DNA from: a virus
Taxonomy: Duplodnaviria > Heunggongvirae > Uroviricota > Caudoviricetes
DNA: 64,000 nucleotides
IMG/VR virus record: IMGVR_UViG_3300010348_000547
Coordinates: 566 to 64,565 of that record
Direction: 5' to 3' (one strand)
In this document: positions 1-64,000 of the stretch, in pieces
Position numbering within the stretch: the stretch's first letter is position 1
Layout: each line of letters opens with the position of its first letter
The notes under the pieces: model-generated
The model's database searches: none
Told to the model about the DNA's origin: nothing
What the model saw: the letters and a program-made list of their open reading frames with translations, nothing else
Made by a program: the position numbers and the translations under genes

Positions 1-426
1 TACACAGCAACAATTACAACTGAGCCAGGAGTTACCTATCAGAAGAAATTGCTTAACCCAAAAGGATGTTGGGTAATGATGCCTGCTCAAATGATTGACG
101 CATATGCACCGGGATTACATCAAGGAAAACCTGACCACAGATGCTTACGTAGTGTAGGTAAAATCTACGGTCTTCGTGATGCCGATTTAGATGGAATTGC
201 TGGAAACAGCGGTAAACCTGAATGGGTTGACGGAACTACTGTAGGTGCAAACATACATGGTGCAAACAAAGCGGGTATTACTCGTGAGATTGGACCTTGG
301 TCAGCCGGTTGTCAAGTTCACAACGACTGGAAGAAAAAAGAAGAGATGATGAAGATTTGTGACCTTTATCCAAAACAAAAGAAGTTCACTTATACGTTAG
401 TAACGGAAAAGGACTTAACATTTTAA
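1..426 (+). CDS. 5'-truncated L,D-transpeptidase (YkuD)-like cysteine enzyme, putative endolysin or peptidoglycan-modifying protein
   Basis: Frame is open from base 1 (YTATITTEPGVTYQKKLLNPKG...), so the true start lies upstream of the window. It contains NIH-GANKAGITREIGPW-SAGCQV, i.e. H-x14-S-x-G-C, the spacing of the YkuD catalytic His/Cys motif. Confidence 0.55.
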   Translation, partial: YTATITTEPGVTYQKKLLNPKGCWVMMPAQMIDAYAPGLHQGKPDHRCLRSVGKIYGLRDADLDGIAGNSGKPEWVDGTTVGANIHGANKAGITREIGPWSAGCQVHNDWKKKEEMMKICDLYPKQKKFTYTLVTEKDLTF

Positions 427-447
427 ACTGTCAGTTAAACCAACAAC

Positions 448-864
448 ATGGCAAAAGTAAACATAGTAAACAAGCAGGTTCAGATGAGCCTGCCTGACAT
501 AATCAAATTTCAGTTGCTCACTCATTGCTATATTAATCATATAGCTTTGAGTGAACTGGACTTTGACTGTCTGACACAATTAGGTATTTTAGGAGAATCA
601 GAGCTTACTGATTTTTGTACCTTGATGGCTGAAAGAAGACTTCAAGAGAAACTAAAGACTATGTCAGAGGCAGCTGGAAAAAAGCTAGATGCTTCACCTC
701 AAACTATTCGCAACGTTTTAATTAAAGTAGAAAAAGAGGGTCTTATCCAAAAAACAGGAAAAGGTAGAAAGCGTATTAGTCTTAATCCAGACTTGAAAAT
801 TCAAACTGCAGGAAACATACTGTTAAACTATAAAGTGGTCCACATTGAATCCCAAGAAGCCTAA
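448..864 (+). CDS. Winged helix-turn-helix DNA-binding protein
   Basis: SPQTIRNVLIKVEKEGLIQKTGKGRKRISL resembles a recognition helix plus wing of the MarR/GntR-like wHTH type. Confidence 0.55.
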   Translation: MAKVNIVNKQVQMSLPDIIKFQLLTHCYINHIALSELDFDCLTQLGILGESELTDFCTLMAERRLQEKLKTMSEAAGKKLDASPQTIRNVLIKVEKEGLIQKTGKGRKRISLNPDLKIQTAGNILLNYKVVHIESQEA

Positions 865-1558
865 AGACATAATAAAGATGATGTCTGAGCCAGATAAAAA
901 TCTGGTGAATGACTTAGTATCTTTTTACTTTAAAGATGTCAGAAAAGCCTTGTCTGAAGCTCAGGGGGCAAACATTATAGTAGAGGGGTTGGGTACTTTC
1001 AGAGCTAAGTCTTGGAAGCTACCTGATATTATTGCTGAAACGGAAAAGATGCGAGACAAGTATAAAGCAATAGTTGATAGCCAGAACCCAATCACCTTTC
1101 AGAAGTTTTCTATCCTGAAAGACTATGAAGACAAACTTGAAAAACTGTACGCATTACGTGACAAACTAGAACTAGACAAACAGAAAAAAGAACAAATGAA
1201 GCACTTAAAAGAAATATGGAAACACCGCAAGCAAATACTTGAAGGTGTTGGTAACGCAATCTTTAAAAAGGAAAAGATTGAAGCTATTGCAAACAGTCGT
1301 ATGGAGATTTGTAAAGCTTGTCCTATAATTGATTTAACTGGAGAGAAATGTGTAGTACCAGGTACGCAACCTTGCTGCGGTGCTTGCGGATGTAAACTTG
1401 CATTCAAGACTCGCTCTCTTTCTTCTCAATGTGAACATCCGGATGGACCAAAATGGGAAGCTGTTTTAGAGCAAGCAGAAGAGGATAAATTGTATCAGGA
1501 AATTAACTATAATCCAGACGAACATGGAGGGGATATCACAAGCAATACTGAAGTCTAG
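845..1558 (+). CDS. HU/IHF-like DNA-binding protein fused to a C-terminal Cys-rich zinc-finger-like domain
   Basis: The N-terminus LVNDLVSFYFKDVRKALSEAQGANIIVEGLGTFRAK fits the HU/IHF helix plus 'i.i.gfGtF' strand. The C-terminus is RMEICKACP..CVVPGTQPCCGACGCKLAFKTRSLSSQCEHPDGPKW. Confidence 0.55.
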   Translation: MNPKKPKDIIKMMSEPDKNLVNDLVSFYFKDVRKALSEAQGANIIVEGLGTFRAKSWKLPDIIAETEKMRDKYKAIVDSQNPITFQKFSILKDYEDKLEKLYALRDKLELDKQKKEQMKHLKEIWKHRKQILEGVGNAIFKKEKIEAIANSRMEICKACPIIDLTGEKCVVPGTQPCCGACGCKLAFKTRSLSSQCEHPDGPKWEAVLEQAEEDKLYQEINYNPDEHGGDITSNTEV

Positions 1559-1877
1559 GTCAACGGGGCGTACCCAGGTTACACTAGATGCTTTGGAGAG
1601 TTTCATGGAATCTCTACACAAACCCTATACAGAAAAGCGTCAGCTTGTTGTATTAACTGGTCAAGGTGGAATGGATAGATTTCAGCTTGAAATTGAAAAA
1701 GGTAATGACCGTGACTTTGCTGACTTCCTTGAAATGAACAAGATTGTTACATCAGAAGAACGAGACCGTTTAAAAGAGATGATAAACGGTACTTATGAAG
1801 ATTATGCTGTAGCCAAAGAAATTTTGTATAACTTGTCTGAGTCAGAAAAGCTACCTTACAAAAGAAAAAAAGAATGA
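1524..1877 (+). CDS. Hypothetical protein, paralog 1 of a three-gene family
   Basis: 117-aa ORF with a C-terminal motif (EERDRLKEMINGTYEDYAVAKEIL) shared with the next two genes. Its stop overlaps the next start (ATGA). Confidence 0.7.
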   Translation: MEGISQAILKSRSTGRTQVTLDALESFMESLHKPYTEKRQLVVLTGQGGMDRFQLEIEKGNDRDFADFLEMNKIVTSEERDRLKEMINGTYEDYAVAKEILYNLSESEKLPYKRKKE

Positions 1878-2098
1878 TGGAAACCTTGCATGTACAACAA
1901 CCGCTTTATATACCAACTGGTCGTACCGGTCAAGAAAGACATGCAGTAAAACAAGTGTTGCAGTACAGTCTTGAACAAGGTCGTATCACATTGTGTGAAA
2001 TGCTGAGGTTACAAGACCTTGTAGAATCACCTGATGCGGAAAACTTAACTGTAGCAATGTCAATCCTAGAAGTAAAACATAGTATTAAATTTGTATGA
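1874..2098 (+). CDS. Hypothetical protein, paralog 2
   Basis: 74-aa ORF containing ITLCEMLRLQDLVESPDAENLTVAMSIL, with ATGA overlaps on both sides. Confidence 0.7.
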   Translation: MMETLHVQQPLYIPTGRTGQERHAVKQVLQYSLEQGRITLCEMLRLQDLVESPDAENLTVAMSILEVKHSIKFV

Positions 2099-2391
2099 AC
2101 AACCTCCCTCACATAGGTGTAATCTTTATGTCAAATGCTGAAAAAACAGCACTTGAGATAATCTCTAAAAACATAGAGGAACAACTTATGTGGGGTAATT
2201 CTGATTACTTTCAAAAGAAAGCTAAGGAGTCACTTAAACAGTTGCTCATAGAAAAAAAAGTAAGCCGAACCCAAGCAAAAAGTCTTCTTCAGATGATAAA
2301 CTCACCTGCAAAAGATAATCTGGATTTTGCGCGAAATTTAATGGAAACCTTATCAACTCAAAAATCAATTCAACATGTCAGTCATATTTAA
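2095..2391 (+). CDS. Hypothetical protein, paralog 3
   Basis: 98-aa ORF containing VSRTQAKSLLQMINSPAKDNLDFARNLM. Confidence 0.7.
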   Translation: MNNLPHIGVIFMSNAEKTALEIISKNIEEQLMWGNSDYFQKKAKESLKQLLIEKKVSRTQAKSLLQMINSPAKDNLDFARNLMETLSTQKSIQHVSHI

Positions 2392-3208
2392 ACCCGAAAA
2401 CCACAGTTATGAAAGCTTAGATCCGAATGAACGGATAAAGTGGACAAGTGTAACAACCTTTGTAGGATTGTTCAAGCAAAAGTTTGACCCAGTCAAGCAA
2501 TCCATTAAGTCATCAAAAAATCCTAAGTCAAAATGGTTTGGGATGGACCCGTTGGAGATTCAAGCTCACTGGGCAAAAGAAACAGACCGTGCGGTATCTA
2601 ATGGTAGCTTTTATCATGACCAACGCGAGTCAGACCTTTTGGAACTTGAGACCATTGAGAAAGCTGGTAGAGCTTTACCAATTATCAAGCCTATTTACAA
2701 CAATGGTATAAAACAGGCTCCTGTACAACGTTTAACTGAAGGGATTTATCCAGAGCACTTTGTGTTCTTAAAGTCTGCAGGTATCTGTGGACAATCTGAT
2801 AAAGTTGAAGTTATTAAGGATACTGTAGACATCGTTGACTACAAGACTAATAAGGAAATCAAGAAAGAGTCTTTCCGTAACTGGGAAGGCATTTCACAGA
2901 AAATGACCGGTCCATGTGCTCACTTAGATGATTGTAATTTCAATCATTACTCTTTACAGCTGAGTATTTACATGTACATTATCCTAAAGCATAACCCTAC
3001 TCTTAAACCAGGCAAGATGTTTCTTCACCATGTTATCTTTGAAAAGATTGGTGAGGATAAATTTGGTAATCCAATTCTGAAGCTTAATGAGCAGGGTGAG
3101 CCAATCGTAAAAACGGTTGTTCCTTATGAGGTACCTTATCTAAAGACAGAAGTTATAGCAATGATTAAATGGTTACAAGAACAAAAAGACAATGGGATAC
3201 TGGGATAA
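2375..3208 (+). CDS. PD-(D/E)XK (RecB/lambda-exonuclease-like) nuclease
   Basis: GQSDKVEV...IVDYKT catalytic D...DxK, and YSLQLSIY (QxxxY motif). Such nucleases occur near the packaging genes of crAss-like phages. Confidence 0.8.
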   Translation: MSVIFKPENHSYESLDPNERIKWTSVTTFVGLFKQKFDPVKQSIKSSKNPKSKWFGMDPLEIQAHWAKETDRAVSNGSFYHDQRESDLLELETIEKAGRALPIIKPIYNNGIKQAPVQRLTEGIYPEHFVFLKSAGICGQSDKVEVIKDTVDIVDYKTNKEIKKESFRNWEGISQKMTGPCAHLDDCNFNHYSLQLSIYMYIILKHNPTLKPGKMFLHHVIFEKIGEDKFGNPILKLNEQGEPIVKTVVPYEVPYLKTEVIAMIKWLQEQKDNGILG

Positions 3209-3512
3209 ATTAGAATGGGTGGATGAATCACATCCAGAAATACTACGAGTGCCAATCACACTTGAAAGTAGACAACACAGAAATTTAGGATTAGATGGAG
3301 AAGCTCCAAACTTCCAAACTTTTCAGTATATTGACATGAGTAAACTTACAAGTTTGCGTCACTGTTTTTTAACTGAAGAAGAAAAGCCTGATGAAGATAC
3401 TTGTTTGATTTATACAGGAGCCGAGTCAGACGGTTTGATGGTAGATGTACCGTTATCTGACATGATGAAAATGTGGTTAAAACATAAAAAGTGGAAAAAT
3501 GAGCAACGATGA
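3192..3512 (+). CDS. Hypothetical protein
   Basis: 106-aa ORF overlapping both neighbours; no recognised motif. Confidence 0.65.
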   Translation: MGYWDKLEWVDESHPEILRVPITLESRQHRNLGLDGEAPNFQTFQYIDMSKLTSLRHCFLTEEEKPDEDTCLIYTGAESDGLMVDVPLSDMMKMWLKHKKWKNEQR

Positions 3513-3684
3513 ATATCAACACCAGGATTTCTGGACAGAACTAAATAAAAAGTTAAATGAAGAACAAGAGTCAGTTTGCATTCAAAGTAATGAAAAAGGC
3601 GAGTGCCTAATGAGCATGAAATGGATGATGATTGACATGAGTGAAACACCTAAAACAAAAGAAGATGAACATACAAATGTTTGA
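3499..3684 (+). CDS. Small acidic hypothetical protein
   Basis: 61-aa ORF that fills the gap between overlapping neighbours. Confidence 0.45.
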   Translation: MSNDEYQHQDFWTELNKKLNEEQESVCIQSNEKGECLMSMKWMMIDMSETPKTKEDEHTNV

Positions 3685-4180
3685 CATCCATGACGGGAAT
3701 GTGGTAATTAACCACAACTGTCTGTCTATTCCAGAACTCAAAGCTATTCATGATGCGTATGAAGATCCTATTCCCGCATTCAACTTTTTGTATTACATGT
3801 TTGATATTAACAGTCCATATATCAACATTGAAGAAGAGGCCAAGGAAGAAACTCTCTTGACTGATTTTCCTGGTGAATACACCTTGGAAGATGAAGTCAT
3901 GATTGCAGCCATCAAGAAAATGGAAGAGCTTTATGTTACACCCACTTACAGATATTATCTGGATAACAAGATACTTATGGAAAAACTTGGTAAATTTGCT
4001 AGGACTGCTTCCGTAACTACAGGACGAGATGGGAACATTGGAGCTTTACAGAGTCAAGTAAAATCCGTAGGTAAAACTATAATGGAGTTTAAACAACTTG
4101 AGAAAGTAGCAATGGATGAAATATCAGAGGGTAAAAACAGAGCAAGAGGTGGTAAAAAACTAGCATACGATCAAGATTGA
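3665..4180 (+). CDS. Conserved-looking packaging-module protein, candidate terminase small subunit
   Basis: Helical protein ending RGGKKLAYDQD just upstream of terL. ATG 3665, behind an A-rich leader, is preferred over 3641. The terS role is inferred from position only. Confidence 0.45.
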   Translation: MNIQMFDIHDGNVVINHNCLSIPELKAIHDAYEDPIPAFNFLYYMFDINSPYINIEEEAKEETLLTDFPGEYTLEDEVMIAAIKKMEELYVTPTYRYYLDNKILMEKLGKFARTASVTTGRDGNIGALQSQVKSVGKTIMEFKQLEKVAMDEISEGKNRARGGKKLAYDQD

Positions 4181-4299
4181 GAAAGATAGCTTTTATAATA
4201 GTGTATTGGTTAGCCGTAGAAACATGGCGTTCATGGCTATTCTATAGTGAAGAACATAGACGAGTAGGAACTTATTACACAAACATTTTAGTACCATGA
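4177..4299 (+). CDS. 40-aa hydrophobic peptide (not in the ORF track)
   Basis: The TTG start overlaps the upstream stop (TTGA) and the TGA stop overlaps the terL start (ATGA). Translation: MRKIAFIIVYWLAVETWRSWLFYSEEHRRVGTYYTNILVP. Confidence 0.5.
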   Translation: MRKIAFIIVYWLAVETWRSWLFYSEEHRRVGTYYTNILVP

Positions 4300-6518
4300 G
4301 TAATCATTATATAGAAATACCTACTTGGGAAAACGGTCAATGGAGTACTACCACCTTTGATACAATGGAAGAGTTCAGAGACTTCCTTCTTCCTCTGTTC
4401 AAGATTCCAGGAGAATATGGCTTTGATGAAACTGCCTTTGAGTTTAATGCTCAAGCTCGTCAGTTTACCAAAACCGGTGGAAATTCTGGAGGTGGTTATT
4501 ACTGCCCTTATCCTGAGGGAAGTAAAGACTTCCGTACATACTGGAACTTTGAAAAACAGAAATGTAGAAACGGTGTTCTTTACAAGGGTAAGCATAACAT
4601 GTGGTATCTCCCTAGAGAATACTACATGTGGATTAACTTCCTCCCTATCAATGATAAGGTGAAAAAGAAGTTTGACTTCCCATCTGTATGGGACAGTCAG
4701 TATCATATGGCTCTATATGAGCTACTAGCAGAGCTGCATTACATGCACTGTTCTGTTTTAAAGAAACGTCAGTTTGGTTCTAGTTATTATCACATGGCCA
4801 AACTAATCAATCAGATATGGTTTGAGGAAACACCTATTTTGAAAATTGGTGCTTCGCTAAAGGACTATATCAACGAGAAAGGTTCATGGAAATTCTTAAC
4901 TGAGTATAAGTCTTTCCTTGACGATAAGACGGCATGGTACCGCCCAATGAATCCGGGTAAAGTACTTATGTGGCAACAGCAAATTGAAGATACTACACCG
5001 GATGGTCGTACAACATATAAAGGTTTAAAAGGTACTCTGCAAGGTGTGAGTTTTGAACAAAGTGATACAACCGGTGTCGGTGGTGGTATCAGAATCTTCT
5101 TCTATGAGGAAGCTGGGGTAGCACCTACTATGGATAAAACAGTTGAGTACTTATTCCCTGCACTTCAGTTAGGACAAGTAACTACTGGTATTTTTATTGC
5201 TGCGGGAACGGTGGGTGACTTGGATGCATGTGAACCATTAAAGCATATGACCTACCACCCAAGAGTCAATAGCATTTATCCAGTAACAACTAACCTAATT
5301 GATGACAAGGGAACTATTGGAGAGTCAGGTTTGTTTATTCCGGAGCAATGGTCTATGCCGCCATATATTGACAAGTACGGAAACTCTCTTGTAGAAGAAG
5401 CTTTAAAAGCTTTAAGCGAAGATTTTGAGAAGTGGAAGAAAGAGCTTTCTCCTGAAAAATACCAGTTGCGTGTATCTCAAAGACCGCGTAATATTGGTGA
5501 AGCTTTTGCTTACCGAAAAGTATCTTTATTTCCTCAGCATTTGGTTGCTGCACAGATGAAGCGAATTGAGGAGAAAGAATACCCGTATGAGTTTATTGAC
5601 TTAACCAGAGATGCCGCAGGAAAAATTATAGCGGAACCAACCAAGAAGATTCCAATCAGCGAGTTCCCAATCTCAGTTAAAACTGAAGATAAAACAGGTG
5701 TTATTGTTGTCTATGAACGTCCTGATAAAGATGCAGCCTGGGGAACCTATTACGCATCAATTGACCCCGTGTCAGAGGGTAAAACAACAACCTCAGAATC
5801 ACTCTGTTCAATCTATGTTTACAAGAATCCGGTTGAGGTTACCCGTCACGATGGGGATAAAACTGAAACCTTCATTGAAAGAGATAAGATTGTAGCTTGT
5901 TGGACTGGTCGTTTTGATGACATCAACAAGACTCATGAACGTTTAGAGAACATAATTGAATGGTACAACGCCTGGACAGTAATAGAGAACAACGTGTCTT
6001 TATTCATTCAGTACATGATCAGCAAGCGTAAACAACGATACCTTGTACCAAAAGACCAGTTGATGTTCCTGAAAGACCTAGGCGCCAACCGAAATGTATT
6101 CCAGGAATACGGTTGGAAGAATACAGGAACCCTGTTTAAGACCAATATCCTAAGTTACCTGATTGAGTTCCTAAAAGAGGAAATCGATATCGAGACTAAG
6201 GAAGACGGTACAATTGTTAAAGTGATGTACGGAATTGAGAGAATTCCGGATATTATGGCAATGAAAGAGATGCAGGCTTATAATGACGATGTCAACGTCG
6301 ATAGGCTTGTTTCCCTTGCGGCTCTAATTGCTTTTGCAAAAGTTCAGCAAGCTAACAGGGGATACAAAAAGAGAGTTGAAACATTAAACAAGAAAGACTT
6401 GCAAAAGTCCCAAGATTTGTTTAAATTAAACAATAGCCCATTTAGGCATATTGGACATTCTAAGAGTAGCTCAAACAGTATGAGACCTCCTAGAAGTCCA
6501 TTTAAAAACATAAGATAG
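4296..6518 (+). CDS. terL: Terminase large subunit
   Basis: Walker A-like KKRQFGSSY, Walker B FFYEEAG, RNase H-fold nuclease acidic residues (ASIDPVSEG; DDVNVDRLVS). It lies directly upstream of the portal gene. Confidence 0.92.
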   Translation: MSNHYIEIPTWENGQWSTTTFDTMEEFRDFLLPLFKIPGEYGFDETAFEFNAQARQFTKTGGNSGGGYYCPYPEGSKDFRTYWNFEKQKCRNGVLYKGKHNMWYLPREYYMWINFLPINDKVKKKFDFPSVWDSQYHMALYELLAELHYMHCSVLKKRQFGSSYYHMAKLINQIWFEETPILKIGASLKDYINEKGSWKFLTEYKSFLDDKTAWYRPMNPGKVLMWQQQIEDTTPDGRTTYKGLKGTLQGVSFEQSDTTGVGGGIRIFFYEEAGVAPTMDKTVEYLFPALQLGQVTTGIFIAAGTVGDLDACEPLKHMTYHPRVNSIYPVTTNLIDDKGTIGESGLFIPEQWSMPPYIDKYGNSLVEEALKALSEDFEKWKKELSPEKYQLRVSQRPRNIGEAFAYRKVSLFPQHLVAAQMKRIEEKEYPYEFIDLTRDAAGKIIAEPTKKIPISEFPISVKTEDKTGVIVVYERPDKDAAWGTYYASIDPVSEGKTTTSESLCSIYVYKNPVEVTRHDGDKTETFIERDKIVACWTGRFDDINKTHERLENIIEWYNAWTVIENNVSLFIQYMISKRKQRYLVPKDQLMFLKDLGANRNVFQEYGWKNTGTLFKTNILSYLIEFLKEEIDIETKEDGTIVKVMYGIERIPDIMAMKEMQAYNDDVNVDRLVSLAALIAFAKVQQANRGYKKRVETLNKKDLQKSQDLFKLNNSPFRHIGHSKSSSNSMRPPRSPFKNIR

Positions 6519-6522
6519 TGTC

Positions 6523-9306
6523 ATGAAAGTATTAAACGCAATGCAGCTTAAAGCTGGCGCCAAAACAGAGTACAACAGGATGGGTAGCATTACCCAACCA
6601 ATCCAGTTCTTACCTCGTGAAGAAAAGGATGAGGAATGGTACGCCTGGAATATGGACTGGCTTGAGTGGAACGGATTAAAGCAAATCCGTAGAAATGCTC
6701 GTAGATTAATGAAAAACTACAAGCTGGCTAAAGGTGTTATTGATAAATCTGACTACCTGGTGGAAGAAGATAACGAGATGAGAGACCTTGTAGAAACTCT
6801 AATCCAGGAAGACGTAAGTGCCCTTGAATTAAAGTTCTATCCGATTATCCCTAACGTAATCAATGTATTAACTGCAGAATTTGCTAAACGTAATACCAAG
6901 GTTGTTTTTCGTGGCGTGGATGAGTTTACCTATAACGAGCAATTAGAGGCTAAACGTTCAGCAATTGAAAAGGTTCTTTACAGTCAGGCTGAGCAACGTC
7001 TTTTAATGGAAATGCTTGACCAAGGTTTAGACCCTGAAGATCCTGAAGTACAACAAAAAATGCAAGAGCAAATGAATCCAGAGAACCTTAAGACTCTTCC
7101 TGAGATTCAAAGCTTTTTTGATAAAGACTACCGTAGCTTATGTGAACAGTGGGCTACACACCAGCATAAGATTGATGAAGACCGTTTTCGTATGGATGAA
7201 CTTGAGGAAAGAGGTTTTAGAGATATGTTAATCACTGACCGTGAATTCTGGCACTTCCGTATGATGGAAGATGACTATGAGGTGGAATTATGGAATCCGG
7301 TTTTAACCTTCTACCATAAATCCCCAGATGCTCGTTACATTTCTCAAGGTAACTGGGTCGGCCGTGTGGATATGATGACTGTTGCAGACGTTATCGATAA
7401 GTACGGATACTTAATGACACAACAACAACTTGAGTCATTAGAAGCAATTTATCCAGTTCGTTCTGCTGGTTACCCACTGCAAGGTTATCAAAATGACGGT
7501 ACATACTACGATGCAACTAAAACGCATGACTGGAATACAAATATGCCCGGCCTTGCTTACCGCCAATACACATCTATGTGGGATAATTCAATTGCTCCAG
7601 GTGGAGATATTATCAACTGGATTATGGCAGAAGGAGAAGATTATGCACCGATGGGTGCTGCTTTCTTGATGCGTGTTACAACAGCTTATTGGAAGTCTCA
7701 ATGTAGAGTAGGTCACCTAACAAAGATCAGTGAATCAGGAGAAACCATTGTAGACATTGTAGATGAATCTTACAAGATTACTGATAAACCAATTTACAAC
7801 ACACAATTGTTCAAAAACAAGACTAAGAACAACTTGGTATTTGGTGAACACATTGACTGGATTTGGATTAACCAAACTATGGGTGGTGTAAAAATCGGTC
7901 CGAATATGCCTTCCTTCTGGGGAATGAATAATGCCGGTGGAATTAGCCCAATGTATCTTGGTATTAACCAAAACAAGATGGGCCCATTAAAGTATCAGTT
8001 CAAAGGAGATAGTACACTTTACGGATGTAAACTTCCAGTAGAGGGTGCTGTATTCTCTGACCGTAATACTCGCTCTACAGCAATGGTTGATTTGATGAAA
8101 CCGTTTCAAATCGGTTACAACATTGTAAACAACCAGATTGCCGATATCTTAGTAGATGAGTTAGGTACTGTAATCTTATTAGACCAAAACGCAATTCCTC
8201 GTCACTCTTTAGGTGAAGACTGGGGTAAAAACAATTTGGCTAAGGCTTACGTGGCAATGAAGAACTTCCAGATGTTACCATTGGACACAACCATTACAAA
8301 CACTGAGAATCCACTTGCTTTCCAACATTTCCAAACTTTGAACCTTGAGCAAACACAACGTATGATGTCAAGGATACAGTTAGCTAATTACTTTAAGCAA
8401 CAAGCATTTGAAGTGATTGGTTTTACTCCTCAGCGTTTAGGTCAACAGTTAGGACAAATAGATACAGCTAAAGGAACTGAACAAGCTCTTGTAGGTTCTT
8501 TTGCACAAACAGAAGTTTACTTTATTCAGCACTGTGATTATTTAATGCCTCGTGTGCATCAGATGAGAACTGACTTAGCTCAATACTATCACTCAACAAA
8601 ACCTTCATTACGCTTGCAATATATGACAACTAATGATGAAAAGGTAAACTTTGAGATGAACGGTACGGACTTACTGTTACGCGATTTAAACATCTTTGCT
8701 ACTACTCGTGCAGATCACCGTGCTATTCTTGAGCAGATGAAACAGTTAATTGTTGGTCAGAATACAACCGGAGCAACAATCTATGACCTTGGTAATGTTA
8801 TGCAGGCTGAATCTCTTTCTGAGATTAATCATGTATTAAAAGCTACTGAGAAGAAACAGCAAGCCGAGAAACAAGCTCAAATGCAGCATGAACAAGAAAT
8901 GGCTGATAAAGCTAACGAGACGGCAATCCAACAAAAACAAATGGAAATTGATGCGGATGTGCGTAAAGAAGAAATGCGTAACCGTACTACTCTATTGGCT
9001 GCAGAAATTAAAGCAGCTGGTTATGGTGCTATGCAGGATTTGAACAATAATGCTCAAAGTGATTTCATGGATGTTCTTGACCAAGTGCGCGGTACACAAG
9101 AGTTCCAGCAAACAATGAACTTCAATCAACAGAAAGAAGCTTCAAAGAATGCTGTTAATGCTGAAAAGAACGCTTTAGCTAAAGCAAAAATTGATGCACA
9201 ATTGGCTATGAAGAACACAGATTTAAAGATAGCTGAGGTGAATAAAAACCAATTTGATGTAAAAGCTGCAGCTAAAAAGAAACAAGATGCAAAAAAGAAA
9301 AAGTGA
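6523..9306 (+). CDS. Portal protein (crAss-type)
   Basis: 927 aa directly after terL. The N-terminus QPIQFLPREEKDEEWYAWNMDW resembles crAss portal N-termini, and there is a long Q/K/A-rich coiled-coil C-terminal tail. Confidence 0.85.
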   Translation: MKVLNAMQLKAGAKTEYNRMGSITQPIQFLPREEKDEEWYAWNMDWLEWNGLKQIRRNARRLMKNYKLAKGVIDKSDYLVEEDNEMRDLVETLIQEDVSALELKFYPIIPNVINVLTAEFAKRNTKVVFRGVDEFTYNEQLEAKRSAIEKVLYSQAEQRLLMEMLDQGLDPEDPEVQQKMQEQMNPENLKTLPEIQSFFDKDYRSLCEQWATHQHKIDEDRFRMDELEERGFRDMLITDREFWHFRMMEDDYEVELWNPVLTFYHKSPDARYISQGNWVGRVDMMTVADVIDKYGYLMTQQQLESLEAIYPVRSAGYPLQGYQNDGTYYDATKTHDWNTNMPGLAYRQYTSMWDNSIAPGGDIINWIMAEGEDYAPMGAAFLMRVTTAYWKSQCRVGHLTKISESGETIVDIVDESYKITDKPIYNTQLFKNKTKNNLVFGEHIDWIWINQTMGGVKIGPNMPSFWGMNNAGGISPMYLGINQNKMGPLKYQFKGDSTLYGCKLPVEGAVFSDRNTRSTAMVDLMKPFQIGYNIVNNQIADILVDELGTVILLDQNAIPRHSLGEDWGKNNLAKAYVAMKNFQMLPLDTTITNTENPLAFQHFQTLNLEQTQRMMSRIQLANYFKQQAFEVIGFTPQRLGQQLGQIDTAKGTEQALVGSFAQTEVYFIQHCDYLMPRVHQMRTDLAQYYHSTKPSLRLQYMTTNDEKVNFEMNGTDLLLRDLNIFATTRADHRAILEQMKQLIVGQNTTGATIYDLGNVMQAESLSEINHVLKATEKKQQAEKQAQMQHEQEMADKANETAIQQKQMEIDADVRKEEMRNRTTLLAAEIKAAGYGAMQDLNNNAQSDFMDVLDQVRGTQEFQQTMNFNQQKEASKNAVNAEKNALAKAKIDAQLAMKNTDLKIAEVNKNQFDVKAAAKKKQDAKKKK

Positions 9307-9352
9307 AACTAGCGTTATAATGCGGAAAATTTCACATGTCAGAGATATACAG

Positions 9353-9394
9353 GCAAATTTATAAAGTTTATTTGCATATTTTTGTTATATTATA
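9353..9394 (+). promoter_or_regulatory. Promoter region of the head operon
   Basis: Contains an AAAGTTTA half-site (9363-9370), a Bacteroidota -7 box match TATTTTTG (9377-9384) and TATATTATA (9386-9394). Confidence 0.5.
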
Positions 9395-9432
9395 TATGTC
9401 AGTCCAACAAAAACCAACCAACAATTTATAAC

Positions 9433-10752
9433 ATGAGTACACAAAACACAACTGTTGAAACAGCAGACATCGATGTAAACGAGCTCCTAAACATAGGAAG
9501 TTCAGTTATGTTGCCTGCTGGTGACCAATCAGCCGCTAAACCTAATATGTTTAGCCGTAAAGATGTAGATACATCGTTCCTTGACAATCCAAAATTTGGT
9601 ACTGAAAAAGATGACGACGATGATGATGCCGCAAAAGCTGCAAAAGCTGCTGCTGCAAATACAGCTACTGCGGCTACCGAGGCGGCTGCTGCTTCTGCTG
9701 CCCAAGCAAAAGCGGCTGCCGGAGGTGCCCAACCTGCTGGTGATGACGACATCGATAACATCATTAAAGATGGTGACAACGATGCCGCTACAAAAAACAC
9801 AGGTAGACCAAAAACTGATAAGAGTGGTCTAGTTGAATTAACCAAGAAGTTAATCGAGAAAAAGATGCTTGTGCCATTTGATGATGACAAAGCAATCGAA
9901 GATTACACTACTCAGGACTTCGAAGAGTTATTTGAAGCTAATGAGCAGGAGAAAACTCGTAAAACTTTTGGAGAGATTTCGGAGCAGTTCTTCCAATCAC
10001 TTCCTCCTGAATTTCAATACGCGCACCAGTACATCCAGAATGGCGGTCGCGACTTAAAAGGTCTTTTCAAGTCACTTGCTCAAGTAGAGGAAGTACGTCA
10101 AATGGATCCAACTAAAGATGCAGATGCAAAACAGATAGCTCGTAGCTATTTACAAGCAACTCACAGAGATTGGACTCCTGAAGAAATTGAGGAAGAAATC
10201 GTAGGCTACGAAGACCGTGGTGAATTAGAAGCAAAAGCTGCTAAGTACAAACCAAAATTAGATGCCCTTACTGAACAACAAGTAGCATACAAGTTGAAAC
10301 AGCAAGAAGCATTACGTCAGCAACAAGCTGAACAAGCTCAAGTGTACATGGATAACATCTATAAAACACTTGAGCCAGGTGAATTAAACGGATTAAAGTT
10401 AGACAGAAAGACTCAGAACTTACTGTTTGCCGGATTAGTTCAACCTAACTATCAGTCATCAAATGGAAATCAAACAAACTTACTTGGGCACTTATTGGAG
10501 AAATACCAATATATAGAACCTAATCATGGGTTGTTAGCTGAAGCTTTATGGTTATTAGCTGACCCAGATGGTTACAAGTCTAAAGTTCGTGAGAATGAAA
10601 AGAAAGGTGTGACACAGGATACCGTTCGTAAATTGAAACATGAGCAAGCAAACAAAAATGCTTCTTCTGTCCAAGATGACGACGATAACCAATCAGGTAA
10701 TAAGCCATACAAAATTCCACGTCCATCAGGGCAGAATTTTTTCAAGCGATAA
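9433..10752 (+). CDS. Capsid scaffolding-like protein
   Basis: Acidic, low-complexity N-terminus and helical C-terminus between portal and MCP. The start is moved to ATG 9433 (MSTQNTT) because 9382-9432 is promoter and leader sequence. Confidence 0.7.
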   Translation: MSTQNTTVETADIDVNELLNIGSSVMLPAGDQSAAKPNMFSRKDVDTSFLDNPKFGTEKDDDDDDAAKAAKAAAANTATAATEAAAASAAQAKAAAGGAQPAGDDDIDNIIKDGDNDAATKNTGRPKTDKSGLVELTKKLIEKKMLVPFDDDKAIEDYTTQDFEELFEANEQEKTRKTFGEISEQFFQSLPPEFQYAHQYIQNGGRDLKGLFKSLAQVEEVRQMDPTKDADAKQIARSYLQATHRDWTPEEIEEEIVGYEDRGELEAKAAKYKPKLDALTEQQVAYKLKQQEALRQQQAEQAQVYMDNIYKTLEPGELNGLKLDRKTQNLLFAGLVQPNYQSSNGNQTNLLGHLLEKYQYIEPNHGLLAEALWLLADPDGYKSKVRENEKKGVTQDTVRKLKHEQANKNASSVQDDDDNQSGNKPYKIPRPSGQNFFKR

Positions 10753-10795
10753 ACAACAATAAAAACAAGTATAAACCCTAAAAACAAAAACAGAA

Positions 10796-12421
10796 ATGAG
10801 CACTCCAGTTTTAAACAACGGTCTCTTCTTACGCGACACGAACTATCAAGGTAGTTCACATGTTGATTCATATCACATGATGAATATGTTGAAGGACGCT
10901 GAGCCTATGGATATGGGACCAGTAGACATTTGGGCAATGACCCAAAAAGTTGAAATGCCTCTTTACCAATTATCATCTTTTGGTGGTAAGAACGTAATCA
11001 TGGTAGACAATGCACGCGGTGAGTGGAAATGGCAAACTCCGGTTAGTCAAGACCTTCCATACATCCTTGAAGACATTGAGCCACAAAACCTTACTAAAGG
11101 TATTGACGGTACAACCTTCAAAATCAAAATCAACAAGCGTGAATTTGGTCACGGTGATATCATCACTTATGACAAATACAACGGTGTTGAGATGTACATC
11201 ACTGCTGATGATATCTTACCTTTAGGTGACGGTTTCATCTACACTGTACAGTTGACAAACAACGACAACTACAAGTTCTTAGACAACAAGTATTTGTCAC
11301 CACAAACAAAATTATTCCGTAAAGGTTCGGCTCGTGGAGAATACGGTGAGCGTTTCTCTGATATCCGTACTCAAGCTGGATTCCGCGAGTTCTATAACTT
11401 CGTAGGTGGTTCAGAAGCACATGTTCACTATTCTATCAGCTCTCGTGCTGACATGATGATCAAAGGTGGAATGAATGCTGACGGAACAGTTCCTGTAACT
11501 GAAATCTGGAAGAACTTTGACAAGTCGTTAGACCCGTCAATCACTTCTATCAACGACATCGCTTCTAAGATGGGTAAAGACTACTTGAAGCGTGCAGTAG
11601 GAAATGGTACTTTAACACGTACTTTCTTGACTACAATGGAAGCAGCTCACTTAACCAAAATCGCAACTGACATCGAGACTTACTTAATGTGGGGTCATGG
11701 AGGTCGCGTTAAACAAGATGGACCGGATGATATCCGTTTATCTGTTGGTTTATGGAAGCAGTTAGATAACTCTTTCAAACGCGTGTACAACAAATCTAAC
11801 TTCTCGTTAGAGTTGTTCCGTGGTGAGATCTACAACTTCTACGCTGGTCGTGTGGAGTTCCAAGGTCCAGACCCTAAACGTCAATTAATCGTACAAACCG
11901 GTATGGGTGGTATGAGATTAGTAAACGAGGCTATCAAGCGTGAAGCTGTTAACTCAGGTTTAGTAATCCAAGCTGCTGCTAATAACGGTATCGGAGCTAT
12001 CTCTGGTCAAGGTATGGACTTAAACTTCGGTTTTGCGTTCACATCTTACGTGATTCCGTTCTTAGCGAATGTGAAGTTCGTGTTAAACCCAGCGTTTGAC
12101 AACTTACACACAAACGACATCGAGAACCCAATCATTGATGGAAATCCGTTGTCTTCTTACAGCTTCATCATTTTCGATATCACTGATACAGGAAATGACA
12201 ACATTTATATGTTGAAGTTATCTTGGGATAACCAATTGAAGTGGTGGTACCAAAACGGTACGATGGACTACATGGGAAGAACTCAAGGGTTCAACTCTTC
12301 AGGTCAGTTCAACGGTTACCGTGTGTACATGACACAAACAATGCCGGCTATCTGGGTAAAAGACCCAACCAAGGTATTAAAAATTGTGATGAGAAACCCA
12401 ATCACAGGTGGATCATTCTAA
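10796..12421 (+). CDS. Major capsid protein (crAss-like, HK97 fold inferred)
   Basis: 541 aa in terL-portal-scaffold-MCP order. It has the strongest high-expression codon bias in the window (ttc, aac, atc, cgt) and is followed by a strong terminator. Confidence 0.88.
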   Translation: MSTPVLNNGLFLRDTNYQGSSHVDSYHMMNMLKDAEPMDMGPVDIWAMTQKVEMPLYQLSSFGGKNVIMVDNARGEWKWQTPVSQDLPYILEDIEPQNLTKGIDGTTFKIKINKREFGHGDIITYDKYNGVEMYITADDILPLGDGFIYTVQLTNNDNYKFLDNKYLSPQTKLFRKGSARGEYGERFSDIRTQAGFREFYNFVGGSEAHVHYSISSRADMMIKGGMNADGTVPVTEIWKNFDKSLDPSITSINDIASKMGKDYLKRAVGNGTLTRTFLTTMEAAHLTKIATDIETYLMWGHGGRVKQDGPDDIRLSVGLWKQLDNSFKRVYNKSNFSLELFRGEIYNFYAGRVEFQGPDPKRQLIVQTGMGGMRLVNEAIKREAVNSGLVIQAAANNGIGAISGQGMDLNFGFAFTSYVIPFLANVKFVLNPAFDNLHTNDIENPIIDGNPLSSYSFIIFDITDTGNDNIYMLKLSWDNQLKWWYQNGTMDYMGRTQGFNSSGQFNGYRVYMTQTMPAIWVKDPTKVLKIVMRNPITGGSF

Positions 12422-12424
12422 CCC

Positions 12425-12458
12425 AAAAAAGGGGGACTAATCCTCCCCCTTTTTTTTT
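12425..12458 (+). terminator. Rho-independent terminator after the MCP gene
   Basis: AAAAAA-GGGGGA-ctaatcc-TCCCCC-TTTTTTTTT. Confidence 0.9.
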
Positions 12459-12533
12459 CTTTACAAGGTGAAACAGACGAGGGATTCAGCGTCCCGGTAA
12501 AGAGCCAATATTAACATACAAAATAACAAAATC

Positions 12534-13112
12534 ATGATAACACTTTTTCAAAAACTAGTTGCTAACCGCAGAAGAATCTTCACATTTTTAGGTGCCTATA
12601 AAGGTGACAATGCTTTACTAACTGTAAATGACTACAACCATTTGATTGACCAATTAAATTACAATGCAGGTAGAAAAGTAGCGGTAAGTGTATTAAAACG
12701 TTTTACAGGTATTGAACCACCTCCTGGTGTGTATGCACGTTTGTTATCAACTGGTGGAGGATGTTTAGTAGAAACTAACTCTGAATGCCAAGCTGGTACA
12801 GAAAAAGCAAGAAACTATAAACCAGCAAAAGGGGCGAGTCTTGTTAGAAATGCTGCAGGTGTGTACCGTGTAGACTTGTTAGCTGATGGGTTTGGTGACT
12901 ACGCTCATGTGAGTGTAGAAATTTCATCATTATCTAGAGTAGGTTCTGTTAAACAAACACCTATCTACAGTGAATTAAATCCTAATTTAATCACAGGATA
13001 CGAGATTAAATGCTATGATGAAAAAGGTGAGTTAGATGACTTACCATTAATCAATGCATTAATGACTACAACTTATTACGCAAAGTTTCTTACCCCTGTA
13101 AATCAGATTTAA
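12534..13112 (+). CDS. Putative head fibre or decoration protein
   Basis: 192 aa right after MCP, with a short helical N-terminus and beta-rich C-terminus. Function is inferred from position only. Confidence 0.4.
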   Translation: MITLFQKLVANRRRIFTFLGAYKGDNALLTVNDYNHLIDQLNYNAGRKVAVSVLKRFTGIEPPPGVYARLLSTGGGCLVETNSECQAGTEKARNYKPAKGASLVRNAAGVYRVDLLADGFGDYAHVSVEISSLSRVGSVKQTPIYSELNPNLITGYEIKCYDEKGELDDLPLINALMTTTYYAKFLTPVNQI

Positions 13113-13117
13113 GAAAT

Positions 13118-13140
13118 GCAAAGATAAGTGTTATCTTTGC
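13118..13140. promoter_or_regulatory. Perfect 10-bp inverted repeat carrying a Bacteroidota -7 box on each strand
   Basis: GCAAAGATAA-gtg-TTATCTTTGC. TATCTTTG matches TAnnTTTG, and TTTA lies 20 nt upstream (13108-13111) at the -33 position. Confidence 0.65.
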
Positions 13141-13171
13141 TCTATATAAACCAACATAAACCAACAAAAAA

Positions 13172-14191
13172 ATGAGTGTAACAATTGTATCAACACCGTA
13201 CAGTGACAAGAAAAGCGGAACAATTTCCGTTAAGCCTTACGTAGATCCTGAAGTAGAAAACTTAGGATTGCAGAAGTATAACATGGCCCTTTATGATGGA
13301 GTATTCCATGAAGAGCCTTTAGCTTGTATCGAGCGTAATGGTATCTTGAGGTACGTAACCGGTTTGAACGAGTTTGCTCCTGAAATTAAATTAATCCAGG
13401 ATGAAGAAACTCGTAATGCCAAAATCAAGGACATCCGTGAAACGGTTGCCCAATTAGAAAGAGAGTTAGCTGCTAATGTAGTTGACCCTAAGGATGAAGA
13501 TTTTTGGAATAAGGTTAAATTGCTTAAGCATGATAACCACGAGTTCTGGAGTAAAATAACAATGCGTTGCGGTAACGACCCAATTCCATTGGACCCTGCA
13601 AAGGACCCATATGACTTGATTAAGTTACGCGCCATTGAGGCAGGTGGATTTTCTATGATTGCTCCAAGTTTTGAAGCAGCTCGTAGTAAATCTGTACCAC
13701 CAAAGTTCTTTTTAGATAAGTACATTGAAACTGTTTCAACTAAAACTGAGGTTACTAAAATTAAGAACAAGGCAGTTGCTGAGCTTGAGAAGATGTTCGA
13801 GAAGAACCAAAACAAGCTGTTCTATGTGGCTAAAGTTACGGATGCAAACAGTGTTCAGTACAAGAAATCTACACCGCAAGATGTTATCTATGCTAACATG
13901 GATAAATACATCTCAGGTGAAGGTATTGAACGTAATGTGAAACGTGCGGCTCAAGCGTTCCTTGACAACTCTAAGTTGGATATGGAAACCTTGAAAATCC
14001 GTGCTATGATTAAGGATGCTACATTCTACAAAATCATGGCCGCTAAACCGGATGGTTTCATTTACCATGTGGACACACAAGTTCAAATGGGACGTTCAGC
14101 CGCTGAGTGTTTAGAGTTCTTGAAGAATCCTTTGCATGAGAAAACTCTTGAGGATTTGACAAGAAAGATTGAAAAGTTCTGGAATCAATAA
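13172..14191 (+). CDS. Conserved crAss-like head-module protein (position of crAssphage gene 75)
   Basis: 339-aa helical protein downstream of MCP; assigned by synteny. Confidence 0.55.
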   Translation: MSVTIVSTPYSDKKSGTISVKPYVDPEVENLGLQKYNMALYDGVFHEEPLACIERNGILRYVTGLNEFAPEIKLIQDEETRNAKIKDIRETVAQLERELAANVVDPKDEDFWNKVKLLKHDNHEFWSKITMRCGNDPIPLDPAKDPYDLIKLRAIEAGGFSMIAPSFEAARSKSVPPKFFLDKYIETVSTKTEVTKIKNKAVAELEKMFEKNQNKLFYVAKVTDANSVQYKKSTPQDVIYANMDKYISGEGIERNVKRAAQAFLDNSKLDMETLKIRAMIKDATFYKIMAAKPDGFIYHVDTQVQMGRSAAECLEFLKNPLHEKTLEDLTRKIEKFWNQ

Positions 14192-14203
14192 AAAACAAAT
14201 ATC

Positions 14204-14368
14204 ATGGCCGGAGTAAAGAAAACAGCAAACAAGTTCCCAACAGTGGTGACAAATCCAACTCCTTACAAAGGAGGAATGAATGCATGTCCAACTGTAGTAA
14301 CTAACCCGACTAAGTACAACGGTGGCTTAAACAAAGCTGCTTGTGATGTACCGTCAAAAAAGAAGTAA
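14204..14368 (+). CDS. 54-aa basic peptide with an internal tandem repeat (not in the ORF track)
   Basis: MAGVKKTANKF-PTVVTNPTPYKGGMNAC-PTVVTNPTKYNGGLNKA-ACDVPSKKK, behind an A-rich leader. The repeat is conserved at protein level with synonymous DNA changes. Confidence 0.75.
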   Translation: MAGVKKTANKFPTVVTNPTPYKGGMNACPTVVTNPTKYNGGLNKAACDVPSKKK

Positions 14369-14372
14369 TTAA

Positions 14373-15074
14373 ATGCTTAATCAGACTATCCTCATAAAAG
14401 TTCGTCAGCGCCTAAACAAATTGGCGAGTAATGACTATGACAATATCATGCCTTGGCAGATCATTGAGGCTTTTAACAAGGGTCAATCTGATTGGTGCCG
14501 TAGAAACTTACATGGGTTAAACGTTAAGCAAGAAGGGGATGAACAGTCAACAAGTAGAATTGATGACCTTCAGCCCCTTCTGGATACGGTAACGTTAACT
14601 ATGAACGACCGCGGAACTTACTTTGAAAGCAATGGAATGCCTGATGACTATATGCGTTGGAAGAGAATCTCTATCCAAGCAAAGTCAGAATGCTGTCCAG
14701 CTAAGAAGATGGTAGTTTACTTAGCAGAACAAGGTAACAGAGACGAGTTACTTCGTGACAAAAACAAACAGCCTAACCTTGAATGGGGTGAAACGTTTGC
14801 TATGTTTGAAGATAACAAGATTCAGATTTTTACCAATGGTCTGTTTGCGGTTGTCTCTCCTGAATTAACTTACTACAGACAACCAACCAAGATTCAAATA
14901 GCTGGAGTAAAAGACCCTTACACAGGAATTATTCCAACAGTAGATGTACCTTGTATGTTCAAGGATGATTTAGTTGAGGTCTTGATTGATGAATGTGCTA
15001 AGATTATTGCCGGTGATATTGAGTCTCAGATTCAAATGCAAAGACAGGCTCAAACTGTAGAAAACAATAACTAA
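14373..15074 (+). CDS. Head-tail connector or ring protein (position of crAssphage gene 74)
   Basis: 233 aa with N-terminal helices (IKVRQRLNKLASNDYD..QIIEAFNKGQ), YYRQP and C-terminal VEVLIDECAKIIAGD, a ring/adaptor-like layout. Assigned partly by synteny. Confidence 0.6.
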   Translation: MLNQTILIKVRQRLNKLASNDYDNIMPWQIIEAFNKGQSDWCRRNLHGLNVKQEGDEQSTSRIDDLQPLLDTVTLTMNDRGTYFESNGMPDDYMRWKRISIQAKSECCPAKKMVVYLAEQGNRDELLRDKNKQPNLEWGETFAMFEDNKIQIFTNGLFAVVSPELTYYRQPTKIQIAGVKDPYTGIIPTVDVPCMFKDDLVEVLIDECAKIIAGDIESQIQMQRQAQTVENNN

Positions 15075-15079
15075 AGACA

Positions 15080-15607
15080 ATGGCTGAATTTTTAAAAAGA
15101 CCCGTTAAAAAAGGACACAATCCAATGATTGATGAACATTGCATCAGTCAGTTACAATATAGAATCCAACAGGAAGAACTTTCTTCTAGAATTTACCTGT
15201 CAATGTCTGTTTGGTTAAACAATGAAGGGTATATGGGTGCAGCTTCTCTTTGGAAGAAGTACTCAGAAGAAGAAATGCTTCACGCTGGTTGGGCTAGAGA
15301 ATACTTACTGGCCATGGGTGTCACCCCACAGGTACAAAGTTTAGACGCGCAGCCGAGCCGTTATACTGGATTGCCTGAGATTATCCGATTGTCGTTTGAC
15401 CACGAAATCACGGTAACCAAGCAGATCAAAGAAATGGCTGGCGCAGCCCTAAAATTAGGAGACCACATGCTTTATGAACTTTGCCTAAGATACCTGAAAG
15501 AACAAGTAGAAGAGCACGATAAAATGCAGACTTGGGTAGATAAGCTTGAAGCGTTTGGTGAAGACAAAATTGCTCTAAGAATGTTAGACCAAGAAATGGC
15601 TGGCTAA
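15080..15607 (+). CDS. ftnA: Non-heme ferritin
   Basis: All FtnA-type ferroxidase ligands align: E..7..Y (QQEELSSRIY), EEMLH, DHEIT and EQVEE. Confidence 0.9.
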   Translation: MAEFLKRPVKKGHNPMIDEHCISQLQYRIQQEELSSRIYLSMSVWLNNEGYMGAASLWKKYSEEEMLHAGWAREYLLAMGVTPQVQSLDAQPSRYTGLPEIIRLSFDHEITVTKQIKEMAGAALKLGDHMLYELCLRYLKEQVEEHDKMQTWVDKLEAFGEDKIALRMLDQEMAG

Positions 15608-15647
15608 ATTATTCTGAAAAAAATTTTGTAGTTTGACAAGAAATGTG

Positions 15648-15656
15648 TATATTAAA
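15648..15656 (+). promoter_or_regulatory. TATATTAAA promoter-like box upstream of the 459-aa gene
   Basis: The same 9-mer (TATATTAWA) occurs at 9386, 22919 and 26328, each in an intergenic gap before a structural gene. Confidence 0.45.
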
Positions 15657-15690
15657 TCATATGTTTATAAACCCCTAAAAAAGAAAAATC

Positions 15691-17070
15691 ATGGCTTACT
15701 TTAATCATGCGTTTAACAAGGTGTTTTTGGGAACACAGCTTTCGTCTGTGAACACCAATGCGAACTTAACGGACGGTTTCGTTAATACAGCAGGTATCCC
15801 AACTGTAGCACTTAGTCAAGTTGACTTAGCTGTTGCAAACAATAACTACGGACCAGGTTCGTACGGGTTCTTTGACCCAAACACTTGGAACTCAGTAGAC
15901 GTTACGTTCTTCAGCGGAGGAGCTAACAAATGTTGTCCATTAGTTCTTGCTGCAGGTTCTTTACTTGCTAAAGACAAATTAAACCAATATGTTGGTGGTT
16001 ACAAAGAGTCCAACAAATCAAAATTGATCAACCCTAAGTACATCCAAAAAGTGTACCGTGTTGACCCTTGTACGCCTCAACAATCAGTTACTTCCGTAGG
16101 AACAACTCCATCGTTGAATTCCCAAGGTGACGACCCTGCTAACTACCAAGGTGGTACTGTAAAAGCAAACTGTGCGTTTGACTTTTTATGTGGTGAGACA
16201 TACTATTTACGTATTGATGTAAAAGGTTCTCCAGCGTTACGTTTCTTAAACCACAACGCTTACCAAACACTTTCAGCTTACACTGGATGTTGTTCAGGTC
16301 CTACTCCAACAACTGTTGACCCTACAACTGTTTACATTGAGTGGGCAAAAGCATTAGTTATCAACAACTACTTAAAGGACTTAGTTGCTCCTGTAGTTTA
16401 CGATACAACAGGTACAGCTTGGTATGCACCAGGAACAACTGTAACATTAGACGGAACTAACACTCCTGTTACTTCTGCTCAATGGTGGGATGCTTATGTT
16501 CCGGTAGCTCCAGCTCCAGGACAAACTGCAGGTATGCGTTTATTCGGTGCGTACGTTGAGACTAAGTTCGGAAACTGTACGTTCCAAATCACTGACTTCT
16601 TCGAGAAGCAACCAGTGTTAATCTACGCTTCACTTGTTGACTACAACGGTGACCCTTGTACTTTCGAAGGTCTTTGTGTTTACAATGACTGCCGTGGTAT
16701 CCAAGGTATGGGCTTCGGTGAGCAAGTTGTGCGTGATTTAATCATGTCAGAATCTTACTTACAAAACTTCTTTGCAAGTAACGATTTCCGTATCCGTGAG
16801 ATTACTCAAGGTTACGACATCTTGAATGCTGTAAACCGTAACGCGTTATACACAAGATATTTCATCTTACATAGTGTACCTCGTTTCAACAACCCAACAG
16901 GTGTGTTCGATAACGACCGTTACATGTTAGAGATTATCTCTGCAGGTACAAACGCTGCACTTGAGACATTCTTATCTACTTGGTTAGATGCTTGTCCAAA
17001 CTGTGTTTCTTTAGAAACAGAGGAGTGTACAAACTGCGACATCGTTCCAGATGCACCTCCAATTCCTTAA
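15691..17070 (+). CDS. Abundant virion protein, likely auxiliary capsid protein (position of crAssphage gene 73)
   Basis: 459 aa with MCP-like high-expression codon bias. Its leader resembles the MCP leader, it has its own terminator, and the C-terminus is Cys-rich. Confidence 0.6.
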   Translation: MAYFNHAFNKVFLGTQLSSVNTNANLTDGFVNTAGIPTVALSQVDLAVANNNYGPGSYGFFDPNTWNSVDVTFFSGGANKCCPLVLAAGSLLAKDKLNQYVGGYKESNKSKLINPKYIQKVYRVDPCTPQQSVTSVGTTPSLNSQGDDPANYQGGTVKANCAFDFLCGETYYLRIDVKGSPALRFLNHNAYQTLSAYTGCCSGPTPTTVDPTTVYIEWAKALVINNYLKDLVAPVVYDTTGTAWYAPGTTVTLDGTNTPVTSAQWWDAYVPVAPAPGQTAGMRLFGAYVETKFGNCTFQITDFFEKQPVLIYASLVDYNGDPCTFEGLCVYNDCRGIQGMGFGEQVVRDLIMSESYLQNFFASNDFRIREITQGYDILNAVNRNALYTRYFILHSVPRFNNPTGVFDNDRYMLEIISAGTNAALETFLSTWLDACPNCVSLETEECTNCDIVPDAPPIP

Positions 17071-17093
17071 TCAGGAAACAGAGAATAAACACT

Positions 17094-17132
17094 AAAAGGA
17101 GAGTGAGAGTTAATCTCTCCTCTCCTTTTTTT
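17094..17132 (+). terminator. Rho-independent terminator
   Basis: AAAAGGAGAG(T)GAGAG-ttaat-CTCTCCTCTCCTTTT-TTT. Confidence 0.9.
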
Positions 17133-17155
17133 ATTAATATCAAACAGTAAAAAAG

Positions 17156-17707
17156 ATGGCACAGCACGTATTAAGTCTTGAAGTCCCAGATACATTAAAT
17201 ACCAAGATCCTGAGAGTTCAGGATACTTCAATTTATAATCCGCAAATAGCGGCTACCTGTCAATTATTGCAGGTGACTTTACCTGGATTCAACACTCCAG
17301 TACAGTTTACAGACCAACAAATCCAACCGGGTTTTTCTTTAAACCTTACTGCGTGTGACCTTCAGATTCAGAACGCAGGCTGTGGTACAACTTATACTGA
17401 CCTTCCGGACGGTATTTATATTATTAAGTACAGTGTAGCACCTAATGAAATTGTTTACGTTGAGTACAATCATTTAAGAGTTACTGCTGCGTTAAATAAA
17501 ATACAATCCGTATATTGTGGGCTGGATTTAGGAACATGTGATCCACCGGCAAAGAAGAAAGAAACGCTTGAGAAGATTCGTCTAATTCAGCAGTACATCA
17601 AGTCTGCCAAAGCTTTGGTTGAATATTGTCACCAGCCAAGCAAAGGAATGGACCAGTACAACTATGCGATGAAGCTATTGAGTAAATTAACATGTTCAAC
17701 CTGTTAG
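17156..17707 (+). CDS. Virion structural protein (tail hub or fibre-attachment candidate)
   Basis: 183 aa, beta-rich N-terminus (LPDGIYIIKYSVAPN) and helical C-terminus ending CSTC. It is the first gene of the fibre cluster. Confidence 0.5.
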   Translation: MAQHVLSLEVPDTLNTKILRVQDTSIYNPQIAATCQLLQVTLPGFNTPVQFTDQQIQPGFSLNLTACDLQIQNAGCGTTYTDLPDGIYIIKYSVAPNEIVYVEYNHLRVTAALNKIQSVYCGLDLGTCDPPAKKKETLEKIRLIQQYIKSAKALVEYCHQPSKGMDQYNYAMKLLSKLTCSTC

Positions 17708-17734
17708 TTATAAACCAATAAAACCAACAATATC

Positions 17735-17911
17735 ATGCATGCAAAATGTCCAAACTGTCACTCGAATCTAAGCTGCGTATGCCAAAAGCGTACTGCAAGT
17801 AATGGCGCACAATGTTGCACGTTATGCTTAGCTGGCTATGAAGCCGAATTAAAAAAGAAAACTAACGGAGGTCAAGCAACCAGCGTGTTGTACACTCCAC
17901 CTAAAAAATAG
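17735..17911 (+). CDS. 58-aa Cys-rich peptide (not in the ORF track)
   Basis: MHAKCPNCHSNLSCVCQKRTASNGAQCCTLCLAGYEAELKKK..., with an AAACCAACAA leader and 7 Cys in CxxC/CxC/CCxxC patterns. Confidence 0.7.
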   Translation: MHAKCPNCHSNLSCVCQKRTASNGAQCCTLCLAGYEAELKKKTNGGQATSVLYTPPKK

Positions 17912-17919
17912 AGATTAAA

Positions 17920-20900
17920 ATGGCTAAGGTGATTAAATCCGTATCAGTACCAATCCAACAGAATTGTGGATGTCCTCCTGAATATATCGATGTAGGTAAT
18001 GGAATCTGTCAGAAGACAGAATCCGTAAATCCTACGCCACCTAGTCAACCAATCTCAATCGTACCGATTACACCAAATCCAGCGTATATTCTGTATGGTG
18101 CAATCATCTACGAAGACATAACATTAAAACAATGGCCAATATTAGGCTCTCCTCAAGGAGGGCTTAATTGGACATTAGCCGCCAATACTATCATTCCATC
18201 ATCAGGTGTTTCTAACCCTTATCTTCCAGGAGGAGCACCTTATACGTCTCTGAATCCGGGAACAGATGGTGTTAATTATACAGGTGGTATTGGAACCAAC
18301 GGAGAGCACGCAAAGGTGATTTTACCTGCTCCTGCTGGTTGGCCAGGAATTCCTGTTACTGGTACACCATACAACGGCTCACCTCTTGTAGCATTACGTG
18401 AAAGTACTATTACAGGAGGTGTGCTTAACTATGGTATTGGTGCTGGTGTATTTCCTCAGCAACAAATTGTAAGTCCTCCATGGGTAGGCGGTGGTACCAA
18501 TTGGTTAGACCAAAGAGGTATTCGTCCCGAAGATTGTTCAGGAGAAAATAGATGCTCAAACTCATTAGCAGATGACTGCTATAAATGTAGTAAATGGTAT
18601 GGTTTTACACATTGTATAACCATCAATACTACTAAAACTTATTATGTGGCTGCCGCTGCAAACAATGCCTTCAGATTTAAAATGAACGGTATTCTGGTTA
18701 TGGAATTTAACCTGGCAGACGGTATGGAGCCAACCTTAGATACGCTTAGTATTTTCCCTATCACTTTACCAGCGGGTACGCATGTGTTCCAAGTGGACAT
18801 GTTGAATTACTCAGGAGATGGTGGTATGGGCTTCGAAATATATGACTGCTCGTTAGCACAACTTCAAGGAGTTGGTAGCTTAGCTGAGTTGTCAACTTAT
18901 ACTGTATTCTCGGCTAAAGACCGTGTAGGTGGAACGTTTGATGTAAGTAGTTATGCTGAACAAGGTTATACATGTCCTCCAGGATATGTATATTCTGCAT
19001 GTAACGGAACACCAAGTTGTGTAAAAATTACAACAGCTGACCCTGCACCTTTCAATGTAAAATTGACTCCGTGCTGTGGTGATACTTCAAAAGTTCATAT
19101 TGTACCTCATGATCTGTTTTTGGTAAGTCCTATCCTTCCAGGTTGGACAGCTTGTATTGAAGACATTGACCCAACCATTGGGTGCTGGTTAACTGAAGAA
19201 ACTTGTGAAGCTGTAACCTATGCAGGTTCATTCACAGTTTTAGGTACATTTGCAGATTGCTTCAAATGTTTAGCAGAATGTAAACCTTGTGATGATAGTT
19301 GTAAAAGCTGTCCTCCAGGTTATGCAATGAGACCTGATGGAACTTGTGAGGGCTTAGAATCTGTACCTGCAACACAAAACCCAACTACGTATATTGCAGG
19401 TTTAGGTTCTTGGGCACAAGGTTTCTATGGCTCAAATGCCGGTCAATTTTATGAAGACATCACATTAAAACCATGGCCAATAAAAGCAGTAAATGGACCA
19501 TGTTCAACACTTCCTGCAGGTACTTGTAGTATTTTACAAGATAACACAAGCTTACCTTTAATAGTAACCAATCAAGTAGCTAATCCTATTTGGGGAGGAG
19601 ATGGTGGTGCAGTCACTAATTATCGTTTAAAAGTGTCAGGTTTATGGACAACGGTTGCTCCGTTACCTATAAATGAATGGATTGGTTTTGCATATTGTGT
19701 AACTCTTACCCAAAGCAAAACTTACTTTATTGCTTTTGCCGTAGATGACATTGCTAAAATTTACCTAGACGGTGTTTTAATGATTGACCACTCAGCCGTT
19801 GGTTGGTCGTTCAGAACTTGGAAGATTATTCCAGTTACTCTTACAGCAGGTACACACATCATTGATGGACGTGTTCTAAACTCAGGAAGTTCTGCAACCT
19901 TTGGTTTTGAAATCTATGATGCAACCCTTGCTCAGTTATTAGCTGTAGCTGCACCAGGTGATCTTGACCCATACATTGTATTCAGTACAGCTGACTACAT
20001 TGGACAGGCTTGGCAAACTGGAGAAAACTCAGGTTACTCTTGTCCTGATGGGTATTCATTAAATACCTGTGATGGTATTGTTTGTAGCCGTATTGTTACG
20101 GTACCTGCAATTGATTGCTGTGTTGCGATTAAAGATTGTACTACTAATGAAGAAGTTTACTTGGTTACGCCAGGTGATAATTCTCATGGTTTACCTGATA
20201 TCAAAACTTTAGTTGGTAATGGTACTATTGGTAAGCTTTGTCTTAATACGGGTTGTGTTGAAGGCTGCTTCTATGTAGAGGAAACAGAGAGCAGTTGCGT
20301 AACAGCAATTCCTTATGAGAATGTAATCAGCTTTACACAATATCCAGATTGTCCAACTTGTTATAAAAAATGCTATATACTAACCAACTGTCTTGACTCA
20401 GAAGAGACTATGGTTACGGATACTGACTTATCTCAGTACCTTAATTATGTAATTGCAATAAAAGGTTGCAAAGACAAATGCTGGATTGTTACAGAAACTG
20501 ATAATTGTGAAGATTGTTCAGGTCCTGTAATAATTTTAAAGGCATGTCCTCCAACAGGAACTGTACAAGAAAAGTGTCTTTTTACTATTCCTATCATCAA
20601 TGAAGACAACGAGTTAATAACTTTGACTGTTACAATTGATGGAGTTGATTATGCAATAGAAAACATAGACGGTTTACTGCAAGTGTTAAATGACTTGAAT
20701 GCTTTAAACTTAGGTACATGGAGTCCTGCTACAATTTCTGGTACAAATTACGTAACCGTTATTGGTGACCATAATTATACAAGTTTATGTGCTACTATTA
20801 AATCAGGAGAAGGACTAAACACAACTTGTTCAGAACCGGTTTGTAACACTGTTGAAAGCGCTTCAAACTGTACTTATGATTTTACAGATGCTCGCTTTGA

Positions 20901-21450
20901 TCAACCATGTTATTGGAAAATGACTTGGATAGTAGATGGGACTACTATTCCCCTTACACCACTACCTACGACTGTGCAAGAAATTGCGGATGCTATAACT
21001 GCTTTAGGTTTTGGTTCAGCTACTGTATCTGGTAATAGTCTTACACTTATAGGTCCTTACCAATACAGTGTTATCACCATGAGAATGGATTCACCAATGT
21101 GTGAAGTAAGACCTCCAAATGAGGTGATTACGCCTACTTGCCTTGTTGTACCTGTAGAAGGCGGTCCAGACTGTGCATGTTGTTTACCTAAACCAGAAGT
21201 AGTTGTAAAACCCCTTTTGAATCCAAGACCTGTTGACCCAGGCTATACAACACCGGGTTGTTCTCCTGAATACACAGAAAAAGTAAACTGTGCTTTTGGA
21301 GATGTGATGAATAAGAAAATGCTTTCTGCTCGTTATGGTCTAACCACTTGTTGCGAAGATCCTGACACAGATTGGGAAATTAAAAAAGAGCTTCTTGACT
21401 TTGAAGCCATTAAAGATACTAATTTAACACCTTGTAATAATGAGCTGTAA
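17920..21450 (+). CDS. Cys-rich fibre or receptor-binding protein with two PA14-like domains
   Basis: Two homologous units (YEDITLK[Q/P]WPI...W[Y/I]GF..C.T....KTY...[NN/DD]....NG/DG...GTH....N......GFEIYD..LAQL), each bracketed by CPPGY/CPDGY-type motifs. Confidence 0.65.
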   Translation: MAKVIKSVSVPIQQNCGCPPEYIDVGNGICQKTESVNPTPPSQPISIVPITPNPAYILYGAIIYEDITLKQWPILGSPQGGLNWTLAANTIIPSSGVSNPYLPGGAPYTSLNPGTDGVNYTGGIGTNGEHAKVILPAPAGWPGIPVTGTPYNGSPLVALRESTITGGVLNYGIGAGVFPQQQIVSPPWVGGGTNWLDQRGIRPEDCSGENRCSNSLADDCYKCSKWYGFTHCITINTTKTYYVAAAANNAFRFKMNGILVMEFNLADGMEPTLDTLSIFPITLPAGTHVFQVDMLNYSGDGGMGFEIYDCSLAQLQGVGSLAELSTYTVFSAKDRVGGTFDVSSYAEQGYTCPPGYVYSACNGTPSCVKITTADPAPFNVKLTPCCGDTSKVHIVPHDLFLVSPILPGWTACIEDIDPTIGCWLTEETCEAVTYAGSFTVLGTFADCFKCLAECKPCDDSCKSCPPGYAMRPDGTCEGLESVPATQNPTTYIAGLGSWAQGFYGSNAGQFYEDITLKPWPIKAVNGPCSTLPAGTCSILQDNTSLPLIVTNQVANPIWGGDGGAVTNYRLKVSGLWTTVAPLPINEWIGFAYCVTLTQSKTYFIAFAVDDIAKIYLDGVLMIDHSAVGWSFRTWKIIPVTLTAGTHIIDGRVLNSGSSATFGFEIYDATLAQLLAVAAPGDLDPYIVFSTADYIGQAWQTGENSGYSCPDGYSLNTCDGIVCSRIVTVPAIDCCVAIKDCTTNEEVYLVTPGDNSHGLPDIKTLVGNGTIGKLCLNTGCVEGCFYVEETESSCVTAIPYENVISFTQYPDCPTCYKKCYILTNCLDSEETMVTDTDLSQYLNYVIAIKGCKDKCWIVTETDNCEDCSGPVIILKACPPTGTVQEKCLFTIPIINEDNELITLTVTIDGVDYAIENIDGLLQVLNDLNALNLGTWSPATISGTNYVTVIGDHNYTSLCATIKSGEGLNTTCSEPVCNTVESASNCTYDFTDARFDQPCYWKMTWIVDGTTIPLTPLPTTVQEIADAITALGFGSATVSGNSLTLIGPYQYSVITMRMDSPMCEVRPPNEVITPTCLVVPVEGGPDCACCLPKPEVVVKPLLNPRPVDPGYTTPGCSPEYTEKVNCAFGDVMNKKMLSARYGLTTCCEDPDTDWEIKKELLDFEAIKDTNLTPCNNEL

Positions 21451-22234
21451 TACGTGCAATAAACCAGTAACTGTATGTTGCTGTCCAAAACCCGCACCTG
21501 TACCTGTACCGGTGCCAGAACCTACATGTCTTAATCCGATTGTAGTGTTATTAGATGAGGCTAATGATTGTTTCAAAGATCAGCCTTGTCAAAATCAGAA
21601 TTGTGAGAGTCCTGTAAAAGTATGGCTTACATCTGTAATAACAAATTCTCCACAGAATCCTGTTCAAAATCCGGAAATATTCCAAGAGTATTTTGCAGGT
21701 GTTTTACAAGGAGGTATTGTCATGTCGAATCAAGGATTGTGTTGTTCACAATGTTGTGAAGACAAAGCTTACATTTTAGCAGGAGTGGATGGTAAGACTA
21801 TTGATACCTACTTTGATGGTGGTGGTACTGTAAACTGTTGTGCTAATTTCATTGGACCAATGCAAATACAATCAGATTTGATTGACTTTTATGACCTTTA
21901 CAACATCCGTCCTTATCCTAACAAATGTGATAACAACTTTGAAGTATGTGTAGCTCATTTGGCTGCAAATACGGATAACATGAATAGCTTAATAGCTATG
22001 GGTATTTTTGAAACAGTAGGTGGCTTAGGTCAATCTGAAATCTGTAATATCGTAGATGTTATGCTTTCAGCTGGGTTTACACCAACCATGATTCATGATA
22101 CATTTGAACGTTTACTAACAAACGGATTAGTAACATCATGTGTTAATGGTCAAATCTACATAGGTGGTGTTGAAGGCTATAATGATTTCATAAAAATTTA
22201 TGGCCGACTTGTTGAAGGAGGCGGAAAAGTATAA
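21440..22234 (+). CDS. Cys-rich virion protein, paralog A
   Basis: 264 aa beginning MSCNTCNKPVTVCCCP; the C-terminal ~170 aa align with the next gene. Confidence 0.7.
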   Translation: MSCNTCNKPVTVCCCPKPAPVPVPVPEPTCLNPIVVLLDEANDCFKDQPCQNQNCESPVKVWLTSVITNSPQNPVQNPEIFQEYFAGVLQGGIVMSNQGLCCSQCCEDKAYILAGVDGKTIDTYFDGGGTVNCCANFIGPMQIQSDLIDFYDLYNIRPYPNKCDNNFEVCVAHLAANTDNMNSLIAMGIFETVGGLGQSEICNIVDVMLSAGFTPTMIHDTFERLLTNGLVTSCVNGQIYIGGVEGYNDFIKIYGRLVEGGGKV

Positions 22235-22255
22235 TAACCTTTTAATTAATGTAAC

Positions 22256-22885
22256 ATGGCACGAGTAAAAAATGAAGTAGTATATCCAATTGAGCAACCT
22301 TGGTATCCCTCAATTTCAAATGAAACACCTGGCAGTTTTTGTCAAGAGTTTACAAACCTGTTAACAACAGGAACAGTTACAACAAATGTAAATGGTGCAC
22401 AATGCTGTCCAGAGTGTGGTATTTATGCAATTGCAAATGCAGCTATAATGGCTAATTTCTTACGAAATATAGACTCTGAGTTATTAACAGGTTGTTGTTA
22501 CAGCATACACTCATCTGCAGAAGCCTACGCAGAATTTAAAAAAGACACTGAAGAATTGTTTACAGTACTTCAAATGACTACTTGTAGCACTAATCTTTTA
22601 GAATGTGTTAATGGTGTAAAGAGTTCCCTAGGTAAAGCTTGTTGTGATACACTTGAAACTATTGGTGTAGTGGAAATTGGAGGACTAAATCCTGATCCTA
22701 GTCAATCTCAATTATGCACATTGTTGAGTTATTTGAAGAGTATTCAACCAGCTTTAACGCCAGACCAAATTTGTAGTTGTTTAACATCAATATTAACATA
22801 CGGAATAGTTGTACAATGTTTACCAAATGGTCAAATTTTTACAGGAGGTGTAGATGCCTTTTTAGATTACCTAAACACAAAATAA
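22256..22885 (+). CDS. Cys-rich virion protein, paralog B
   Basis: 209 aa. CCPEC..CCYS..CSTNLLEC..GVVEIGGL..QSQLC..GIVVQCLPNGQIFTGGVDAF parallels paralog A. Confidence 0.7.
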   Translation: MARVKNEVVYPIEQPWYPSISNETPGSFCQEFTNLLTTGTVTTNVNGAQCCPECGIYAIANAAIMANFLRNIDSELLTGCCYSIHSSAEAYAEFKKDTEELFTVLQMTTCSTNLLECVNGVKSSLGKACCDTLETIGVVEIGGLNPDPSQSQLCTLLSYLKSIQPALTPDQICSCLTSILTYGIVVQCLPNGQIFTGGVDAFLDYLNTK

Positions 22886-22929
22886 GCTGTTGTGTTTGGA
22901 ATTCAGCAAAAAAATTAATATATTATATC

Positions 22930-24483
22930 ATGAAACCACTCAACGCAAAAGAAACAGGATGTAATCCAATTTCGTCAAATTGTGTCATCTGGCAAGGTCC
23001 AGATATTCCTTGCATGAGTTTGTGCAAAGGAGACACTGTCAGCGATGTTACATATAAGCTAGCTACTGAGCTATGCAAAATTATGGACGTTCTAAAAGTG
23101 GATGCATATGATCTTTCTTGCTTTAACCTTACGTCATGTAAGCCGGCAGACTTTCAAGAACTATTTCAGTTCATCATTGAACGTCTTTGCCACGTAGAGC
23201 AATGTAGTGGATGTGCTCCTGGATGTGGAACGAATCCAACCCCAACTCCTACTCCTACACCTGGCGGATGCCCAGACTGTATGATGAACATAGCAGAATG
23301 CTTCTATTTCACAAACGGCTTAGGAGACGAGGTTCACTCTCTTCAAATGCAAGATTATGTTACCGCATTAGGTAACAAGATTTGTGCAATTATCCAAGCA
23401 ACTGGTCTGAACTCTACAGCAATTGGTAACCAAAGTGCAAGAATTTCTAATGTAGAAACACAAGTAACTCAAATTCAGGAGAACCCTCCGGTTCAATTCC
23501 AGAATATGAACGTGTCTTGTATTTTACCTGTTACTCCAAATGGTTATCCTTTGGACGTAATCGTGTTACAATTAGAAAGTCAGTTCTGCCAGTTAAGAGC
23601 CGCTACAGGAGATGTATCTACAATCCAAGCGGATATTGCTAAGCAATGTGCAGGATTGAATGATGCTCCTCGTTTAGCTGGTTCAGGAACTATGAGTTCT
23701 ATACCAGGCTGGACAACTACAGTAAGTAACATGGCTGATTCACTTGGAAACTTGTGGTTGACTATTTGCGATATTCGTGCTTCTATCTTAAATTTACAAG
23801 CTAATCAACCAAGCGGTTGTAGCTCAATTGTATTGAATTTAGCAGCAAATATATCAGGAGGTAACTTAGTGTTGTTCGTAACAGGAACCGTTCCTGCTGG
23901 TTTTGCACAATGTACTGGTTCAACTCCATTAGCTATTACAGATAGCTTTGGTGGTGCAGCTACTGTAACAATTGACTTGTTGACAATCTTAAATCAACCA
24001 GGTGGTTTCAGTATGCCTTTACCGGGTACAATTAACCCAGCTGCAAATATTACAGTGGCTATCCCATACTGCTTAAATGATGCTTTAAACAGCACAAGCT
24101 GTTCAGGATATTTAAGTACTGTAATCAATAACACAATCACTTGTCCACCGTTATCAGTTGATGCAAATGCAGATGAGACTAAATTAGATTACTCATTTAT
24201 TTCTCTGAACGGTAGCTACACATACACAATACAATTGTATGACGAGGCTGGATTAACAATGATTGCTAGCCAAACTCAATCAACTGCTGTAATTTCTCCA
24301 ATTGCGGGAACCTTTACAGGATTGACAGCATGTACAAATTACAAAGTGAGAATATCAATTATTCCAACTGGATGTGGTACTTGTACTCCAACTATTTGTA
24401 CATTTGTGGATGGTTCAACAGGTTTACCTACAACGTGTACACCACCTGATAGCGTAACTGCAAGTAACGTTTTTGTGCCATAA
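22930..24483 (+). CDS. Tail fibre-like protein with coiled coil and C-terminal fibronectin type III domain
   Basis: Start moved to ATG 22930 (MKPLNAKETGC). It has the SSNCVIWQGPDIPC..GDTVSDV.YKL motif, a coiled-coil segment and the FN3 signature FTGLTACTNYKVRI. Confidence 0.65.
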   Translation: MKPLNAKETGCNPISSNCVIWQGPDIPCMSLCKGDTVSDVTYKLATELCKIMDVLKVDAYDLSCFNLTSCKPADFQELFQFIIERLCHVEQCSGCAPGCGTNPTPTPTPTPGGCPDCMMNIAECFYFTNGLGDEVHSLQMQDYVTALGNKICAIIQATGLNSTAIGNQSARISNVETQVTQIQENPPVQFQNMNVSCILPVTPNGYPLDVIVLQLESQFCQLRAATGDVSTIQADIAKQCAGLNDAPRLAGSGTMSSIPGWTTTVSNMADSLGNLWLTICDIRASILNLQANQPSGCSSIVLNLAANISGGNLVLFVTGTVPAGFAQCTGSTPLAITDSFGGAATVTIDLLTILNQPGGFSMPLPGTINPAANITVAIPYCLNDALNSTSCSGYLSTVINNTITCPPLSVDANADETKLDYSFISLNGSYTYTIQLYDEAGLTMIASQTQSTAVISPIAGTFTGLTACTNYKVRISIIPTGCGTCTPTICTFVDGSTGLPTTCTPPDSVTASNVFVP

Positions 24484-24499
24484 TTAAAACATTAAAGAG

Positions 24500-25021
24500 A
24501 TGAGTTGTAAAACTAAAAAATGTGGATGTACGGATGCTGGGTTAACAACCCCAGCTCCGTGCCCATGCGAAACAGTAGAATGCCAAAACCCTGACGTATG
24601 TCCAGAAACATTCAGTGATAACTGTGTGATTCATACAGGAGACACTATTGTGGACATGAACATCTTGCAAGGAGATGCTCTTACTTCTATCTTACAAAAG
24701 ATGGTAATTAAGATGACTCAGCCACTTTGCGTACCGGGTACTGCTTGTGCTTCTGCAATAAACTTCAAGTCCACTTCAATCGGTAGCACGTCTGCTAAGT
24801 TTGTTTGGGACCCTGTTTCATCAACAGGTACAACTCAATACATACTTCAGTACAGAAAACCTTCTGCAGGTGTATGGACAAGTAATCCAATTGTATCTGA
24901 TGCAAAAGATACATTATCTGGCTTAGAGCCAAATACACAGTACTATGTACGTGTAAACACTAAGTGTGGTGGTATTTCAACATGCTACTCAGTAACATTA
25001 TTAATAACGACAAAAGCATAA
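24500..25021 (+). CDS. Small fibre-associated protein with FN3 domain
   Basis: SDNCVIHTGDTI..QGDALTSILQKM repeats the motif of the previous gene. FN3 features: FVWDPVS, YILQYRK, LSGLEPNTQYYVRV. Confidence 0.7.
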   Translation: MSCKTKKCGCTDAGLTTPAPCPCETVECQNPDVCPETFSDNCVIHTGDTIVDMNILQGDALTSILQKMVIKMTQPLCVPGTACASAINFKSTSIGSTSAKFVWDPVSSTGTTQYILQYRKPSAGVWTSNPIVSDAKDTLSGLEPNTQYYVRVNTKCGGISTCYSVTLLITTKA

Positions 25022-25024
25022 TAA

Positions 25025-26209
25025 ATGGCACATCCAAATACATTAAGATTGCAGTTTACTCCAAACTATACAGGTAACCACCGTGTGTGTTACCGTTTGG
25101 GTATTGCAGGTCCGTTCGACTGCTCAACAATTGTAGCAGGCGTAGTAGGCGTTCCACAAACAGTGGATATTCCTTTTGACTATACCGTAATTGATTTAAC
25201 TTGTAACAGTGATGTTATCACAGGTTATGTGCAACCGGTATGTGTTCCAGAAAGCTGTCCTTACTTGAGAACAGACTTTCTCGTTAGTTATACACCATAC
25301 TGTCGTTTATGGACAGTTGAGTGTACAGACGCTCCTGTTGAGACTGTTGGTGCAACTTCCGTAGGAAGCGGTTATACACCTGGAGCAATTATCCCTGTAA
25401 TCTTTACAGGAGGTGGTGGCGGTTTTGGTGCTACAGCAGATGCGTACATTGCTGATGCTGCCGTTGGTTCAATCGGAATCAATAATCCAGGAACAGGTTA
25501 TACAGATGGAACATTCTACAATGTACCTACTGTACCAGCGGGTCCTCAACCAGCTGTTGGTACCGGATTAGTGCTTGCTCAAGTTGAAATATTAGGAGGA
25601 ACTGTTAACTCATTCTCCTTTGCACAAAATTCTGCAGATGCAGGAGCAGGTTATGTAAATGGTGATACGTTCACTTTAAACATCCCAGGTAACCCTGGTA
25701 ATGGTGATATTGAGTTAGTTGCTGGTGGCGTACACTCAGGAGATGTATTATGGATTGACCTGACAAATCCAGGTTCAGGTTATACTGTAGCACCAGGAGT
25801 TTCAATAGGTGGTACAGCTGTTTTAGTAGCAACTTTAATGCAATGTCCAGCATATGACCTTGGAACAGACTGTTCAGGTTTTAATGTAGGCTTACAGCTT
25901 CAAAGATCTATTGGATGGAAATATTTCATCTGTCAAGCCATTGGTCCGGGTAACCCTTCAACTATCGATGGATGGACAGCAACTTTAGGTACCTTACCTG
26001 CTAACTGTTGTTATGCTTGTGAACAACTTGCATATACAAACTCTTCAGGAGGCGCGCTTAATGTATTCTATATCGACTATGCAACAAGAGCATGGACGTT
26101 GGTAAACGTACCTGATGGAGATACATTAACTGTTCAAATTGTACAAGGTTCTGCTTGGTTAGAAGATGGTACACCATCTGGCTCACCGTTAACAGGAACA
26201 CCTTGCTAA
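25025..26209 (+). CDS. Gly-rich beta-repeat tail fibre or spike protein
   Basis: Four G[ST/A]GY[T/V] units (VGSGYT, NNPGTGYT, AGAGYV, TNPGSGYT) typical of phage fibre shafts, with Cys-rich ends. Confidence 0.6.
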   Translation: MAHPNTLRLQFTPNYTGNHRVCYRLGIAGPFDCSTIVAGVVGVPQTVDIPFDYTVIDLTCNSDVITGYVQPVCVPESCPYLRTDFLVSYTPYCRLWTVECTDAPVETVGATSVGSGYTPGAIIPVIFTGGGGGFGATADAYIADAAVGSIGINNPGTGYTDGTFYNVPTVPAGPQPAVGTGLVLAQVEILGGTVNSFSFAQNSADAGAGYVNGDTFTLNIPGNPGNGDIELVAGGVHSGDVLWIDLTNPGSGYTVAPGVSIGGTAVLVATLMQCPAYDLGTDCSGFNVGLQLQRSIGWKYFICQAIGPGNPSTIDGWTATLGTLPANCCYACEQLAYTNSSGGALNVFYIDYATRAWTLVNVPDGDTLTVQIVQGSAWLEDGTPSGSPLTGTPC

Positions 26210-26216
26210 AAATAAT

Positions 26217-26242
26217 GTCACGGTTTGTTGGTATAACGTGAC
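26217..26242 (+). ncRNA. Candidate structured RNA hairpin with a UGUUGGU loop
   Basis: GTCACG(G)TT-tgttggtat-AACGTGAC, 8 nt after the fibre gene stop and directly before a terminator. Confidence 0.4.
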
Positions 26243-26254
26243 TGACAGGTAATC

Positions 26255-26288
26255 GGCCTCAGAGAAATCTGGGGCCTTTTGCTTTTTA
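26255..26288 (+). terminator. Rho-independent terminator closing the fibre cluster
   Basis: GGCCTCAGA-GAAA-TCTGGGGCC (one G-U pair, GNRA loop) followed by TTTTGCTTTTT. Confidence 0.88.
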
Positions 26289-26295
26289 CATTTTA

Positions 26296-26336
26296 AAAGT
26301 TTATTTTTAAACTTTAAAAAAAATCCGTATATTAAA
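26296..26336 (+). promoter_or_regulatory. Inverted-repeat operator plus TATATTAAA box upstream of the tail operon
   Basis: AAAGTTTA-tttt-TAAACTTT (26296-26315) and TATATTAAA (26328-26336). Confidence 0.5.
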
Positions 26337-26353
26337 GTAGGGAAACAATTATC

Positions 26354-26938
26354 ATGGAGCATATCACACAACCAGATTTACAAGCACCAAGATTCAGACC
26401 GAATCGTACGAGTCTACTTGGTCCAGCCTTCTTTAGAAGGTTTCGGAAAAAGCATCCCCAATATGCTTCATATAGTGATAGTAGTCTTAGAGCTATTATC
26501 AACGACTTCTGCTCTACTACTTGGAGTGAGGTAATTGAAAACCGTGATGGCGTGGAACTACCAGAGGGTATTGGCTTCTTATTCATTGGTACATGTCGTC
26601 CTCCCAAAAAACACAACACTGATTATGCTACTTCCCTAAAGTATAATAAGCGTTTGAAGCATAGAAACTTTGAGTCTGATAATTACATTGCTAAAGTGTT
26701 CTACACTAATTATGCATCTAAGTATCAGTTCCGTAACCGTGAGTTATGGCAATTCAAAGGAGAAAGAGATTTTACGCGTACCGTTGCCGAAACTTATCCG
26801 GTTAACTGGAAGCGTTACATACAAGTTGAAAATTTTCAACTGATCAACAAACTGTACCAAAATAGCAAAGGTAGAGAGTACTATGCTAAAAAGCTTGAGA
26901 CAGACTTGATTGATTATAACGAATTTGATATGGACTAA
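26354..26938 (+). CDS. Divergent HU/IHF-like protein (crAss tail-module IHF homolog)
   Basis: LRAIINDFCSTTWSEVIENRDGVELPEGIGFLFIG fits the HU helix plus 'V.l.gfG.f' strand. An IHF homolog precedes the tail tubular genes in crAss-like phages. Confidence 0.6.
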   Translation: MEHITQPDLQAPRFRPNRTSLLGPAFFRRFRKKHPQYASYSDSSLRAIINDFCSTTWSEVIENRDGVELPEGIGFLFIGTCRPPKKHNTDYATSLKYNKRLKHRNFESDNYIAKVFYTNYASKYQFRNRELWQFKGERDFTRTVAETYPVNWKRYIQVENFQLINKLYQNSKGREYYAKKLETDLIDYNEFDMD

Positions 26939-26939
26939 C

Positions 26940-27614
26940 ATGGCAACAACAATTGGAGAAACAGTATCTAGGATACGCAACGTAGTAAAAGCTGTTAAGG
27001 AAGATGCCTTCTTAACTGACCGTTTTTTATATAGCTTGACTCTAAAGTATGCAAAGCTCTTGATTAGACGTCAAGATAATGAAAACAAAATTATGCGTTT
27101 TCAAAGCTTATTTGAGCCATTACCTTGTGTAGAACTTATTGAAGTTGACAAGGTAGAAGCATGTTGTAACGATATCAAAACTAATTGCACAATTATGCGT
27201 ACCAAGGATAAGTTACCTACTGTACTAGAAGGGGCGTATGGACCGTTATTTAGAAGTGTGACTTCAATGGATGGTTCTCAGGAATGTTACAAAACTTATC
27301 CAGGTACTTATGCAAATATGACCAAGTCGTCAAATTTCAAGTACAACAAAAACAAGTATTACTGGTATCTGAACGGGTATCTGTATTTCCCGAATATTAG
27401 TTGGGAAGCTGTACGTATTGAAGGATTGTGGGAAGATAGCGTTGCTATGTACACATGTGATAGTGATGTGTGTATTTCTCGTCAAGATGAACTTACACAT
27501 TTCCCTGAATACTTGTTTGCTGAAATTGAACAAATGGTTGTCAAAGATTTAACCTTTATGATTCAAGCGCCAGCAGAGGGCAATGATGATAAGCAATCAC
27601 CACTTAGAAGTTAA
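26940..27614 (+). CDS. Tail ring or adaptor protein
   Basis: Start moved to ATG 26940 (MATTIGETVSRIR). Layout resembles the other ring genes, with YYWYLNGYLYF and C-terminal EYLFAEIEQMV. Confidence 0.55.
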   Translation: MATTIGETVSRIRNVVKAVKEDAFLTDRFLYSLTLKYAKLLIRRQDNENKIMRFQSLFEPLPCVELIEVDKVEACCNDIKTNCTIMRTKDKLPTVLEGAYGPLFRSVTSMDGSQECYKTYPGTYANMTKSSNFKYNKNKYYWYLNGYLYFPNISWEAVRIEGLWEDSVAMYTCDSDVCISRQDELTHFPEYLFAEIEQMVVKDLTFMIQAPAEGNDDKQSPLRS

Positions 27615-27619
27615 TAATC

Positions 27620-28696
27620 ATGAGCTACAATTATACCCTAAAATACAGAACATTTGAGCAGCTATTGGCTGACTGTCAAGTGGATTTTCAGAACTACAAT
27701 CTGCAGAACATGATTGAACCTCAGCAACTAATTAAGGTTGCTAAGCGTGTTAACTATGACTTGGGTTTAAGGATAAACATGACCAAGGAAACTATCCTTG
27801 AGGTAGAGAAAGGACGTGTTAAATTACCTGATGATTTTTACACATTGAACTTTGGATTGATATGTGCTGACGTTGTTGTTCAACAAACATTCCCTCAAGG
27901 AACGCATATTGAAGAAATTCCGTTGGTAGCTCCTTACAAGGAGACTTCGTCGGTAATCAATACTTGTTCTCCTGAGACAGTAAACTGTACAAAATGTAAT
28001 CAGCTACCTTGTGGTTGTGCTTCGGCATCATGCCCAGGATCTGAATGTGGTTCAAATTGCAGTTGTGAATCTTGCATTACACCGGAATACAATCCACTAG
28101 TTCCTTATGGAGACTACTGTGTAAAACCAAGAGTGTTCATGAACTGTAAGAATGAGTGTTACGAGTTAGTTCAGAAAGTGAACAACTCTACATTTACATA
28201 CAGAAACCTTCTTCCTTTACGTATTGTGGAGAATCCAGAATCTGTAGAGTGTGATTGCCCGAATTTGTATTTACAGACTGGTAACAAGGCTTGGATTCAA
28301 AACGGCTTTCTTTTCACAAACTTTACGACTGGGAAAGTTTACATTAACTACCAAGGTCAAATGGAAGACGAGCAAGGAAACTTGTTAGTACCTGACCATG
28401 ATATGCTTAATGAGTATTATGAGTATGCTGTTAAGAAGCGTATCCTTGAAAACCTTATCATGAATGATGAGAATGTTAACCAGGCTAAAATTCAGTTAAT
28501 CGAGACCGGTTACAGAACTTCAAGAAACTACGCTCTTTCAATTGTAAATACACCAAACTTTGCTGAGCTTAAACGTGTTTGGGTAGCCAACCGTAGAGCA
28601 ATGTACGCAAAGTACTATGACATGTTTAAATCATATCCTTGGTACCAATGGGACAGAAACCCTAACGGTGTTATGGGAGACCAAATAATCAGATAA
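27620..28696 (+). CDS. Tail tubular (P22 gp4-like) ring protein with a Cys-rich insertion
   Basis: 358 aa directly before the muzzle gene. It has NGFLFTNFTTGKVYINY and EYYEYAVKKRILENL, plus a 10-Cys insert. Confidence 0.6.
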   Translation: MSYNYTLKYRTFEQLLADCQVDFQNYNLQNMIEPQQLIKVAKRVNYDLGLRINMTKETILEVEKGRVKLPDDFYTLNFGLICADVVVQQTFPQGTHIEEIPLVAPYKETSSVINTCSPETVNCTKCNQLPCGCASASCPGSECGSNCSCESCITPEYNPLVPYGDYCVKPRVFMNCKNECYELVQKVNNSTFTYRNLLPLRIVENPESVECDCPNLYLQTGNKAWIQNGFLFTNFTTGKVYINYQGQMEDEQGNLLVPDHDMLNEYYEYAVKKRILENLIMNDENVNQAKIQLIETGYRTSRNYALSIVNTPNFAELKRVWVANRRAMYAKYYDMFKSYPWYQWDRNPNGVMGDQIIR

Positions 28697-31600
28697 TGGC
28701 AGGACAGAACCCAAACGAAATAGGCACACGCAGATTTGATAAAGGTCTGAATGAAGATGTGAATGACTTCCATTTACCAGAGAACGAGTGGACACATGCG
28801 CGTAATGCGATTAACAACTCAAGAACTGGTGACTTAGGGAAGTTGGGCAATGAGCCGTCTAACTTAGACTGCTTAAAATTGTCTTTACAGAAACCTTACA
28901 CTATTATCGGTACCTTACACATTACTGCAGATAAGTGGTTGATTTACTCTACTGACGACACTAACTCCGAGATTGGTATATTTCAGGAGAACAAGTGTGG
29001 TATGGTTGATGCTTACCAAAGTATTGTTAATGATGCATGCTTGAAGTTCAATAGACTTCACCTTATTAAGGGTGTGGTACGTGCTACAAGTACTTGTACT
29101 TATAAAGCTTACTGGGATGATGGTAACAATGTATCAAGAACTTTAGAGTTTGATGCGGATAACATTGCCGCAAATGCTTACACTAATCCTAATAGTACTA
29201 TTCCTTGGATTCAAACTTGTGTTGATAGTAATGGACCAGGTACACCAGGTGGTTGTATCATTTGTACAAATACACCTGCATTAGACTGTGAGAAAATTCG
29301 TTTAGCAAGATTCATTGACAGACCTTGTTTAAACATTACAAAAGGTGTTAGCTCAGGAACTTTACTGAATGGTTCATACATTGTTGCAATTGCTTACAGT
29401 ATTAACAATGTAAAGGTGAGTGATTGGTACGTATCAAATGTTCAGCCTCTTTTTCATCATGCAAACAATGCGTGTTCTCTTGATGTCACCTTCTGGAACT
29501 TAGATAAAGGATTTGATGAAATCCAGGTGGCAATCATATCTGTAATTAGCAATCAAACTGTTGTTCGCTTAGCGGGCACATATAGCACACAGTCTCAAAG
29601 AATAAGCTTTGACACAATCGATAATACATGGCCTACTGTTCCTATCCAGAATATTCCCATCATCACTCCGATAGTTGATAAAACAGACGCTATGTACTCT
29701 GTTGGTGATTATTTAATCAGAGTGGGACCAACATCAAAAGAGGATTTCAATTATCAGCCAATAGCAAACAGAATTGTTACTAAGTGGCAAGCAGTTGAAT
29801 ATTCAACCGACTACTACCGTAAAGGTGGTAGCAACACTGGATACATGCGTGATGAGGTGTATCCATTTTTTATCCGTTGGGTGTTTGATACAGGAGAGAG
29901 ATCTTCTGCATATCACATCCCAGGACGTCCTGCATTTGCCGGTGAAAAAACACTTATCACTACAGATGCTATCGGAGACGAAGTAACTGCAGGTATTAAC
30001 TATAAATGGTACATTCAAAATACAGCTACTCAAACAGCAACACCTAATACGCCATTGCCTGATGGAGGTGTGGTAGTAGCTGAAGGTTATATGGGTTACT
30101 GGGAATCTTCTGAGTTTTATCCAGATGATAAGCCTCAAGTATGGGATGGAGCAACCAATCCTCTAGGAGGAGGTTTCAATATCAATACCCCTTTATATCC
30201 TGGAACAAACGTTACTGAGTTAGATTTATGCGGAACAGCAATCAGACATCACAAAATGCCTGACTTAGAAACATCAGCTAATACCCAGTATTACAATCCG
30301 GCTAATAACAAAATCCGTATCATAGGTGTTAAATTTGAAAACATTGACCCACCATTAATGAATGATGGTGTTACGCCTGTACCAGGAATTGTTGGTTACG
30401 AAATCCTTCGTGGTGCCCGTAATGGTAACAAATCAATTATTGCAAAAGGATTGATTTCAAACATGGGTCTATATAACATTCCTGATTCAGGAGGGCAAAG
30501 AGGGGCATATGTAAATTATCCTTATAATGAACTACGTCCAGATCCATTCTTGACAGTAGGTCAGATTGAAGGTAACTCTTGTTCTATTGGAGGTGGTGGT
30601 AGTGCTGCTACACAAGCACCTTTAGACCGGTTTTCAAGAGACCTTATTTCTTTCCATAGCCCTGATACAACTTTTACTGACCCTTATTTGTCAGCTAAAG
30701 AGATGAAGATTCATGGTGAAATGAACGGTGATGTAAATGGTAAGTTTGAGTATTCAGAGCAGCACCCGAAAGAGAAGCTTATAACAAACTTGACATTTAT
30801 CATATCTTGTATTGGTGGTATGGGTTTAGCGGCATTAGCACAAAACGGTAAACGAAATGTGAAGTATGCTGCGCCTAAGCATAATGGTTATTCAGAAGCT
30901 AACTTACCAGGTGTAACAACTTGGTCTGCGCCTTATGGTGTAGGTGCTGCTACAATTGCTACTGCTGCAACAGGTATTAGAACTTCACCAACATTTTTAG
31001 ATAACTCAACGTTATTAGGAACAGCCGCAAATACCTTAACAAATACTGCATGGACAACTCAAGCTTTACAACAAGGTTTAGGTACCATCTGGTTAAAGAG
31101 TTTAATCGGGGTTACTAATTCAGAGGGTGCATTACCGAATACTACACCTACATACTATTCAAGTTTATGGCAATCGTCTAACTCTATAACGCGAGGTGTT
31201 ACTTCAAGAAGTCGTGACATTGATTATGAAGATGGTGAACTTGCGCAAATTCCTGGTGTATTAAGAGGGATTGCGGGTATTCCGTTATTCATTAATAACT
31301 TTACTAGAGCTACTGACCAATTACTAAGTTTCTTTAAAGCTGTAATTCGTTACAGAGATTTTGCTTTACGTTACCATTCACATTGTTTTTATAGCCGTTT
31401 TGCAGGCCCTCCTTCAAACGGTAACAAGCGTTATGAAATTCAAGATGCTCAATACATTGGTCCACAGTTTGCAAACTTCAGTTCTGGTATTAAGGTGAAT
31501 AACTTACTGCGTGCTAAAACAGTTGCAGTTCAGCTTAACCCTAATAAACCAGTTGTTGATCCATCTGTGAACGATGTGACTCGTATCAAGGCTTCCAATG

Positions 31601-33864
31601 TAAGTGACTTGTATGAATACGAGTATCCAAACTTAGGTGGTAACTTAGTAATCAAACATCCGGAAAAGCAAGCCTTTGGTCCAGCTTCTTCTTACCAAAA
31701 CATTACAGGTGGTAATGCAGGTATTCAAGTAGCATCTTCTCATTACGTTTCTTTAAAGCAAAGAATACGTAATCAGTATGGACAAATTAACGGTATTGTA
31801 ATGGTACCAGCATCAAACTGTATCTTCTTCAACAATCAAACAGAAACAATTTTTGGTGGAGATACTTACGTAGGGCGTTATACTGAGAAGAACACTTTCT
31901 TCTATTTCTATAACTGGTTATTTGGACAACCGGACGGAGCACAACTAAATTACAAGAAGCAAGTGAATGTACCGTATCCGCGTTTCTTTGCCAACTTTGA
32001 GCAATTTGAAACAGGAGATTTTGTACAATCTTTATCAAACTTCTTTACAACAGCTGTATTTTCTAACCCGTCTTCCGTGTTCAATAACTTGGTTGTTCCT
32101 TCTGATTACTACAACCTGGATGGACAAAACTGTTACTCTACATGGTTATCAATCTCTCAAATGAGATTTGCTGTGCGTTATCAGTATTTCTATTTATTCA
32201 ACTCAAGTGTGAAAGATTTCTTTGTTGAGACTGAGACTAATATAGATTTACGTGACTGGGGTGATAGTATTCCGGAGCAACATTATGACCCATACAGATT
32301 TACTGATACTAAAGCTTTGTTTGATACAAAGTACATCAAAGATGTGAACTACTACAAGTATGACCAATCTTTGAGTATTGCTAAACTGTTTATGAACTAT
32401 GCTTCTTGGGGACAAGTACAACCAAGAACGTATGACCCATACATAGCTGAGACTTGTTACATTTACAACCCAACAAGAGTTATATACTCGCTACCGTCAC
32501 AGTTTGAAAACTTACACGATAGTTGGACTAATTTCTTGCCAAATAACTACTACGATTTTAATACAAGAGTAACTTGTATTAAACCGGTAAATAAAAACGG
32601 TGCTCTTATCTTCTTTGAAGGAGAGAGTCCTGCTCAATTCTTTGGTACAGACCAGTTACAAACAACAGGTGGTACCAAGCTTACTATTGGAGATGGTGGT
32701 TTATTTGACCAACCTTTACAGAACATTGTCAATGCAGATCGTCCTTACGAATATGCATCTTGTCAAGATAGATTATCTGTGGTGAATACACCGGCAGGTA
32801 TTTACTGGATTAGCCAGAATCAAAACAAGATATTCATGTTTGGTGGAGGATTGACTGAGGTATCAATGATGGACATGAAATGGTGGTTAATCAACTATCT
32901 ACCGTACCATTTATTGAAACAGTTCCCTGACTTTTCAGTTACGGAGAATCCAGTAGTGGGTATTGGTAGTCAGTCAATTTACGATAACCAAAATGGTCTG
33001 TTGTATTTCACAAAGCGTGACTATAAGGTACGCGGTGATCTTGCTCCTGAAATAACAATAGGGTATCTAGGTGGCATTGAGTTCGAAGTACGTTGGAATG
33101 GTGAGAGAAGATTCAGCATTGAGTTAGGTAATCCGGAATACTTTGAAGATGCATCATGGACTATCAGTTATGACCCAAAAACAAAAGCTTGGGTTTCTTA
33201 CCATGATTGGCACCCCACATTGTTAATGCCAGGAAAGAATACTTTCTTAAGCGTTAAGGATACAGGTATCTGGTTGCATAATGTAAGAACTGATAGCTAC
33301 TGTAATTACTACAACAAAGACTATCCATTTGAAGTTGAATACATGGTTGACAGTGCTCAACAAGTAAATACTTTACGTAGTATTCAGTACCAGTTAGAGT
33401 GTTACAAGTATGCTAAAAATAACTACGACCGTTTCCATGTGTTAGACTTCAACTTCGATGAAGCTGTTGTTTATAACACAGAACAGGTATCCGGTTTATT
33501 GAAGCTTATCTTGAACCCGAGAAAAGACCCGTTTGACATGATTCAGTATCCAAAGGTGAACTTTGACAATATTGAAATCATTTCATCTAAGCAGGAGAAC
33601 AACTATCGCTTCAACCAGTTCTGGGATATCACTGATGACCGTGGAGAATACAACCCAAATGCACAACGTGTAATATGGAATACCGGTGCAAACGGATATG
33701 CTCGCGAGTTGAATCCAAATAACATGAACTATGCTAAAGATGAATTTCAACGTAAGAAGTTCAGGCATTACTTAAATTACGTATTTTTGCGTAGGAATGT
33801 GTGCGGAGATAGAAAAATGCTTATATTGTTCACTAACAACAAAGAGTTAAATTCACCTAGATAA
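28696..33864 (+). CDS. Tail stabilization (P22 gp10-like) or muzzle protein
   Basis: 1722-aa beta-rich protein. N-terminal KGLNEDVNDFHLPENEWTHARNA; YMRDEVYPFFIRW; C-terminal WTISYDPKTKAWVSYHDWHP. Coupled to both neighbours by TAATG. Confidence 0.75.
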   Translation: MAGQNPNEIGTRRFDKGLNEDVNDFHLPENEWTHARNAINNSRTGDLGKLGNEPSNLDCLKLSLQKPYTIIGTLHITADKWLIYSTDDTNSEIGIFQENKCGMVDAYQSIVNDACLKFNRLHLIKGVVRATSTCTYKAYWDDGNNVSRTLEFDADNIAANAYTNPNSTIPWIQTCVDSNGPGTPGGCIICTNTPALDCEKIRLARFIDRPCLNITKGVSSGTLLNGSYIVAIAYSINNVKVSDWYVSNVQPLFHHANNACSLDVTFWNLDKGFDEIQVAIISVISNQTVVRLAGTYSTQSQRISFDTIDNTWPTVPIQNIPIITPIVDKTDAMYSVGDYLIRVGPTSKEDFNYQPIANRIVTKWQAVEYSTDYYRKGGSNTGYMRDEVYPFFIRWVFDTGERSSAYHIPGRPAFAGEKTLITTDAIGDEVTAGINYKWYIQNTATQTATPNTPLPDGGVVVAEGYMGYWESSEFYPDDKPQVWDGATNPLGGGFNINTPLYPGTNVTELDLCGTAIRHHKMPDLETSANTQYYNPANNKIRIIGVKFENIDPPLMNDGVTPVPGIVGYEILRGARNGNKSIIAKGLISNMGLYNIPDSGGQRGAYVNYPYNELRPDPFLTVGQIEGNSCSIGGGGSAATQAPLDRFSRDLISFHSPDTTFTDPYLSAKEMKIHGEMNGDVNGKFEYSEQHPKEKLITNLTFIISCIGGMGLAALAQNGKRNVKYAAPKHNGYSEANLPGVTTWSAPYGVGAATIATAATGIRTSPTFLDNSTLLGTAANTLTNTAWTTQALQQGLGTIWLKSLIGVTNSEGALPNTTPTYYSSLWQSSNSITRGVTSRSRDIDYEDGELAQIPGVLRGIAGIPLFINNFTRATDQLLSFFKAVIRYRDFALRYHSHCFYSRFAGPPSNGNKRYEIQDAQYIGPQFANFSSGIKVNNLLRAKTVAVQLNPNKPVVDPSVNDVTRIKASNVSDLYEYEYPNLGGNLVIKHPEKQAFGPASSYQNITGGNAGIQVASSHYVSLKQRIRNQYGQINGIVMVPASNCIFFNNQTETIFGGDTYVGRYTEKNTFFYFYNWLFGQPDGAQLNYKKQVNVPYPRFFANFEQFETGDFVQSLSNFFTTAVFSNPSSVFNNLVVPSDYYNLDGQNCYSTWLSISQMRFAVRYQYFYLFNSSVKDFFVETETNIDLRDWGDSIPEQHYDPYRFTDTKALFDTKYIKDVNYYKYDQSLSIAKLFMNYASWGQVQPRTYDPYIAETCYIYNPTRVIYSLPSQFENLHDSWTNFLPNNYYDFNTRVTCIKPVNKNGALIFFEGESPAQFFGTDQLQTTGGTKLTIGDGGLFDQPLQNIVNADRPYEYASCQDRLSVVNTPAGIYWISQNQNKIFMFGGGLTEVSMMDMKWWLINYLPYHLLKQFPDFSVTENPVVGIGSQSIYDNQNGLLYFTKRDYKVRGDLAPEITIGYLGGIEFEVRWNGERRFSIELGNPEYFEDASWTISYDPKTKAWVSYHDWHPTLLMPGKNTFLSVKDTGIWLHNVRTDSYCNYYNKDYPFEVEYMVDSAQQVNTLRSIQYQLECYKYAKNNYDRFHVLDFNFDEAVVYNTEQVSGLLKLILNPRKDPFDMIQYPKVNFDNIEIISSKQENNYRFNQFWDITDDRGEYNPNAQRVIWNTGANGYARELNPNNMNYAKDEFQRKKFRHYLNYVFLRRNVCGDRKMLILFTNNKELNSPR

Positions 33865-36302
33865 TGAGTCATAATTCATCAACATTTGGTAAAGATTGGA
33901 AAGCCGCAAAGGCTTTGAAACAAGGCAAATCACCTAAGGTGGGTTCTCTTGCTGTACACAGAAACAAGTCAAACGAAACAAACAAAAATATACAAACAAG
34001 TATCAACCACTTGATGGAACGTAACACAATGTTGTTCGGACCAGCAGGTCATAATTTTTATAATCCCATGGCAAACAAAAAACAGCTTGGAGGAGATAGC
34101 GGAGCTCCTCATAACGGGCAACCAACAGCATCACAATTCTTCAACTTTGGACCAGTGCCGCAAGGTCCAGTAGGATTCTATATGCACGGTGGTATTAATT
34201 TGCCAGAAGCATTTCCACAACAACCGACTGCTAATGTGTTCTTTTCAGGAGCACCATGGGCTTCACATCTAGGTTCAATGGCTTATGGTGGTGCACCATG
34301 TTTTGAATGTGGTGGAGCTCATATGGAAATGGGTGGAATGACTCAGTTCGGTGGAGTAAATGATGGTAGCATGGATAACTTTAAAGAAGGTGGTCATTGG
34401 ATTCAAAAAGCTACAAAGAATATGCGTAAGGATCATCCTTGTACAGGGTCAAAATTTGGTGGACCAGATTGTCCTCCAGGTTCAAAACGTTACAACTTAG
34501 CTAAGACTTTCCGTGCTATGGCTAAGAAAGCTTACGGTGGAACTTCTGATGGTGCTGACCAAGATGATGTAATTGCTCAAAGAGCTAATCAGTTTAACAA
34601 CTTAGTACGTATGAACTACGGAATGGCTGAAGCTGAAAACCAAATGAACAAGCTTAACGCAATGGCGCAAGATGCTTCTATCTTGGGAATGCCTACAGCA
34701 GCTTATGGCTATAACATGGGTTATGACCCAGCAATGCAACAAGCTGCTGCTAATTATGGTCAAGCTCAAGGTATGCTTGACCAAATGAACAATGCAGGTA
34801 AACAAGCAACCGCTGGTTTCTTTAATGCATTTAATACCGGTTTGCAAAACGCTTATGCTCCTGGAAACCAATACATCAAATGGAAGATGACACCTACTAA
34901 ACAGATGGGTGGAGATTTACCTAAAGCCGCATTTGGGTATGATTCTTATGGTCGTCCAGCTAATAATCAAATGGGTCCATTATCGTGGGATGAAACAAAT
35001 CAGAGAACCATTGACTCTATGCCTTGGAATTATCAATTTGGTCCAACACCAGCAGGTGGTTGGTACCGTGGTGTACCAGGTGTGACAGACATGCTTTACC
35101 GTTCGCCTCAGTATTCTCAAAGAAATCCAGACCAAACATATTGGACTTCCCAAAACGGTCAAACACGTTATGACTACGGTAACCCAGATTCTTGGTATAA
35201 TGTTTATCAACATCCTCAAGGTGGTGGTAACTGGAATACTCAAGGATGGAATTCACCAAATCCGTTCTACAATCAAATGTTTGGAAACCCTAATTTCCAC
35301 ACAGCCTTATCGGACTTTGAAGTAAAACGTGGTTGGTTTGGTTCTATGAACAACCCTAAGAAAGTGAAGATGCATTTCAATACTTATATCAATCCTCAAA
35401 CAGGAAAGGTAGAAGTAGCAACAACTCCTCAAGGGCCTACTGCAGGACCAGTTCAAGGAACACAAAATAAACCGGCTCCAGCTGATTATAATTTTATGGC
35501 TGATACAAATAAACAGTTACCTGGTCCACGTGCTGAACAAACACCTGATGTTGTTAAGTCTGATAGACAAAAACAGATTGAGCAATTCATGAGCACAATG
35601 CACACTCCAAACGGAACAAATAATTATAGCCCATCACCGGTACCTAATCCAACTAATACAGCAATACAAACTGTTAAGGACAATCGATTAAAACCTGATC
35701 CTAATAGCAATTACAACTTCATGGATGATGTGATGCAAAATCAGAGTCAGGCCGGTCCAAGAACAGGAATGGCTTATGGCGGTTATATTCCGGTAGCTGC
35801 ATTTGGTTACAATATGTATGGACAACCTGACCCAAATTTAATGGGCCCTTTATCTCCTGAGTATGAAGCGCAACTTGCTCAACAAGCTCCTCAAGCTCAA
35901 CAAGCAGGCACACCTTCAGGAGGATATGACCTTACTGGAAAGAGAAAGAATCCATGGTCAGGACAAGACATCTTTGGTGTTACTATGGGTATCTTAGGTA
36001 TGGGTACTAACCTAGCCTTAGGTGATGAGAAACGTAAAATGGAAGAGTACATGGCTAAGCAAAGTTTAGCTAACAATATGTTCTCTGCTGCAAATTCTTA
36101 CAGAGGTGATATTACTCAAACCGGTGCAGGTTACGGTGATCAGTTTGGTCATCAAAATCAAACTCCTCCAGGCGGTTATACTAAGAACGGTGGATATGTT
36201 TATGCAAAAGGTGGAGCATATCAAACAGGAGTTCCTGTGGAATTAACGGATGAGGAGATTGAAGAATTAAGAAAAGCTGGTCACAAAATAGATTTTGTTT
36301 AA
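33864..36302 (+). CDS. Low-complexity virion cargo protein with repeated hydrophobic-x-x-GG motifs
   Basis: 812 aa rich in G/Q/N/P/M/Y; directly follows the muzzle gene, the position of crAss cargo genes. Confidence 0.6.
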   Translation: MSHNSSTFGKDWKAAKALKQGKSPKVGSLAVHRNKSNETNKNIQTSINHLMERNTMLFGPAGHNFYNPMANKKQLGGDSGAPHNGQPTASQFFNFGPVPQGPVGFYMHGGINLPEAFPQQPTANVFFSGAPWASHLGSMAYGGAPCFECGGAHMEMGGMTQFGGVNDGSMDNFKEGGHWIQKATKNMRKDHPCTGSKFGGPDCPPGSKRYNLAKTFRAMAKKAYGGTSDGADQDDVIAQRANQFNNLVRMNYGMAEAENQMNKLNAMAQDASILGMPTAAYGYNMGYDPAMQQAAANYGQAQGMLDQMNNAGKQATAGFFNAFNTGLQNAYAPGNQYIKWKMTPTKQMGGDLPKAAFGYDSYGRPANNQMGPLSWDETNQRTIDSMPWNYQFGPTPAGGWYRGVPGVTDMLYRSPQYSQRNPDQTYWTSQNGQTRYDYGNPDSWYNVYQHPQGGGNWNTQGWNSPNPFYNQMFGNPNFHTALSDFEVKRGWFGSMNNPKKVKMHFNTYINPQTGKVEVATTPQGPTAGPVQGTQNKPAPADYNFMADTNKQLPGPRAEQTPDVVKSDRQKQIEQFMSTMHTPNGTNNYSPSPVPNPTNTAIQTVKDNRLKPDPNSNYNFMDDVMQNQSQAGPRTGMAYGGYIPVAAFGYNMYGQPDPNLMGPLSPEYEAQLAQQAPQAQQAGTPSGGYDLTGKRKNPWSGQDIFGVTMGILGMGTNLALGDEKRKMEEYMAKQSLANNMFSAANSYRGDITQTGAGYGDQFGHQNQTPPGGYTKNGGYVYAKGGAYQTGVPVELTDEEIEELRKAGHKIDFV

Positions 36303-36303
36303 G

Positions 36304-38364
36304 ATGAAAAAAAGAGTTATCATAAATCCCGTACCTCAGGCTCAATCAGGTCTTGAGATAAAAATGGGAGACCTTAGAGCAGGTCTCGGGTTTAATGCAA
36401 ACAAGCTTCCTTGGCCAGTAATGGCAGGAAAGCTTTCTGCTCCAGATATAGAAGTTAACTCTACACTTAAACCGGTTCCTCGTGAAGATACAAATCTTGA
36501 GGCGGAAAAAGGTGAAGTGGCTGCGTTACCTACAAAGAGTGGTATTCCTGATACATTCAAGATTGGTGGCAAGCGTCACCACTCAGGCGGTACTCCACTT
36601 AATCTTCCTTCTGATTCTTTCATCTTTTCGGATACAGCCGCAATGCGTATTAAAGACCCGACTATACTTGCTCAATTTGGAATGAGTGTAAAAGGTGCTG
36701 GTTATACTCCTGCAGAGATTGCTAAAAAATATGACGTAAATCAGTTCAAAAAAGTATTAGCTGACCCTGATTCTGAAAAGCTTCAAAAAGCAACAGCAGA
36801 AATGATGATTGGTAACTACAATCTGAAGCTTGCTAAACTTGCTATTCTTCAGGAGTCAATGAAAGGTTTTCCTCAAGGGATACCTGCAGTAGCTATGCCA
36901 TATATTGAAGAAATGGGAATTGACCCTGCACAGTTTGTTCAAATGAATCCAGGTGGAGCTCAAACGGAACAAGCTAGTACACAACAAACTCAAATGGATG
37001 ATGTTGGTGCAGAAGCACAAGGTCGTTTTGGCGGCTTTATGCAAGACGGTGGAGATTATAGAACAGAAGCCGAATATAAAGCTCATCTGCTAGATCCCTA
37101 CTCTCCTGAAAAAAGAGAAGCTCAAATCAATTGGAATAAAAAGCGCAGTGGCCTTGAAACCGCTTCTCAGTTTATACCTGGTTATGAAACATATCTTGAT
37201 TTAAAAGATATTTACGAAGGGTTAAGAGAAGCTGACAAGGAAAAACTTAATAGAGGTATTATTGGTCTTGATGCACCTTTTTCAACAAAAGCTGTTACAA
37301 ATAGCTTAGACTATGTAACAGAAAAACTTTTAGGACATACTGCAGCTAATGAAATGGCAGCAAAAAGAAATGGCGTTATCAACATGTCTCAATCAGACCT
37401 TCAAAAACTGTATTTAAAATACGGTCCTGGTGGGTACGATAAATGGGCTAAGGACGGTTTTCCTAAATTAGAAATGGGTGGGGATGTTGATTATTTTGAC
37501 AAAGGAGGTTACAAATCAGAAGCTGAATATAAAGCTCATTTACTTGACCCATACTCTCCTGAAAAGAAAGCTGCCCAAATAGCTTGGTTAAAATCACAAC
37601 AAGCTTTACCAGGATTGCGCCCAACATTTGGTACATCAAATAGTTTTGAAAAGGAAAACGCTTTCAGAAAAGCGTATCCAGATGCTTATAACATGTATGA
37701 GGCGGCATTAAAATCAAAAGATCCAGAACGTATGCAACAAGCTGCAAATTGGTTAAATGCTACGGACGTTAAAAATTCTTGGGGATGGTTGCCTTGGACA
37801 GACCAAGATAAGCATGAAGACTTAGCAAACATACTTGAAGAAGAACGTGCTAAGATATTAAATCCTAACAAAGGTTATTACAGCGAATATCAGCCGCAAG
37901 ACGAACAAACATCTAAGATGGCTTACCAGCTTTATTCTAATTTGCTAAAAAAAGCTGATACAATTAAAGATAAAACTTCTCCGGAGTATTATGCTTTGAT
38001 GCAAGAAAAGGATAAATTGTTTGAGTATTTACCAGAATACAAGAACTTACCAACAAAAGTTTTTGGACAAGTTTGGAGAGACAATCAATGGGATACACCA
38101 AGAAAAAAAGCAGGACACTATAAAGAGGCTTTACCTGAATCTGAATTAGATAATAGCGGCATGCGTATGTATAGTGATGAAGAAAATGCCTATATCAAAT
38201 CTCAATTTGATGCATATAAAAAAAGTACTCCAACAATAGCTGCAGCACAACCTGGTGTTTCAGATTATGAAGATATAACAAGCATGAAACCTACAAAAGA
38301 GGAAATTGAAATGCTTAAAAAATCAGGGGAGAAATTCATTATTAATGGTGTTAAATATAACTAA
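36304..38364 (+). CDS. Virion cargo protein with an EAEKGE...HHSGG...FIFSD domain and duplicated cassette heads
   Basis: ATG 36304 is preferred over TTG 36295. The motif NLEAEKGEV..KIGGKRHHSGGT..FIFSD is a type I associate with crAss-like cargo genes. Confidence 0.6.
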   Translation: MKKRVIINPVPQAQSGLEIKMGDLRAGLGFNANKLPWPVMAGKLSAPDIEVNSTLKPVPREDTNLEAEKGEVAALPTKSGIPDTFKIGGKRHHSGGTPLNLPSDSFIFSDTAAMRIKDPTILAQFGMSVKGAGYTPAEIAKKYDVNQFKKVLADPDSEKLQKATAEMMIGNYNLKLAKLAILQESMKGFPQGIPAVAMPYIEEMGIDPAQFVQMNPGGAQTEQASTQQTQMDDVGAEAQGRFGGFMQDGGDYRTEAEYKAHLLDPYSPEKREAQINWNKKRSGLETASQFIPGYETYLDLKDIYEGLREADKEKLNRGIIGLDAPFSTKAVTNSLDYVTEKLLGHTAANEMAAKRNGVINMSQSDLQKLYLKYGPGGYDKWAKDGFPKLEMGGDVDYFDKGGYKSEAEYKAHLLDPYSPEKKAAQIAWLKSQQALPGLRPTFGTSNSFEKENAFRKAYPDAYNMYEAALKSKDPERMQQAANWLNATDVKNSWGWLPWTDQDKHEDLANILEEERAKILNPNKGYYSEYQPQDEQTSKMAYQLYSNLLKKADTIKDKTSPEYYALMQEKDKLFEYLPEYKNLPTKVFGQVWRDNQWDTPRKKAGHYKEALPESELDNSGMRMYSDEENAYIKSQFDAYKKSTPTIAAAQPGVSDYEDITSMKPTKEEIEMLKKSGEKFIINGVKYN
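37066..37580 (+). repeat. Dispersed direct repeat of about 62 nt (copies at ~37066-37127 and ~37519-37580)
   Basis: Both copies encode EAEYKAHLLDPYSPEK[RE/KA]AQI; the DNA differs mainly at third positions. Confidence 0.9.
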
Positions 38365-38366
38365 TC

Positions 38367-39731
38367 ATGGGAGCAGGAGATTTATTAAAAAAGCATAGAG
38401 GAACCAAAGAAGCGTCAACTTCTCAAACAAAGTCGGTTGGAGTGCCTGGCAAAACAACTAGCAAGGTAGTAGTAAATGCTACACCAGAAGAATTAGAAGC
38501 GGTTCGTAAAGCTGCAGAAGCTAAACCTAGTAAGGTAGTAGATGAAACCGCTTATAACGAACTTATGGATTTGTATAAAAAAGCTGAGGCAGCTCAAGCT
38601 AAAAATCCAGGCAAGGTTAATGAAGAAACCTTGAAGTTCCAAAGACGCTACCATGAATTGCTTCCAGAAGAAGCAAGAAGAATTATAGCAAGTGATACTA
38701 AGAAAACTACTTGGGCTGAAAAAACCGGTAGATCAAAAGCAGACTTGACTGGTAATGAAGACGGCTTATTTGGTCGTAGAACCAAACAGTATATGGAAGA
38801 ACTTGAAAAGATGAAACCTAAGGCTGTAGAACCTAAGTTGGCAGATACACCTCCATTAGCTGACGATAAAAAACCAGAAGGTCCAGCTGGTCCTGATGAA
38901 ATTGTTGTGAGTCATGGAGAACCTGAAAAAGAAAGAAAGCTTCCACCAGTTGCACCTGCATGGTGGTTACAAGATAAATTGAAGGCACTTAATGCCGGAC
39001 TTAATTATTTGAATATTCGTCCTTACTATCCGTGGGAACCAATGGCTCATTATGACCAAGCTCGTCCTGCGTTCCTTTCTCCTGAAAGAGCATTAGCTGA
39101 GAACCAATCTCAAATGAATATGCAGTTAGGGCAACTTGCTCAATTTAGTGGACCACAAGCATTCAATGCTCGTGCAAATGAAATAACCGGTAAAGGTTTT
39201 GCTAATGCCGCAAATACTATTGCAGGAGTACATAACCAAAATATAAACATTGCCAATCAGTTTGAGCAATTCAATACAGGTATCCGTAATCAGGAGACCA
39301 AGGAAAATCTTGCACATGCTACCTCATTATGGGATAAGTATCAGGCAACTCGCCAGAACTTTGATAATGCTAAGAGAATGGCAGGTGATGCATTATTCAA
39401 TACAGCAGTACAAGCTGTAACTAATAGAGCTAACACTTATAACCTGAATCAAATGTATCCTCAGTACGCAATCAATCCAGGAGATGGTGGAACTTTATTC
39501 TTCCACGACGGTCGTGACCTTAAACCAGGTCAGGCTCCAACACCTGTTTCAGAACGTTATAAGCAAATGGTTAAGGACAATCCTACTCTAGCAAATACTC
39601 CTGAAGGATTAAAGCAGTTGTGGGAGATGACTAAATTAGATGCAGGTATCCAAGATGATTACATGGCTCAGTATGCAAAAAACAGATACATCCCTAATCA
39701 GCAAGTACCCGTTTCAGGTTATAACGGATAA
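38367..39731 (+). CDS. Virion cargo or ejection protein
   Basis: 454 aa; charged N-terminal half and an N/Q/A-rich helical C-terminal half. Position is within the cargo block. Confidence 0.55.
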   Translation: MGAGDLLKKHRGTKEASTSQTKSVGVPGKTTSKVVVNATPEELEAVRKAAEAKPSKVVDETAYNELMDLYKKAEAAQAKNPGKVNEETLKFQRRYHELLPEEARRIIASDTKKTTWAEKTGRSKADLTGNEDGLFGRRTKQYMEELEKMKPKAVEPKLADTPPLADDKKPEGPAGPDEIVVSHGEPEKERKLPPVAPAWWLQDKLKALNAGLNYLNIRPYYPWEPMAHYDQARPAFLSPERALAENQSQMNMQLGQLAQFSGPQAFNARANEITGKGFANAANTIAGVHNQNINIANQFEQFNTGIRNQETKENLAHATSLWDKYQATRQNFDNAKRMAGDALFNTAVQAVTNRANTYNLNQMYPQYAINPGDGGTLFFHDGRDLKPGQAPTPVSERYKQMVKDNPTLANTPEGLKQLWEMTKLDAGIQDDYMAQYAKNRYIPNQQVPVSGYNG

Positions 39732-39760
39732 GTTTAAACTTTAAAAGTTTATTAAACTTT
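39730..39760. promoter_or_regulatory. Tandem AAAGTTTA/TAAACTTT inverted repeats upstream of the giant-cargo operon
   Basis: AAGTTTAAACTT palindrome (39730-39741) followed by AAAGTTTA-t-TAAACTTT (39744-39760). Confidence 0.5.
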
Positions 39761-39791
39761 ACAGATTTTTTTAATACATTTACAGCACAAG

Positions 39792-42700
39792 ATGGCAACA
39801 TATATTCCAGGCATAATAGACTACATTCCTCAAGCACAGCCGTTTCAACCGGACTATAATTTCTTGGGGAATATGCTTCAAACGAAGCAATCTCAGTATG
39901 ATCAAAACTACAAGCAATTAAGCCAGGCCTATGGTACCTTGCTTAATTCTGACATGCTGCGTGAAGACAACATTCAAAAAAGAAATGAGTTCTTCAAAAT
40001 GATTGATGATGACATTAAGCGCATCTCAGGAATGGATTTGTCTTTGCAACAGAATGTAGATTCTGCTAATAAAGTGTTTGACTCTTTCTTTCAAAACAAA
40101 GACTTAGTAAAGGATATGACCTTTACTAAAGAGTATCAAAAACAAATGCAGATTGGAGAGTCTTTCCGTAATTGTATTGACCAGGAAAAATGTGGTGGTA
40201 AGTATTGGGATACCGGTATGCAAGCCTTACATTACAGAGCTGATGAGTTCAAGAATGCTAGTAAGCAAGAGTCAATGACTATGCAACCTGGACGTTTTGT
40301 ACCTCAGATTAATGTACAAGAAAAGACTATTAACTATCTGAAAGACTTACTTGGAAAAGGTGGTGATGGTGGATTCGGAGTTGAGAGTATCTCTTTCTCT
40401 CCTGATGGTCGTTATCAAGTAAAGACAAAGAATGGTGCTAACCTATCTATTCCTTTACAACAGTTGATTCAAGCTCAATATAGTAAAGACCAAAACATTA
40501 TTGATATGTACAACACCCAGGCTTATGTAAACCGTAAAGGTTTTATAGCTGGGAATCTTGCTGCATTCGGTGGAGACGCTGATGCTGCTGAAGATGCATA
40601 CTTCAGACAATTAGATGTTGAGTTTCAAAAAGCTCAATCTAACTTAATAAGTGCTCAGGAGCAATCGAATGCTATCCGTGCTCGTAACAATGTCTTAGCA
40701 AACCAGATTAAGAAAAACGGTTCAACCGGTGACGACCACTTAGCTAAAGATTATATAGCATCTGCTGTAGACTTAGCCGCTTCTAAAGGTGTTTTAAAAG
40801 ATGCTGAGGAAACTCACAATATTGCAAAGTCTGTATTTGAAGCTGGTGAGAATCGTGCAATGCGTCGTAATCGTGCTGACCAATTATTTGGAAGAAGCTT
40901 GATGAATAAAGAACTTTCAGAAGCTGCTGTTCGTGCAGCTGCTATGACTGGTTCAGTAAGCATGACAGCTGATCCTTATGCCATGAAACATTATGAGTTC
41001 TCTCTTGACATGGCTAAGATGAAAACACAATATGACCTTATGGATAGAAACTCCATGAGAAATCACTTATACGACCTTAATAAGCAAAAGGCTTTACTTG
41101 AATACAAGAAACGTGGTTCAGCAGTTGAGCCAGATAATCAAGGTGTATATGTGGATGGTGTTAAAGGAACTACTGCAATTGCAGGTGATAATGAAGCACA
41201 AGATGCACGTAGTCAAGTTATACAAGAAGCATCTTCGGCACAAGCTAGTGCTAATGCATTCACCAATGGTTATGCAAACACGTTATTAGGTATTCTTCAA
41301 GATTCTAAAGCGGGGGCAGATGATAAAAATGTAGCGGTTAGTACACTACAAACTATGTTTGGTAAAGCTGAAAAGAACCCTGATGGTACTTACAAACGTG
41401 CTGGATTTGATGCTGAAAAAGGAGTGTTTGTTGACCAACAAGGAAATACACATGGAACAGCCCAAGGTATTTCAGGAAGTTATGATTGGAAATCAGCTTA
41501 TGACCGGGCTCAACAACAAGCTAAATTAAATAGAAGTATTCCAACTCATGCAAGTTATCTTGATGGAGAAGGAAAGAAACTTCAAGAACATTACGATACT
41601 AACATGAAAGTGTTAGCAGCAACTAGCAAAGCATGGTATGATAATAACAAGAATGTAAAGAGCTGGGGTAACACTAAGCTTTCTGGTGATGAACTAGAGA
41701 ACTGGAACAACCTATTCACATCTGACAATAATCTTAAATCACCTGAGCAGTTTGCTAAAGACTATTTAAGAGCTCATCCTTCAGACGATGAAAGCGATGC
41801 AATGGATGCTTATGAAGAAATGAACGATAAGTACAACAAGTTCTACAATGAAGGTAACGTGGCTGGAAAAGACAACGACGGAAAACCTGTTCCTGTAGTA
41901 CGTTCTACACATGGTTCATCAAACTTCAACTTCTTAGGTGGAGGTACTTCTGCAGGTGGTGGAGTTATCTATAACTTCAACTCAGAAAGTCCGGCTTCAT
42001 TGGGAACTCGTGGTTTAATCACGATGTACCAAGATGCACAAAAGCCAGGTTCTATATGGACTATTGGTAATCATGGTGACAGAGCTGAAGGTGAAGCGGC
42101 AATGACGGCTACTGGAACAAATGCTAAATTAGCTATGGACCAGTTAATGCATGACTTACGTACGGGCAATCTTACTAAGGCTGAAAAAGAAAACATTCAA
42201 GGACAAATCATGTACATGGATGTAGCTTTAGGTGATAAAAATATGGCCGGTGCTACAATCAAAATGCCAACAAGTTGGTTACAACGTTATCAGAAGAGTG
42301 ATAAAAATGTGAACTGGGCGGATGATATGAGTCTTGCTTCTGAAGGTGTATCTATGTATGTAGATAAACGTACTGCTAAGAATGCATTTACGCAATCGTT
42401 CAAAGAACAACCATATGACTATATCCTTAATCATGATGACGTTAAAATCAGCATTCCAAATGCAGGAGACCTTACTATCAATAAGAGAAACTCTGACGGT
42501 AGTATCACTGTAATAGGTAATGTTGGTGGTTATGACGCTAATGGTAAATGGCAATTAGTTCCTGCTACTAAAACATATTATGGTGATGTAGGTGGTCAAA
42601 ACTTATACAACAATTTAAACGTGTATATGAATGAGATTGCCGCTTCTAATAAAGCTTACAAGGAAAGCAAAGTAACAAATCGTATTCACGAGCCTGGAGA

Positions 42701-42806
42701 ACTTCCACAAATACAAAATCAATTACAGGCTTCTGCAAATGGAAACTCAGCAGATCCTACAGAAATGTATCTACAAAGCGTTCAACAAGCATTATTCGGT
42801 AAATAA
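39792..42806 (+). CDS. Large virion cargo or ejection protein
   Basis: 1004 aa, helical; first gene of the tightly coupled block ending in the RNAP-module giants. Confidence 0.6.
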   Translation: MATYIPGIIDYIPQAQPFQPDYNFLGNMLQTKQSQYDQNYKQLSQAYGTLLNSDMLREDNIQKRNEFFKMIDDDIKRISGMDLSLQQNVDSANKVFDSFFQNKDLVKDMTFTKEYQKQMQIGESFRNCIDQEKCGGKYWDTGMQALHYRADEFKNASKQESMTMQPGRFVPQINVQEKTINYLKDLLGKGGDGGFGVESISFSPDGRYQVKTKNGANLSIPLQQLIQAQYSKDQNIIDMYNTQAYVNRKGFIAGNLAAFGGDADAAEDAYFRQLDVEFQKAQSNLISAQEQSNAIRARNNVLANQIKKNGSTGDDHLAKDYIASAVDLAASKGVLKDAEETHNIAKSVFEAGENRAMRRNRADQLFGRSLMNKELSEAAVRAAAMTGSVSMTADPYAMKHYEFSLDMAKMKTQYDLMDRNSMRNHLYDLNKQKALLEYKKRGSAVEPDNQGVYVDGVKGTTAIAGDNEAQDARSQVIQEASSAQASANAFTNGYANTLLGILQDSKAGADDKNVAVSTLQTMFGKAEKNPDGTYKRAGFDAEKGVFVDQQGNTHGTAQGISGSYDWKSAYDRAQQQAKLNRSIPTHASYLDGEGKKLQEHYDTNMKVLAATSKAWYDNNKNVKSWGNTKLSGDELENWNNLFTSDNNLKSPEQFAKDYLRAHPSDDESDAMDAYEEMNDKYNKFYNEGNVAGKDNDGKPVPVVRSTHGSSNFNFLGGGTSAGGGVIYNFNSESPASLGTRGLITMYQDAQKPGSIWTIGNHGDRAEGEAAMTATGTNAKLAMDQLMHDLRTGNLTKAEKENIQGQIMYMDVALGDKNMAGATIKMPTSWLQRYQKSDKNVNWADDMSLASEGVSMYVDKRTAKNAFTQSFKEQPYDYILNHDDVKISIPNAGDLTINKRNSDGSITVIGNVGGYDANGKWQLVPATKTYYGDVGGQNLYNNLNVYMNEIAASNKAYKESKVTNRIHEPGELPQIQNQLQASANGNSADPTEMYLQSVQQALFGK

Positions 42807-42808
42807 CT

Positions 42809-45800
42809 ATGGCAGACGAAACAAACCCAAACAGCAGCGGCTTAGTATCAGCACCAATCATCCCAGCGCTTCCCGAGATACAAGCTGCTGGTGATGCTAC
42901 TGCATTGCTTAAAACTCCTCCTCCGGTTATTACTCCGGTTATCCCAAGTGGATTTCCTCAAGCCGTTGAGGTTAATACTCAATTACAAGGAGACTATCAT
43001 ACTGGCCCAGCTCCAGGAGCTAAACCTGTAAATCAGAAGAATGGTACGCTTGACTTCGTGAAAGCTTCCGTACAAGCTTTAGGAAATGACGAAGCTGTAA
43101 AAGACCAATTCAAATATGGTCGTGCTTACAGTTACGGTGCCGGATATAAAAATCAAAACTTTGAACGTTACTACAAGCATGGTAAGTTTGATGAGTTAGG
43201 CTTTTCTCCATACAGAGATAATGATGCTCTTTATAATGAGAAAGGTTCTTGGTGGGATGACTTTAACCGTATGCGTGGTGAATGGGACAATCTTGCTTTC
43301 AGTGGATTCAAATCTATTTGGGGTAGTGAAGAAACAGCCAATGAAGAAATGGAAAAGGGAATGGCTATCGGTTCTTCTACTCGTGGTGGATTTGGTAGTA
43401 GTGTTATTAACTTCGGTTTAAACTCAGCATATACAGTAGGTATCATTGGAGAACTTGCATTAGAAGATGCCGCTCTTGCCGCTCTAGAATTCGGAACAAT
43501 GGGTGCAGCTACACCAGAAGTAGCAGCTGTAGGAGGTGCTCGTAATGCTATGGCATTCGGACGCCTTGTTAAAGCTTGGGAAGGAACTTCCGCGTTCCTT
43601 AAAACTTTAAAGAATGCTGAACAAGCTAAGGATGTATTTAATGCAGCTAAAGCAGGTGAGAAACTTACTGATTTTGCTAAATGGGCTAATCCATTTCAAA
43701 GAAGTATGGAGTGGACTACACACTTAGCTAAAGGTACTAACGGTGTAAGTAATCTAGGGAATATGGCAAAGGTTTCAAAGACCTTTGGTAATTTCTACCG
43801 TGACTTACGCGAATTAAATGTGGCACATTCAGAAGCTCGTCTTGAAGGAGAAGGAGCTGCTGTAGAGTACCAAAACAAATTAGTGGATGAATTCTACAAT
43901 GAACACGGACGCATGCCTGATAACAATGAGGCTAAAGAAATTTATGACCGTGCTCAATCAGTAAAGTCAAGTGTTACACTTGCAAACGATATAACAATTT
44001 ACGCTACAAACAAACTTGTATTTGAAGACTTGTTTGAAGGAGTTCGTCCTGGTTCTAAGATTGCTGAAAGCTTCTTAGAGGGTTCAGGTAGATTCTTAAA
44101 GCGTACTGCAGCTAAAGACTTTAAAGCAGGTATGACTGCTGGAGTTGAAGGTGCAACAGCGGCTCTTACCGCTTCTGAAAAATCAGCCGGTAAGAAAGTT
44201 GCAGACTTCTTATTAACTTCTGCATACGTTCCATGGAGTCGTAAATATTTTGTTGGTAACCTAGGTGAGGCTCTTCAGGAGAATGCACAGGAAACGATAA
44301 AGATTGCCGCTCATGATTACTATGATAAGGTACACTCTGATCCATCTCAGTTAGGTTTCTACGGTACCTTGGCTTCAATTGGTAAAGGAACTTCTGCTCA
44401 GTTTTCTGGACAAGGTTTGGAAACATTCCTTTCTGGTTACATGATGGGTTCTTTAATCCAAGCTGGTGGAAAAGGTATGAAATCTATTGCAAGTCCTGCA
44501 GGTAGAGGTGCTTCAGCTTTAGCTAACATGGCTACTAAAGGAAAGTATGGTCAAGAGTGGGGTGCAGAATCTGAATCAGCTAAGGCTAAAAAGCAAGCTG
44601 AGGAAACAGATAATGACATCTTAAATGCAGCCAACTTTGTATTAGATAATGGTTTAATTTACGGTGGTCACCGTGCGGATGTTGCTGCTGGAATTAAAGC
44701 TGCAGCTGAAGCTAAACGTGCTAAAGCAAAAGAAGGGGACGAGAAGACTGCCCGCGATATGCAAAATGAAATGCAGTTAAATCACTTTGACATTTTAGCT
44801 AGAACCGGTAACATGGGTCTGATAACTGAACATGTTGATGACATGATGAAGCTTTCTGATGAAGACCTTCTTAATGCATATAACCAGCCAACAAAATCGG
44901 ATGGTTCAAATATGACAGCTGAAGATGTTCGTAATAAGCTACAAGGTCTGAAGAACAATGCTCAAGGTTACCAAAGAGCTTATGATAAAGCCCACAGGTC
45001 ACGTCCTAATCCACATAACCCGTGGATGTTTGACAAAGAGAAACACCCAGAAGCTTACAAAGATGAATTAGATAAATACATGGCCCACGAACAAGCCTTG
45101 TCTGATATGATATTTGCTAACGAAAGTTACTCAAATATTGCAGACCGTATGGCTAAGATGGGTAATGAGTTATCCGGTAACGGAGCTTTATCTAATTTCT
45201 TCAATACATCTTCTGCAGGTTCTCCTCTGGCAGATGTTATTGGTACCGATATAAGTTTATTGGTTGACCCTGTTCTTCTAAGTAAACATATGCAAAGCTT
45301 GGGTGACCAAATAAAAGTGTTCTCAAAAGGAACAGCTGAGGAAAGAAAGAAAGCTAAAGAAGCAATCGATTCAATGCGTCACTTAAAAGAGTGGAGAGTA
45401 TTCGCTCATACCTATGCAGCTGAATTAAAAAACTTAGGAAAGCCAGGAGCTACACCGGAAGAGATTGCCGCTACTCAAAAGAATGCAGATTTCTTAGTAG
45501 CACAGATGTATAAAACCTTTGATAAGTACGTACGTCATGTGGCTAAGACTAAGAATGGATTTGTGTTCACAGAACAAATGAATAAAGGCTTTAGTCTGTT
45601 AAAAGACTTCATGGCTTTAAATGCGGATAAACAAAGAATGGTTCACGCTATTAATAAATTTAGCGACCCTAACATGTTTGACCGTTACAAGGAAATTCAA
45701 AAAGACATACAGAAGTCTCAGCGTGAGCAGAAGCTTGAACGCCTTAATAAGGCTTTAGAAAAGTTCAAGGCTATGGCTTTACAGAACCAAATGTTGAATG

Positions 45801-48013
45801 AAATATTTGACTTAGGTTTATTTGTATTACCAGAAGAAGTAGAACGTCTGAAGAACTTCAGTGTAACCGATTTTTACAATGTTGCAGATAAAAGTTTATT
45901 ATCAACGTCTGACCCTAAATACAGGCAGGCTGTTGATATCATTGATAAATACGCACAGGAAGCTGGACAGATGGTTAAGGATAAAGCTACTCCAGAAGCG
46001 GGTAGTGATGAAGAGTCTCGCTCTATGGAGAACTATAACGCAACGGCAAGACCCAAGTTCAGACCAACTGCTGGCGGTGTTGGGAAAGATGACAGGAGAA
46101 CTTATAGAGACCTTGCCAAGCAGTTCGGATTTGATCCATCAAGTGTTAGGTCAACCGTAGCTGTAGAGAAAGTTTTAAAGTCTATTGTGGACAGTGAGTT
46201 TGCTACTAACCGAGAAAAAGCTTTAGCAAGACGATTGCTTGCAGTAGTAAAACCTGGTCAGGTAATTACTTTTGCAGCTGACTATTCAGGCCCTGGTGTT
46301 TATAAGTCAGATACTAAAGAAACAATAGTTGATGCTCGTTACTCTTCAGAAGATTATCAGAAGGGACAAAACGGTCATCCGGTTGAACATGTTATCTTGC
46401 ACGAGTTACTTCATGCATTAACTGTAGAAGGGCTTGAGACTGACCCAGAGTTCAAAGAAGCTATTACTAAGATGTTATCCACAGCGATGGCGTATCAGCT
46501 TTCTCCTGAAGGAAAAGCTAAGTTTGGTGATAAGCCTTTATATGGATTAAAGAATGAGGCGGAGTTTATTTCAGAGGCATTGACAAACGATACTTTCCAA
46601 AGAATGCTTAGTCGTATTCCATACACAAGTACCGGTAAGCCAAGTAACTTATGGAATGAGTTCCTAAAATCAGTGGCTAAATATATCCAAAGAATTTTTG
46701 GTGTGCAAAAAGGTTCATCATTATTGGATGAGGCTATGCACATTATTACCGCTAAGATTGACAATCGCCCAACAGCTAAAGCTCAAGAAAAAGTTCAAGG
46801 TGTTTTAAAGGCTGGAGATAAGGTTTCTCAATCTACTCCAATTGGTCAAATAAAAACTCTTGCTTTAACTTCTAAGCCGCACGCTGAATTAATTGCTAAA
46901 CTAGCTGACGGATACCGTAAGTGGACTAAGGATAAAGAGGCTGTTAAGGATTTAAGTGATGACGAAATCACAAACAGGGAGGACTTCCAAGACTTCATGT
47001 TAAAATCCGGCAGTACTCTTCACCCTATCAATGAGTTTAACGCTCAGATGGAAAAAGAGAACAAAGGTATTCCAGGAGGAAAAGCAACCACAACAACCAC
47101 TAAAGGAAAACGTGAGGTAATCAGCAATGACGAATGGCAAGATTTCGTAAACACGGGTACCGTATCAGACTTAACTTTAAAGTTAATTGTGGATAAATAT
47201 CGTGCTGCTGGTTCAAAAGCACTTAGCGAACGTGAACAAGCAATCTTCCAAGCAAAAACGCCTGAGATAGAAAGTTTACTAAAGAAGATTCAGGACGAAG
47301 AAATCGCAGCCAAGGAAAAAGCTAAGATTGATGCCAACAAAGCTAAAGCTAAACCAGTTGAAGAAGTAAAAGAGGGTCAGGAAGTTATTACTCCAAAAGC
47401 TCTTATGGAACAATATACAGAAATCACTAATGCTGAAGAGATAAAAGCATGGGAAAATAATGCTGCAGCTTTCTTACAGATGGGTGACCTAGATGCTTTC
47501 GAGAAAGAATTCGGAGAGCCCTTTACTCCAGAATTTGCTATGCGCCAATTAACAGATAAAGTAAAAGCTCTTGCTGAGAATTTAGATTTCAACACTCTGC
47601 AGATGGGTACCGTAGTTATACTTTCAGATAAAAAATCTGTGGCTGTTGTGTCGAAGAATGATGGTAAAACTGTATCTTTAATGCCATACAAAATGTTTAA
47701 GGAAAACTTTAAACTTAGTCCTGAAGGGGAATGGGTTAAAAGGTCTGAAAGCATTAATGAAGAGGGAGTTATCCCAGTGCCGAAAGAGGAAGTTAAAAAT
47801 TACATATGGATTAAAAACAGTGAATTTAAAGAAATGGTAGAACAAACACCTGAACCGACTCCAGAGGAAAAACAAGAATCAGCAGAAACTCTTGTAGCTG
47901 AAAAAGAAAGATCAGCTGACGAAACCAATGAGATTCTGAACAACGCTGAAACCGTTGATAACGCTGAAGCTAAAAATGCTGCGGCTAGTTTATTTAGTAC
48001 TTGTAAAAGATAA
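42809..48013 (+). CDS. Giant virion cargo protein with zincin-like metalloprotease domain
   Basis: 1734 aa. HELLH at 46400-46414 with downstream NEAEFISEA, and a Gly/Ala hydrophobic segment near the N-terminus. Confidence 0.75.
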   Translation: MADETNPNSSGLVSAPIIPALPEIQAAGDATALLKTPPPVITPVIPSGFPQAVEVNTQLQGDYHTGPAPGAKPVNQKNGTLDFVKASVQALGNDEAVKDQFKYGRAYSYGAGYKNQNFERYYKHGKFDELGFSPYRDNDALYNEKGSWWDDFNRMRGEWDNLAFSGFKSIWGSEETANEEMEKGMAIGSSTRGGFGSSVINFGLNSAYTVGIIGELALEDAALAALEFGTMGAATPEVAAVGGARNAMAFGRLVKAWEGTSAFLKTLKNAEQAKDVFNAAKAGEKLTDFAKWANPFQRSMEWTTHLAKGTNGVSNLGNMAKVSKTFGNFYRDLRELNVAHSEARLEGEGAAVEYQNKLVDEFYNEHGRMPDNNEAKEIYDRAQSVKSSVTLANDITIYATNKLVFEDLFEGVRPGSKIAESFLEGSGRFLKRTAAKDFKAGMTAGVEGATAALTASEKSAGKKVADFLLTSAYVPWSRKYFVGNLGEALQENAQETIKIAAHDYYDKVHSDPSQLGFYGTLASIGKGTSAQFSGQGLETFLSGYMMGSLIQAGGKGMKSIASPAGRGASALANMATKGKYGQEWGAESESAKAKKQAEETDNDILNAANFVLDNGLIYGGHRADVAAGIKAAAEAKRAKAKEGDEKTARDMQNEMQLNHFDILARTGNMGLITEHVDDMMKLSDEDLLNAYNQPTKSDGSNMTAEDVRNKLQGLKNNAQGYQRAYDKAHRSRPNPHNPWMFDKEKHPEAYKDELDKYMAHEQALSDMIFANESYSNIADRMAKMGNELSGNGALSNFFNTSSAGSPLADVIGTDISLLVDPVLLSKHMQSLGDQIKVFSKGTAEERKKAKEAIDSMRHLKEWRVFAHTYAAELKNLGKPGATPEEIAATQKNADFLVAQMYKTFDKYVRHVAKTKNGFVFTEQMNKGFSLLKDFMALNADKQRMVHAINKFSDPNMFDRYKEIQKDIQKSQREQKLERLNKALEKFKAMALQNQMLNEIFDLGLFVLPEEVERLKNFSVTDFYNVADKSLLSTSDPKYRQAVDIIDKYAQEAGQMVKDKATPEAGSDEESRSMENYNATARPKFRPTAGGVGKDDRRTYRDLAKQFGFDPSSVRSTVAVEKVLKSIVDSEFATNREKALARRLLAVVKPGQVITFAADYSGPGVYKSDTKETIVDARYSSEDYQKGQNGHPVEHVILHELLHALTVEGLETDPEFKEAITKMLSTAMAYQLSPEGKAKFGDKPLYGLKNEAEFISEALTNDTFQRMLSRIPYTSTGKPSNLWNEFLKSVAKYIQRIFGVQKGSSLLDEAMHIITAKIDNRPTAKAQEKVQGVLKAGDKVSQSTPIGQIKTLALTSKPHAELIAKLADGYRKWTKDKEAVKDLSDDEITNREDFQDFMLKSGSTLHPINEFNAQMEKENKGIPGGKATTTTTKGKREVISNDEWQDFVNTGTVSDLTLKLIVDKYRAAGSKALSEREQAIFQAKTPEIESLLKKIQDEEIAAKEKAKIDANKAKAKPVEEVKEGQEVITPKALMEQYTEITNAEEIKAWENNAAAFLQMGDLDAFEKEFGEPFTPEFAMRQLTDKVKALAENLDFNTLQMGTVVILSDKKSVAVVSKNDGKTVSLMPYKMFKENFKLSPEGEWVKRSESINEEGVIPVPKEEVKNYIWIKNSEFKEMVEQTPEPTPEEKQESAETLVAEKERSADETNEILNNAETVDNAEAKNAAASLFSTCKR

Positions 48014-48021
48014 TTAATACC

Positions 48022-51000
48022 ATGAGCTGTTTATTAAACCAGGAAATGCGAGATGGGCTATTCGTAATGGTAGCCTCTGATTTATTTACAAAAGCAAAAG
48101 GCGACGAGCCTCTTGACCTTGATGCGTATATCAGGGAGGTGTATAACTTTGCTAAAATTTCTTCTCAAGGGAATGAAGCTTTAGCATTAGATGCCGCAAT
48201 GCTGGTACCTGGTTTTGTTGACCAGACATTAGCTAATAGACCAAAGTTAGAAGAGCACTTTGAAAAATTCAATGAAGACATCCGTATGGAAGTTCTTGCA
48301 AAGAAAAAAGCTTTCCGTAGTATCGATAAAGTAAGAGAAGTTCTTGGTTTAACTGAATCACCAGCTGAGATTATTGATGCGGTGGAACAGGATATTAAAA
48401 CCGAGGTTGCTCCTGAACCCGTAATTGAGTCTGAAGAAAAACAGCAAGAAAAAGCTGAACCATGGAAAACGTTACCATTTGGTGCATTCTATACCTATGG
48501 ACCAGAGATAACTGAAACAGGAGAGGTTGTAAAAGAGAATGTACTAAACATTGCAGCTATTAAAACCATTAGAGAACTGATGGAAAAGCAAGGTGTCTCT
48601 GATAGCTCACAAGTAAATGTACCTGGTGTAGGTCCTGTATTTTTAAAGATTATGCCAGCAGGTGAAGCTAATAAACTTGCAGGTCGTCCAAGTTATACCC
48701 ATGCTGATAAAGGTATGGTAGCTGTTCTTACCAGCTCATGGGGTGAACCTGTATCATTTGATGGTACCGGTAAAGCTATTACAAATGGTAAAGGTGCTTC
48801 ATGGTTTAAACTATACAGCCCTGTTCCTTTCAAAGTAAATGCAGGAGGAACTATGATTCTTGATTTGAATCAGAAAGCTTTCATGGATCATGTGATGGCC
48901 AGTCCTGAGTATAGTACAATGAAAGACTGGCAAAAGAAAAAGAATGCAGCTTCTTTCTATAACACAGTTATGACCAAATACAATGCTTTAGTACGTCAGT
49001 ACAGAGATGCGGGTATGACTGAAGTTGAAGCTGAAATGGAGGCACTTGATAATTTAACAAGAGACTTTGAAGCATTCGAATGGATGCGTCAATATGTAGA
49101 AGAAAAAGGTAATTCAGTTCAAGCTGTTATTACAGGTTCTTCAAAAGGGTTTGTTATCAACAATCAATATAACCCGACTCCGCTTAAACAAATCTTTGGT
49201 GAGAATACGTTTTCTCCAATCTCTGTTAAGAAAGAAGAGTTAGGTATGAACTTACCAATGGGTGGTGCATATTTCTATGCTCCTGGAATTAGTGAGCCTA
49301 TCAACATTGATAAACCTTCTGTGAAAGATATGCCTGAACTTATGAATCAGCTTATCTCTTTATTCACTCAACCATTAACAGAGAATGGTAAGCCTGTTGA
49401 TATTCTAAGGAGGAATGCACTTATTCAACAGTTCTTATTAGCTAAGTATAGCAATATCCGTTTTGTACCAAACACTAAAGACGGAGGCTTTACACATGAG
49501 AATGGTCAATTCCGTGTGGATATTAATGGTGTACGTTACAGCTTTGACTATACTGAAAGCGGAACAGCTAACAGAAATAAATTAGCTGAGGCTTTACAAA
49601 AAGCATTTACCACTCCAAGCAAAGGTGCTAAGGTTCCTCTTAAACGAGAGAACTTAGCTAAGGAAGGTGTAGTACCCGTTAAAACATTAGAGGGTCAAGT
49701 TAACACCAATAATGTTTTAGAAGACGACAAAGGAGACTTTTACAAAATCAATTTCCCACACGTAGACGTGGTAGGAAACTTGATCAATGGTGTATTGGAA
49801 ATGCCAACTATCAACAACGGTGTGTTGACAATTACTCCAATGCCTTATAATAATTTCATAAGAGATAACTATGCAACTATCGCAAAGGTTGATGCTAACA
49901 ATAAAGTTGTAGCATTTAATCCTGTAATGACTTTTGCTCCTACGCTAGAGGAGTTTACTAAGTTCATACCTGGTGCAAAAGTTCAAGAGCAAGTTGAAAA
50001 ATCACAAGAACCTGTAGAGAAAAAAGAACCAACCAATACAGCGGCTACACAATCTAATGCTGATTTGGATGAATTGGCTGCAGGCTTTACGATGGATAAA
50101 AGACTTCCTCAAAAAGAATTGAACTCTGCTGTTTTAGCACATCAAATAAAACAAGCTGAGATTTGGTACAACAATAGTCCATTGAAGAAGCACTTTCCTT
50201 TTGAAACTGTGTTCAGAGCAGTGAACCAAGGTATTGGTCCAGTTGCTCAATGGTCAATTCATGGTATCCGTTTATTCCATTATTACTCTGAGGATGGTAA
50301 GTTTGATGCATCAAAAAGTGGTGACTTCACTGATTTATATCATGAAGCATGGCACGGTTTTACACAAACTTTCCTTACGGCTGACCAACGTAAAACATTA
50401 TATGCTGAAGCACGCAATCGTTCTGGCTCATTTGTAGACTACAATGGAAATACTGTCTCTTTTAAAAGTGCTGATGTATGGCAACTTGAAGAGTTCTTAG
50501 CAGAAGAATTTAGAGAGTTCATGATATCCGGTGGTAAAAAGATGATAAAAGGTTCTCCAGGAACACGTTCTATATTTAAACAAATACTTGATTTCTTAAA
50601 AGCCCTATTTACAATACACCAAGTACCTGCAGCAGATTTAATTCAAAACCCGCTGAGTTATGGACCTATATTTGAGATGTATGAAAACCTACGTGTTGGT
50701 GATTTGTCTAAGTATAACTTTGACGTTAACAACCGTGACAAATCAATAGGTGTATTAAACAGCTTACAAGCTCGTGATAAAAACAGCAGTAGCCAGGTAA
50801 TTGACTTGCAGAATGCCAACATGTTGGTGAACTCAATGGACTCTATCATCTCTAAGTTTGCAACGTTTGTTTCAAAATCAAAAGGTGACAGGTCTTATGT
50901 AACTCAATTAATGAGTACACCTGAGAATAGAAAGTCTGTTTACAGAACCGTTCTTCAAGAACTTATCAAAACTAAAGACAAACTCATTAAAGAACGTGAT

Positions 51001-54000
51001 GAGTTATCTGGTGAAGATCCAAAAACAGCTTACAAGCGAAATATACTTCAGCAAAGCATTAACACTTTAGAATGGGCTACTGGTCCAAACTTTGGTGATA
51101 TTGAGAACCTTGCTAACAACAAAGACAATAAAGGTCTTATTGCTTACCATGTACTTAAGTCTAAGTACTTATCAGAACAGGATAAGGAATCATTGTTTGA
51201 TGACAGCGAAATTGATGAGGTAAAACAAAACGAGGAAGCGCGTGGTCAAGGTTTTGACCGCTCCGGAAATGAAACCAGTCAATACGACTTGTCTTCTCCT
51301 GAAGTAAAATATCTGTTACGCAGTATTCACCGCTTTGATAAAAACGGTTTACCGGTAAAAAACGTTATAGGTATTCATGAGTTAGCAGATACCCATGTGG
51401 TATGGAATAAGATTGCTCGTACCTTAAATGGTATCATGAGCAGACCGGATATGTGGAAAGCTTTAGATAAAGCCGCTCATGAGAGAAATGCTGCAGGTGA
51501 AGTGACTCGTATAATTGACCCAACTATATCTGAGTTATTAGATAAACTTGGACCAGTGGATACACAATCAGAAGCTGATACTGCATTATGGCAAAAGTTC
51601 TGGGCTACCTTCAACATGGTTAGTATTCCGTTAATTCAAATGACGGTTGAAGAAACAACTCGTGAAGACAATGGTGTAGTTTCTTCAAGCTATAAAATGA
51701 CTATTGGTCAAGCTAATTCAAGTTCTCGTAGAACAGGTAACCTATGGAGAAATGCTTTCCGTACAATGAATACGGATTACATTCTTCGTGATATGAATGA
51801 GGCAACACCTGAGGGAAAACAAAACCCTACATTCAACATGAATTACTTAGATGTTGATGCCGTGATTGCTGATTTCACAGATACTAAAGGTAAGCTTAAA
51901 GATGCTCCTGGTTTCTTGAGAGCTATCGGTGTATTACTAAGTGATAAACCGGTTATAAATACTGCAGTTAATAGCAATGTTGGAAATCCTGCTGTAATAT
52001 TAACAAGACTGAAAACACTTTCTAAGAATAACATAAAACGTGTATATTCATTAGATGATGTGTTTAAAGAGTATGAAGATTTAGGATTAGCTAGTGACAA
52101 CGCTAACTTAACAGCTTTAGCTGATCTGGAGAACAAGCATAGTGACCATACATCTAATTATGCTCAAACCAATGCTGAGGGAAATACTCAATATGAATTG
52201 AGCTTACACAACAGTATGAGTATCATGGTGTCAACGATTAATAGTGCAGAGTCTTACCAAGACTTAATGGCTATTCCTCACATGAGATATCTTGATATAA
52301 ATATCAATCCGTTTGCGGCATCGTCTCTGTGGTTAAATTCCATCTTTGAAATGAAAGATGCTTTAGGTAGACCTCTTGCAACTAATGACCCGGCATTCGG
52401 AAGAAAGCGTCGTGATGCTAGCGGCAACTTAGTTAAGTTGAATATGTCCAACTTAAGTGGTGTTCAAATGACAAGCGAGAGTGGTACTGATGGTATTGCT
52501 TCTGCAAGTGCTGATGAGTTCACTAAGATGATTATGGATTTCCATATGACTCTTAATGGTAAGCCAGAATTGATGCGTCATGCGGATAAAGGAACTTCAT
52601 TCTCTTTATGGTTACAAAACATTGTAGGAGGTGCTAAGACTGGCGGATATGTTGATACCATTAGCTTCTTCAAAACAGAACAAGGCGATGTAATTGGATA
52701 CAATAAAGCTGCAGACATGATGATGAATTATCTAGATGCAGAAATGAAGCGTATCCAAAAACTTAATGAGATTAAAGAGCTGACTAAAAAAGGTGATGTT
52801 GTTTATGATGAGCATTACTTGAAAGAGGGTCGTAAGTTTGTAATCTTCGAAGACATCTTAACTCCAGCTACTCAAGCAGCTTTACTTAAGGATAAGAGCT
52901 TAGTAAATGTTGTTCCAGAAAACTTAGAAAAAGTAAGAGCTGAAATTATTGAGTATTTGGACAATCAGTTCAACAATGTGAAAGAGGTTTTCCAAAAGAA
53001 CCACTTCATTGATAAAACATTATCGGCCCGTATTAAAACAGAAGCTGCTAAAGCAGGATATGTTACTGGTCCGGTTGCAAACAGTTTTGCTAATAAAGCT
53101 TTAACTCTTACAGAAGATGCCATGGTGCGTTCTTTTGTAGTGAACAGTTGGATACACAACATTGAGTCAATGAACATTGTTTATGGTGACATTGCTCAAT
53201 ATAACATGAAGAAAGAAGAGTTCCATAAGCGTAACGCGGGTGCCGGTTCAACTGGTAACCTATTTGCAGTGGATAACGCTATGGTTAACTATGTGAATAA
53301 ACAAGGTAGAAAATATGCTGCTTCAAAAGGGTTTACTGAGAAGCAACTTGCTACCGATGGCTCATTCCAAACAGCTATCTTAAAAGACAATGAGATTCCT
53401 TCTGCATATTTCAAAGAGATACGCCAGGCAATTGCTGAACGTATCACTGCAAAGAACAAAGGTTTGTCTGCAAAAGAACTTGAAGAGAAGATTGACAAAG
53501 CTGTAAAAGCTTATACTGAAATGAATGAGGGTGATGCACAAGGTTGGATTACATTTGACTTTTATCGTTCAGCTTCTATTATGGAAGGTAAGTGGACAGG
53601 TAAGCAAGAGAAAATGTATCAAGCTATCTGTGCTGGAGAAAGTATCTCAATGGATGATGCCATGGAGTTCTTCCCAACTAAGAAGTACCAATACTGGGGT
53701 CCAGTTGAGAATCGTAAAAACGAAAACGGGCAATTTGTGAAAGACCAATCAGGTTTCTTACCTACGATGGCGTTTCACAAGTTCTCATTATTCCCGCTTA
53801 TTCCAAATGTCATCAAGGGTACGAACCTTGAAAAGCTTCATGATAAATTAATGAAGCAGGGTATTGATTATGCTGTATTCAAATCAGGTTCAAAAATCTC
53901 TACCCTAACAAAGATTGATGAAGAGGGAAACAAAATACAAGATGTGTTATACTCTAAAGGACGTGAGGTTGATGAAACTTCTACTCTTACTCCTAACACT

Positions 54001-57000
54001 GTTTACTTACAATTCTTAAAGAACCAGTTGGAGATAGCTCCTCACTTTAAGGAGAAAGTAACATTCCCTACTCAGATGCGTAAGCTTATTGAAAACGGTC
54101 TGATGGAAGGCGGAGTTCCTACTGATTTCAGAAGTGACTTACCATTACCAGAAAGACAAGCTGAGTGGGAGAAACTTACTAAAGACGAGAAGTTTGAAAA
54201 GTCTCCATACTACAACTTGATCAAGCGTTATGAAGCAAACATTGCCAAGCTAACCAAAATCAAGAAAGAGGCTCTTATCAAAGAAGCTAATATCCAGTAC
54301 AAAACCGTTGATGGAAAACGTGTAGTACAGATAGACAAAAAGCTGATTGAGTTCATCCAAGGTGAGCTTTCTCGTCAAGAATTAGGCGAGCATGAAATTG
54401 CGTTTCTTAAAACTAAGAAAGGTGGTACCGGATTAGCGCATGACCTTTCAATCTCTCTTTCTTCTGAAAAGCTTGAGAAGATTTTAAATGCTATCGTAGT
54501 AAAGCGCCTTGTAAAACAAAAGTTTAAAGGTGAAGGTTTAATCCAGGTATCTGGTGCAGGTTGGGAAACTAACTTACGCGGGGAGCTTTCTGAAGAAGAA
54601 AGAATCAAGTATGGTACAAATGAATTACCATTCTATACTCGTGGAGAAGATGGAAAGACTAAAGCTATGAAAGTTAAAATTGCAATGCAAGGAGACTTCC
54701 GTAAGCTTTATGAATTACTACACAATGATGGTCAAAAGATTGATTCACTTGAGCGCTTAAATGAAATGCTTAAGAGTGAAGAGTGGCTTAATAAAGGACA
54801 GCATAGAGACATGGTGAGTATCACTGGTCCTCGTATCCCAACCCAGGAGAATAACTCTATGGAGTTTGCTGAGGTTTATGAGTTCTTACCTGAACAAGCG
54901 GGTAACATCGTTGTTCTTCCTTCTGAGATAGTTGCTAAGTCGGGTGGTGACTTTGACATCGATAAGATTACATTCATGTTCCCTACCATTAAAGCTAAGA
55001 CTAACCTTAAGGATATTGACTTCAAGATGTTTGGAGACTTCCATAACAAGACGGAAGATGAGCTTAAAGCAATCCTTGAGAAAAAGAAAAAGGACAGAAC
55101 CGAGGAAGAGCAAAACATCTTTGACCATATCTACAACTACTATCCTAAAGAAGTAACCCTTCCTATGGATACTACAACTGAAGAAGGTCTTGAGAATCGT
55201 ATCTTGAAAAACATGAGAGATATGCTAGCTCTTAAAGACAACTATGCCAGTTTAGTACGTCCAAATGATACTGACTTAATTAAACCTTTGGCTGATGATC
55301 TGGCTGATAAAGTAATGGCGTATAAACCGAAAGCACGTTTCCGTGGAGAGTCTTCGAAAGTAATTGCAGGTACGCGTGTATTTGAAATTCAATACAACTT
55401 ATACAAGCATGGGTCAAACAATATTGGTAAACAAACCTTAGGTTTAGGTGCCGTGGATAACACATACAATACGGTATTCAACCGTATCGGTATGCGTATG
55501 AACAAAGGTTATACTACAACAGGTGGTGTCTACAAAGACTTAAATATATTGTTGCCTCACAACCGTGTTAACGATGAGTCAGGTAACAAAGTTATCTCAT
55601 TAGCTAACTTGTATGATGCAACTGGACAAACAAGCATTTCTTCAGTAGTTGCACAGCTTATTAATGGTTGGGTGGATATTGCTAAGGATGCTTGGATATT
55701 CAACATCCAAGGTAACAAAGAGGTATCACCAACGTTGTTATTTATGGTACAGGCGGGTGTTCCAGTAGACCAAGCAGTTTACATGGTATCACATCCACTA
55801 ATCCGTAAATACGTTGAGGAACAAAAGTTAGCAAAGAGTATGTTTGCTAAGACTCTGGGTAAAGGTGATAAGAATCCAATGTTCTTCAGAAACGCTGCAC
55901 GTCGTGTGATGTTTGAAGAATTGTTTGATAAAGACACAACTAAAAAGCTTGGAGGAAAAGCCAAAGAAAGAGATGAGAAGTTTGACCAGTTGACTCGTGA
56001 TTACTATCAATCACCTGAAGTTAAAGCATTCTTCAATCCAAAAGAAGTTGCCAATAACTTGTATGGCCGAATTGAAAACAAATCCGGAATGTGGGACAAT
56101 GTAGATAGAGCAATCTTCTTACACTTCCTTGAACTGGAAGAGATGTCAAAGGTTATGACCAAAGTTAAAATGAACACTAACTTTGATACTAGCCGTTCTG
56201 CAACGTTGTTTGATGCACAAAGAAAGTCTCAGTTGTTAGCTGACTTAAGAGAAGAACGTATGTTCCCTTCAGCAATGATTGATGCTATCTTAACTGAATC
56301 ACCTATCGGTAGTTTCAATGTTCAAGATTTCCAAGTTGAATTATGGCAAGACCTATTCAAGTTGAGAAACAATCCTGTGTTGAATACATTCATCATGGAT
56401 AAAATGAAAGACCTTAACGAGTTCAATGATGCTAAGGACGCTACATTCGGTGATGCTGAAAAAATGGTTAATGAATTACGCAATGACTTAACTAGCTTTA
56501 TTTTCCAAAACTCAATACGCAAGTTCAATATCAACGATAAGGTTTACCGTGGTATGGACATCAAGTCTGAGGGTAAAGAAGTGAAGTCTTTAACTAGTTT
56601 ACGTCATGCTGTATTTGTTAAGGATGGTGTCATCTATATGGACAAGGCTCAACTAGAAAAAGACTATCAAGCTTTAGCTCTTAAGAAATACAAATACAAT
56701 GTTACATTAGCAGATGGTACCGTTATATCTGTAGCTCCTGTTAAAGCTACTGATTTTGAAACAGCTGATACTTACTACTCGTTTGTGTTTGAACGTGAAA
56801 TATTACGTGACCAATGGAAAGGTAAGTGGGACGTTATGAAAGAAAGAGCTGATGTACAAGCTAAACTTGAAATGTACAATGCAAGCTTAGCAAAAGAAGC
56901 TGATGAAACTGATGCTCATTTTGAAGCTCGTGTAAATCAAATAGTATTTGAAGAAATGCTACGTGATATGGCTATGGACAATACATTCAATGCGGCTAAG

Positions 57001-58335
57001 ATGTTTAGAAGCAGAGAATCAATGGCCGATCAACTTACGCAGATACAAATCATGTATCCAGAACTTGCAGATAAGTACAGCTTAGTAGGTGCTTTATCAG
57101 CTAACGTAATGGAAAGAGGTAGCAGCCGTACAGCAAACATAATGCTGAATGACTCTATGATTGATGACCCTGAAAAGATAAACATATTCCACCAGAACTT
57201 GTTGGCCTTATCTGACCCACATAAGATTGAGCTTAATACAGAATCCGCTGTTGAAAGACAACGTGTAACAGATTTCTTCAATCGCTTTACTATATATGCT
57301 TTCTTACAATCTGGTATGAACACTAAAGGGATGTATTCATTAATACGCTTGGTGCCTCAGGAGAAGTTCACTGACCTAATGACTTTATACATTCCGGAAT
57401 TCTCTAGTAAGATTAATAATGTCACGCTTGAACGTTATTGGAAAAAGTTCATCCAGGTAAATTCTGACCGTAGATCTCGTAGCCGTATGAGAGATTATAC
57501 TATTAACAACTATGACCTGAATGCAGACTACGAACGTAGCGGTTACGGGCAAGCTTCAGTTAAAGATGTTAAAGACATGATTAAGGCGGCATTAAAAGAA
57601 AAGGCTACTACGACAGCTGCACCTGAAGTTAAGTTTACTGAAGATGCACAAGGTAATATGATATTCGATGCTCACGGTATCGGTCGTGTTGGAGCTACTA
57701 TCGCTTCCAATAAAAATCCGGATGTGATATTTGCCATCAATGGTGTTGCTCAGTCTCCTGATGGTAAAATGCTAGATGGTGGTGCAGATAAAAACGAAGC
57801 TGCTCTTTATGGTATCAAGCAAGGAAACGTTGTAGGATTACCTACAAGAAATACATTCCGTGCAGGTAAAGATGGTCAGATGAATAAAGCTGATATTTTA
57901 CCAGATGGTCAACAACCGGTTGAAGGAGCAAACGGAATTGCCTCTACAGGAAAGACTCAAACTGGAAACCAGCCGGCACCTATCAATTCTACAGTAATCA
58001 ATCCTGCTTTAAAACAGCAAATTGACTCTGCTATATCTACGCTTAAAGACTATCAAGCCCAAGGTAAAAAGATTGCTTTTCCTAAAGCAGGTTTCGGTCA
58101 ATACATGATTGGAGCAGATGATGTTACGGGTGAACTAAAAGATGATAAAATTGTGCCAATAGCTCCCGCAGCTTTCGTATATTTGTCTCAACAGCTTTGG
58201 GATAATTTTAAGTTTGTGAACCCTAATTTTGACAAGGCGCTTGGTTTTACTAAGCAAGCCAATGTACTGCAAGCTAATGCAGAGGTTACAGACTTAGATG
58301 TGTTAGACGCCCTTAGTTTTTGTTTTAAAGCGTAA
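48022..58335 (+). CDS. crAss-type virion-packaged single-chain DNA-directed RNA polymerase with an N-terminal zincin domain
   Basis: 3437 aa. The catalytic GGDFDIDK (DFDID at 54949-54963) is preceded by ITGPRIPTQ, matching the DFDID motif of Cellulophaga phage phi14:2 gp66. HEAWH at 50341-50355 with EEFLAEEF. Confidence 0.9.
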   Translation: MSCLLNQEMRDGLFVMVASDLFTKAKGDEPLDLDAYIREVYNFAKISSQGNEALALDAAMLVPGFVDQTLANRPKLEEHFEKFNEDIRMEVLAKKKAFRSIDKVREVLGLTESPAEIIDAVEQDIKTEVAPEPVIESEEKQQEKAEPWKTLPFGAFYTYGPEITETGEVVKENVLNIAAIKTIRELMEKQGVSDSSQVNVPGVGPVFLKIMPAGEANKLAGRPSYTHADKGMVAVLTSSWGEPVSFDGTGKAITNGKGASWFKLYSPVPFKVNAGGTMILDLNQKAFMDHVMASPEYSTMKDWQKKKNAASFYNTVMTKYNALVRQYRDAGMTEVEAEMEALDNLTRDFEAFEWMRQYVEEKGNSVQAVITGSSKGFVINNQYNPTPLKQIFGENTFSPISVKKEELGMNLPMGGAYFYAPGISEPINIDKPSVKDMPELMNQLISLFTQPLTENGKPVDILRRNALIQQFLLAKYSNIRFVPNTKDGGFTHENGQFRVDINGVRYSFDYTESGTANRNKLAEALQKAFTTPSKGAKVPLKRENLAKEGVVPVKTLEGQVNTNNVLEDDKGDFYKINFPHVDVVGNLINGVLEMPTINNGVLTITPMPYNNFIRDNYATIAKVDANNKVVAFNPVMTFAPTLEEFTKFIPGAKVQEQVEKSQEPVEKKEPTNTAATQSNADLDELAAGFTMDKRLPQKELNSAVLAHQIKQAEIWYNNSPLKKHFPFETVFRAVNQGIGPVAQWSIHGIRLFHYYSEDGKFDASKSGDFTDLYHEAWHGFTQTFLTADQRKTLYAEARNRSGSFVDYNGNTVSFKSADVWQLEEFLAEEFREFMISGGKKMIKGSPGTRSIFKQILDFLKALFTIHQVPAADLIQNPLSYGPIFEMYENLRVGDLSKYNFDVNNRDKSIGVLNSLQARDKNSSSQVIDLQNANMLVNSMDSIISKFATFVSKSKGDRSYVTQLMSTPENRKSVYRTVLQELIKTKDKLIKERDELSGEDPKTAYKRNILQQSINTLEWATGPNFGDIENLANNKDNKGLIAYHVLKSKYLSEQDKESLFDDSEIDEVKQNEEARGQGFDRSGNETSQYDLSSPEVKYLLRSIHRFDKNGLPVKNVIGIHELADTHVVWNKIARTLNGIMSRPDMWKALDKAAHERNAAGEVTRIIDPTISELLDKLGPVDTQSEADTALWQKFWATFNMVSIPLIQMTVEETTREDNGVVSSSYKMTIGQANSSSRRTGNLWRNAFRTMNTDYILRDMNEATPEGKQNPTFNMNYLDVDAVIADFTDTKGKLKDAPGFLRAIGVLLSDKPVINTAVNSNVGNPAVILTRLKTLSKNNIKRVYSLDDVFKEYEDLGLASDNANLTALADLENKHSDHTSNYAQTNAEGNTQYELSLHNSMSIMVSTINSAESYQDLMAIPHMRYLDININPFAASSLWLNSIFEMKDALGRPLATNDPAFGRKRRDASGNLVKLNMSNLSGVQMTSESGTDGIASASADEFTKMIMDFHMTLNGKPELMRHADKGTSFSLWLQNIVGGAKTGGYVDTISFFKTEQGDVIGYNKAADMMMNYLDAEMKRIQKLNEIKELTKKGDVVYDEHYLKEGRKFVIFEDILTPATQAALLKDKSLVNVVPENLEKVRAEIIEYLDNQFNNVKEVFQKNHFIDKTLSARIKTEAAKAGYVTGPVANSFANKALTLTEDAMVRSFVVNSWIHNIESMNIVYGDIAQYNMKKEEFHKRNAGAGSTGNLFAVDNAMVNYVNKQGRKYAASKGFTEKQLATDGSFQTAILKDNEIPSAYFKEIRQAIAERITAKNKGLSAKELEEKIDKAVKAYTEMNEGDAQGWITFDFYRSASIMEGKWTGKQEKMYQAICAGESISMDDAMEFFPTKKYQYWGPVENRKNENGQFVKDQSGFLPTMAFHKFSLFPLIPNVIKGTNLEKLHDKLMKQGIDYAVFKSGSKISTLTKIDEEGNKIQDVLYSKGREVDETSTLTPNTVYLQFLKNQLEIAPHFKEKVTFPTQMRKLIENGLMEGGVPTDFRSDLPLPERQAEWEKLTKDEKFEKSPYYNLIKRYEANIAKLTKIKKEALIKEANIQYKTVDGKRVVQIDKKLIEFIQGELSRQELGEHEIAFLKTKKGGTGLAHDLSISLSSEKLEKILNAIVVKRLVKQKFKGEGLIQVSGAGWETNLRGELSEEERIKYGTNELPFYTRGEDGKTKAMKVKIAMQGDFRKLYELLHNDGQKIDSLERLNEMLKSEEWLNKGQHRDMVSITGPRIPTQENNSMEFAEVYEFLPEQAGNIVVLPSEIVAKSGGDFDIDKITFMFPTIKAKTNLKDIDFKMFGDFHNKTEDELKAILEKKKKDRTEEEQNIFDHIYNYYPKEVTLPMDTTTEEGLENRILKNMRDMLALKDNYASLVRPNDTDLIKPLADDLADKVMAYKPKARFRGESSKVIAGTRVFEIQYNLYKHGSNNIGKQTLGLGAVDNTYNTVFNRIGMRMNKGYTTTGGVYKDLNILLPHNRVNDESGNKVISLANLYDATGQTSISSVVAQLINGWVDIAKDAWIFNIQGNKEVSPTLLFMVQAGVPVDQAVYMVSHPLIRKYVEEQKLAKSMFAKTLGKGDKNPMFFRNAARRVMFEELFDKDTTKKLGGKAKERDEKFDQLTRDYYQSPEVKAFFNPKEVANNLYGRIENKSGMWDNVDRAIFLHFLELEEMSKVMTKVKMNTNFDTSRSATLFDAQRKSQLLADLREERMFPSAMIDAILTESPIGSFNVQDFQVELWQDLFKLRNNPVLNTFIMDKMKDLNEFNDAKDATFGDAEKMVNELRNDLTSFIFQNSIRKFNINDKVYRGMDIKSEGKEVKSLTSLRHAVFVKDGVIYMDKAQLEKDYQALALKKYKYNVTLADGTVISVAPVKATDFETADTYYSFVFEREILRDQWKGKWDVMKERADVQAKLEMYNASLAKEADETDAHFEARVNQIVFEEMLRDMAMDNTFNAAKMFRSRESMADQLTQIQIMYPELADKYSLVGALSANVMERGSSRTANIMLNDSMIDDPEKINIFHQNLLALSDPHKIELNTESAVERQRVTDFFNRFTIYAFLQSGMNTKGMYSLIRLVPQEKFTDLMTLYIPEFSSKINNVTLERYWKKFIQVNSDRRSRSRMRDYTINNYDLNADYERSGYGQASVKDVKDMIKAALKEKATTTAAPEVKFTEDAQGNMIFDAHGIGRVGATIASNKNPDVIFAINGVAQSPDGKMLDGGADKNEAALYGIKQGNVVGLPTRNTFRAGKDGQMNKADILPDGQQPVEGANGIASTGKTQTGNQPAPINSTVINPALKQQIDSAISTLKDYQAQGKKIAFPKAGFGQYMIGADDVTGELKDDKIVPIAPAAFVYLSQQLWDNFKFVNPNFDKALGFTKQANVLQANAEVTDLDVLDALSFCFKA

Positions 58336-58346
58336 TTAGTATAAAG

Positions 58347-61300
58347 ATGAAAATATGTCCAAATCTTAGCGACCCTCAAATCAAAGCTCAATGGGATGCC
58401 TTAGAACAGCATCCCGAGTTAGGTAAACTTGAGGCAATGAGAGAATTTATGGAGGCGGAAATCGATGGTCGCCCTGTACTTACTCCTGAACTTGTTATAG
58501 AAAAGCTATCTAAAAGGTCAACACCTAAGTCAGCTGAAGCAATTCAAGCTGAGATGGATAGACAGGAAAAGATTATCCTGAGCAAATCAAATGACACAAC
58601 CTTGTTCACTGACCCTAACTCCCTGTACGGGAATGCGGCTTTGACTAGCGATGTTAACTTGATTGAGTTGGACGTTACCTCAAATAGTAACACTCGTGGT
58701 ATAGAACTAGCTACCAAACTTTCTGAGCAATTAGGAGTTGGGTTTCAGGTTGTTTCTCCTGAAGAAGCAGCCCGTATTACTGCAGAGTCGGAGAACCCCT
58801 ACAATGCAACTAAAGGTTCTGCATTCTTCTATGGGGATACTGTTTACTTTGTAGGTAGTAAGCTTAATACACAATTAGCATTCCATGAGTTTTCTCATCC
58901 GCTTATTCGTAGTATTCAACAGCAAAACCCTCCATTATTTCAAAAACTAGTTAACAAGGCTATTGCCTCCGCTCCAAAAATTTTGGAAGAGGTACAAGCT
59001 GAGTATGCGGATTTACTTAAAGCATTTGAGCAGGAGTCTGACCCAAGACGTGCAGCTGAACTAGCTGCTAAGTATCAAAATATTGTGGGTGAAGAGATAT
59101 TAGTACGCTCTTTAACGGTAGCCGCTGTGATCAAATCAAACAACGTACAACTGATGGGTCCATTCCAGAAGTTCATTGATGAGCTCCTGTATGCGATTAA
59201 GCAAATCTTAAGAGGGACATTCGGTAAAAAGGTTGACGTAGCCAAATTAGATGGTAACACAACTTTGGATGAACTAGCTGAGATGCTTGTAAAAGGTAAC
59301 CAGTTTGAGATTGATACTAATGCTGTTTCTGATAAGGATGTTGTCGCTTACAGTGATGACTTCAGTGCATACCTGGATGACTTAAATGCCGCAACAGAAA
59401 CGGCCGGTGCACAACATTTAACTGACCTATCTCGTAAGATGTACGAAGGAGCTGCTCAACAAATTGAAATGTTGATGAAGAACCGTAACTACCGTGAGAT
59501 GCTTGAGTTATTTGTGGATGACTATAACCGTGGTGACTTACAGGAGATGCGTTCTAATGTAGCTAAATACGCTAAACAACTTCAGGCTAAAATGGAAGAG
59601 CTTGCTGAAGATGTAGACCGTACTCGTAATGAAGGAACTGCTTTAGTTACCAGTATTCTTCGTCTGGAAGTGATGATGAAGAAGATGGAAGCTCATCTTA
59701 ATAAACTACAGGCTGAGGCTCAAAAGACTCCTACTACTCAGGAGGAAGAAGAGAATCACCGAGATATGGTTCACAAAGCATATTACTATTCCCATGTATT
59801 AAACTACTGGCAAAAATATATTGCTGAGGCAAAAGACATGATGCAAAAAGCCGGTGCAGATCCTCGTTCTCCTATGACTACATTACTGAACAGTATTCAA
59901 GGAACAATGGAGAACTCCGCTCGTCACATAAATGCTATGAATACCACAGGTATCACTGATGTATTATGGGACCAATGGAAAGACATGTCTGAGCAAGCAG
60001 AAAAATTATTCAATGAGCAAATAGCTACACTGAAGAAACAAGGCGCTAACAAGTCAATCATTGATAAAGCTTTCATTGATTTCCACGGTATGCCTGAGGA
60101 AGGTGTTACTCGCTTGAGAGAATTAAATGCTAAGCTGGACAGTGGTCAAAGACTGAATGGTGCTGAAATGGGTGAGCATGAAAATCTTAAAAAGCTTTCC
60201 TTAAACGGATTCAACGTTACTAAGACTAAGATTGAAGCGGCCTTACGCGGGGAGGGTAAAGATGCTAACTGGGCTAACTCTTACCTGGAAGGATACCTTT
60301 ACAATACTGACCCTGTAATTGGAGGCTTTGCGAAGTACTTCAAGAATAACATGATTGAAATGGAGTCTCGTGTTCAGGCACGTTACAACGATATCGTTTC
60401 TGAATTAAAACCTTTACTAGATTCTGCAGGTATTACCTTTACAAATATTGGTGACCTTGGTAAGAAGATTGGTTTTGTAGACACCATTGGTTACTTTGAC
60501 CCGGAACAAAAGAAGTTTGTTACCAAAGAGGTATGGACATTATTGAATGCCAACAAGAACTACCGTGCTACAATTGACCAATTCAACTATGATATAAAAA
60601 CTCTTCAAGATAACTACAACCGTAGCGGGATGGAAGAGGATAAAGATGCATTACGTAAAAAGATTGCAGAAAAGAACAAGCACATGAAGCAATGGTTCCA
60701 CCAAAAATATGTGGACGAATACTATGAAGCTTCAGAATTACTTGAGGGTGAACTTGGCGAACAGGCTGCCTTTGAACGTCAGAAGATTCTGGATGAAATC
60801 GGATTGCTTCAATCTAAAGCAATGGATGAGTTTGATGTATTAAAAAACACTGAGCAGTTAGGTTTACTGTGGAAAAAGTATAAGTTCTTGCATTCATCGT
60901 ATTATGCCGATGGAACAAAAAAGACTAACTCTTATGTGGATGATGCAGGTGTAGTACACACATCAAACAGCTTCATCGAGAAAGCTCCTGGACGTAATAA
61001 CATCAATAATGACTTAGCCATTGCAGAACGCTTGACTGAGTACAAAGAGAAAATGAAAAAGTTCTACGAGTTTAAACCTCGTGAGGGAGCTTTTGAGAAT
61101 GCCTTACTTAACTTTGAAAAAGAGATTGAGGCGAAGATCACCCAGTTGCTTGGTTCTAAACCTACTGACCCAACTGAGGCGTCTGAATGGGAAGACCAAT
61201 ACGAAGCAATGTTTGAAACGTACCGTAAGGAATGGATTAACTTGAATACTCGTGTTCAAATTAAACCAGAATTCTACGAACGTCGTGCTGAAATATTGGC

Positions 61301-64000
61301 CCGTATAAAAGAGATTCTAGCAAAGCTTCCTTCAACACAGGCTAATGAACTTGACTTCAGTAACAGCTGGGTTGAAATCTTGGATGTTGTTTCCGGATAC
61401 CGTGATGATGATGGTCAACCTGTAGGAAATGAAATACCTGGTGCTCGTTTACAAATTGTAAAGGATGCTCAGCAAAAGATGGAAGATGCTAAAGCTAAAT
61501 GGGCGGGCTTCTCCGGATTAACTACAGCTGAGATGGACCGTCTGATTGCGTACTCCGTTACCAAAAAAGGTGGAACAAAATTAACCAGCGCAGAATGGAG
61601 TGACTATACTGCATTACTAGATAAACAAAACGACGTAGGTTTGAGTAAGTTTGACCGTGCTTCTCTTAACAGAGCCTTTGCTGAGTTAAACGAACTACAA
61701 AGAAAAGAACCTACTGAGTATTATGTTGACGCCATTAATCAATTCCTGAATGAGATTAATGACCCTGAAGTTTATAAATTGTTGGCTACAACCGAACTGG
61801 ATGTGAACACTGTCGGTAAGATTTATGACGAAAAGGTGCTTTCTCTCCTGAATCAAAATGCTCAGTTTAAAGAATGGTTTGACCAGAACCACACCGTGAA
61901 AATGATCTTTGATAAAGAGACTGGTGTAAAGGTTCCTAAATACGAACGCTTATACGTGTGGAATGTCATTAAACCTAATGACGAGAACATGTATGAGACT
62001 ACTGAAATCAAACGTGAGGATGGTACATCTGAATTCATTCCAGGTGTTCCTACAACTAAATACTTCAGCCGTGTAGTAAAGAAAGAATACTATACCGGTT
62101 ATGACCCTTCAATTGAAAATGCGGACGGTACCTTTGGTGCTGTAAGACCTATTGTAGGTGTTCACCGTGACAACAGTGGTAGTGACAATGGATGGTTACC
62201 AAAACAAATCCAAGGCTCACCTTACTATAATGAAGAGTACTTCAAGTTAAAAAATGCTCCAGAGGGTTCTCAGGAGAACAAGCTTTTCAAAATCCTTGAA
62301 CTGGTTACAAAGCATCAGCTTAAAACGCAGGAGGGTCTTGGAAAACGTGGTAAGTTGTATCTTGACTTCCCGCGTTTCGAGATGGAAGGTCTAGAAAAGC
62401 TACAGGCGAAGGGTATCAAAGGCGCCAAAGAAAAGGTAAGTACAATTCGAACTCTCCTGGCCAGCATACGAGATTTCTTTAAAGGAGCTAAAGCTGACTC
62501 AGGTACCAACTTTAACTGGGAACAAGAGAGTCAACTGGTGCGTGCAGATGCGTTCGACGATCAGATTGAGAACATCCCAATCCAGGGACTATTCAACTTG
62601 GACTTGAACCGTACTTCTACTGATATTATTCACAGTATGTTCCGTTACCTATACGGTGCAGAACAACATAAACAGCTGGTGAAAATGAATCCGGTTGCAA
62701 GTGGTATCAAGAATATTCTTGAAGACCCTAAGCAGCAGTTAAAAGAGATGGACAAAATCAACAGGTCCAACTTTGTGAACTTTGGTATTACAACTTACCT
62801 GAACAAGAAAGGAAAGTATGTACGTAGAAATGCATTCTCTAACCTTTACAACAGAGAGTTTCGTGGAGAAACTACCACAGGTTTTGGTAAAGATTCAAAG
62901 ATGATTCAGAACATTCAACGCGGGTTGTTTGGTCGTGCTTCATTCTCCTTCTTTGCTTTCAACATCCCTTCTGCTATGAAGAATGCATTAGGCGCTAAGT
63001 TCCAGGCAATGATTCACGCTGCCGGTGGAGATGACGTAACAATGACGAGTCTAGCTAAAGGTGAAGCTTGGTCATCTAAATACATGATGAAACTCAGCTT
63101 TGGTGACGCCTATACGAAAGGTCAAAAGAGTTTCGAACACCAACTGGGAGAAATATTTGACCCAATCCAGGGACGATTTCATGAGAAGTTCGGTACATCC
63201 GTATCTCGTACAATGGCTAAAGATATTGTCAGCACAGGTTGGTTTACTAACTTCCGTAAGTGGGTAGAGATTCAAGCGGGTATGCAAACCTTTGCAGGTA
63301 TGATGTACAAGCAACAGGTGGAAATGAACGGCAAGATGGTTGACTATATGGATGTGTGGGAGATTGGCAAGAACGGTAAGATTCAATTGAAAGCTGGAGT
63401 TGACCCTACTTGGGGTATCACTTACGATGAAGAAGGTAACATGAAAGTGGGTGAAGAGTTTAAAAAATTCAAGACTCGTATCCATGCTGTAATGAATAAA
63501 CTGAATGGTGCCTATGCTAAATTTGATCAGCCAGAAGCACAACGTTATTTGGCTTTCCGATTTGTATCTTTCTTACGTAGATTCTTTACCACAATGGCAA
63601 TGAACCGTTTTGGTCAGAAACGTTGGAATCCTGGATACGGGGAGATTGATGAGGGTTACTATGTATCTGCAGCTAAATCTTTCCTTACTTTACTCCGCAC
63701 CCGCAATGTCAACAACATGACTAAAGCTGATAAAAAAGCTTGGATGAAATTAGTTACGGAAGTTGGTTCTATCTATATGATGGGATTACTTCTTGGCTTA
63801 TTATGGGGATGGGATGATGACGATGAAGAACGTTTTGCTAAACTTAGAGAGCGCTCTTCATTCTTACAGATTCCAGGAACTCGTGATTATCAACCAGGAG
63901 AACACTTTGATGCAGGTGGATTCCTTTCATTACATGCGATGAACATGATGATGCAAGTACGTGCTGAGAACGAACAGTTCTTACCTGGTCCAGGTATCAA
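58347..64000 (+). CDS. 3'-truncated giant virion cargo or ejection protein (>1880 aa) with zincin motif and hydrophobic helix (not in the ORF track)
   Basis: ATG 58347 (MKICPNLSDP). The frame was open at every point I checked, including the last line, and no stop-terminated + strand ORF is listed here. HEFSH at 58884-58898 with GEEILVRSL; VGSIYMMGLLLGLLWGW at 63762-63812. Confidence 0.85.
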   Translation, partial: MKICPNLSDPQIKAQWDALEQHPELGKLEAMREFMEAEIDGRPVLTPELVIEKLSKRSTPKSAEAIQAEMDRQEKIILSKSNDTTLFTDPNSLYGNAALTSDVNLIELDVTSNSNTRGIELATKLSEQLGVGFQVVSPEEAARITAESENPYNATKGSAFFYGDTVYFVGSKLNTQLAFHEFSHPLIRSIQQQNPPLFQKLVNKAIASAPKILEEVQAEYADLLKAFEQESDPRRAAELAAKYQNIVGEEILVRSLTVAAVIKSNNVQLMGPFQKFIDELLYAIKQILRGTFGKKVDVAKLDGNTTLDELAEMLVKGNQFEIDTNAVSDKDVVAYSDDFSAYLDDLNAATETAGAQHLTDLSRKMYEGAAQQIEMLMKNRNYREMLELFVDDYNRGDLQEMRSNVAKYAKQLQAKMEELAEDVDRTRNEGTALVTSILRLEVMMKKMEAHLNKLQAEAQKTPTTQEEEENHRDMVHKAYYYSHVLNYWQKYIAEAKDMMQKAGADPRSPMTTLLNSIQGTMENSARHINAMNTTGITDVLWDQWKDMSEQAEKLFNEQIATLKKQGANKSIIDKAFIDFHGMPEEGVTRLRELNAKLDSGQRLNGAEMGEHENLKKLSLNGFNVTKTKIEAALRGEGKDANWANSYLEGYLYNTDPVIGGFAKYFKNNMIEMESRVQARYNDIVSELKPLLDSAGITFTNIGDLGKKIGFVDTIGYFDPEQKKFVTKEVWTLLNANKNYRATIDQFNYDIKTLQDNYNRSGMEEDKDALRKKIAEKNKHMKQWFHQKYVDEYYEASELLEGELGEQAAFERQKILDEIGLLQSKAMDEFDVLKNTEQLGLLWKKYKFLHSSYYADGTKKTNSYVDDAGVVHTSNSFIEKAPGRNNINNDLAIAERLTEYKEKMKKFYEFKPREGAFENALLNFEKEIEAKITQLLGSKPTDPTEASEWEDQYEAMFETYRKEWINLNTRVQIKPEFYERRAEILARIKEILAKLPSTQANELDFSNSWVEILDVVSGYRDDDGQPVGNEIPGARLQIVKDAQQKMEDAKAKWAGFSGLTTAEMDRLIAYSVTKKGGTKLTSAEWSDYTALLDKQNDVGLSKFDRASLNRAFAELNELQRKEPTEYYVDAINQFLNEINDPEVYKLLATTELDVNTVGKIYDEKVLSLLNQNAQFKEWFDQNHTVKMIFDKETGVKVPKYERLYVWNVIKPNDENMYETTEIKREDGTSEFIPGVPTTKYFSRVVKKEYYTGYDPSIENADGTFGAVRPIVGVHRDNSGSDNGWLPKQIQGSPYYNEEYFKLKNAPEGSQENKLFKILELVTKHQLKTQEGLGKRGKLYLDFPRFEMEGLEKLQAKGIKGAKEKVSTIRTLLASIRDFFKGAKADSGTNFNWEQESQLVRADAFDDQIENIPIQGLFNLDLNRTSTDIIHSMFRYLYGAEQHKQLVKMNPVASGIKNILEDPKQQLKEMDKINRSNFVNFGITTYLNKKGKYVRRNAFSNLYNREFRGETTTGFGKDSKMIQNIQRGLFGRASFSFFAFNIPSAMKNALGAKFQAMIHAAGGDDVTMTSLAKGEAWSSKYMMKLSFGDAYTKGQKSFEHQLGEIFDPIQGRFHEKFGTSVSRTMAKDIVSTGWFTNFRKWVEIQAGMQTFAGMMYKQQVEMNGKMVDYMDVWEIGKNGKIQLKAGVDPTWGITYDEEGNMKVGEEFKKFKTRIHAVMNKLNGAYAKFDQPEAQRYLAFRFVSFLRRFFTTMAMNRFGQKRWNPGYGEIDEGYYVSAAKSFLTLLRTRNVNNMTKADKKAWMKLVTEVGSIYMMGLLLGLLWGWDDDDEERFAKLRERSSFLQIPGTRDYQPGEHFDAGGFLSLHAMNMMMQVRAENEQFLPGPGI

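Follow-up and report, generated by a model that had tools for sequence, protein, structure and literature searches.

A conserved RNA hairpin at the end of the tail operon probably tunes the translation of virion genes in an uncultured family of lake crAss-like phages

The c4 antisense RNA of phages P1 and P7 (immI) pairs through exposed, non-contiguous segments with two boxes in a leader and blocks the ribosome site. It is processed from a transcript that it shares with other genes and has a single target operon, icd-ant, upstream of which c4 is located. One review places c4 among the phage small RNAs, together with cis-antisense RNAs and prophage small RNAs that act on host genes, and the passages of it that were searched hold nothing resembling an anti-leader element that a whole phage family has at the 3' end of a late operon (PMC12197685). 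Small RNAs are also derived from 3' untranslated regions (3'UTRs), as with CisR, which comes from the 3'UTR of prtV and acts on the cep mRNA of CTX-phi (PMC13250501). In Bacteroides, GibS and other small RNAs use single-stranded seeds to pair with A-rich initiation regions that have no Shine-Dalgarno site (PMC7366714). Translation in Bacteroidia proceeds without Shine-Dalgarno pairing and depends on leaders that are A-rich and unstructured (PMC6847099, PMC7797042). In crAss-like phages, the host RNA polymerase transcribes the middle and late genes (bioRxiv 10.1101/2020.03.07.982082). How Bacteroidota and their phages regulate genes after transcription is poorly understood, since Bacteroidota ignore Shine-Dalgarno sites.

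Here, a hairpin encoded by a phage of this kind is described. The DNA that was analyzed, called the window throughout, is 64,000 nucleotides long and corresponds to bases 566-64565 of a 128,565-bp IMG/VR virus record. Its gene order is crAss-like, with the large terminase (4296-6518), the portal (6523-9306), the major capsid protein (10796-12421, assigned with PHROGs) and then tail genes and giant cargo proteins, all encoded on the + strand. No tRNAs were found within the 64 kb. Beyond the window, the two ends of the record (bases 1 to about 164 and 128402-128565) share about 164 nt that differ at one position, pointing to a terminal repeat or to an assembly that is circularly permuted; IMG/VR lists the record as linear. 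The hosts appear to be Bacteroidota, and Bacteroidota-type TTTG and TAnnTTTG boxes can be read directly in the promoters.

The hairpin is located at 26217-26242 on the + strand and is supported by folding and by covariation. Its 6-bp stem is formed by GTCACG (26217-26222) and CGTGAC (26237-26242) and displays a 14-nt loop, GTTTGTTGGTATAA (26223-26236), the core of which, TTTGTTGGT, is antisense to ACCAACAAA (box 1). A 12-nt linker separates the hairpin from the stem of an intrinsic terminator (26255-26287, + strand), identified by folding and by a terminator search, that has a 9-bp stem, a GAAA tetraloop and a T-run; its stem-loop (26255-26276) is followed by TTTTGCTTTTT, and no other strong terminator match was found near the hairpin. 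The 91-nt stretch that includes both elements folds at -30.6 kcal/mol (z = -4.5 against 200 shuffles). An earlier note on this DNA, made from the letters alone, had described the stem followed by a GNRA terminator and had not recognized the element. The structure was confirmed, and no family in Rfam scored above threshold for the hairpin or reached the gathering score anywhere in the window.

Where does the transcript that carries this hairpin come from? The hairpin starts 7 nt past a stop codon in the window and 1-14 nt past a stop codon in relatives. No conserved promoter was found upstream of it, and neither the upstream gene nor the upstream sequence is conserved among relatives. Given a stop codon 7 nt away and no conserved promoter of its own, an origin from the 3' end of an mRNA fits. 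Strong + strand terminators in the late region occur only at about 12450, 17126 and 26277; thus, the hairpin closes the operon that starts with the 183-aa and 58-aa genes and extends through the 394-aa gene (17156-26209, + strand), which is delimited by the terminators at about 17126 and 26277 and by tight gene gaps. It is the 3' untranslated end of this last late (tail) operon that carries the hairpin. The strong terminators at 12420-12460 and 17090-17135 split the late region into three units, and the latter (GGAGAGTGAGAG...CTCTCCTCTCC and a T-run) is kept upstream of the 183-aa gene in most relatives.

Past the terminator, outside the RNA and at the module boundary, the next gene module begins with a promoter-like block (AAAAGTTTATTTTTAAACTTT ... 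GTATATTAAAG, 26295-26337, + strand) that is conserved in relatives. An AAAGTTTA(A/T)... element followed by (G)TATATTA precedes several module-leading genes (26295-26337, 9340-9395, 39735-39790 and genome positions 28-60), and the block is probably the tripartite middle/late promoter reported for crAss-like phages (bioRxiv 10.1101/2020.03.07.982082). The capsid and 459-aa genes have a common leader of their own, (T)TATAAACCC(C)TAAAAA (10760-10795 and 15655-15690), which is kept in 13 genomes and never contains AACCAAC; a second class of leader or promoter seems to serve the most abundant proteins. Yet another leader family, ACCAACTCAAAC(A)CCAACTCA, precedes other genes in G006, G007 and G013, many of its copies being on the opposite strand in G006, and has one copy in G000 (about 102362, - strand).

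The hairpin is conserved across a phage family. Neither the hairpin locus (blastn) nor the downstream 194-aa protein (tblastn) had a match in the phage collection searched. The 194-aa protein, which is encoded directly downstream, was used as the handle for finding relatives and gave 80 IMG/VR loci with 41-65% identity. Among related IMG/VR contigs, 22 of 23 have the hairpin, always as one copy per genome and in the same position, directly 3' of the last tail gene and just before the terminator. The sole contig lacking it is 49% complete. It first seemed absent from six genomes (G008, G009, G010, G012, G018 and G020), in which an additional, inserted gene separates the 194-aa gene from the terminator. 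A covariance model made from 37 instances finds exactly one copy in the window and matches 40 of 60 loci. The three closest relatives have a near-identical hairpin, loop and linker, although the upstream gene is different and the terminator stems are rewritten; between relatives the terminator stems are wholly different, yet their pairing is kept in all. The hairpin stem of distant relatives is replaced as well (ATCACG/CGTGAT, GTCATG/CATGAC, GTCAGG/CCTGAC, GGAGG/CCTCC, AGAGGG/CCCTCT, GTTACAG/CTGTGAC and ACTGG/CCAGT), and despite this repeated replacement TTTGTTGGTT is retained in the loop. Loop length ranges from 10 to 14 nt, the loop core TTTGTTGGT(T) is essentially invariant and the TTT flanking the core is near-invariant in 41 aligned rows. 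GTTGGT is identical in 41 of the 41 rows, a figure to be read with the caveat that the instances were gathered by searching for that hexamer.

A conserved loop on a varying stem in related phages had been named by the earlier note as a check on its proposal, and this pattern was found: all six stem pairs are altered on both sides among 40 distinct relatives in a model-fitted alignment. Standard pairs fill 85% of the alignment cells, compared with 57% after shuffling and 28-45% when partners are slid, and the covariation score is 0.73 against 0.23 in the control (0 of 500 shuffles reach the observed value), in an alignment that is biased towards structure and in which a few short stems are misplaced. 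When each sequence was folded on its own under constraint, the same hairpin resulted. In the MAFFT alignment and the first covariance-model alignment, some short stems of the GGAGG/CCTCC type were out of register, so counts of G.U versus A.C were unreliable and the per-sequence constrained folds were used instead. These folds are more stable for the + strand in 30 of 38 hairpins and for the other strand in eight; when the margin is at least 2 kcal, the + strand is favoured in 12 hairpins and the other strand in one. This stability, together with the T-run on the + strand, argues that the functional strand is the + strand, as RNA. The hairpin is a real structured RNA family that appears to be undescribed, set apart by its sequence and its Rfam score. 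Three further features were considered and rejected: a pseudoknot of the loop UUUGUU with an AACAAA flank (a fold that a subset of relatives would allow but the window would not), kissing of the hairpin loop with the terminator loop (no complementarity) and a short reverse-strand open reading frame (ORF) after the leader-like copy (not conserved).

The partner proposed for the loop is a short tag in the leaders of a few genes. In the window, ACCAACAA occurs 11 times against 4.35 expected, and none of 100 shuffles reaches 11. The earlier note had claimed that the loop is antisense to a motif in four gene leaders, and the copies at 439, 9417, 13160 and 17723 were all verified; they end 1, 8, 4 and 4 nt before the ATG codons at 448, 9433, 13172 and 17735, respectively. 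The first belongs to the leader of the wHTH gene (428-446, + strand), which reads CTGTCAGT, TAA, ACCAACAA and whose protein has a weak match to HTH_DeoR under the Pfam cut-off. The second lies in the gap between portal and capsid, in the leader of the 439-aa ('scaffold') gene (9397-9424, + strand: TGTCAGTC, CAACAAAAACCA, ACCAACAA), whose start is the ATG at 9433 and not, as the ORF list has it, the TTG at 9382. In the leader of the 339-aa gene (13150-13167, + strand), the copy stands in tandem with ACCAACAT, the near-copy at 13150 that the earlier note had reported. The leader of a 58-aa Cys peptide (17714-17730, + strand) has ACCAATA and then ACCAACAA; this gene, 27 nt past the 183-aa gene, belongs to the operon closed by the hairpin and has its own TTATAAACC box. 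No match was found in PHROGs for the wHTH, 439-aa, 339-aa and 58-aa proteins, nor in Pfam above its cut-offs for these four and the 108-aa protein.

The tag marks the same genes in relatives. Thirteen whole contigs were fetched and their genes called crudely. AACCAAC is found 5-15 times per genome in the 40 nt upstream of starts in 12 of the 13 genomes with whole-contig gene calls, compared with 0.3-0.9 times in shuffled leaders, and the enrichment before starts is about 10-fold in nine of the ten genomes that were scored for it. It is present in 12 of 13 orthologous leaders of the 416-439-aa gene between portal and capsid, in tandem copies in 11 of 13 orthologues of the 337-346-aa gene, in 9 of 11 orthologues of the 53-62-aa Cys peptide and on the wHTH gene in about half of the genomes. 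In the same orthologue comparison it was never found on the capsid, portal, terminase, 194-aa and other genes. Taken with the unstructured A-rich leaders of Bacteroidia, the promoter boxes seen here place the tag in short 5' leaders just upstream of the start, where loading of the 30S subunit is expected. An upstream ORF in the scaffold leader (ATG 9395, 11 codons, ATG TCA GTC ... TAA, ending 2 nt before the 439-aa gene) was rejected as a feature; neither its ATG nor its frame is conserved, so it is the nucleotides that seem to matter and not the peptide. At genome positions 78-404 and 72946-73368 (- strand), ATGTCAG ... ACCAACAA occurs within the first 10 codons of two genes, in differing frames. 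G002 retains the copy at 73344, its spacing altered by 6 nt, and this suggests that a signal at the nucleotide level reaches into coding starts.

How far does the complementarity between loop and leaders exceed chance? When at least 3 G/C are required, matches of at least 7 nt number 81 over 13 genomes, compared with 12.3 +/- 5.5 (maximum 32) for shuffled loops, although the genomes are related and the count does not amount to 13 independent tests. The match of GTTGG to CCAAC is about 6.6 times more frequent than with shuffled loops. By a rough estimate, made before allowing for multiple looks, the chance that a 10-nt loop holds the reverse complement of the top 7-nt leader motif is about 3e-4. 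If the G/C requirement is dropped, the 7-8-nt matches of shuffled U-rich loops to A-rich leaders are in most genomes about as frequent as those of the real loop, and the difference is not significant. With RNAduplex, the real loop and its shuffles were poorly separated against all start regions, and a 37-nt query against the whole genome gave as top matches unrelated sites with long internal loops, the 58-aa leader ranking fifth. RNAduplex was therefore considered too permissive, and contiguous-match counts were used in its place.

A second complementary segment, absent from the earlier note, lies next to the loop. This box 2 (GACTGACAGG, 26240-26249, + strand) comprises the last three bases of the stem and part of the linker and is antisense to GTCAGTC / CTGTCAG in leaders. 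Read as CTGACAGG (26242-26249), it is the antisense of CTGTCAGT (428-435); read as GACTGACA, it is that of TGTCAGTC (9397-9404). In the window's clade, GTCAGTC near the 5' end of the scaffold leader has its complement, GACTGACAG, on the 3' side of the stem. TGTCAGT has five copies in the window, counting both strands, of which three adjoin ACCAACAA, one of these three being the hairpin's own reverse strand. Seven genomes (G000, G001, G002, G005, G006, G007 and G013) have box 2 in both the hairpin and the scaffold leader, and six (G003, G004, G017, G008, G009 and G014) have it in neither. It is unaltered in the hairpins of G000, G001, G002, G005 and G006. The variants CTGGCAG in G007 and CTGACGG in G013 are A-to-G changes with which the unchanged leader still pairs through G.U wobbles. 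In a capsid-plus-portal tree, G003 and G004 are nested within the clade that bears box 2, which calls for at least one gain and one loss, each in both partners, with the loss in G003 and G004; the flank after the loss drifts to CTAACAAG and CTAATAGG. G016 breaks the co-occurrence, as it has box 2 in the hairpin and lacks it in its scaffold leader. This history of gain and loss is modest evidence, and the only evidence of a covariation-like kind, that the two segments may pair.

The folded RNA is conserved, the leader tag is conserved, and the two are complementary. From this we infer that the 3' end of the last late operon may act as an anti-leader RNA that pairs with tagged leaders and is functional, a reading to which we assign a probability of roughly 0.5. 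The hairpin and terminator would form the 3' end of the tail operon mRNA, of which a terminator-protected fragment of about 70 nt probably persists too. The single-stranded loop UUUGUUGGU would pair with the AACCAAC(AA) tag 0-25 nt before the starts of a few virion-region genes, and in the window's clade the linker GACUGACAG would add pairing with GUCAGUC at the 5' end of the 'scaffold' mRNA. Such pairing would occur in trans on several mRNAs and could also occur in cis between the 58-aa leader and the 3' end of the same operon mRNA. Base-pairing small RNAs usually have such a layout, with an accessible loop seed directly 5' of a Rho-independent terminator.

Since Bacteroidota initiate on unstructured leaders without a Shine-Dalgarno site, a leader covered by pairing would most likely load fewer 30S subunits; the stability of the mRNA might be altered instead, and stabilization through pairing at the 5' end is an alternative effect. 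The direction of regulation is proposed with less assurance than the pairing itself. A private circuit, in which AACCAAC serves as a non-Shine-Dalgarno tag for a fixed set of virion genes and a single anti-tag 3'-end RNA reads it, is put forward tentatively. Such a circuit would couple the tagged genes' output to the completion of late transcription, and the tail-operon mRNA could possibly be closed 5' to 3'. The earlier note had offered two functions for the hairpin. Its proposal of a 3'-end small RNA that tunes a gene set is favoured by the conserved loop, by the presence of the motif on the same orthologues and by the 3'-end origin, and is weakened by the clade in which leaders have changed and the loop has not. 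Its alternative of a decoy that titrates a leader-reading factor does not fit, because the + strand RNA bears the complement of the motif and not the motif itself.

A different reading is that the hairpin is a protein-binding or structural 3'-end element that acts in mRNA stability or 3' processing or gives a phage or host RNA-binding protein a handle, its match to the leaders being a by-product of a U/G-rich loop set against A/C-rich leaders. The pattern of conservation counts against simple pairing. The loop is far more conserved than the tagged leaders, and in G008, G011 and G015, where the leaders of up to six genes read AACCAAAC or AACCAAAT, it is unchanged, 6-7 bp and a bulge remaining. 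The loop variants that do exist, with TTTA- (G006), TAAA- (G013) or TTTG- (G007) before GTTGGTTT, have no mirrored change in their own leaders, and AACCAACTT in G013 is found in the hairpin only. In most of the family the cores of loop and tag are unvarying, so box 1 offers no seed-target covariation. A by-product would also agree with the tight, constant spacing between stop codon and terminator and with the near-equal performance of shuffled loops once A/U-only matches are counted. The nearest cultured relative, Leptolyngbya phage Lbo-JY46 (PP438436.1, 28% capsid identity), may retain the loop without the tag: it has a look-alike, TTTGTTGGTTG, with a terminator and only a weak A-U stem, for which homology is not established, and it has no enrichment of AACCAAC. 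What a structural element leaves unexplained is the joint gain and loss of box 2; it also sits poorly with the excess of GTTGG:CCAAC matches and the low chance estimate for the loop, and no candidate protein was identified. On balance it is rather unlikely. Lbo-JY46 is annotated as a cyanophage, yet has intergenic TAnnTTTG boxes of the Bacteroidota type and A-rich leaders without a Shine-Dalgarno site, and its gene order is crAss-like (terminase, portal, about 407 aa, capsid).

The position of the hairpin, 5-12 nt before the terminator in all relatives and at a module boundary, could instead point to a nut-like or termination-control site, at which a factor or RNA on the nascent loop would modulate the terminator 12 nt downstream and set read-through into the next module. 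However, that module has its own conserved promoter just past the terminator, so read-through is not needed; no boxA-like flank is conserved across the family; and the hairpin and terminator stem do not overlap, so no switch between alternative folds is evident. A lambda-type nut site (boxA and a short boxB with a GNRA-like pentaloop) was rejected, the loop here being 10-14 nt and U/G-rich and its flanks not conserved. Termination control is thus improbable. There is similarly little probability that the loop targets a host RNA (an mRNA leader, small RNA, tRNA or rRNA segment, with AACCAACAAA-type sites) in place of phage leaders. An invariant loop over phages with G+C contents of 29 to 43%, a spread from which they probably infect different hosts, would fit a universally conserved partner, but a host target would explain neither box 2 nor why the phages conserve a tag on orthologous genes. 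Mimicry of 16S rRNA or of the tRNA D-loop was also considered, and we know of no accessible matching rRNA segment. Finally, it is highly improbable that the locus works as DNA, as a palindromic operator or a single-stranded hairpin for replication or packaging with AACCAAC/GTTGGTT as a double-stranded protein site in both orientations: the reverse strand of the hairpin is leader-like (CTGTCAGTC ... ACCAACAA) and the wHTH gene has the tag in its own leader, but the stem arms covary freely (GGAGG/CCTCC, AGAGGG/CCCTCT, ACTGG/CCAGT and others), a change that would not be tolerated in a protein operator, G.U pairs favour the + strand markedly in 12 hairpins against one, and the hairpin is fused to a + strand terminator.

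Should the anti-leader pairing be true, these phages would provide a compact, natural and widely conserved case in which a set of genes is tagged for translation without a Shine-Dalgarno site and one small RNA controls the whole tagged set. The 7-10-nt tag and the RNA of about 70 nt form a testable pair for work in Flavobacterium and a candidate regulatory part. Were the pairing to fail, there would still be a new structured RNA family, strongly covarying in its stem and invariant in its loop, in an abundant environmental phage group.

Several described systems resemble the hairpin in part. As in c4, a phage-encoded RNA exposes two segments that face two short leader boxes, the function being a prediction here. 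Unlike c4, the hairpin has several unlinked predicted targets, stands at the 3' end of an operon, would act in a host without Shine-Dalgarno sites and has no sequence similarity to it. With small RNAs derived from 3'UTRs it shares a seed just 5' of the parental terminator, the lack of its own promoter and a predicted action in trans on initiation regions. Three of the features by which such RNAs are recognized are found here: a conserved single-stranded seed, a terminator directly after a coding gene without a separate promoter, and complementarity to initiation regions that is above chance when at least 3 G/C are required. However, 3'UTR-derived small RNAs such as CisR are host-encoded and Hfq-dependent, whereas a lytic-type phage encodes the hairpin, the predicted targets of which are the phage's own virion genes in a phylum that lacks Hfq. 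GibS offers the same phylum-level setting and a single-stranded seed, but it is a host gene in its own right, has two seeds, acts on metabolic targets and has neither sequence nor structural homology to the hairpin. Cuckoo/CcsR (alpha-r14) RNAs also present a conserved loop on covarying stems that is complementary to a leader element common to many mRNAs; they are multi-hairpin arrays with CCUCCUCCC anti-Shine-Dalgarno loops in Alphaproteobacteria, in contrast to a single hairpin that would read a private, non-Shine-Dalgarno tag. The best Rfam match, BjrC68 (RF02353), is similar in length and likewise has an upstream hairpin and a GC-rich terminator; membership was rejected at 22.7 bits against a gathering score of 39, with the alignment on the terminator and the loop region unaligned. 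The phage Ro60-partner type (a clamp helix and ACAGCAA) was rejected as well, the flank here being TGACAGGTAA and ACAGCAA following the stem in 0 of 41 rows. As a kind, the anti-leader element appears to be already known, and it is the hairpin family itself that appears to be new.

Follow-up and report, generated by a model that had tools for sequence, protein, structure and literature searches.

Zincin-like domains of unequal conservation in three giant predicted virion proteins, including the RNA polymerase, of a lake crAss-like phage

Introduction

In abundance, crAss-like phages rank with the foremost of the known viruses. In phi14:2, three giant genes follow one another in the order gp67, gp66, gp65 along the direction of transcription, with a two-barrel RNA polymerase encoded by the central one (PDB 6VR4), and virion packaging of the polymerase of this module is known, by mass spectrometry, only for phi14:2 and crAss001. 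The gp66 enzyme inhibits itself through a domain that blocks the cleft and 'refolds or is cleaved', and it is active in vitro without any protease (bioRxiv 10.1101/2020.03.07.982082). Its structure raised the question of how an injected polymerase stays silent in assembly and switches on after ejection. The crAss literature searched mentions a zincin only for gp65 orthologues, and self-processing, polymerase activation and attack on the host have already been proposed for gp65 (bioRxiv 10.1101/2020.03.07.982082). Given the gene order in phi14:2, the protein to which this published zincin belongs is the one downstream of the polymerase and not the upstream one.

Related arrangements have been described outside the crAss-like phages. 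Zincin-like peptidases (MPTases) are the commonest hub domain of polyvalent proteins, every N4-type virion polymerase is fused to such a peptidase, and the roles proposed for gp65 have also been published for the MPTase domains of injected polyvalent proteins (PMC5512222). The N4-like virion polymerase (PMC5512222; C1 domain, PMC13434306) is a giant injected enzyme with an HExxH domain that is profile-linked to anthrax lethal factor, and it is reportedly packaged unprocessed despite its MPTase (PMC5512222). In the Thermus phage P23-45, gp96 is a giant virion protein in which a metallopeptidase accompanies an injected RNA polymerase of the two-barrel type, the carrier being the tape-measure protein of a long-tailed phage and the peptidase being described as typical of tape-measure proteins (PMC10770324).

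Genomic context and the predicted cargo module

The window, that is, the whole 64,000-nucleotide stretch of DNA that was analysed, comes from an uncultured lake crAss-like phage, whose viral record of 128,565 bp is rated complete and contains the window as its bases 566-64565. The placement among crAss-like phages, already made in an earlier note on the same DNA, is borne out by Crassvirales structural genes on the + strand, namely those for the terminase large subunit (TerL, 4296-6518), the portal (6523-9306), the Crass_capsid major capsid protein (10796-12421; PF23898, E 2.7e-32) and the crAss muzzle protein (crAss_MUZ, 28696-33864; PF25731, E 5.8e-38), all of which lie upstream of three giant ORFs on the same strand. 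The giant ORFs close this + strand block and are followed by one 227-aa + strand ORF and then a strand switch. The polymerase gene, flanked by two giant cargo genes, thus belongs to the terminal part of the Crassvirales structural module.

The upstream cargo protein, P0001 (42809..48013, + strand; 1734 aa), has an N-terminal body of ~1060 aa, conservation of which extends to 67 related loci; a profile of this body gives a weak match to the N-terminal part of crAss001 gp47 (E 3.6e-4). The polymerase, P0002 (48022..58335, + strand; 3437 aa), comes next. The downstream cargo protein, P0003 (58347..64000, + strand), runs past the window and ends 270 nt beyond it (89 codons plus stop), with a full length of 1973 aa as read from the whole genome; similarity to phi14:2 gp65, crAss001 gp49 and cr116_1 gp048 is seen in its C-terminal part. 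A tblastn search of the three proteins against an annotated phage collection matched only cr116_1, at the zincin-like domain of P0001 (type A, below) and the C-terminal part of P0003. The order of the three genes is that of gp67-gp66-gp65 in phi14:2, with the two-barrel polymerase in the centre, and P0001 was ruled out as a gp65 orthologue because gp65 lies downstream of the polymerase in the phi14:2 annotation. Tentatively, then, the three giant genes would constitute a virion cargo module composed of a protein in the gp47/gp67 position, a two-barrel RNA polymerase and a gp65/gp49-like protein.

A gp66-type polymerase with a large N-terminal extension

The earlier description of the middle ORF as a gp66-type virion RNA polymerase carrying a large extension agrees with several lines of comparison. 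P0002 matches phi14:2 gp66 in PDB entry 6vr4 (6vr4_A; phmmer E 3.5e-18), and a profile of 29 full-length P0002 homologues matches gp66 at E 1.9e-49 over six collinear segments and crAss001 gp50 at E 4.4e-37. The catalytic DFDID, which the note had placed in the middle protein, is found at aa 2310 (aa 2310-2314; 54949..54963, + strand) and aligns with the DFDID of gp66, with GGDFDIDKITFMFP of P0002 facing GSDFDIDKMYVMLP of gp66 at the catalytic DFDxD motif. The difference between 3437 aa and the 2180 aa of gp66 is 1257 aa, close to the roughly 1200 extra residues estimated before. According to profile mapping, ~860 of these are N-terminal and ~210 C-terminal, and the remaining ~190 are attributed to internal insertions. 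Residue 1 of gp66 corresponds to about aa 860 of P0002 and its end to about aa 3225; the N-terminal extension therefore accounts for most of the extra mass. This extension (aa 1 to ~860; 48022..50601, + strand) is absent from phi14:2 gp66 and bears a zincin-like domain at its end, where the gp66-collinear body (aa ~860-3225; 50599..57696, + strand) begins. Residues 195-387 of gp66, which include the cleft-blocking domain (196-233), map to aa ~1055-1249 of P0002, the match in this segment being weak for gp66 itself and clear for crAss001 gp50 and cr116_1 gp051.

With an RNA polymerase and an unrelated zincin-like domain in one giant chain encoded among virion genes, P0002 is a polyvalent protein in the sense of Iyer et al. 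(2017). Among homologues of P0002, hmmscan detected NADAR, AAA_30/AAA_19 helicase and DUF7831 domains as well as Kinase-PolyVal, which immediately precedes the zincin, and precomputed annotations add AlkB and histidine-phosphatase matches. Polyvalent systems likewise may contain several MPTases each, and other conflict domains are fused in their relatives, as is the case here.

Three HExxH motifs, one in each giant protein

Each of the three giant proteins contains exactly one HExxH, and the motif pairs previously reported from the sequence are all where they had been placed: HELLH at aa 1198 of P0001 (nt 46400-46414) with EFISE at aa 1252, HEAWH at aa 774 of P0002 (nt 50341-50355) with EEFLAE at aa 823, and HEFSH at aa 180 of P0003 (nt 58884-58898) with EEIL at aa 249. 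No HExxH occurs in the 31 other + strand ORFs (13,675 aa). The motifs might be chance occurrences in long proteins: for each protein taken singly, composition-preserving shuffles give at least one HExxH with a probability of 0.036 for P0001, 0.039 for P0002 and 0.029 for P0003; for all three giants together, however, the probability falls to ~4e-5. Moreover, all three motifs lie in conserved domains, are invariant or clade-conserved in homologues and are each followed by a conserved Glu helix. Coincidence is thus scarcely credible and, as judged from these alignments, already refuted. The downstream Glu residues conserved together with HExxH are E824 and E828 in P0002, E250 in P0003 and the Glu of F-I/V-x-E-A in the P0001 family, and the metal-binding Glu is presumably to be found among them.

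Strict conservation of the polymerase-borne and downstream sites

The domain in the polymerase (type B; aa 714-879; 50161..50658, + strand) is the last element of the N-terminal extension, as its end coincides with the start of gp66 homology, and it lies ~190-230 residues before the counterpart of the gp66 cleft-blocking domain. A search with residues 600-1050 retrieved 236 giant proteins, 120 of which were listed, at 30-60% identity. HExxH is kept in all 120 matches listed, inside a near-fixed D-L-Y-H-E-A-W-H-G-F-T, and YHEAWH and LEEfLAEeFR are unchanged in the same 120 polymerase homologues. The invariant columns are D, Y, H, E and H, followed by E824, A827, E828, F830 and R831; the two invariant Glu residues fall in LEEFLAEEFR (nt 50488-50505, + strand). 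A profile of the type B core matched 1742 representatives of 50%-identity clusters at E<=1e-3 and 266 clusters at E<=1e-30, most of those listed being 3000-5000 aa long. The type B profile gave no match to PDB sequences at E up to 10, and gp66 therefore lacks a type B domain. A very large uncultured branch, with at least 266 strongly matching clusters at 50% identity and 1742 in total, accordingly carries a strictly conserved peptidase-type site in its polymerase chain.

The downstream cargo protein contributes a second strictly conserved site of peptidase type (type C; P0003 aa 104-292; 58656..59222, + strand). Viral loci were fetched around the polymerase, and HE[FY]xHP is kept in every one of the 52 loci that reach the downstream gene. 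In an alignment of 30 sequences, H, E, H and P are invariant, as is E250, the Glu found 66 residues further on, and the preceding E249 is nearly invariant (E249 and E250, nt 59091-59096, + strand); E250 is shared, like H, E, H and P, by all 52 downstream proteins. Since the general-base Glu is no less strictly conserved than the ligands of the metal, these patterns would argue for catalysis rather than for metal binding alone, and the type B and type C sites, which are under strict selection, may well be catalytically competent. Zinc would be bound and peptide bonds hydrolysed at these sites.

The upstream site is often degenerate or absent

The domain in P0001 (type A; aa 1126-1330; 46184..46798, + strand) has HELLH at nt 46400-46414 and, as its probable third ligand, the Glu of FISEA at about aa 1256. 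Its history differs according to how homologues are gathered. In a word-seeded protein search, which favours motif-sharing sequences, the motif is intact in 45 of 48 homologues, down to 36% identity, in a clade around this phage. In an unbiased sample of 60 distinct P0001-body orthologues chosen through the polymerase, the domain occurs in 21, only three of which have HExxH intact, and the other 39 possess neither the domain nor any HExxH, so that the site is degenerate or absent in 57/60. Even the closest relative in this set (L006, 53% identical) lacks the zincin region altogether. Three intact sites are present in this phage, but a triple-protease apparatus is not general for the module, because the P0001-type site is lost or missing in most orthologues and because phi14:2 and crAss001 have one site each. 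The P0001 site may tentatively be regarded as accessory, having been inactivated in, or dropped from, many lineages.

Most type A domains without the motif still have the F-V-A-E-A-x-T-N helix downstream of it, which would indicate that the fold is kept without catalysis. This observation bears on a further explanation, namely that the domains are non-catalytic zinc-binding or structural modules serving packaging or assembly of the ejection complex, comparable to the HExxH-bearing C-terminal region of N4 vRNAP that is needed for encapsidation. Such a role is suggested by type A, since a domain whose motif is degenerate in 18 of 21 bearers and which is otherwise kept would have a role without catalysis, and by the uncleaved packaging of N4 vRNAP (PMC5512222). 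On the other hand, the general-base Glu is invariant in 172/172 type B and C sequences, which a structural metal site would not need, and for the three domains together this explanation is unlikely.

Fold and family of the domains

Structure models were obtained for domains of P0002 and P0003, and the best structural matches of both folded domains are to peptidase family M34 (lethal factor and PPEP-1, -2 and -3), with alignments that span the HExxH helix and the Glu helix. The model of the P0003 N-terminal part has a pLDDT of 73, rising to 85-96 over the type C domain; it gave no significant Foldseek match, and its weak matches are rich in zinc peptidases. Zincin endopeptidases thus come out on top for both folded domains, the P0003 matches being non-significant. 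HExxH lies in predicted helices (133-146 in the P0002 model and 171-189 in the P0003 model), and in their predicted secondary structure both models appear, as evidence of modest strength, to follow the succession of helix, small sheet, HExxH helix and Glu helix described for the MPTase core (PMC5512222). In addition, types B and C retrieve the same top ESM Atlas clusters (scores 0.95-0.96 in a language-model search, to be taken as a lead only), which consist of small phage proteins associated with polyvalent-protein domains.

At the sequence level, the family position is less distinct. Scanned whole, the three proteins gave no meaningful match in Pfam or PHROGs, a Pfam hmmscan of 40 homologous segments returned no peptidase family, and in the genome PF18818 (MPTase-PolyVal) had no match at E up to 10 in a six-frame search of the whole sequence and PF18838 (LPD23) had none; unlike the polyvalent MPTases as a family, the domains here are thus not matched by Pfam MPTase-PolyVal. 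Profiles gave no PDB or Pfam sequence match that would place the domains in M34, the resemblance being structural only. Profile-profile comparison relates type A to type C at E 1e-4 (probability 58%, motif register off by one helical turn), A to B with a probability of 13% and B to C with 5%; a common origin of the three types is plausible from such comparisons. Taken together, the three domains can be interpreted, with some reservation, as gluzincin-type metallopeptidases of the lethal-factor or Pro-Pro-endopeptidase-like kind, corresponding to the MPTase of Iyer et al.

The fold also bears on the idea that at least one domain cuts the peptide stems of peptidoglycan or envelope proteins and so helps the ejection channel to cross the cell wall. 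This was suggested for gp65 by Drobysheva et al. (bioRxiv 10.1101/2020.03.07.982082), and virion metallopeptidases with such a role are found in tape-measure proteins, e.g., P23-45 gp96 (PMC10770324). Yet it is lethal-factor-type protein endopeptidases, rather than peptidases of the cell wall, that match best in fold, and type B is covalently tied to a cytoplasmic enzyme, which makes a cell-wall function improbable for this set. No homology was found between the peptidase of P23-45 gp96 and the domains described here.

Possible roles after ejection

As a whole, the best explanation, to which we give somewhat less than even confidence, is a cargo module with three gluzincin-type domains that most likely cut cargo proteins. 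Once refolded in the host, the domains would most probably act on the module's own proteins, either in cis or in trans. The polymerase-borne type B domain, situated just upstream of the gp66-like body, could free an active polymerase from the N-terminal extension, and it may, one step further removed from the data, release the gp66-like enzyme from the extension or from the cleft-blocking element. Processing is not a universal requirement, because phi14:2 gp66 is active without a protease and N4 vRNAP is packaged unprocessed, and the dispensability of the site of the upstream protein in most lineages also counts against cargo processing.

Alternatively, the domains could be injected effectors whose substrates after ejection are not the cargo but proteins of the host, for instance defence systems or factors of its RNA polymerase. 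This is among the roles listed for MPTases in polyvalent proteins by Iyer et al. (PMC5512222), and it would suit the nearest folds, lethal factor and the PPEPs, which are endopeptidases acting on other proteins. Homologous polymerases bear conflict-type domains (NADAR, Kinase-PolyVal, helicase and the precomputed AlkB matches), and three different zincin types could represent three specificities. Nevertheless, the surroundings of the active site are invariant across very different phages and presumably hosts, a pattern more in line with a conserved substrate within the phage than with host targets, which evolve fast, and an effector function is accordingly regarded as possible but on the unlikely side.

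Within the preferred explanation of cargo cleavage, a more specific proposal is that the polymerase zincin acts as a cis-acting switch, in which a cut after ejection and refolding removes the extension together with the cleft-blocking element and converts a self-inhibited polymerase, safe to package, into the active early transcriptase. This version is doubtful in its particulars. If it were true, N4-like (T7-type) and crAss-like (two-barrel) phages would each have come independently to pair the injected polymerase with a lethal-factor-like peptidase, and a protease-gated design would be general for virion polymerases. P0002 resembles the N4-like vRNAP in being a giant polymerase with an HExxH domain, and P23-45 gp96 in combining a two-barrel polymerase and a metallopeptidase. 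The N4 polymerase, however, is T7-like with a C-terminal MPTase, whereas P0002 is of the two-barrel type with an N-terminal MPTase-like domain, and the pairing of polymerase and peptidase would therefore be convergent.

The invariant site inside a two-barrel polymerase chain, the three distinct domain types and their unequal conservation appear to be undescribed in the literature searched, and these points sit within the known framework of zincins in injected phage proteins. Since the same domain types exist in cultured phages (crAss001 gp47 and phi14:2 gp65), the hypothesis of proteolytic activation has concrete residues to mutate, and the presence of two invariant sites as against one that is often inactivated indicates which domains merit testing first.

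Distribution of the domain types among crAss-like phages

The single HExxH of phi14:2 is at aa 245 of gp65 (HEIMH ... HEFISEV), as opposed to three here; gp67 has none, whereas P0001 has one; and gp66 contains no HExxH and is without the ~860-aa N-terminal extension of P0002. Like P0003, gp65 is a downstream protein with a zincin-like domain near its N-terminus. The gp65 domain, however, is closest to type A of P0001 (BLAST, 45 bits, gp65 aa 235-362), although the body of gp65 resembles P0003. The other best matches of type A are cr116_1 gp051 (65 bits) and cr4_1 gp27.

Human-gut crAss-like phages possess the same domain types with shifted gene boundaries. In crAss001, the polymerase gp50 and gp49 have no HExxH, whereas P0002 and P0003 have one each, and a type B site is located instead near the C-terminus of gp47 (YHEAFH ... 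LEENMAEGFRRF; profile E 1.5e-6). As the body of P0001 weakly matches the N-terminal part of gp47, P0001 and the extension of P0002 may together be the equivalent of a single gp47-like protein, the boundary between the genes having shifted. In cr4_1, type B lies ~780 aa upstream of the polymerase core of gp26 (4491 aa; E 3.5e-15) and type A is in gp27, downstream of gp26, while in cr116_1 type A is fused in gp051 ahead of a split polymerase. In no case among the four genomes checked are all three types present in intact form, and among the genomes looked at, the fullest zincin set is that of the present phage. The same domain types at differing positions thus suggest that the zincin domains are mobile pieces within a conserved three-protein cargo module. 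In keeping with such mobility, the polymerase ORF itself ends in an intact type A domain in two of the related loci (L041 and L051). Database records of these human-gut crAss proteins are labelled hypothetical or 'RNA polymerase subunit'.

Accessory domains and apparent mobility of zincin-like domains

Many relatives of the virion RNA polymerase P0002 carry additional domains, including P0008, P0028, P0033, P0055, P0064, and others, and chains in this family reach up to 4984 aa. In some of these homologues, hmmscan confirmed an AAA_30/AAA_19 helicase near the C-terminus, a NADAR domain immediately upstream of the zincin-like domain, an N-terminal Kinase-PolyVal domain, or DUF7831, while precomputed annotations list AlkB, an AAA_33 kinase, and a histidine phosphatase as further matches. 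For the C-terminal tail of P0002 itself, which extends past the gp66-like body (aa 3160-3437; window 57499-58335), the sole lead is a weak language-model match to DUF7831 (score 0.80), a domain that Pfam places at a comparable position in several homologues.

The zincin-like domains also vary in location. In two viral contigs, L041 and L051, an intact type A zincin (HEILH) occupies C-terminal residues 3382-3583 of the polymerase ORF (L041:7292-18112 and L051:7748-18568), and the upstream protein lacks the type A domain. The domain appears to have relocated between adjacent cargo genes. Several close homologues of the upstream cargo protein P0001 (among P0131-P0142) possess a second HExxH at approximately residues 1555-1726, which may represent an additional C-terminal zincin copy; P0001 itself has no second HExxH. 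In L027, L029, L037, L038, L043, L058, L059, L069, and L079, the distance from the start of the downstream ORF to its type C zincin is 370-990 residues rather than ~180, and the region N-terminal to the zincin therefore varies in length.

Reading-frame irregularities

The annotated giant CDSs of the human-gut crAss phage cr4_1 (L086, NC_055893.1; 4358-17833 and 17835-23246) contain in-frame stop codons under table 11, as would be expected if this phage recodes a stop codon; in each zincin, one such stop falls after the HExxH motif and before the Glu helix. In the window, two minus-strand ORFs of 156 aa (63072-63542) and 125 aa (47377-47754), each lying wholly within a giant plus-strand gene, are most likely spurious.

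Follow-up and report, generated by a model that had tools for sequence, protein, structure and literature searches.

Conserved cysteines at the facing ends of giant cargo proteins in a divergent lake crAss-like phage and across Crassvirales suggest a possible head-to-tail chain

The closest described systems to the locus reported here are the cargo blocks of the Crassvirales phages phi14:2 (gp67-gp66-gp65; PDB 6VR4) and crAss001 (gp47-gp50-gp49), in which two giant partners flank a giant RNA polymerase downstream of the tail genes. Packing and injection of these cargo proteins are known by mass spectrometry (phi14:2, bioRxiv 10.1101/2020.03.07.982082; crAss001, PMC10172136), and gp65-67 of phi14:2 are virion proteins (bioRxiv 10.1101/2020.03.07.982082). 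For crAss001, the structure paper, in which the cargo is not resolved, proposes that gp47, gp49 and gp50 traverse the tail in a partly unfolded state and states that how they are packed and how they interact must govern the order in which they are extruded (PMC10172136). Podovirus-like phages have to deliver megadaltons of protein, in an ordered manner, through a channel too narrow for the folded proteins. In the N4-like phages (Schitoviridae), the injected giants also include a virion RNA polymerase, and the ejection proteins (DEV gp71-73, N4 gp50-52) are almost free of cysteine, which is thought to reflect passage through the envelope (PMC11445570). Disulfides are present in the tail of crAss001, between subunits of the tail barrel and in the gp57 dimer, as observed in particles handled in air (PMC10172136), and inter-subunit disulfides also occur in siphovirus tail-tube rings (PMC13576161). 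Terminal cysteines are unmentioned in the descriptions of phi14:2 and crAss001 (bioRxiv 10.1101/2020.03.07.982082; PMC10172136), the former holding no word on cysteine or disulfide, and we found no paper describing an end-to-end cysteine link between cargo proteins.

The 64,000-nucleotide window analysed here comes from an uncultured viral contig of 128.5 kb and represents the cargo block of a divergent lake crAss-like phage (Table 1). We infer from homology to the phi14:2 and crAss001 proteins that its three giants, namely protein A, the RNA polymerase (protein B) and protein C (1973 aa when read over the whole contig), are most likely packed in the capsid and injected by this phage, with the polymerase in the middle. 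A phmmer search of the PDB with the polymerase segment P0002:1700-2900 gave 6vr4_A (phi14:2 gp66) as its sole match (E=6e-21), tblastn with the polymerase matched 86 crAss-like records, and alignment A1, with phi14:2 gp66 and crAss001 gp50 among its members, shows no variation at the three aspartates of DFDID. The protein thus combines a DxDxD motif in a giant chain with similarity to gp66, as is characteristic of the Crassvirales virion RNA polymerases. Protein C matched crAss001 gp49 by blastp (E=5e-8). Protein A matched only the zincin region of phi14:2 gp65 (E=4e-7) and gave no direct match to gp67 or gp47, with which its position and size agree. No family was assigned to the three giants in PHROGs and Pfam scans, and no matches were returned by megablast and N-terminal tblastn against the phage collection or by the related-locus search with the polymerase N-terminus. 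The window giants are highly divergent from their phi14:2 and crAss001 counterparts (about 25% identity over the core) and far larger, the polymerase being 3437 aa versus 2180-2412 aa. Genes A, B and C each occupy a different reading frame, which makes a single read-through polyprotein impossible, and this candidate was rejected.

Table 1. Positions of the three giant genes, their cysteine codons and their motifs in the window
Feature	Position	Strand	Remark
Protein A, 1734 aa	42809..48013	+	Proposed first link; only Cys is 1732; by position phi14:2 gp67 / crAss001 gp47
HELLH zincin-like motif, protein A	46400..46414	+	
Cys1732 codon TGT (protein A)	48002..48004	+	Third residue from C-terminus, ...LFSTCKR*
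Protein B, virion RNA polymerase, 3437 aa	48022..58335	+	Cys3, Cys1870, Cys3434
Cys3 codon TGT (RNA polymerase)	48028..48030	+	MSC start
HEAWH zincin-like motif, RNA polymerase	50341..50355	+	
Cys1870 codon, internal (RNA polymerase)	53629..53631	+	Outside the pattern
DFDID catalytic motif (RNA polymerase), residues 2310-2314	54949..54963	+	Context GGDFDIDK (2308-2315)
Cys3434 codon TGT (RNA polymerase)	58321..58323	+	Fourth residue from C-terminus, ...LSFCFKA*
Protein C	58347..64000, continues beyond window end	+	Proposed last link; related to crAss001 gp49
Cys4 codon TGT (protein C)	58356..58358	+	MKIC start
HEFSH zincin-like motif, protein C	58884..58898	+	

The three giants hold 5 cysteines in 7144 residues (0.07%), and the other 27 listed open reading frames of the window contain 2.0% (268/13189), with tail genes reaching 5-7%. 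The initial annotation had counted one cysteine in the 1734-aa protein, third from its C-terminus, three in the polymerase (Cys3, one internal and one fourth from the end) and an MKIC start in the next giant, so that a C-terminal cysteine meets an N-terminal one at both gene junctions, and each of these readings is borne out by the sequence: four of the five cysteines (Cys1732, Cys3, Cys3434 and Cys4) lie at the two facing junctions, and protein C, whose only cysteine is Cys4, lacks a C-terminal one. The acidic or alanine-rich helix with a phenylalanine that it had placed ahead of each C-terminal cysteine is found in the window and in many relatives, but is missing from some of them. The fifth cysteine, Cys1870, was rejected as a member of the pattern for want of conservation, relatives having I, V or L in its column. 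Cyclisation of the polymerase on itself was likewise rejected, as A and C hold one cysteine each.

Conservation of the terminal cysteines in orthologues, on which the initial annotation had staked its reading, turned out to be very strong, extending from lake phages to the marine phi14:2 and the gut crassviruses. The survey covered 80 IMG/VR relatives, whose catalytic cores group into 29 clusters at 50% identity, and additionally phi14:2, crAss001, crAss002, p-crAssphage and six uncultured gut crassviruses, and the same rule holds across the whole phage order: every facing end carries one cysteine, and the outer ends carry none. The IMG/VR chains contain 319 cysteines in 498,733 aa (0.064%), 284 of them within 8-9 residues of a terminus, and cysteine is present on both sides in 140/140 paired junctions. 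At the outer ends, cysteine occurs in 0/61 C-termini of protein C, and the N-terminus of A is cysteine-free in all 12 complete cases (G000, G002, G003 and nine IMG/VR loci). Wherever A is a protein of its own, the relative has the equivalent of Cys1732, and all surveyed separate B proteins carry an N-terminal cysteine at position 3-7. In alignment A2 (17 sequences) only two columns are invariant, Cys3434 and a distant tyrosine (Y90), and in alignment A3 the sole invariant column is Cys4 of protein C. Individual genomes display the rule in full: G002 encodes chains of 1816 aa (Cys1813 only), 4641 aa (Cys3 and Cys4636 only) and 1938 aa (Cys4 only), the A orthologues of G002 and G003 having their one cysteine 3-4 residues from the C-terminus; in phi14:2, the only cysteine of gp67 is its last residue, gp66 has Cys3 and Cys2179 only and gp65 Cys3 only; and in crAss001, gp47 has Cys2339 only, gp50 Cys5, 1334 and 2404, and gp49 Cys5 only. 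In L097 the upstream cysteine lies 20 residues from the end. The gut lineages tolerate several internal cysteines, so the exclusion of cysteine is not absolute.

These comparisons leave a practically negligible probability that the pattern is functionless, that is, produced by chance or by a signal in the nucleotides of gene boundaries, for instance one for translational coupling, that happens to encode cysteine. The window codons do lie within about 25 nt of stop or start codons. However, for the window alone, at least 4 of 5 cysteines would land by chance on the 16 junction-facing terminal positions among 7144 with a probability of about 1e-10 (about 2.5e-8 with 10-residue windows at all six termini), and in the survey both TGT and TGC are used at offsets that vary from 0-8 residues at the C-end to 3-7 at the N-end; two codons and variable offsets therefore point to protein-level selection and to no DNA motif. 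The pair is also retained where the genes lie 130-170 nt apart (p-crAssphage, crAss002), where another gene is inserted between them (L107), and in crAss001, where gp47 lies on the opposite strand and keeps its C-terminal cysteine, and we judge a functionless pattern already refuted by the comparative data. The crAss001 arrangement also bears on the initial annotation's claim of linkage in gene order, which does not hold for the genes but stands as an order of proteins. Split inteins and protein trans-splicing were rejected as well, given that no Pfam match was obtained and that Hint halves would need about 100 + 35 residues, while the survey found only 0-8 residues beyond the C-terminal cysteine and 2-6 before the N-terminal one.

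The cysteines follow the protein ends when genes are split or fused. New splits of the polymerase carry a new cysteine pair (G003/L004, 3947 and 574 aa; L037; L053; L096), and a 4902-aa protein that is an A+B fusion by homology (L108) has one cysteine. L086 and L091, where the pair is lost, are A+B fusions by synteny; their assignment by homology was rejected, since the A-family profile gave no match. Cysteine is absent at the inferred A/B seam of cr118_1, and in cr108_1, cr1_1, cr50_1, cr52_1 and cr7_1 a single giant in the A+B position has no N-terminal cysteine and keeps the pair at its junction with C. In cr10_1, the giant in that position has its only near-terminal cysteine 10 residues from the end and is followed by an ICPNL reading frame, and in p-crAssphage (gp45|gp44), where fusion of the polymerase with the downstream subunit leaves one junction, the pair is kept at that junction only. 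Three breaks without cysteine are frameshifts or an intervening sequence and not real protein ends: an A13 frameshift in L041, a 1-nt frameshift in L047, and an intervening sequence of about 290 nt within the catalytic motif in cr108_1. Splits that gain the pair, fusions that lose it and outer ends that never bear cysteine all support the pairing of facing ends that the initial annotation had supposed. The same regularities make it unlikely that the terminal cysteines bind some other partner, whether a second copy in a homodimer, a virion component (portal, capsid or smaller cargo) or a host entry protein. Thiol pairing cannot be read from sequence, and the upstream cargo of Intestiviridae does carry orphan near-C-terminal cysteines (p-crAssphage gp47 Cys856/857, crAss002 gp30 Cys550/557); however, such partners would leave unexplained the cysteine-free N-termini of A, the cysteine-free C-termini of C, and the joint gain at splits and joint loss at fusions.

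Based on these findings, we consider it somewhat more probable than not that A, the RNA polymerase and C are connected head to tail by reducible disulfides within the virion. Selection has purged nearly all cysteines from the giants, sparing a single one at every end that abuts its neighbour in the order A, polymerase, C. The three proteins would be made separately and packed together, and after release of the virion the facing thiols could oxidise to disulfides, one between the A C-terminus and the polymerase N-terminus and one between the polymerase C-terminus and the C N-terminus, giving a near-linear thread of ~7100 residues with overhangs of at most 8 residues per joint. At infection, the unfolded thread would traverse the narrow tail channel in fixed order and in a 1:1:1 ratio, and host thiol reductants in the cytoplasm would cleave the joints and allow the parts to refold. 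No thioredoxin or glutaredoxin gene was found in this phage. The cysteine pattern, its conservation and its changes at splits and fusions are shown here, and packaging in the virion and passage in an unfolded state are taken from the papers on relatives; the disulfide bond, stoichiometric packaging, passage as a single thread and release by reduction are what we infer. AB toxins such as diphtheria toxin work on an alike principle, in that a single disulfide keeps two chains together while an unfolded chain passes through a membrane channel, and cytosolic reduction then frees them. Their chains arise by nicking of a single precursor whose cysteines lie in a loop, whereas here separate gene products, up to four in a row, would be joined end to end, and no relation in sequence or fold is known between the two.

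Compared with the N4-like ejected proteins (PMC11445570), the window giants share a cysteine frequency far below that of the phage proteome. Cysteine suppression is known for the N4-like phages, terminal cysteine pairs are not: suppression there is total, with a single-chain polymerase of about 3400-3500 aa and no conserved cysteine, whereas here cysteine is kept at every facing terminus of several chains. The tail disulfides (PMC10172136, PMC13576161) likewise bond separately encoded virion proteins outside the reducing cytoplasm, but they sit in folded interfaces of a rigid shell or tube, whereas the window cysteines are terminal in proteins that must exit the particle, a placement that speaks for a tether rather than a rivet.

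The link between facing cysteines could alternatively be a metal ion (Zn, Cu(I) or Fe), and would then open on loss of the metal or its capture by competing ligands inside the cell; we regard this as unlikely. Two cysteines per junction would suit a two-thiolate bridge equally well and fit the same counts, acidic residues that could be extra ligands are common just ahead of the C-terminal cysteine, and a metal link would also hold in anoxic habitats, the rule being kept in gut phages of strict anaerobes. However, alignments A2 and A3 have no conserved histidine or second cysteine near either terminus, and a two-ligand site would be a weak tether for a chain pulled through a channel. The four terminal cysteines of the window led us to consider a common Zn(Cys)4 or Fe-S site to which all three proteins contribute, which was rejected because chains with 2 and with 6 terminal cysteines exist. 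As for the disulfide, many members of the order inhabit the gut, and under its anoxic conditions the thiols are less sure to oxidise spontaneously.

A cysteine acting inside the cell and not in the virion, for example as a cysteine-switch ligand that holds the zincin domains latent or as a redox switch on polymerase activity, appears very improbable. All three window giants contain HExxH, that of protein C lying 176 residues past Cys4, and in phi14:2 the zincin domain was suggested to activate the polymerase (bioRxiv 10.1101/2020.03.07.982082). The co-occurrence of HExxH with cysteine that a switch of the MMP type implies is thus seen in the window. However, phi14:2 gp66 and gp67 and crAss001 gp49 and gp50 lack HExxH and keep their terminal cysteines, and a switch would predict neither the behaviour at splits and fusions nor the confinement to at most 8 residues from the chain ends.

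In the structure models, the polymerase finishes in a flexible tail, in which a linker of low confidence leads to a last helix with the C-terminal cysteine at its end, and Cys4 of protein C is placed in an N-terminal coil ahead of helix 10-21. Co-folding of the polymerase C-terminal domain with the N-terminal domain of C scored 0.37 versus 0.00 for the best of 3 controls, with runs sharing at least 26% of contacts and a partner pLDDT of at least 61. This score is weak by the calibration, in which the mark was reached by 58/80 solved complexes and 2/110 mismatched pairs, and scores of 0.60 or less at the mark came from only 7/80 solved complexes plus both passing mismatches; the prediction may thus lend weak support to a polymerase-C contact. 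Foldseek with the N-terminal model of protein C gave no significant match in the PDB, a few zincin proteases being among the weak rows.

Extending the disulfide reading to the whole order, Crassvirales cargo may form a 'pseudo-polyprotein', a thread 5,000 to over 8,000 residues long whose separately encoded proteins would be joined by reducible terminal disulfides; we hold this to be a serious possibility, at slightly short of an even chance. Such a thread would fix injection order and stoichiometry and would be cut by host reductants on arrival, and a peptide bond and a terminal disulfide would be interchangeable in evolution, fusion dropping a pair and fission creating one. A conserved minimal chemical tether of this kind would offer a concrete and directly testable delivery mechanism for the most abundant order of human gut phages and its environmental relatives. 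The cysteine rule is also of use for annotation, as it separates true protein ends from frameshifts and introns in giant genes, assigns giants to one chain despite non-adjacent genes, and corrects start codons, for example that of crAss002 gp33.

Three giant genes follow one another on the plus strand of the 128,565-bp viral contig that includes the window, encoding the cargo proteins A, B and C, and none of the three matched PHROGs or Pfam. Protein B carries GGDFDIDK at residues 2308-2315, its sole match in the PDB is phi14:2 gp66 (chain 6vr4_A, E=6e-21), and tblastn with B matched 86 crAss-like phage records; together, these features identify B, at the sequence level, as a virion RNA polymerase of the crAss type, though a highly divergent one. 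Protein C matched crAss001 gp49 (E=5e-8), and the matches of A to known partners were confined to its zincin-like region. An HExxH zincin-like motif occurs in all three window giants, whereas phi14:2 and crAss001 have it in just one protein of the trio, from which it appears that the zincin domain has multiplied or moved in the window's lineage.

The initial annotation had placed cysteines at the abutting ends of the giants and proposed a head-to-tail chain through disulfide or metal bridges. At both junctions the positions were confirmed: the single cysteine of A, Cys1732 (third from the C-terminus), faces Cys3 of B, and Cys3434 of B (fourth from the C-terminus) faces the single cysteine of C, at position 4. 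The remaining cysteine of B, Cys1870, was rejected as part of this pattern, since relatives have I, V or L in that column. At the 2.0% cysteine content of the other 27 listed window ORFs (4-7% in the tail genes at 17-28 kb), the three giants should contain about 140 cysteines; they contain five, four of them within the 16 junction-facing terminal positions (chance ~1e-10).

The terminal cysteines are likewise conserved in orthologues from IMG/VR relatives, phi14:2, crAss001 and the gut families (table), the close IMG/VR relatives (45-49% identity) having the same pattern. In a wider survey, a catalytic-region profile was run against IMG/VR, giving 80 loci (60, 51 and 29 clusters at 90%, 70% and 50% identity), the chains of which hold 319 cysteines in 498,733 residues, 284 of the 319 no more than 8-9 residues from a terminus. 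In this survey cysteines stood on both sides at 140 junctions and at 0 of 61 complete outer C-termini, their offsets varied from 0 to 8 residues from the C-end and 3 to 7 from the N-end, and both TGT and TGC codons were in use. In alignments with 29-33% mean column identity, the terminal cysteine is one of two invariant columns in the polymerase C-terminal domain and the sole invariant column in the N-terminal domain of protein C.

Features of the giant cargo genes and related loci (L031-L110, IMG/VR; L114-L122, gut crassviruses; G002 and G003, close IMG/VR relatives)
Feature	Source	Coordinates (nt)	Strand	Length (aa)	Details
Protein A	window	42809-48013	+	1734	
Protein B	window	48022-58335	+	3437	
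Protein C	window	58347 onward	+	1973	length in full contig
HExxH of A	window	46400-46414			HELLH
HExxH of B	window	50341-50355			HEAWH
HExxH of C	window	58884-58898			HEFSH
M-x(1-5)-C-P-N module	window	58347-58430			also N-termini in L072, L097, L100, L032, L066, L070, L082, L086, L090, L092, L093, L109
Probable tail gene run	window	17156-28696			3-7% Cys; e.g. 62 Cys in 1176 aa, 19 in 264 aa
812-aa protein	window	33864-36302		812	CxxC (146, 149), Cys193, Cys203
1004-aa cargo protein	window	39792-42806		1004	Cys128, Cys134 only (CxxxxxC); G002 128, 134; G003 129, 135
Giants A, B, C	G002			1816; 4641; 1938	Cys1813 only; Cys3 and Cys4636 only; Cys4 only
gp67 (A, by position)	phi14:2			1797	sole Cys is last residue
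gp66 (B)	phi14:2			2180	Cys3 and Cys2179 only
gp65 (C)	phi14:2			1421	Cys3 only
gp47 (A, by position)	crAss001		opposite		Cys2339 only
gp50 (B)	crAss001				Cys5, 1334, 2404
gp49 (C)	crAss001				Cys5 only
ORF break	L041	14300-14340			frameshift in A13 run
ORF break	L047	10001-10010			1-nt frameshift; blastx alignment continuous
Intervening sequence	cr108_1 (L114, MT774385.1)	15117-15406			~290 nt, stop-rich
Inserted ORF	L107	640-1425		261	six Cys
Orphan near-C-terminal Cys	p-crAssphage (L120, BK010471.1)	842-4330			gp47 Cys856 of 857; gp48 ...YRCGGHRR
Orphan near-C-terminal Cys	crAss002 (L121)	2253-3926			gp30 ...FRCGGKKKIA
Internal MSC of gp33	crAss002 (L121, MN917146.1)	12948-13050			M33-S-C35

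The pattern follows the protein ends when these move. Where the polymerase is split in two proteins, cysteines occur at both new ends, as in the relative G003/L004 (...KIKCLGGK-stop then MNC...; ...NNCFR-stop then MYTC...) and in L037, L053 and L096, and where proteins are fused the pair is absent. Thus the 4902-aa protein of L108, homologous to A in its N-terminal part and to B in the remainder, has one cysteine, in L086 and L091, counted as fusions by gene order, the homologue of the 1004-aa window protein is immediately followed by a single giant, and in cr118_1 no cysteine lies between the gp47-like region ending at ~1784 and the gp66-like region beginning at ~1871. In p-crAssphage, where gp44 joins the polymerase and the downstream subunit in one protein, gp44 keeps the N-terminal cysteine alone, opposite Cys1956 of gp45.

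No true exception to the paired arrangement was found among the surveyed loci and genomes, the loosest cases being an upstream cysteine 20 residues from the end in L097 and 10 in cr10_1. Three ORF breaks without cysteines (L041, L047 and cr108_1) are not protein ends: the frameshifts in the polymerase genes of L041 and L047 may stem from assembly errors or mark slippage sites, and the intervening sequence of cr108_1, which lies within the catalytic motif (...AKAGSD and YDIDKMY...), probably represents a self-splicing intron. In cr108_1 the two polymerase halves are annotated as separate hypothetical proteins. In L107 the pair is still present although a gene, which may be mobile, stands between A and B.

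Every junction has two cysteines, which makes 2, 4 or 6 per chain, no outer end carries one, and both cysteines of a junction are gained together and lost together; the data thus point to pairwise links between facing termini. The terminal-cysteine pattern is real, highly non-random and order-wide, and its behaviour is that expected of a pairwise link. Binding of the terminal cysteines to copies of the same protein or to something else would leave both the free outer ends and the joint gain and loss unexplained. These same observations, with the two-per-junction count, exclude intramolecular cyclisation, one metal site shared by the whole chain and a DNA signal at the gene boundary, and split inteins are excluded by the very short tails beyond the cysteines. 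A cysteine switch acting on the zincin domains has appeal in the window, given the HExxH of all three giants, but fails in phi14:2 gp66 and gp67 and in crAss001 gp49 and gp50: these keep the cysteines despite lacking the motif. A two-thiolate metal link between the facing cysteines matches the counts and would be suited to habitats without oxygen, but no other conserved ligand lies near either terminus.

If the facing cysteines were joined by disulfide, the cargo proteins would form a nearly linear chain, like the fused polyproteins encoded by some relatives, and the cysteines, no more than a few residues from the ends of the chains, are placed as would suit a tether that has to pass a narrow channel. 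We lean slightly towards this disulfide-joined chain, and infer both the chemistry of the link and its role in ejection. In AB toxins, a reducible interchain disulfide holds the translocating chain. Fusions of the crAss-like kind were noted in the phi14:2 paper (bioRxiv 10.1101/2020.03.07.982082). In crAss001, disulfides form between virion proteins; for its cargo proteins gp45, gp46, gp47, gp49 and gp50, exit in a partly unfolded state has been proposed, with packing and mutual interactions determining the order (PMC10172136). Otherwise, virion disulfides are known from shells and tails, where they act as rivets (PMC10172136, PMC13576161). Cysteine suppression has been described in the ejected proteins of N4-like phages, in which, however, the polymerase is a single chain and the suppression is complete (PMC11445570). 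Our search of the crAss cargo literature found no paper mentioning terminal cysteines or a covalent cargo chain.

In the structural models, Cys3434 lies at the end of the terminal helix of the polymerase C-terminal domain, behind a low-confidence linker, and Cys4 of C in a coil ahead of the first helix. Complex prediction for these two facing domains scored 0.37, against 0.00 for the best of three controls, with at least 26% contact agreement and a partner pLDDT of at least 61 in the runs. Of solved complexes, 58 of 80 pass the mark for such predictions, as do 2 of 110 mismatched pairs; passing scores of 0.60 or below come from 7 of the 80 and from both passing mismatches. A link between the facing domains gains weak support.

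The terminal-cysteine rule also holds in the gut Suoliviridae, Steigviridae and Intestiviridae (checked in cr118_1, cr7_1, cr1_1, cr50_1, cr52_1, cr10_1, cr108_1, p-crAssphage and crAss002). In crAss002 gp33, the usual MSC N-terminus is internal, opposite Cys2019 of gp32, and the annotated start probably lies 32 codons further upstream than the true one. In Intestiviridae, upstream cargo proteins carry an orphan cysteine near the C-terminus, facing an N-terminus without one. Internal cysteines number 2-8 per giant in this small gut sample versus 35 in the 498,733 residues of the environmental relatives, a difference that may stem from a lower oxidative risk where the habitat is anoxic. The giant genes of cr7_1 (L116) contain 148 and 60 in-frame TAG and no other stops, which fits TAG recoding in late genes; those of cr52_1 (L119) contain 37 and 26 in-frame stops, stop types being counted together.

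An N-terminal module, M-x(1-5)-C-P-N-x-x-x-x-E-W-x-x-L...G...A, recurs across lineages and starts the polymerase, protein C or a post-split piece, depending on the lineage; its behaviour resembles that of a portable 'acceptor' end. Within the window, the cysteine-rich probable tail genes contrast sharply with the nearly cysteine-free cargo block from 36.3 kb on. The cysteine pair of the 1004-aa cargo protein is kept in G002 and G003, as is one CxxC of the 812-aa protein in relatives, and these cysteines are possibly small metal or disulfide sites in otherwise cysteine-free cargo.
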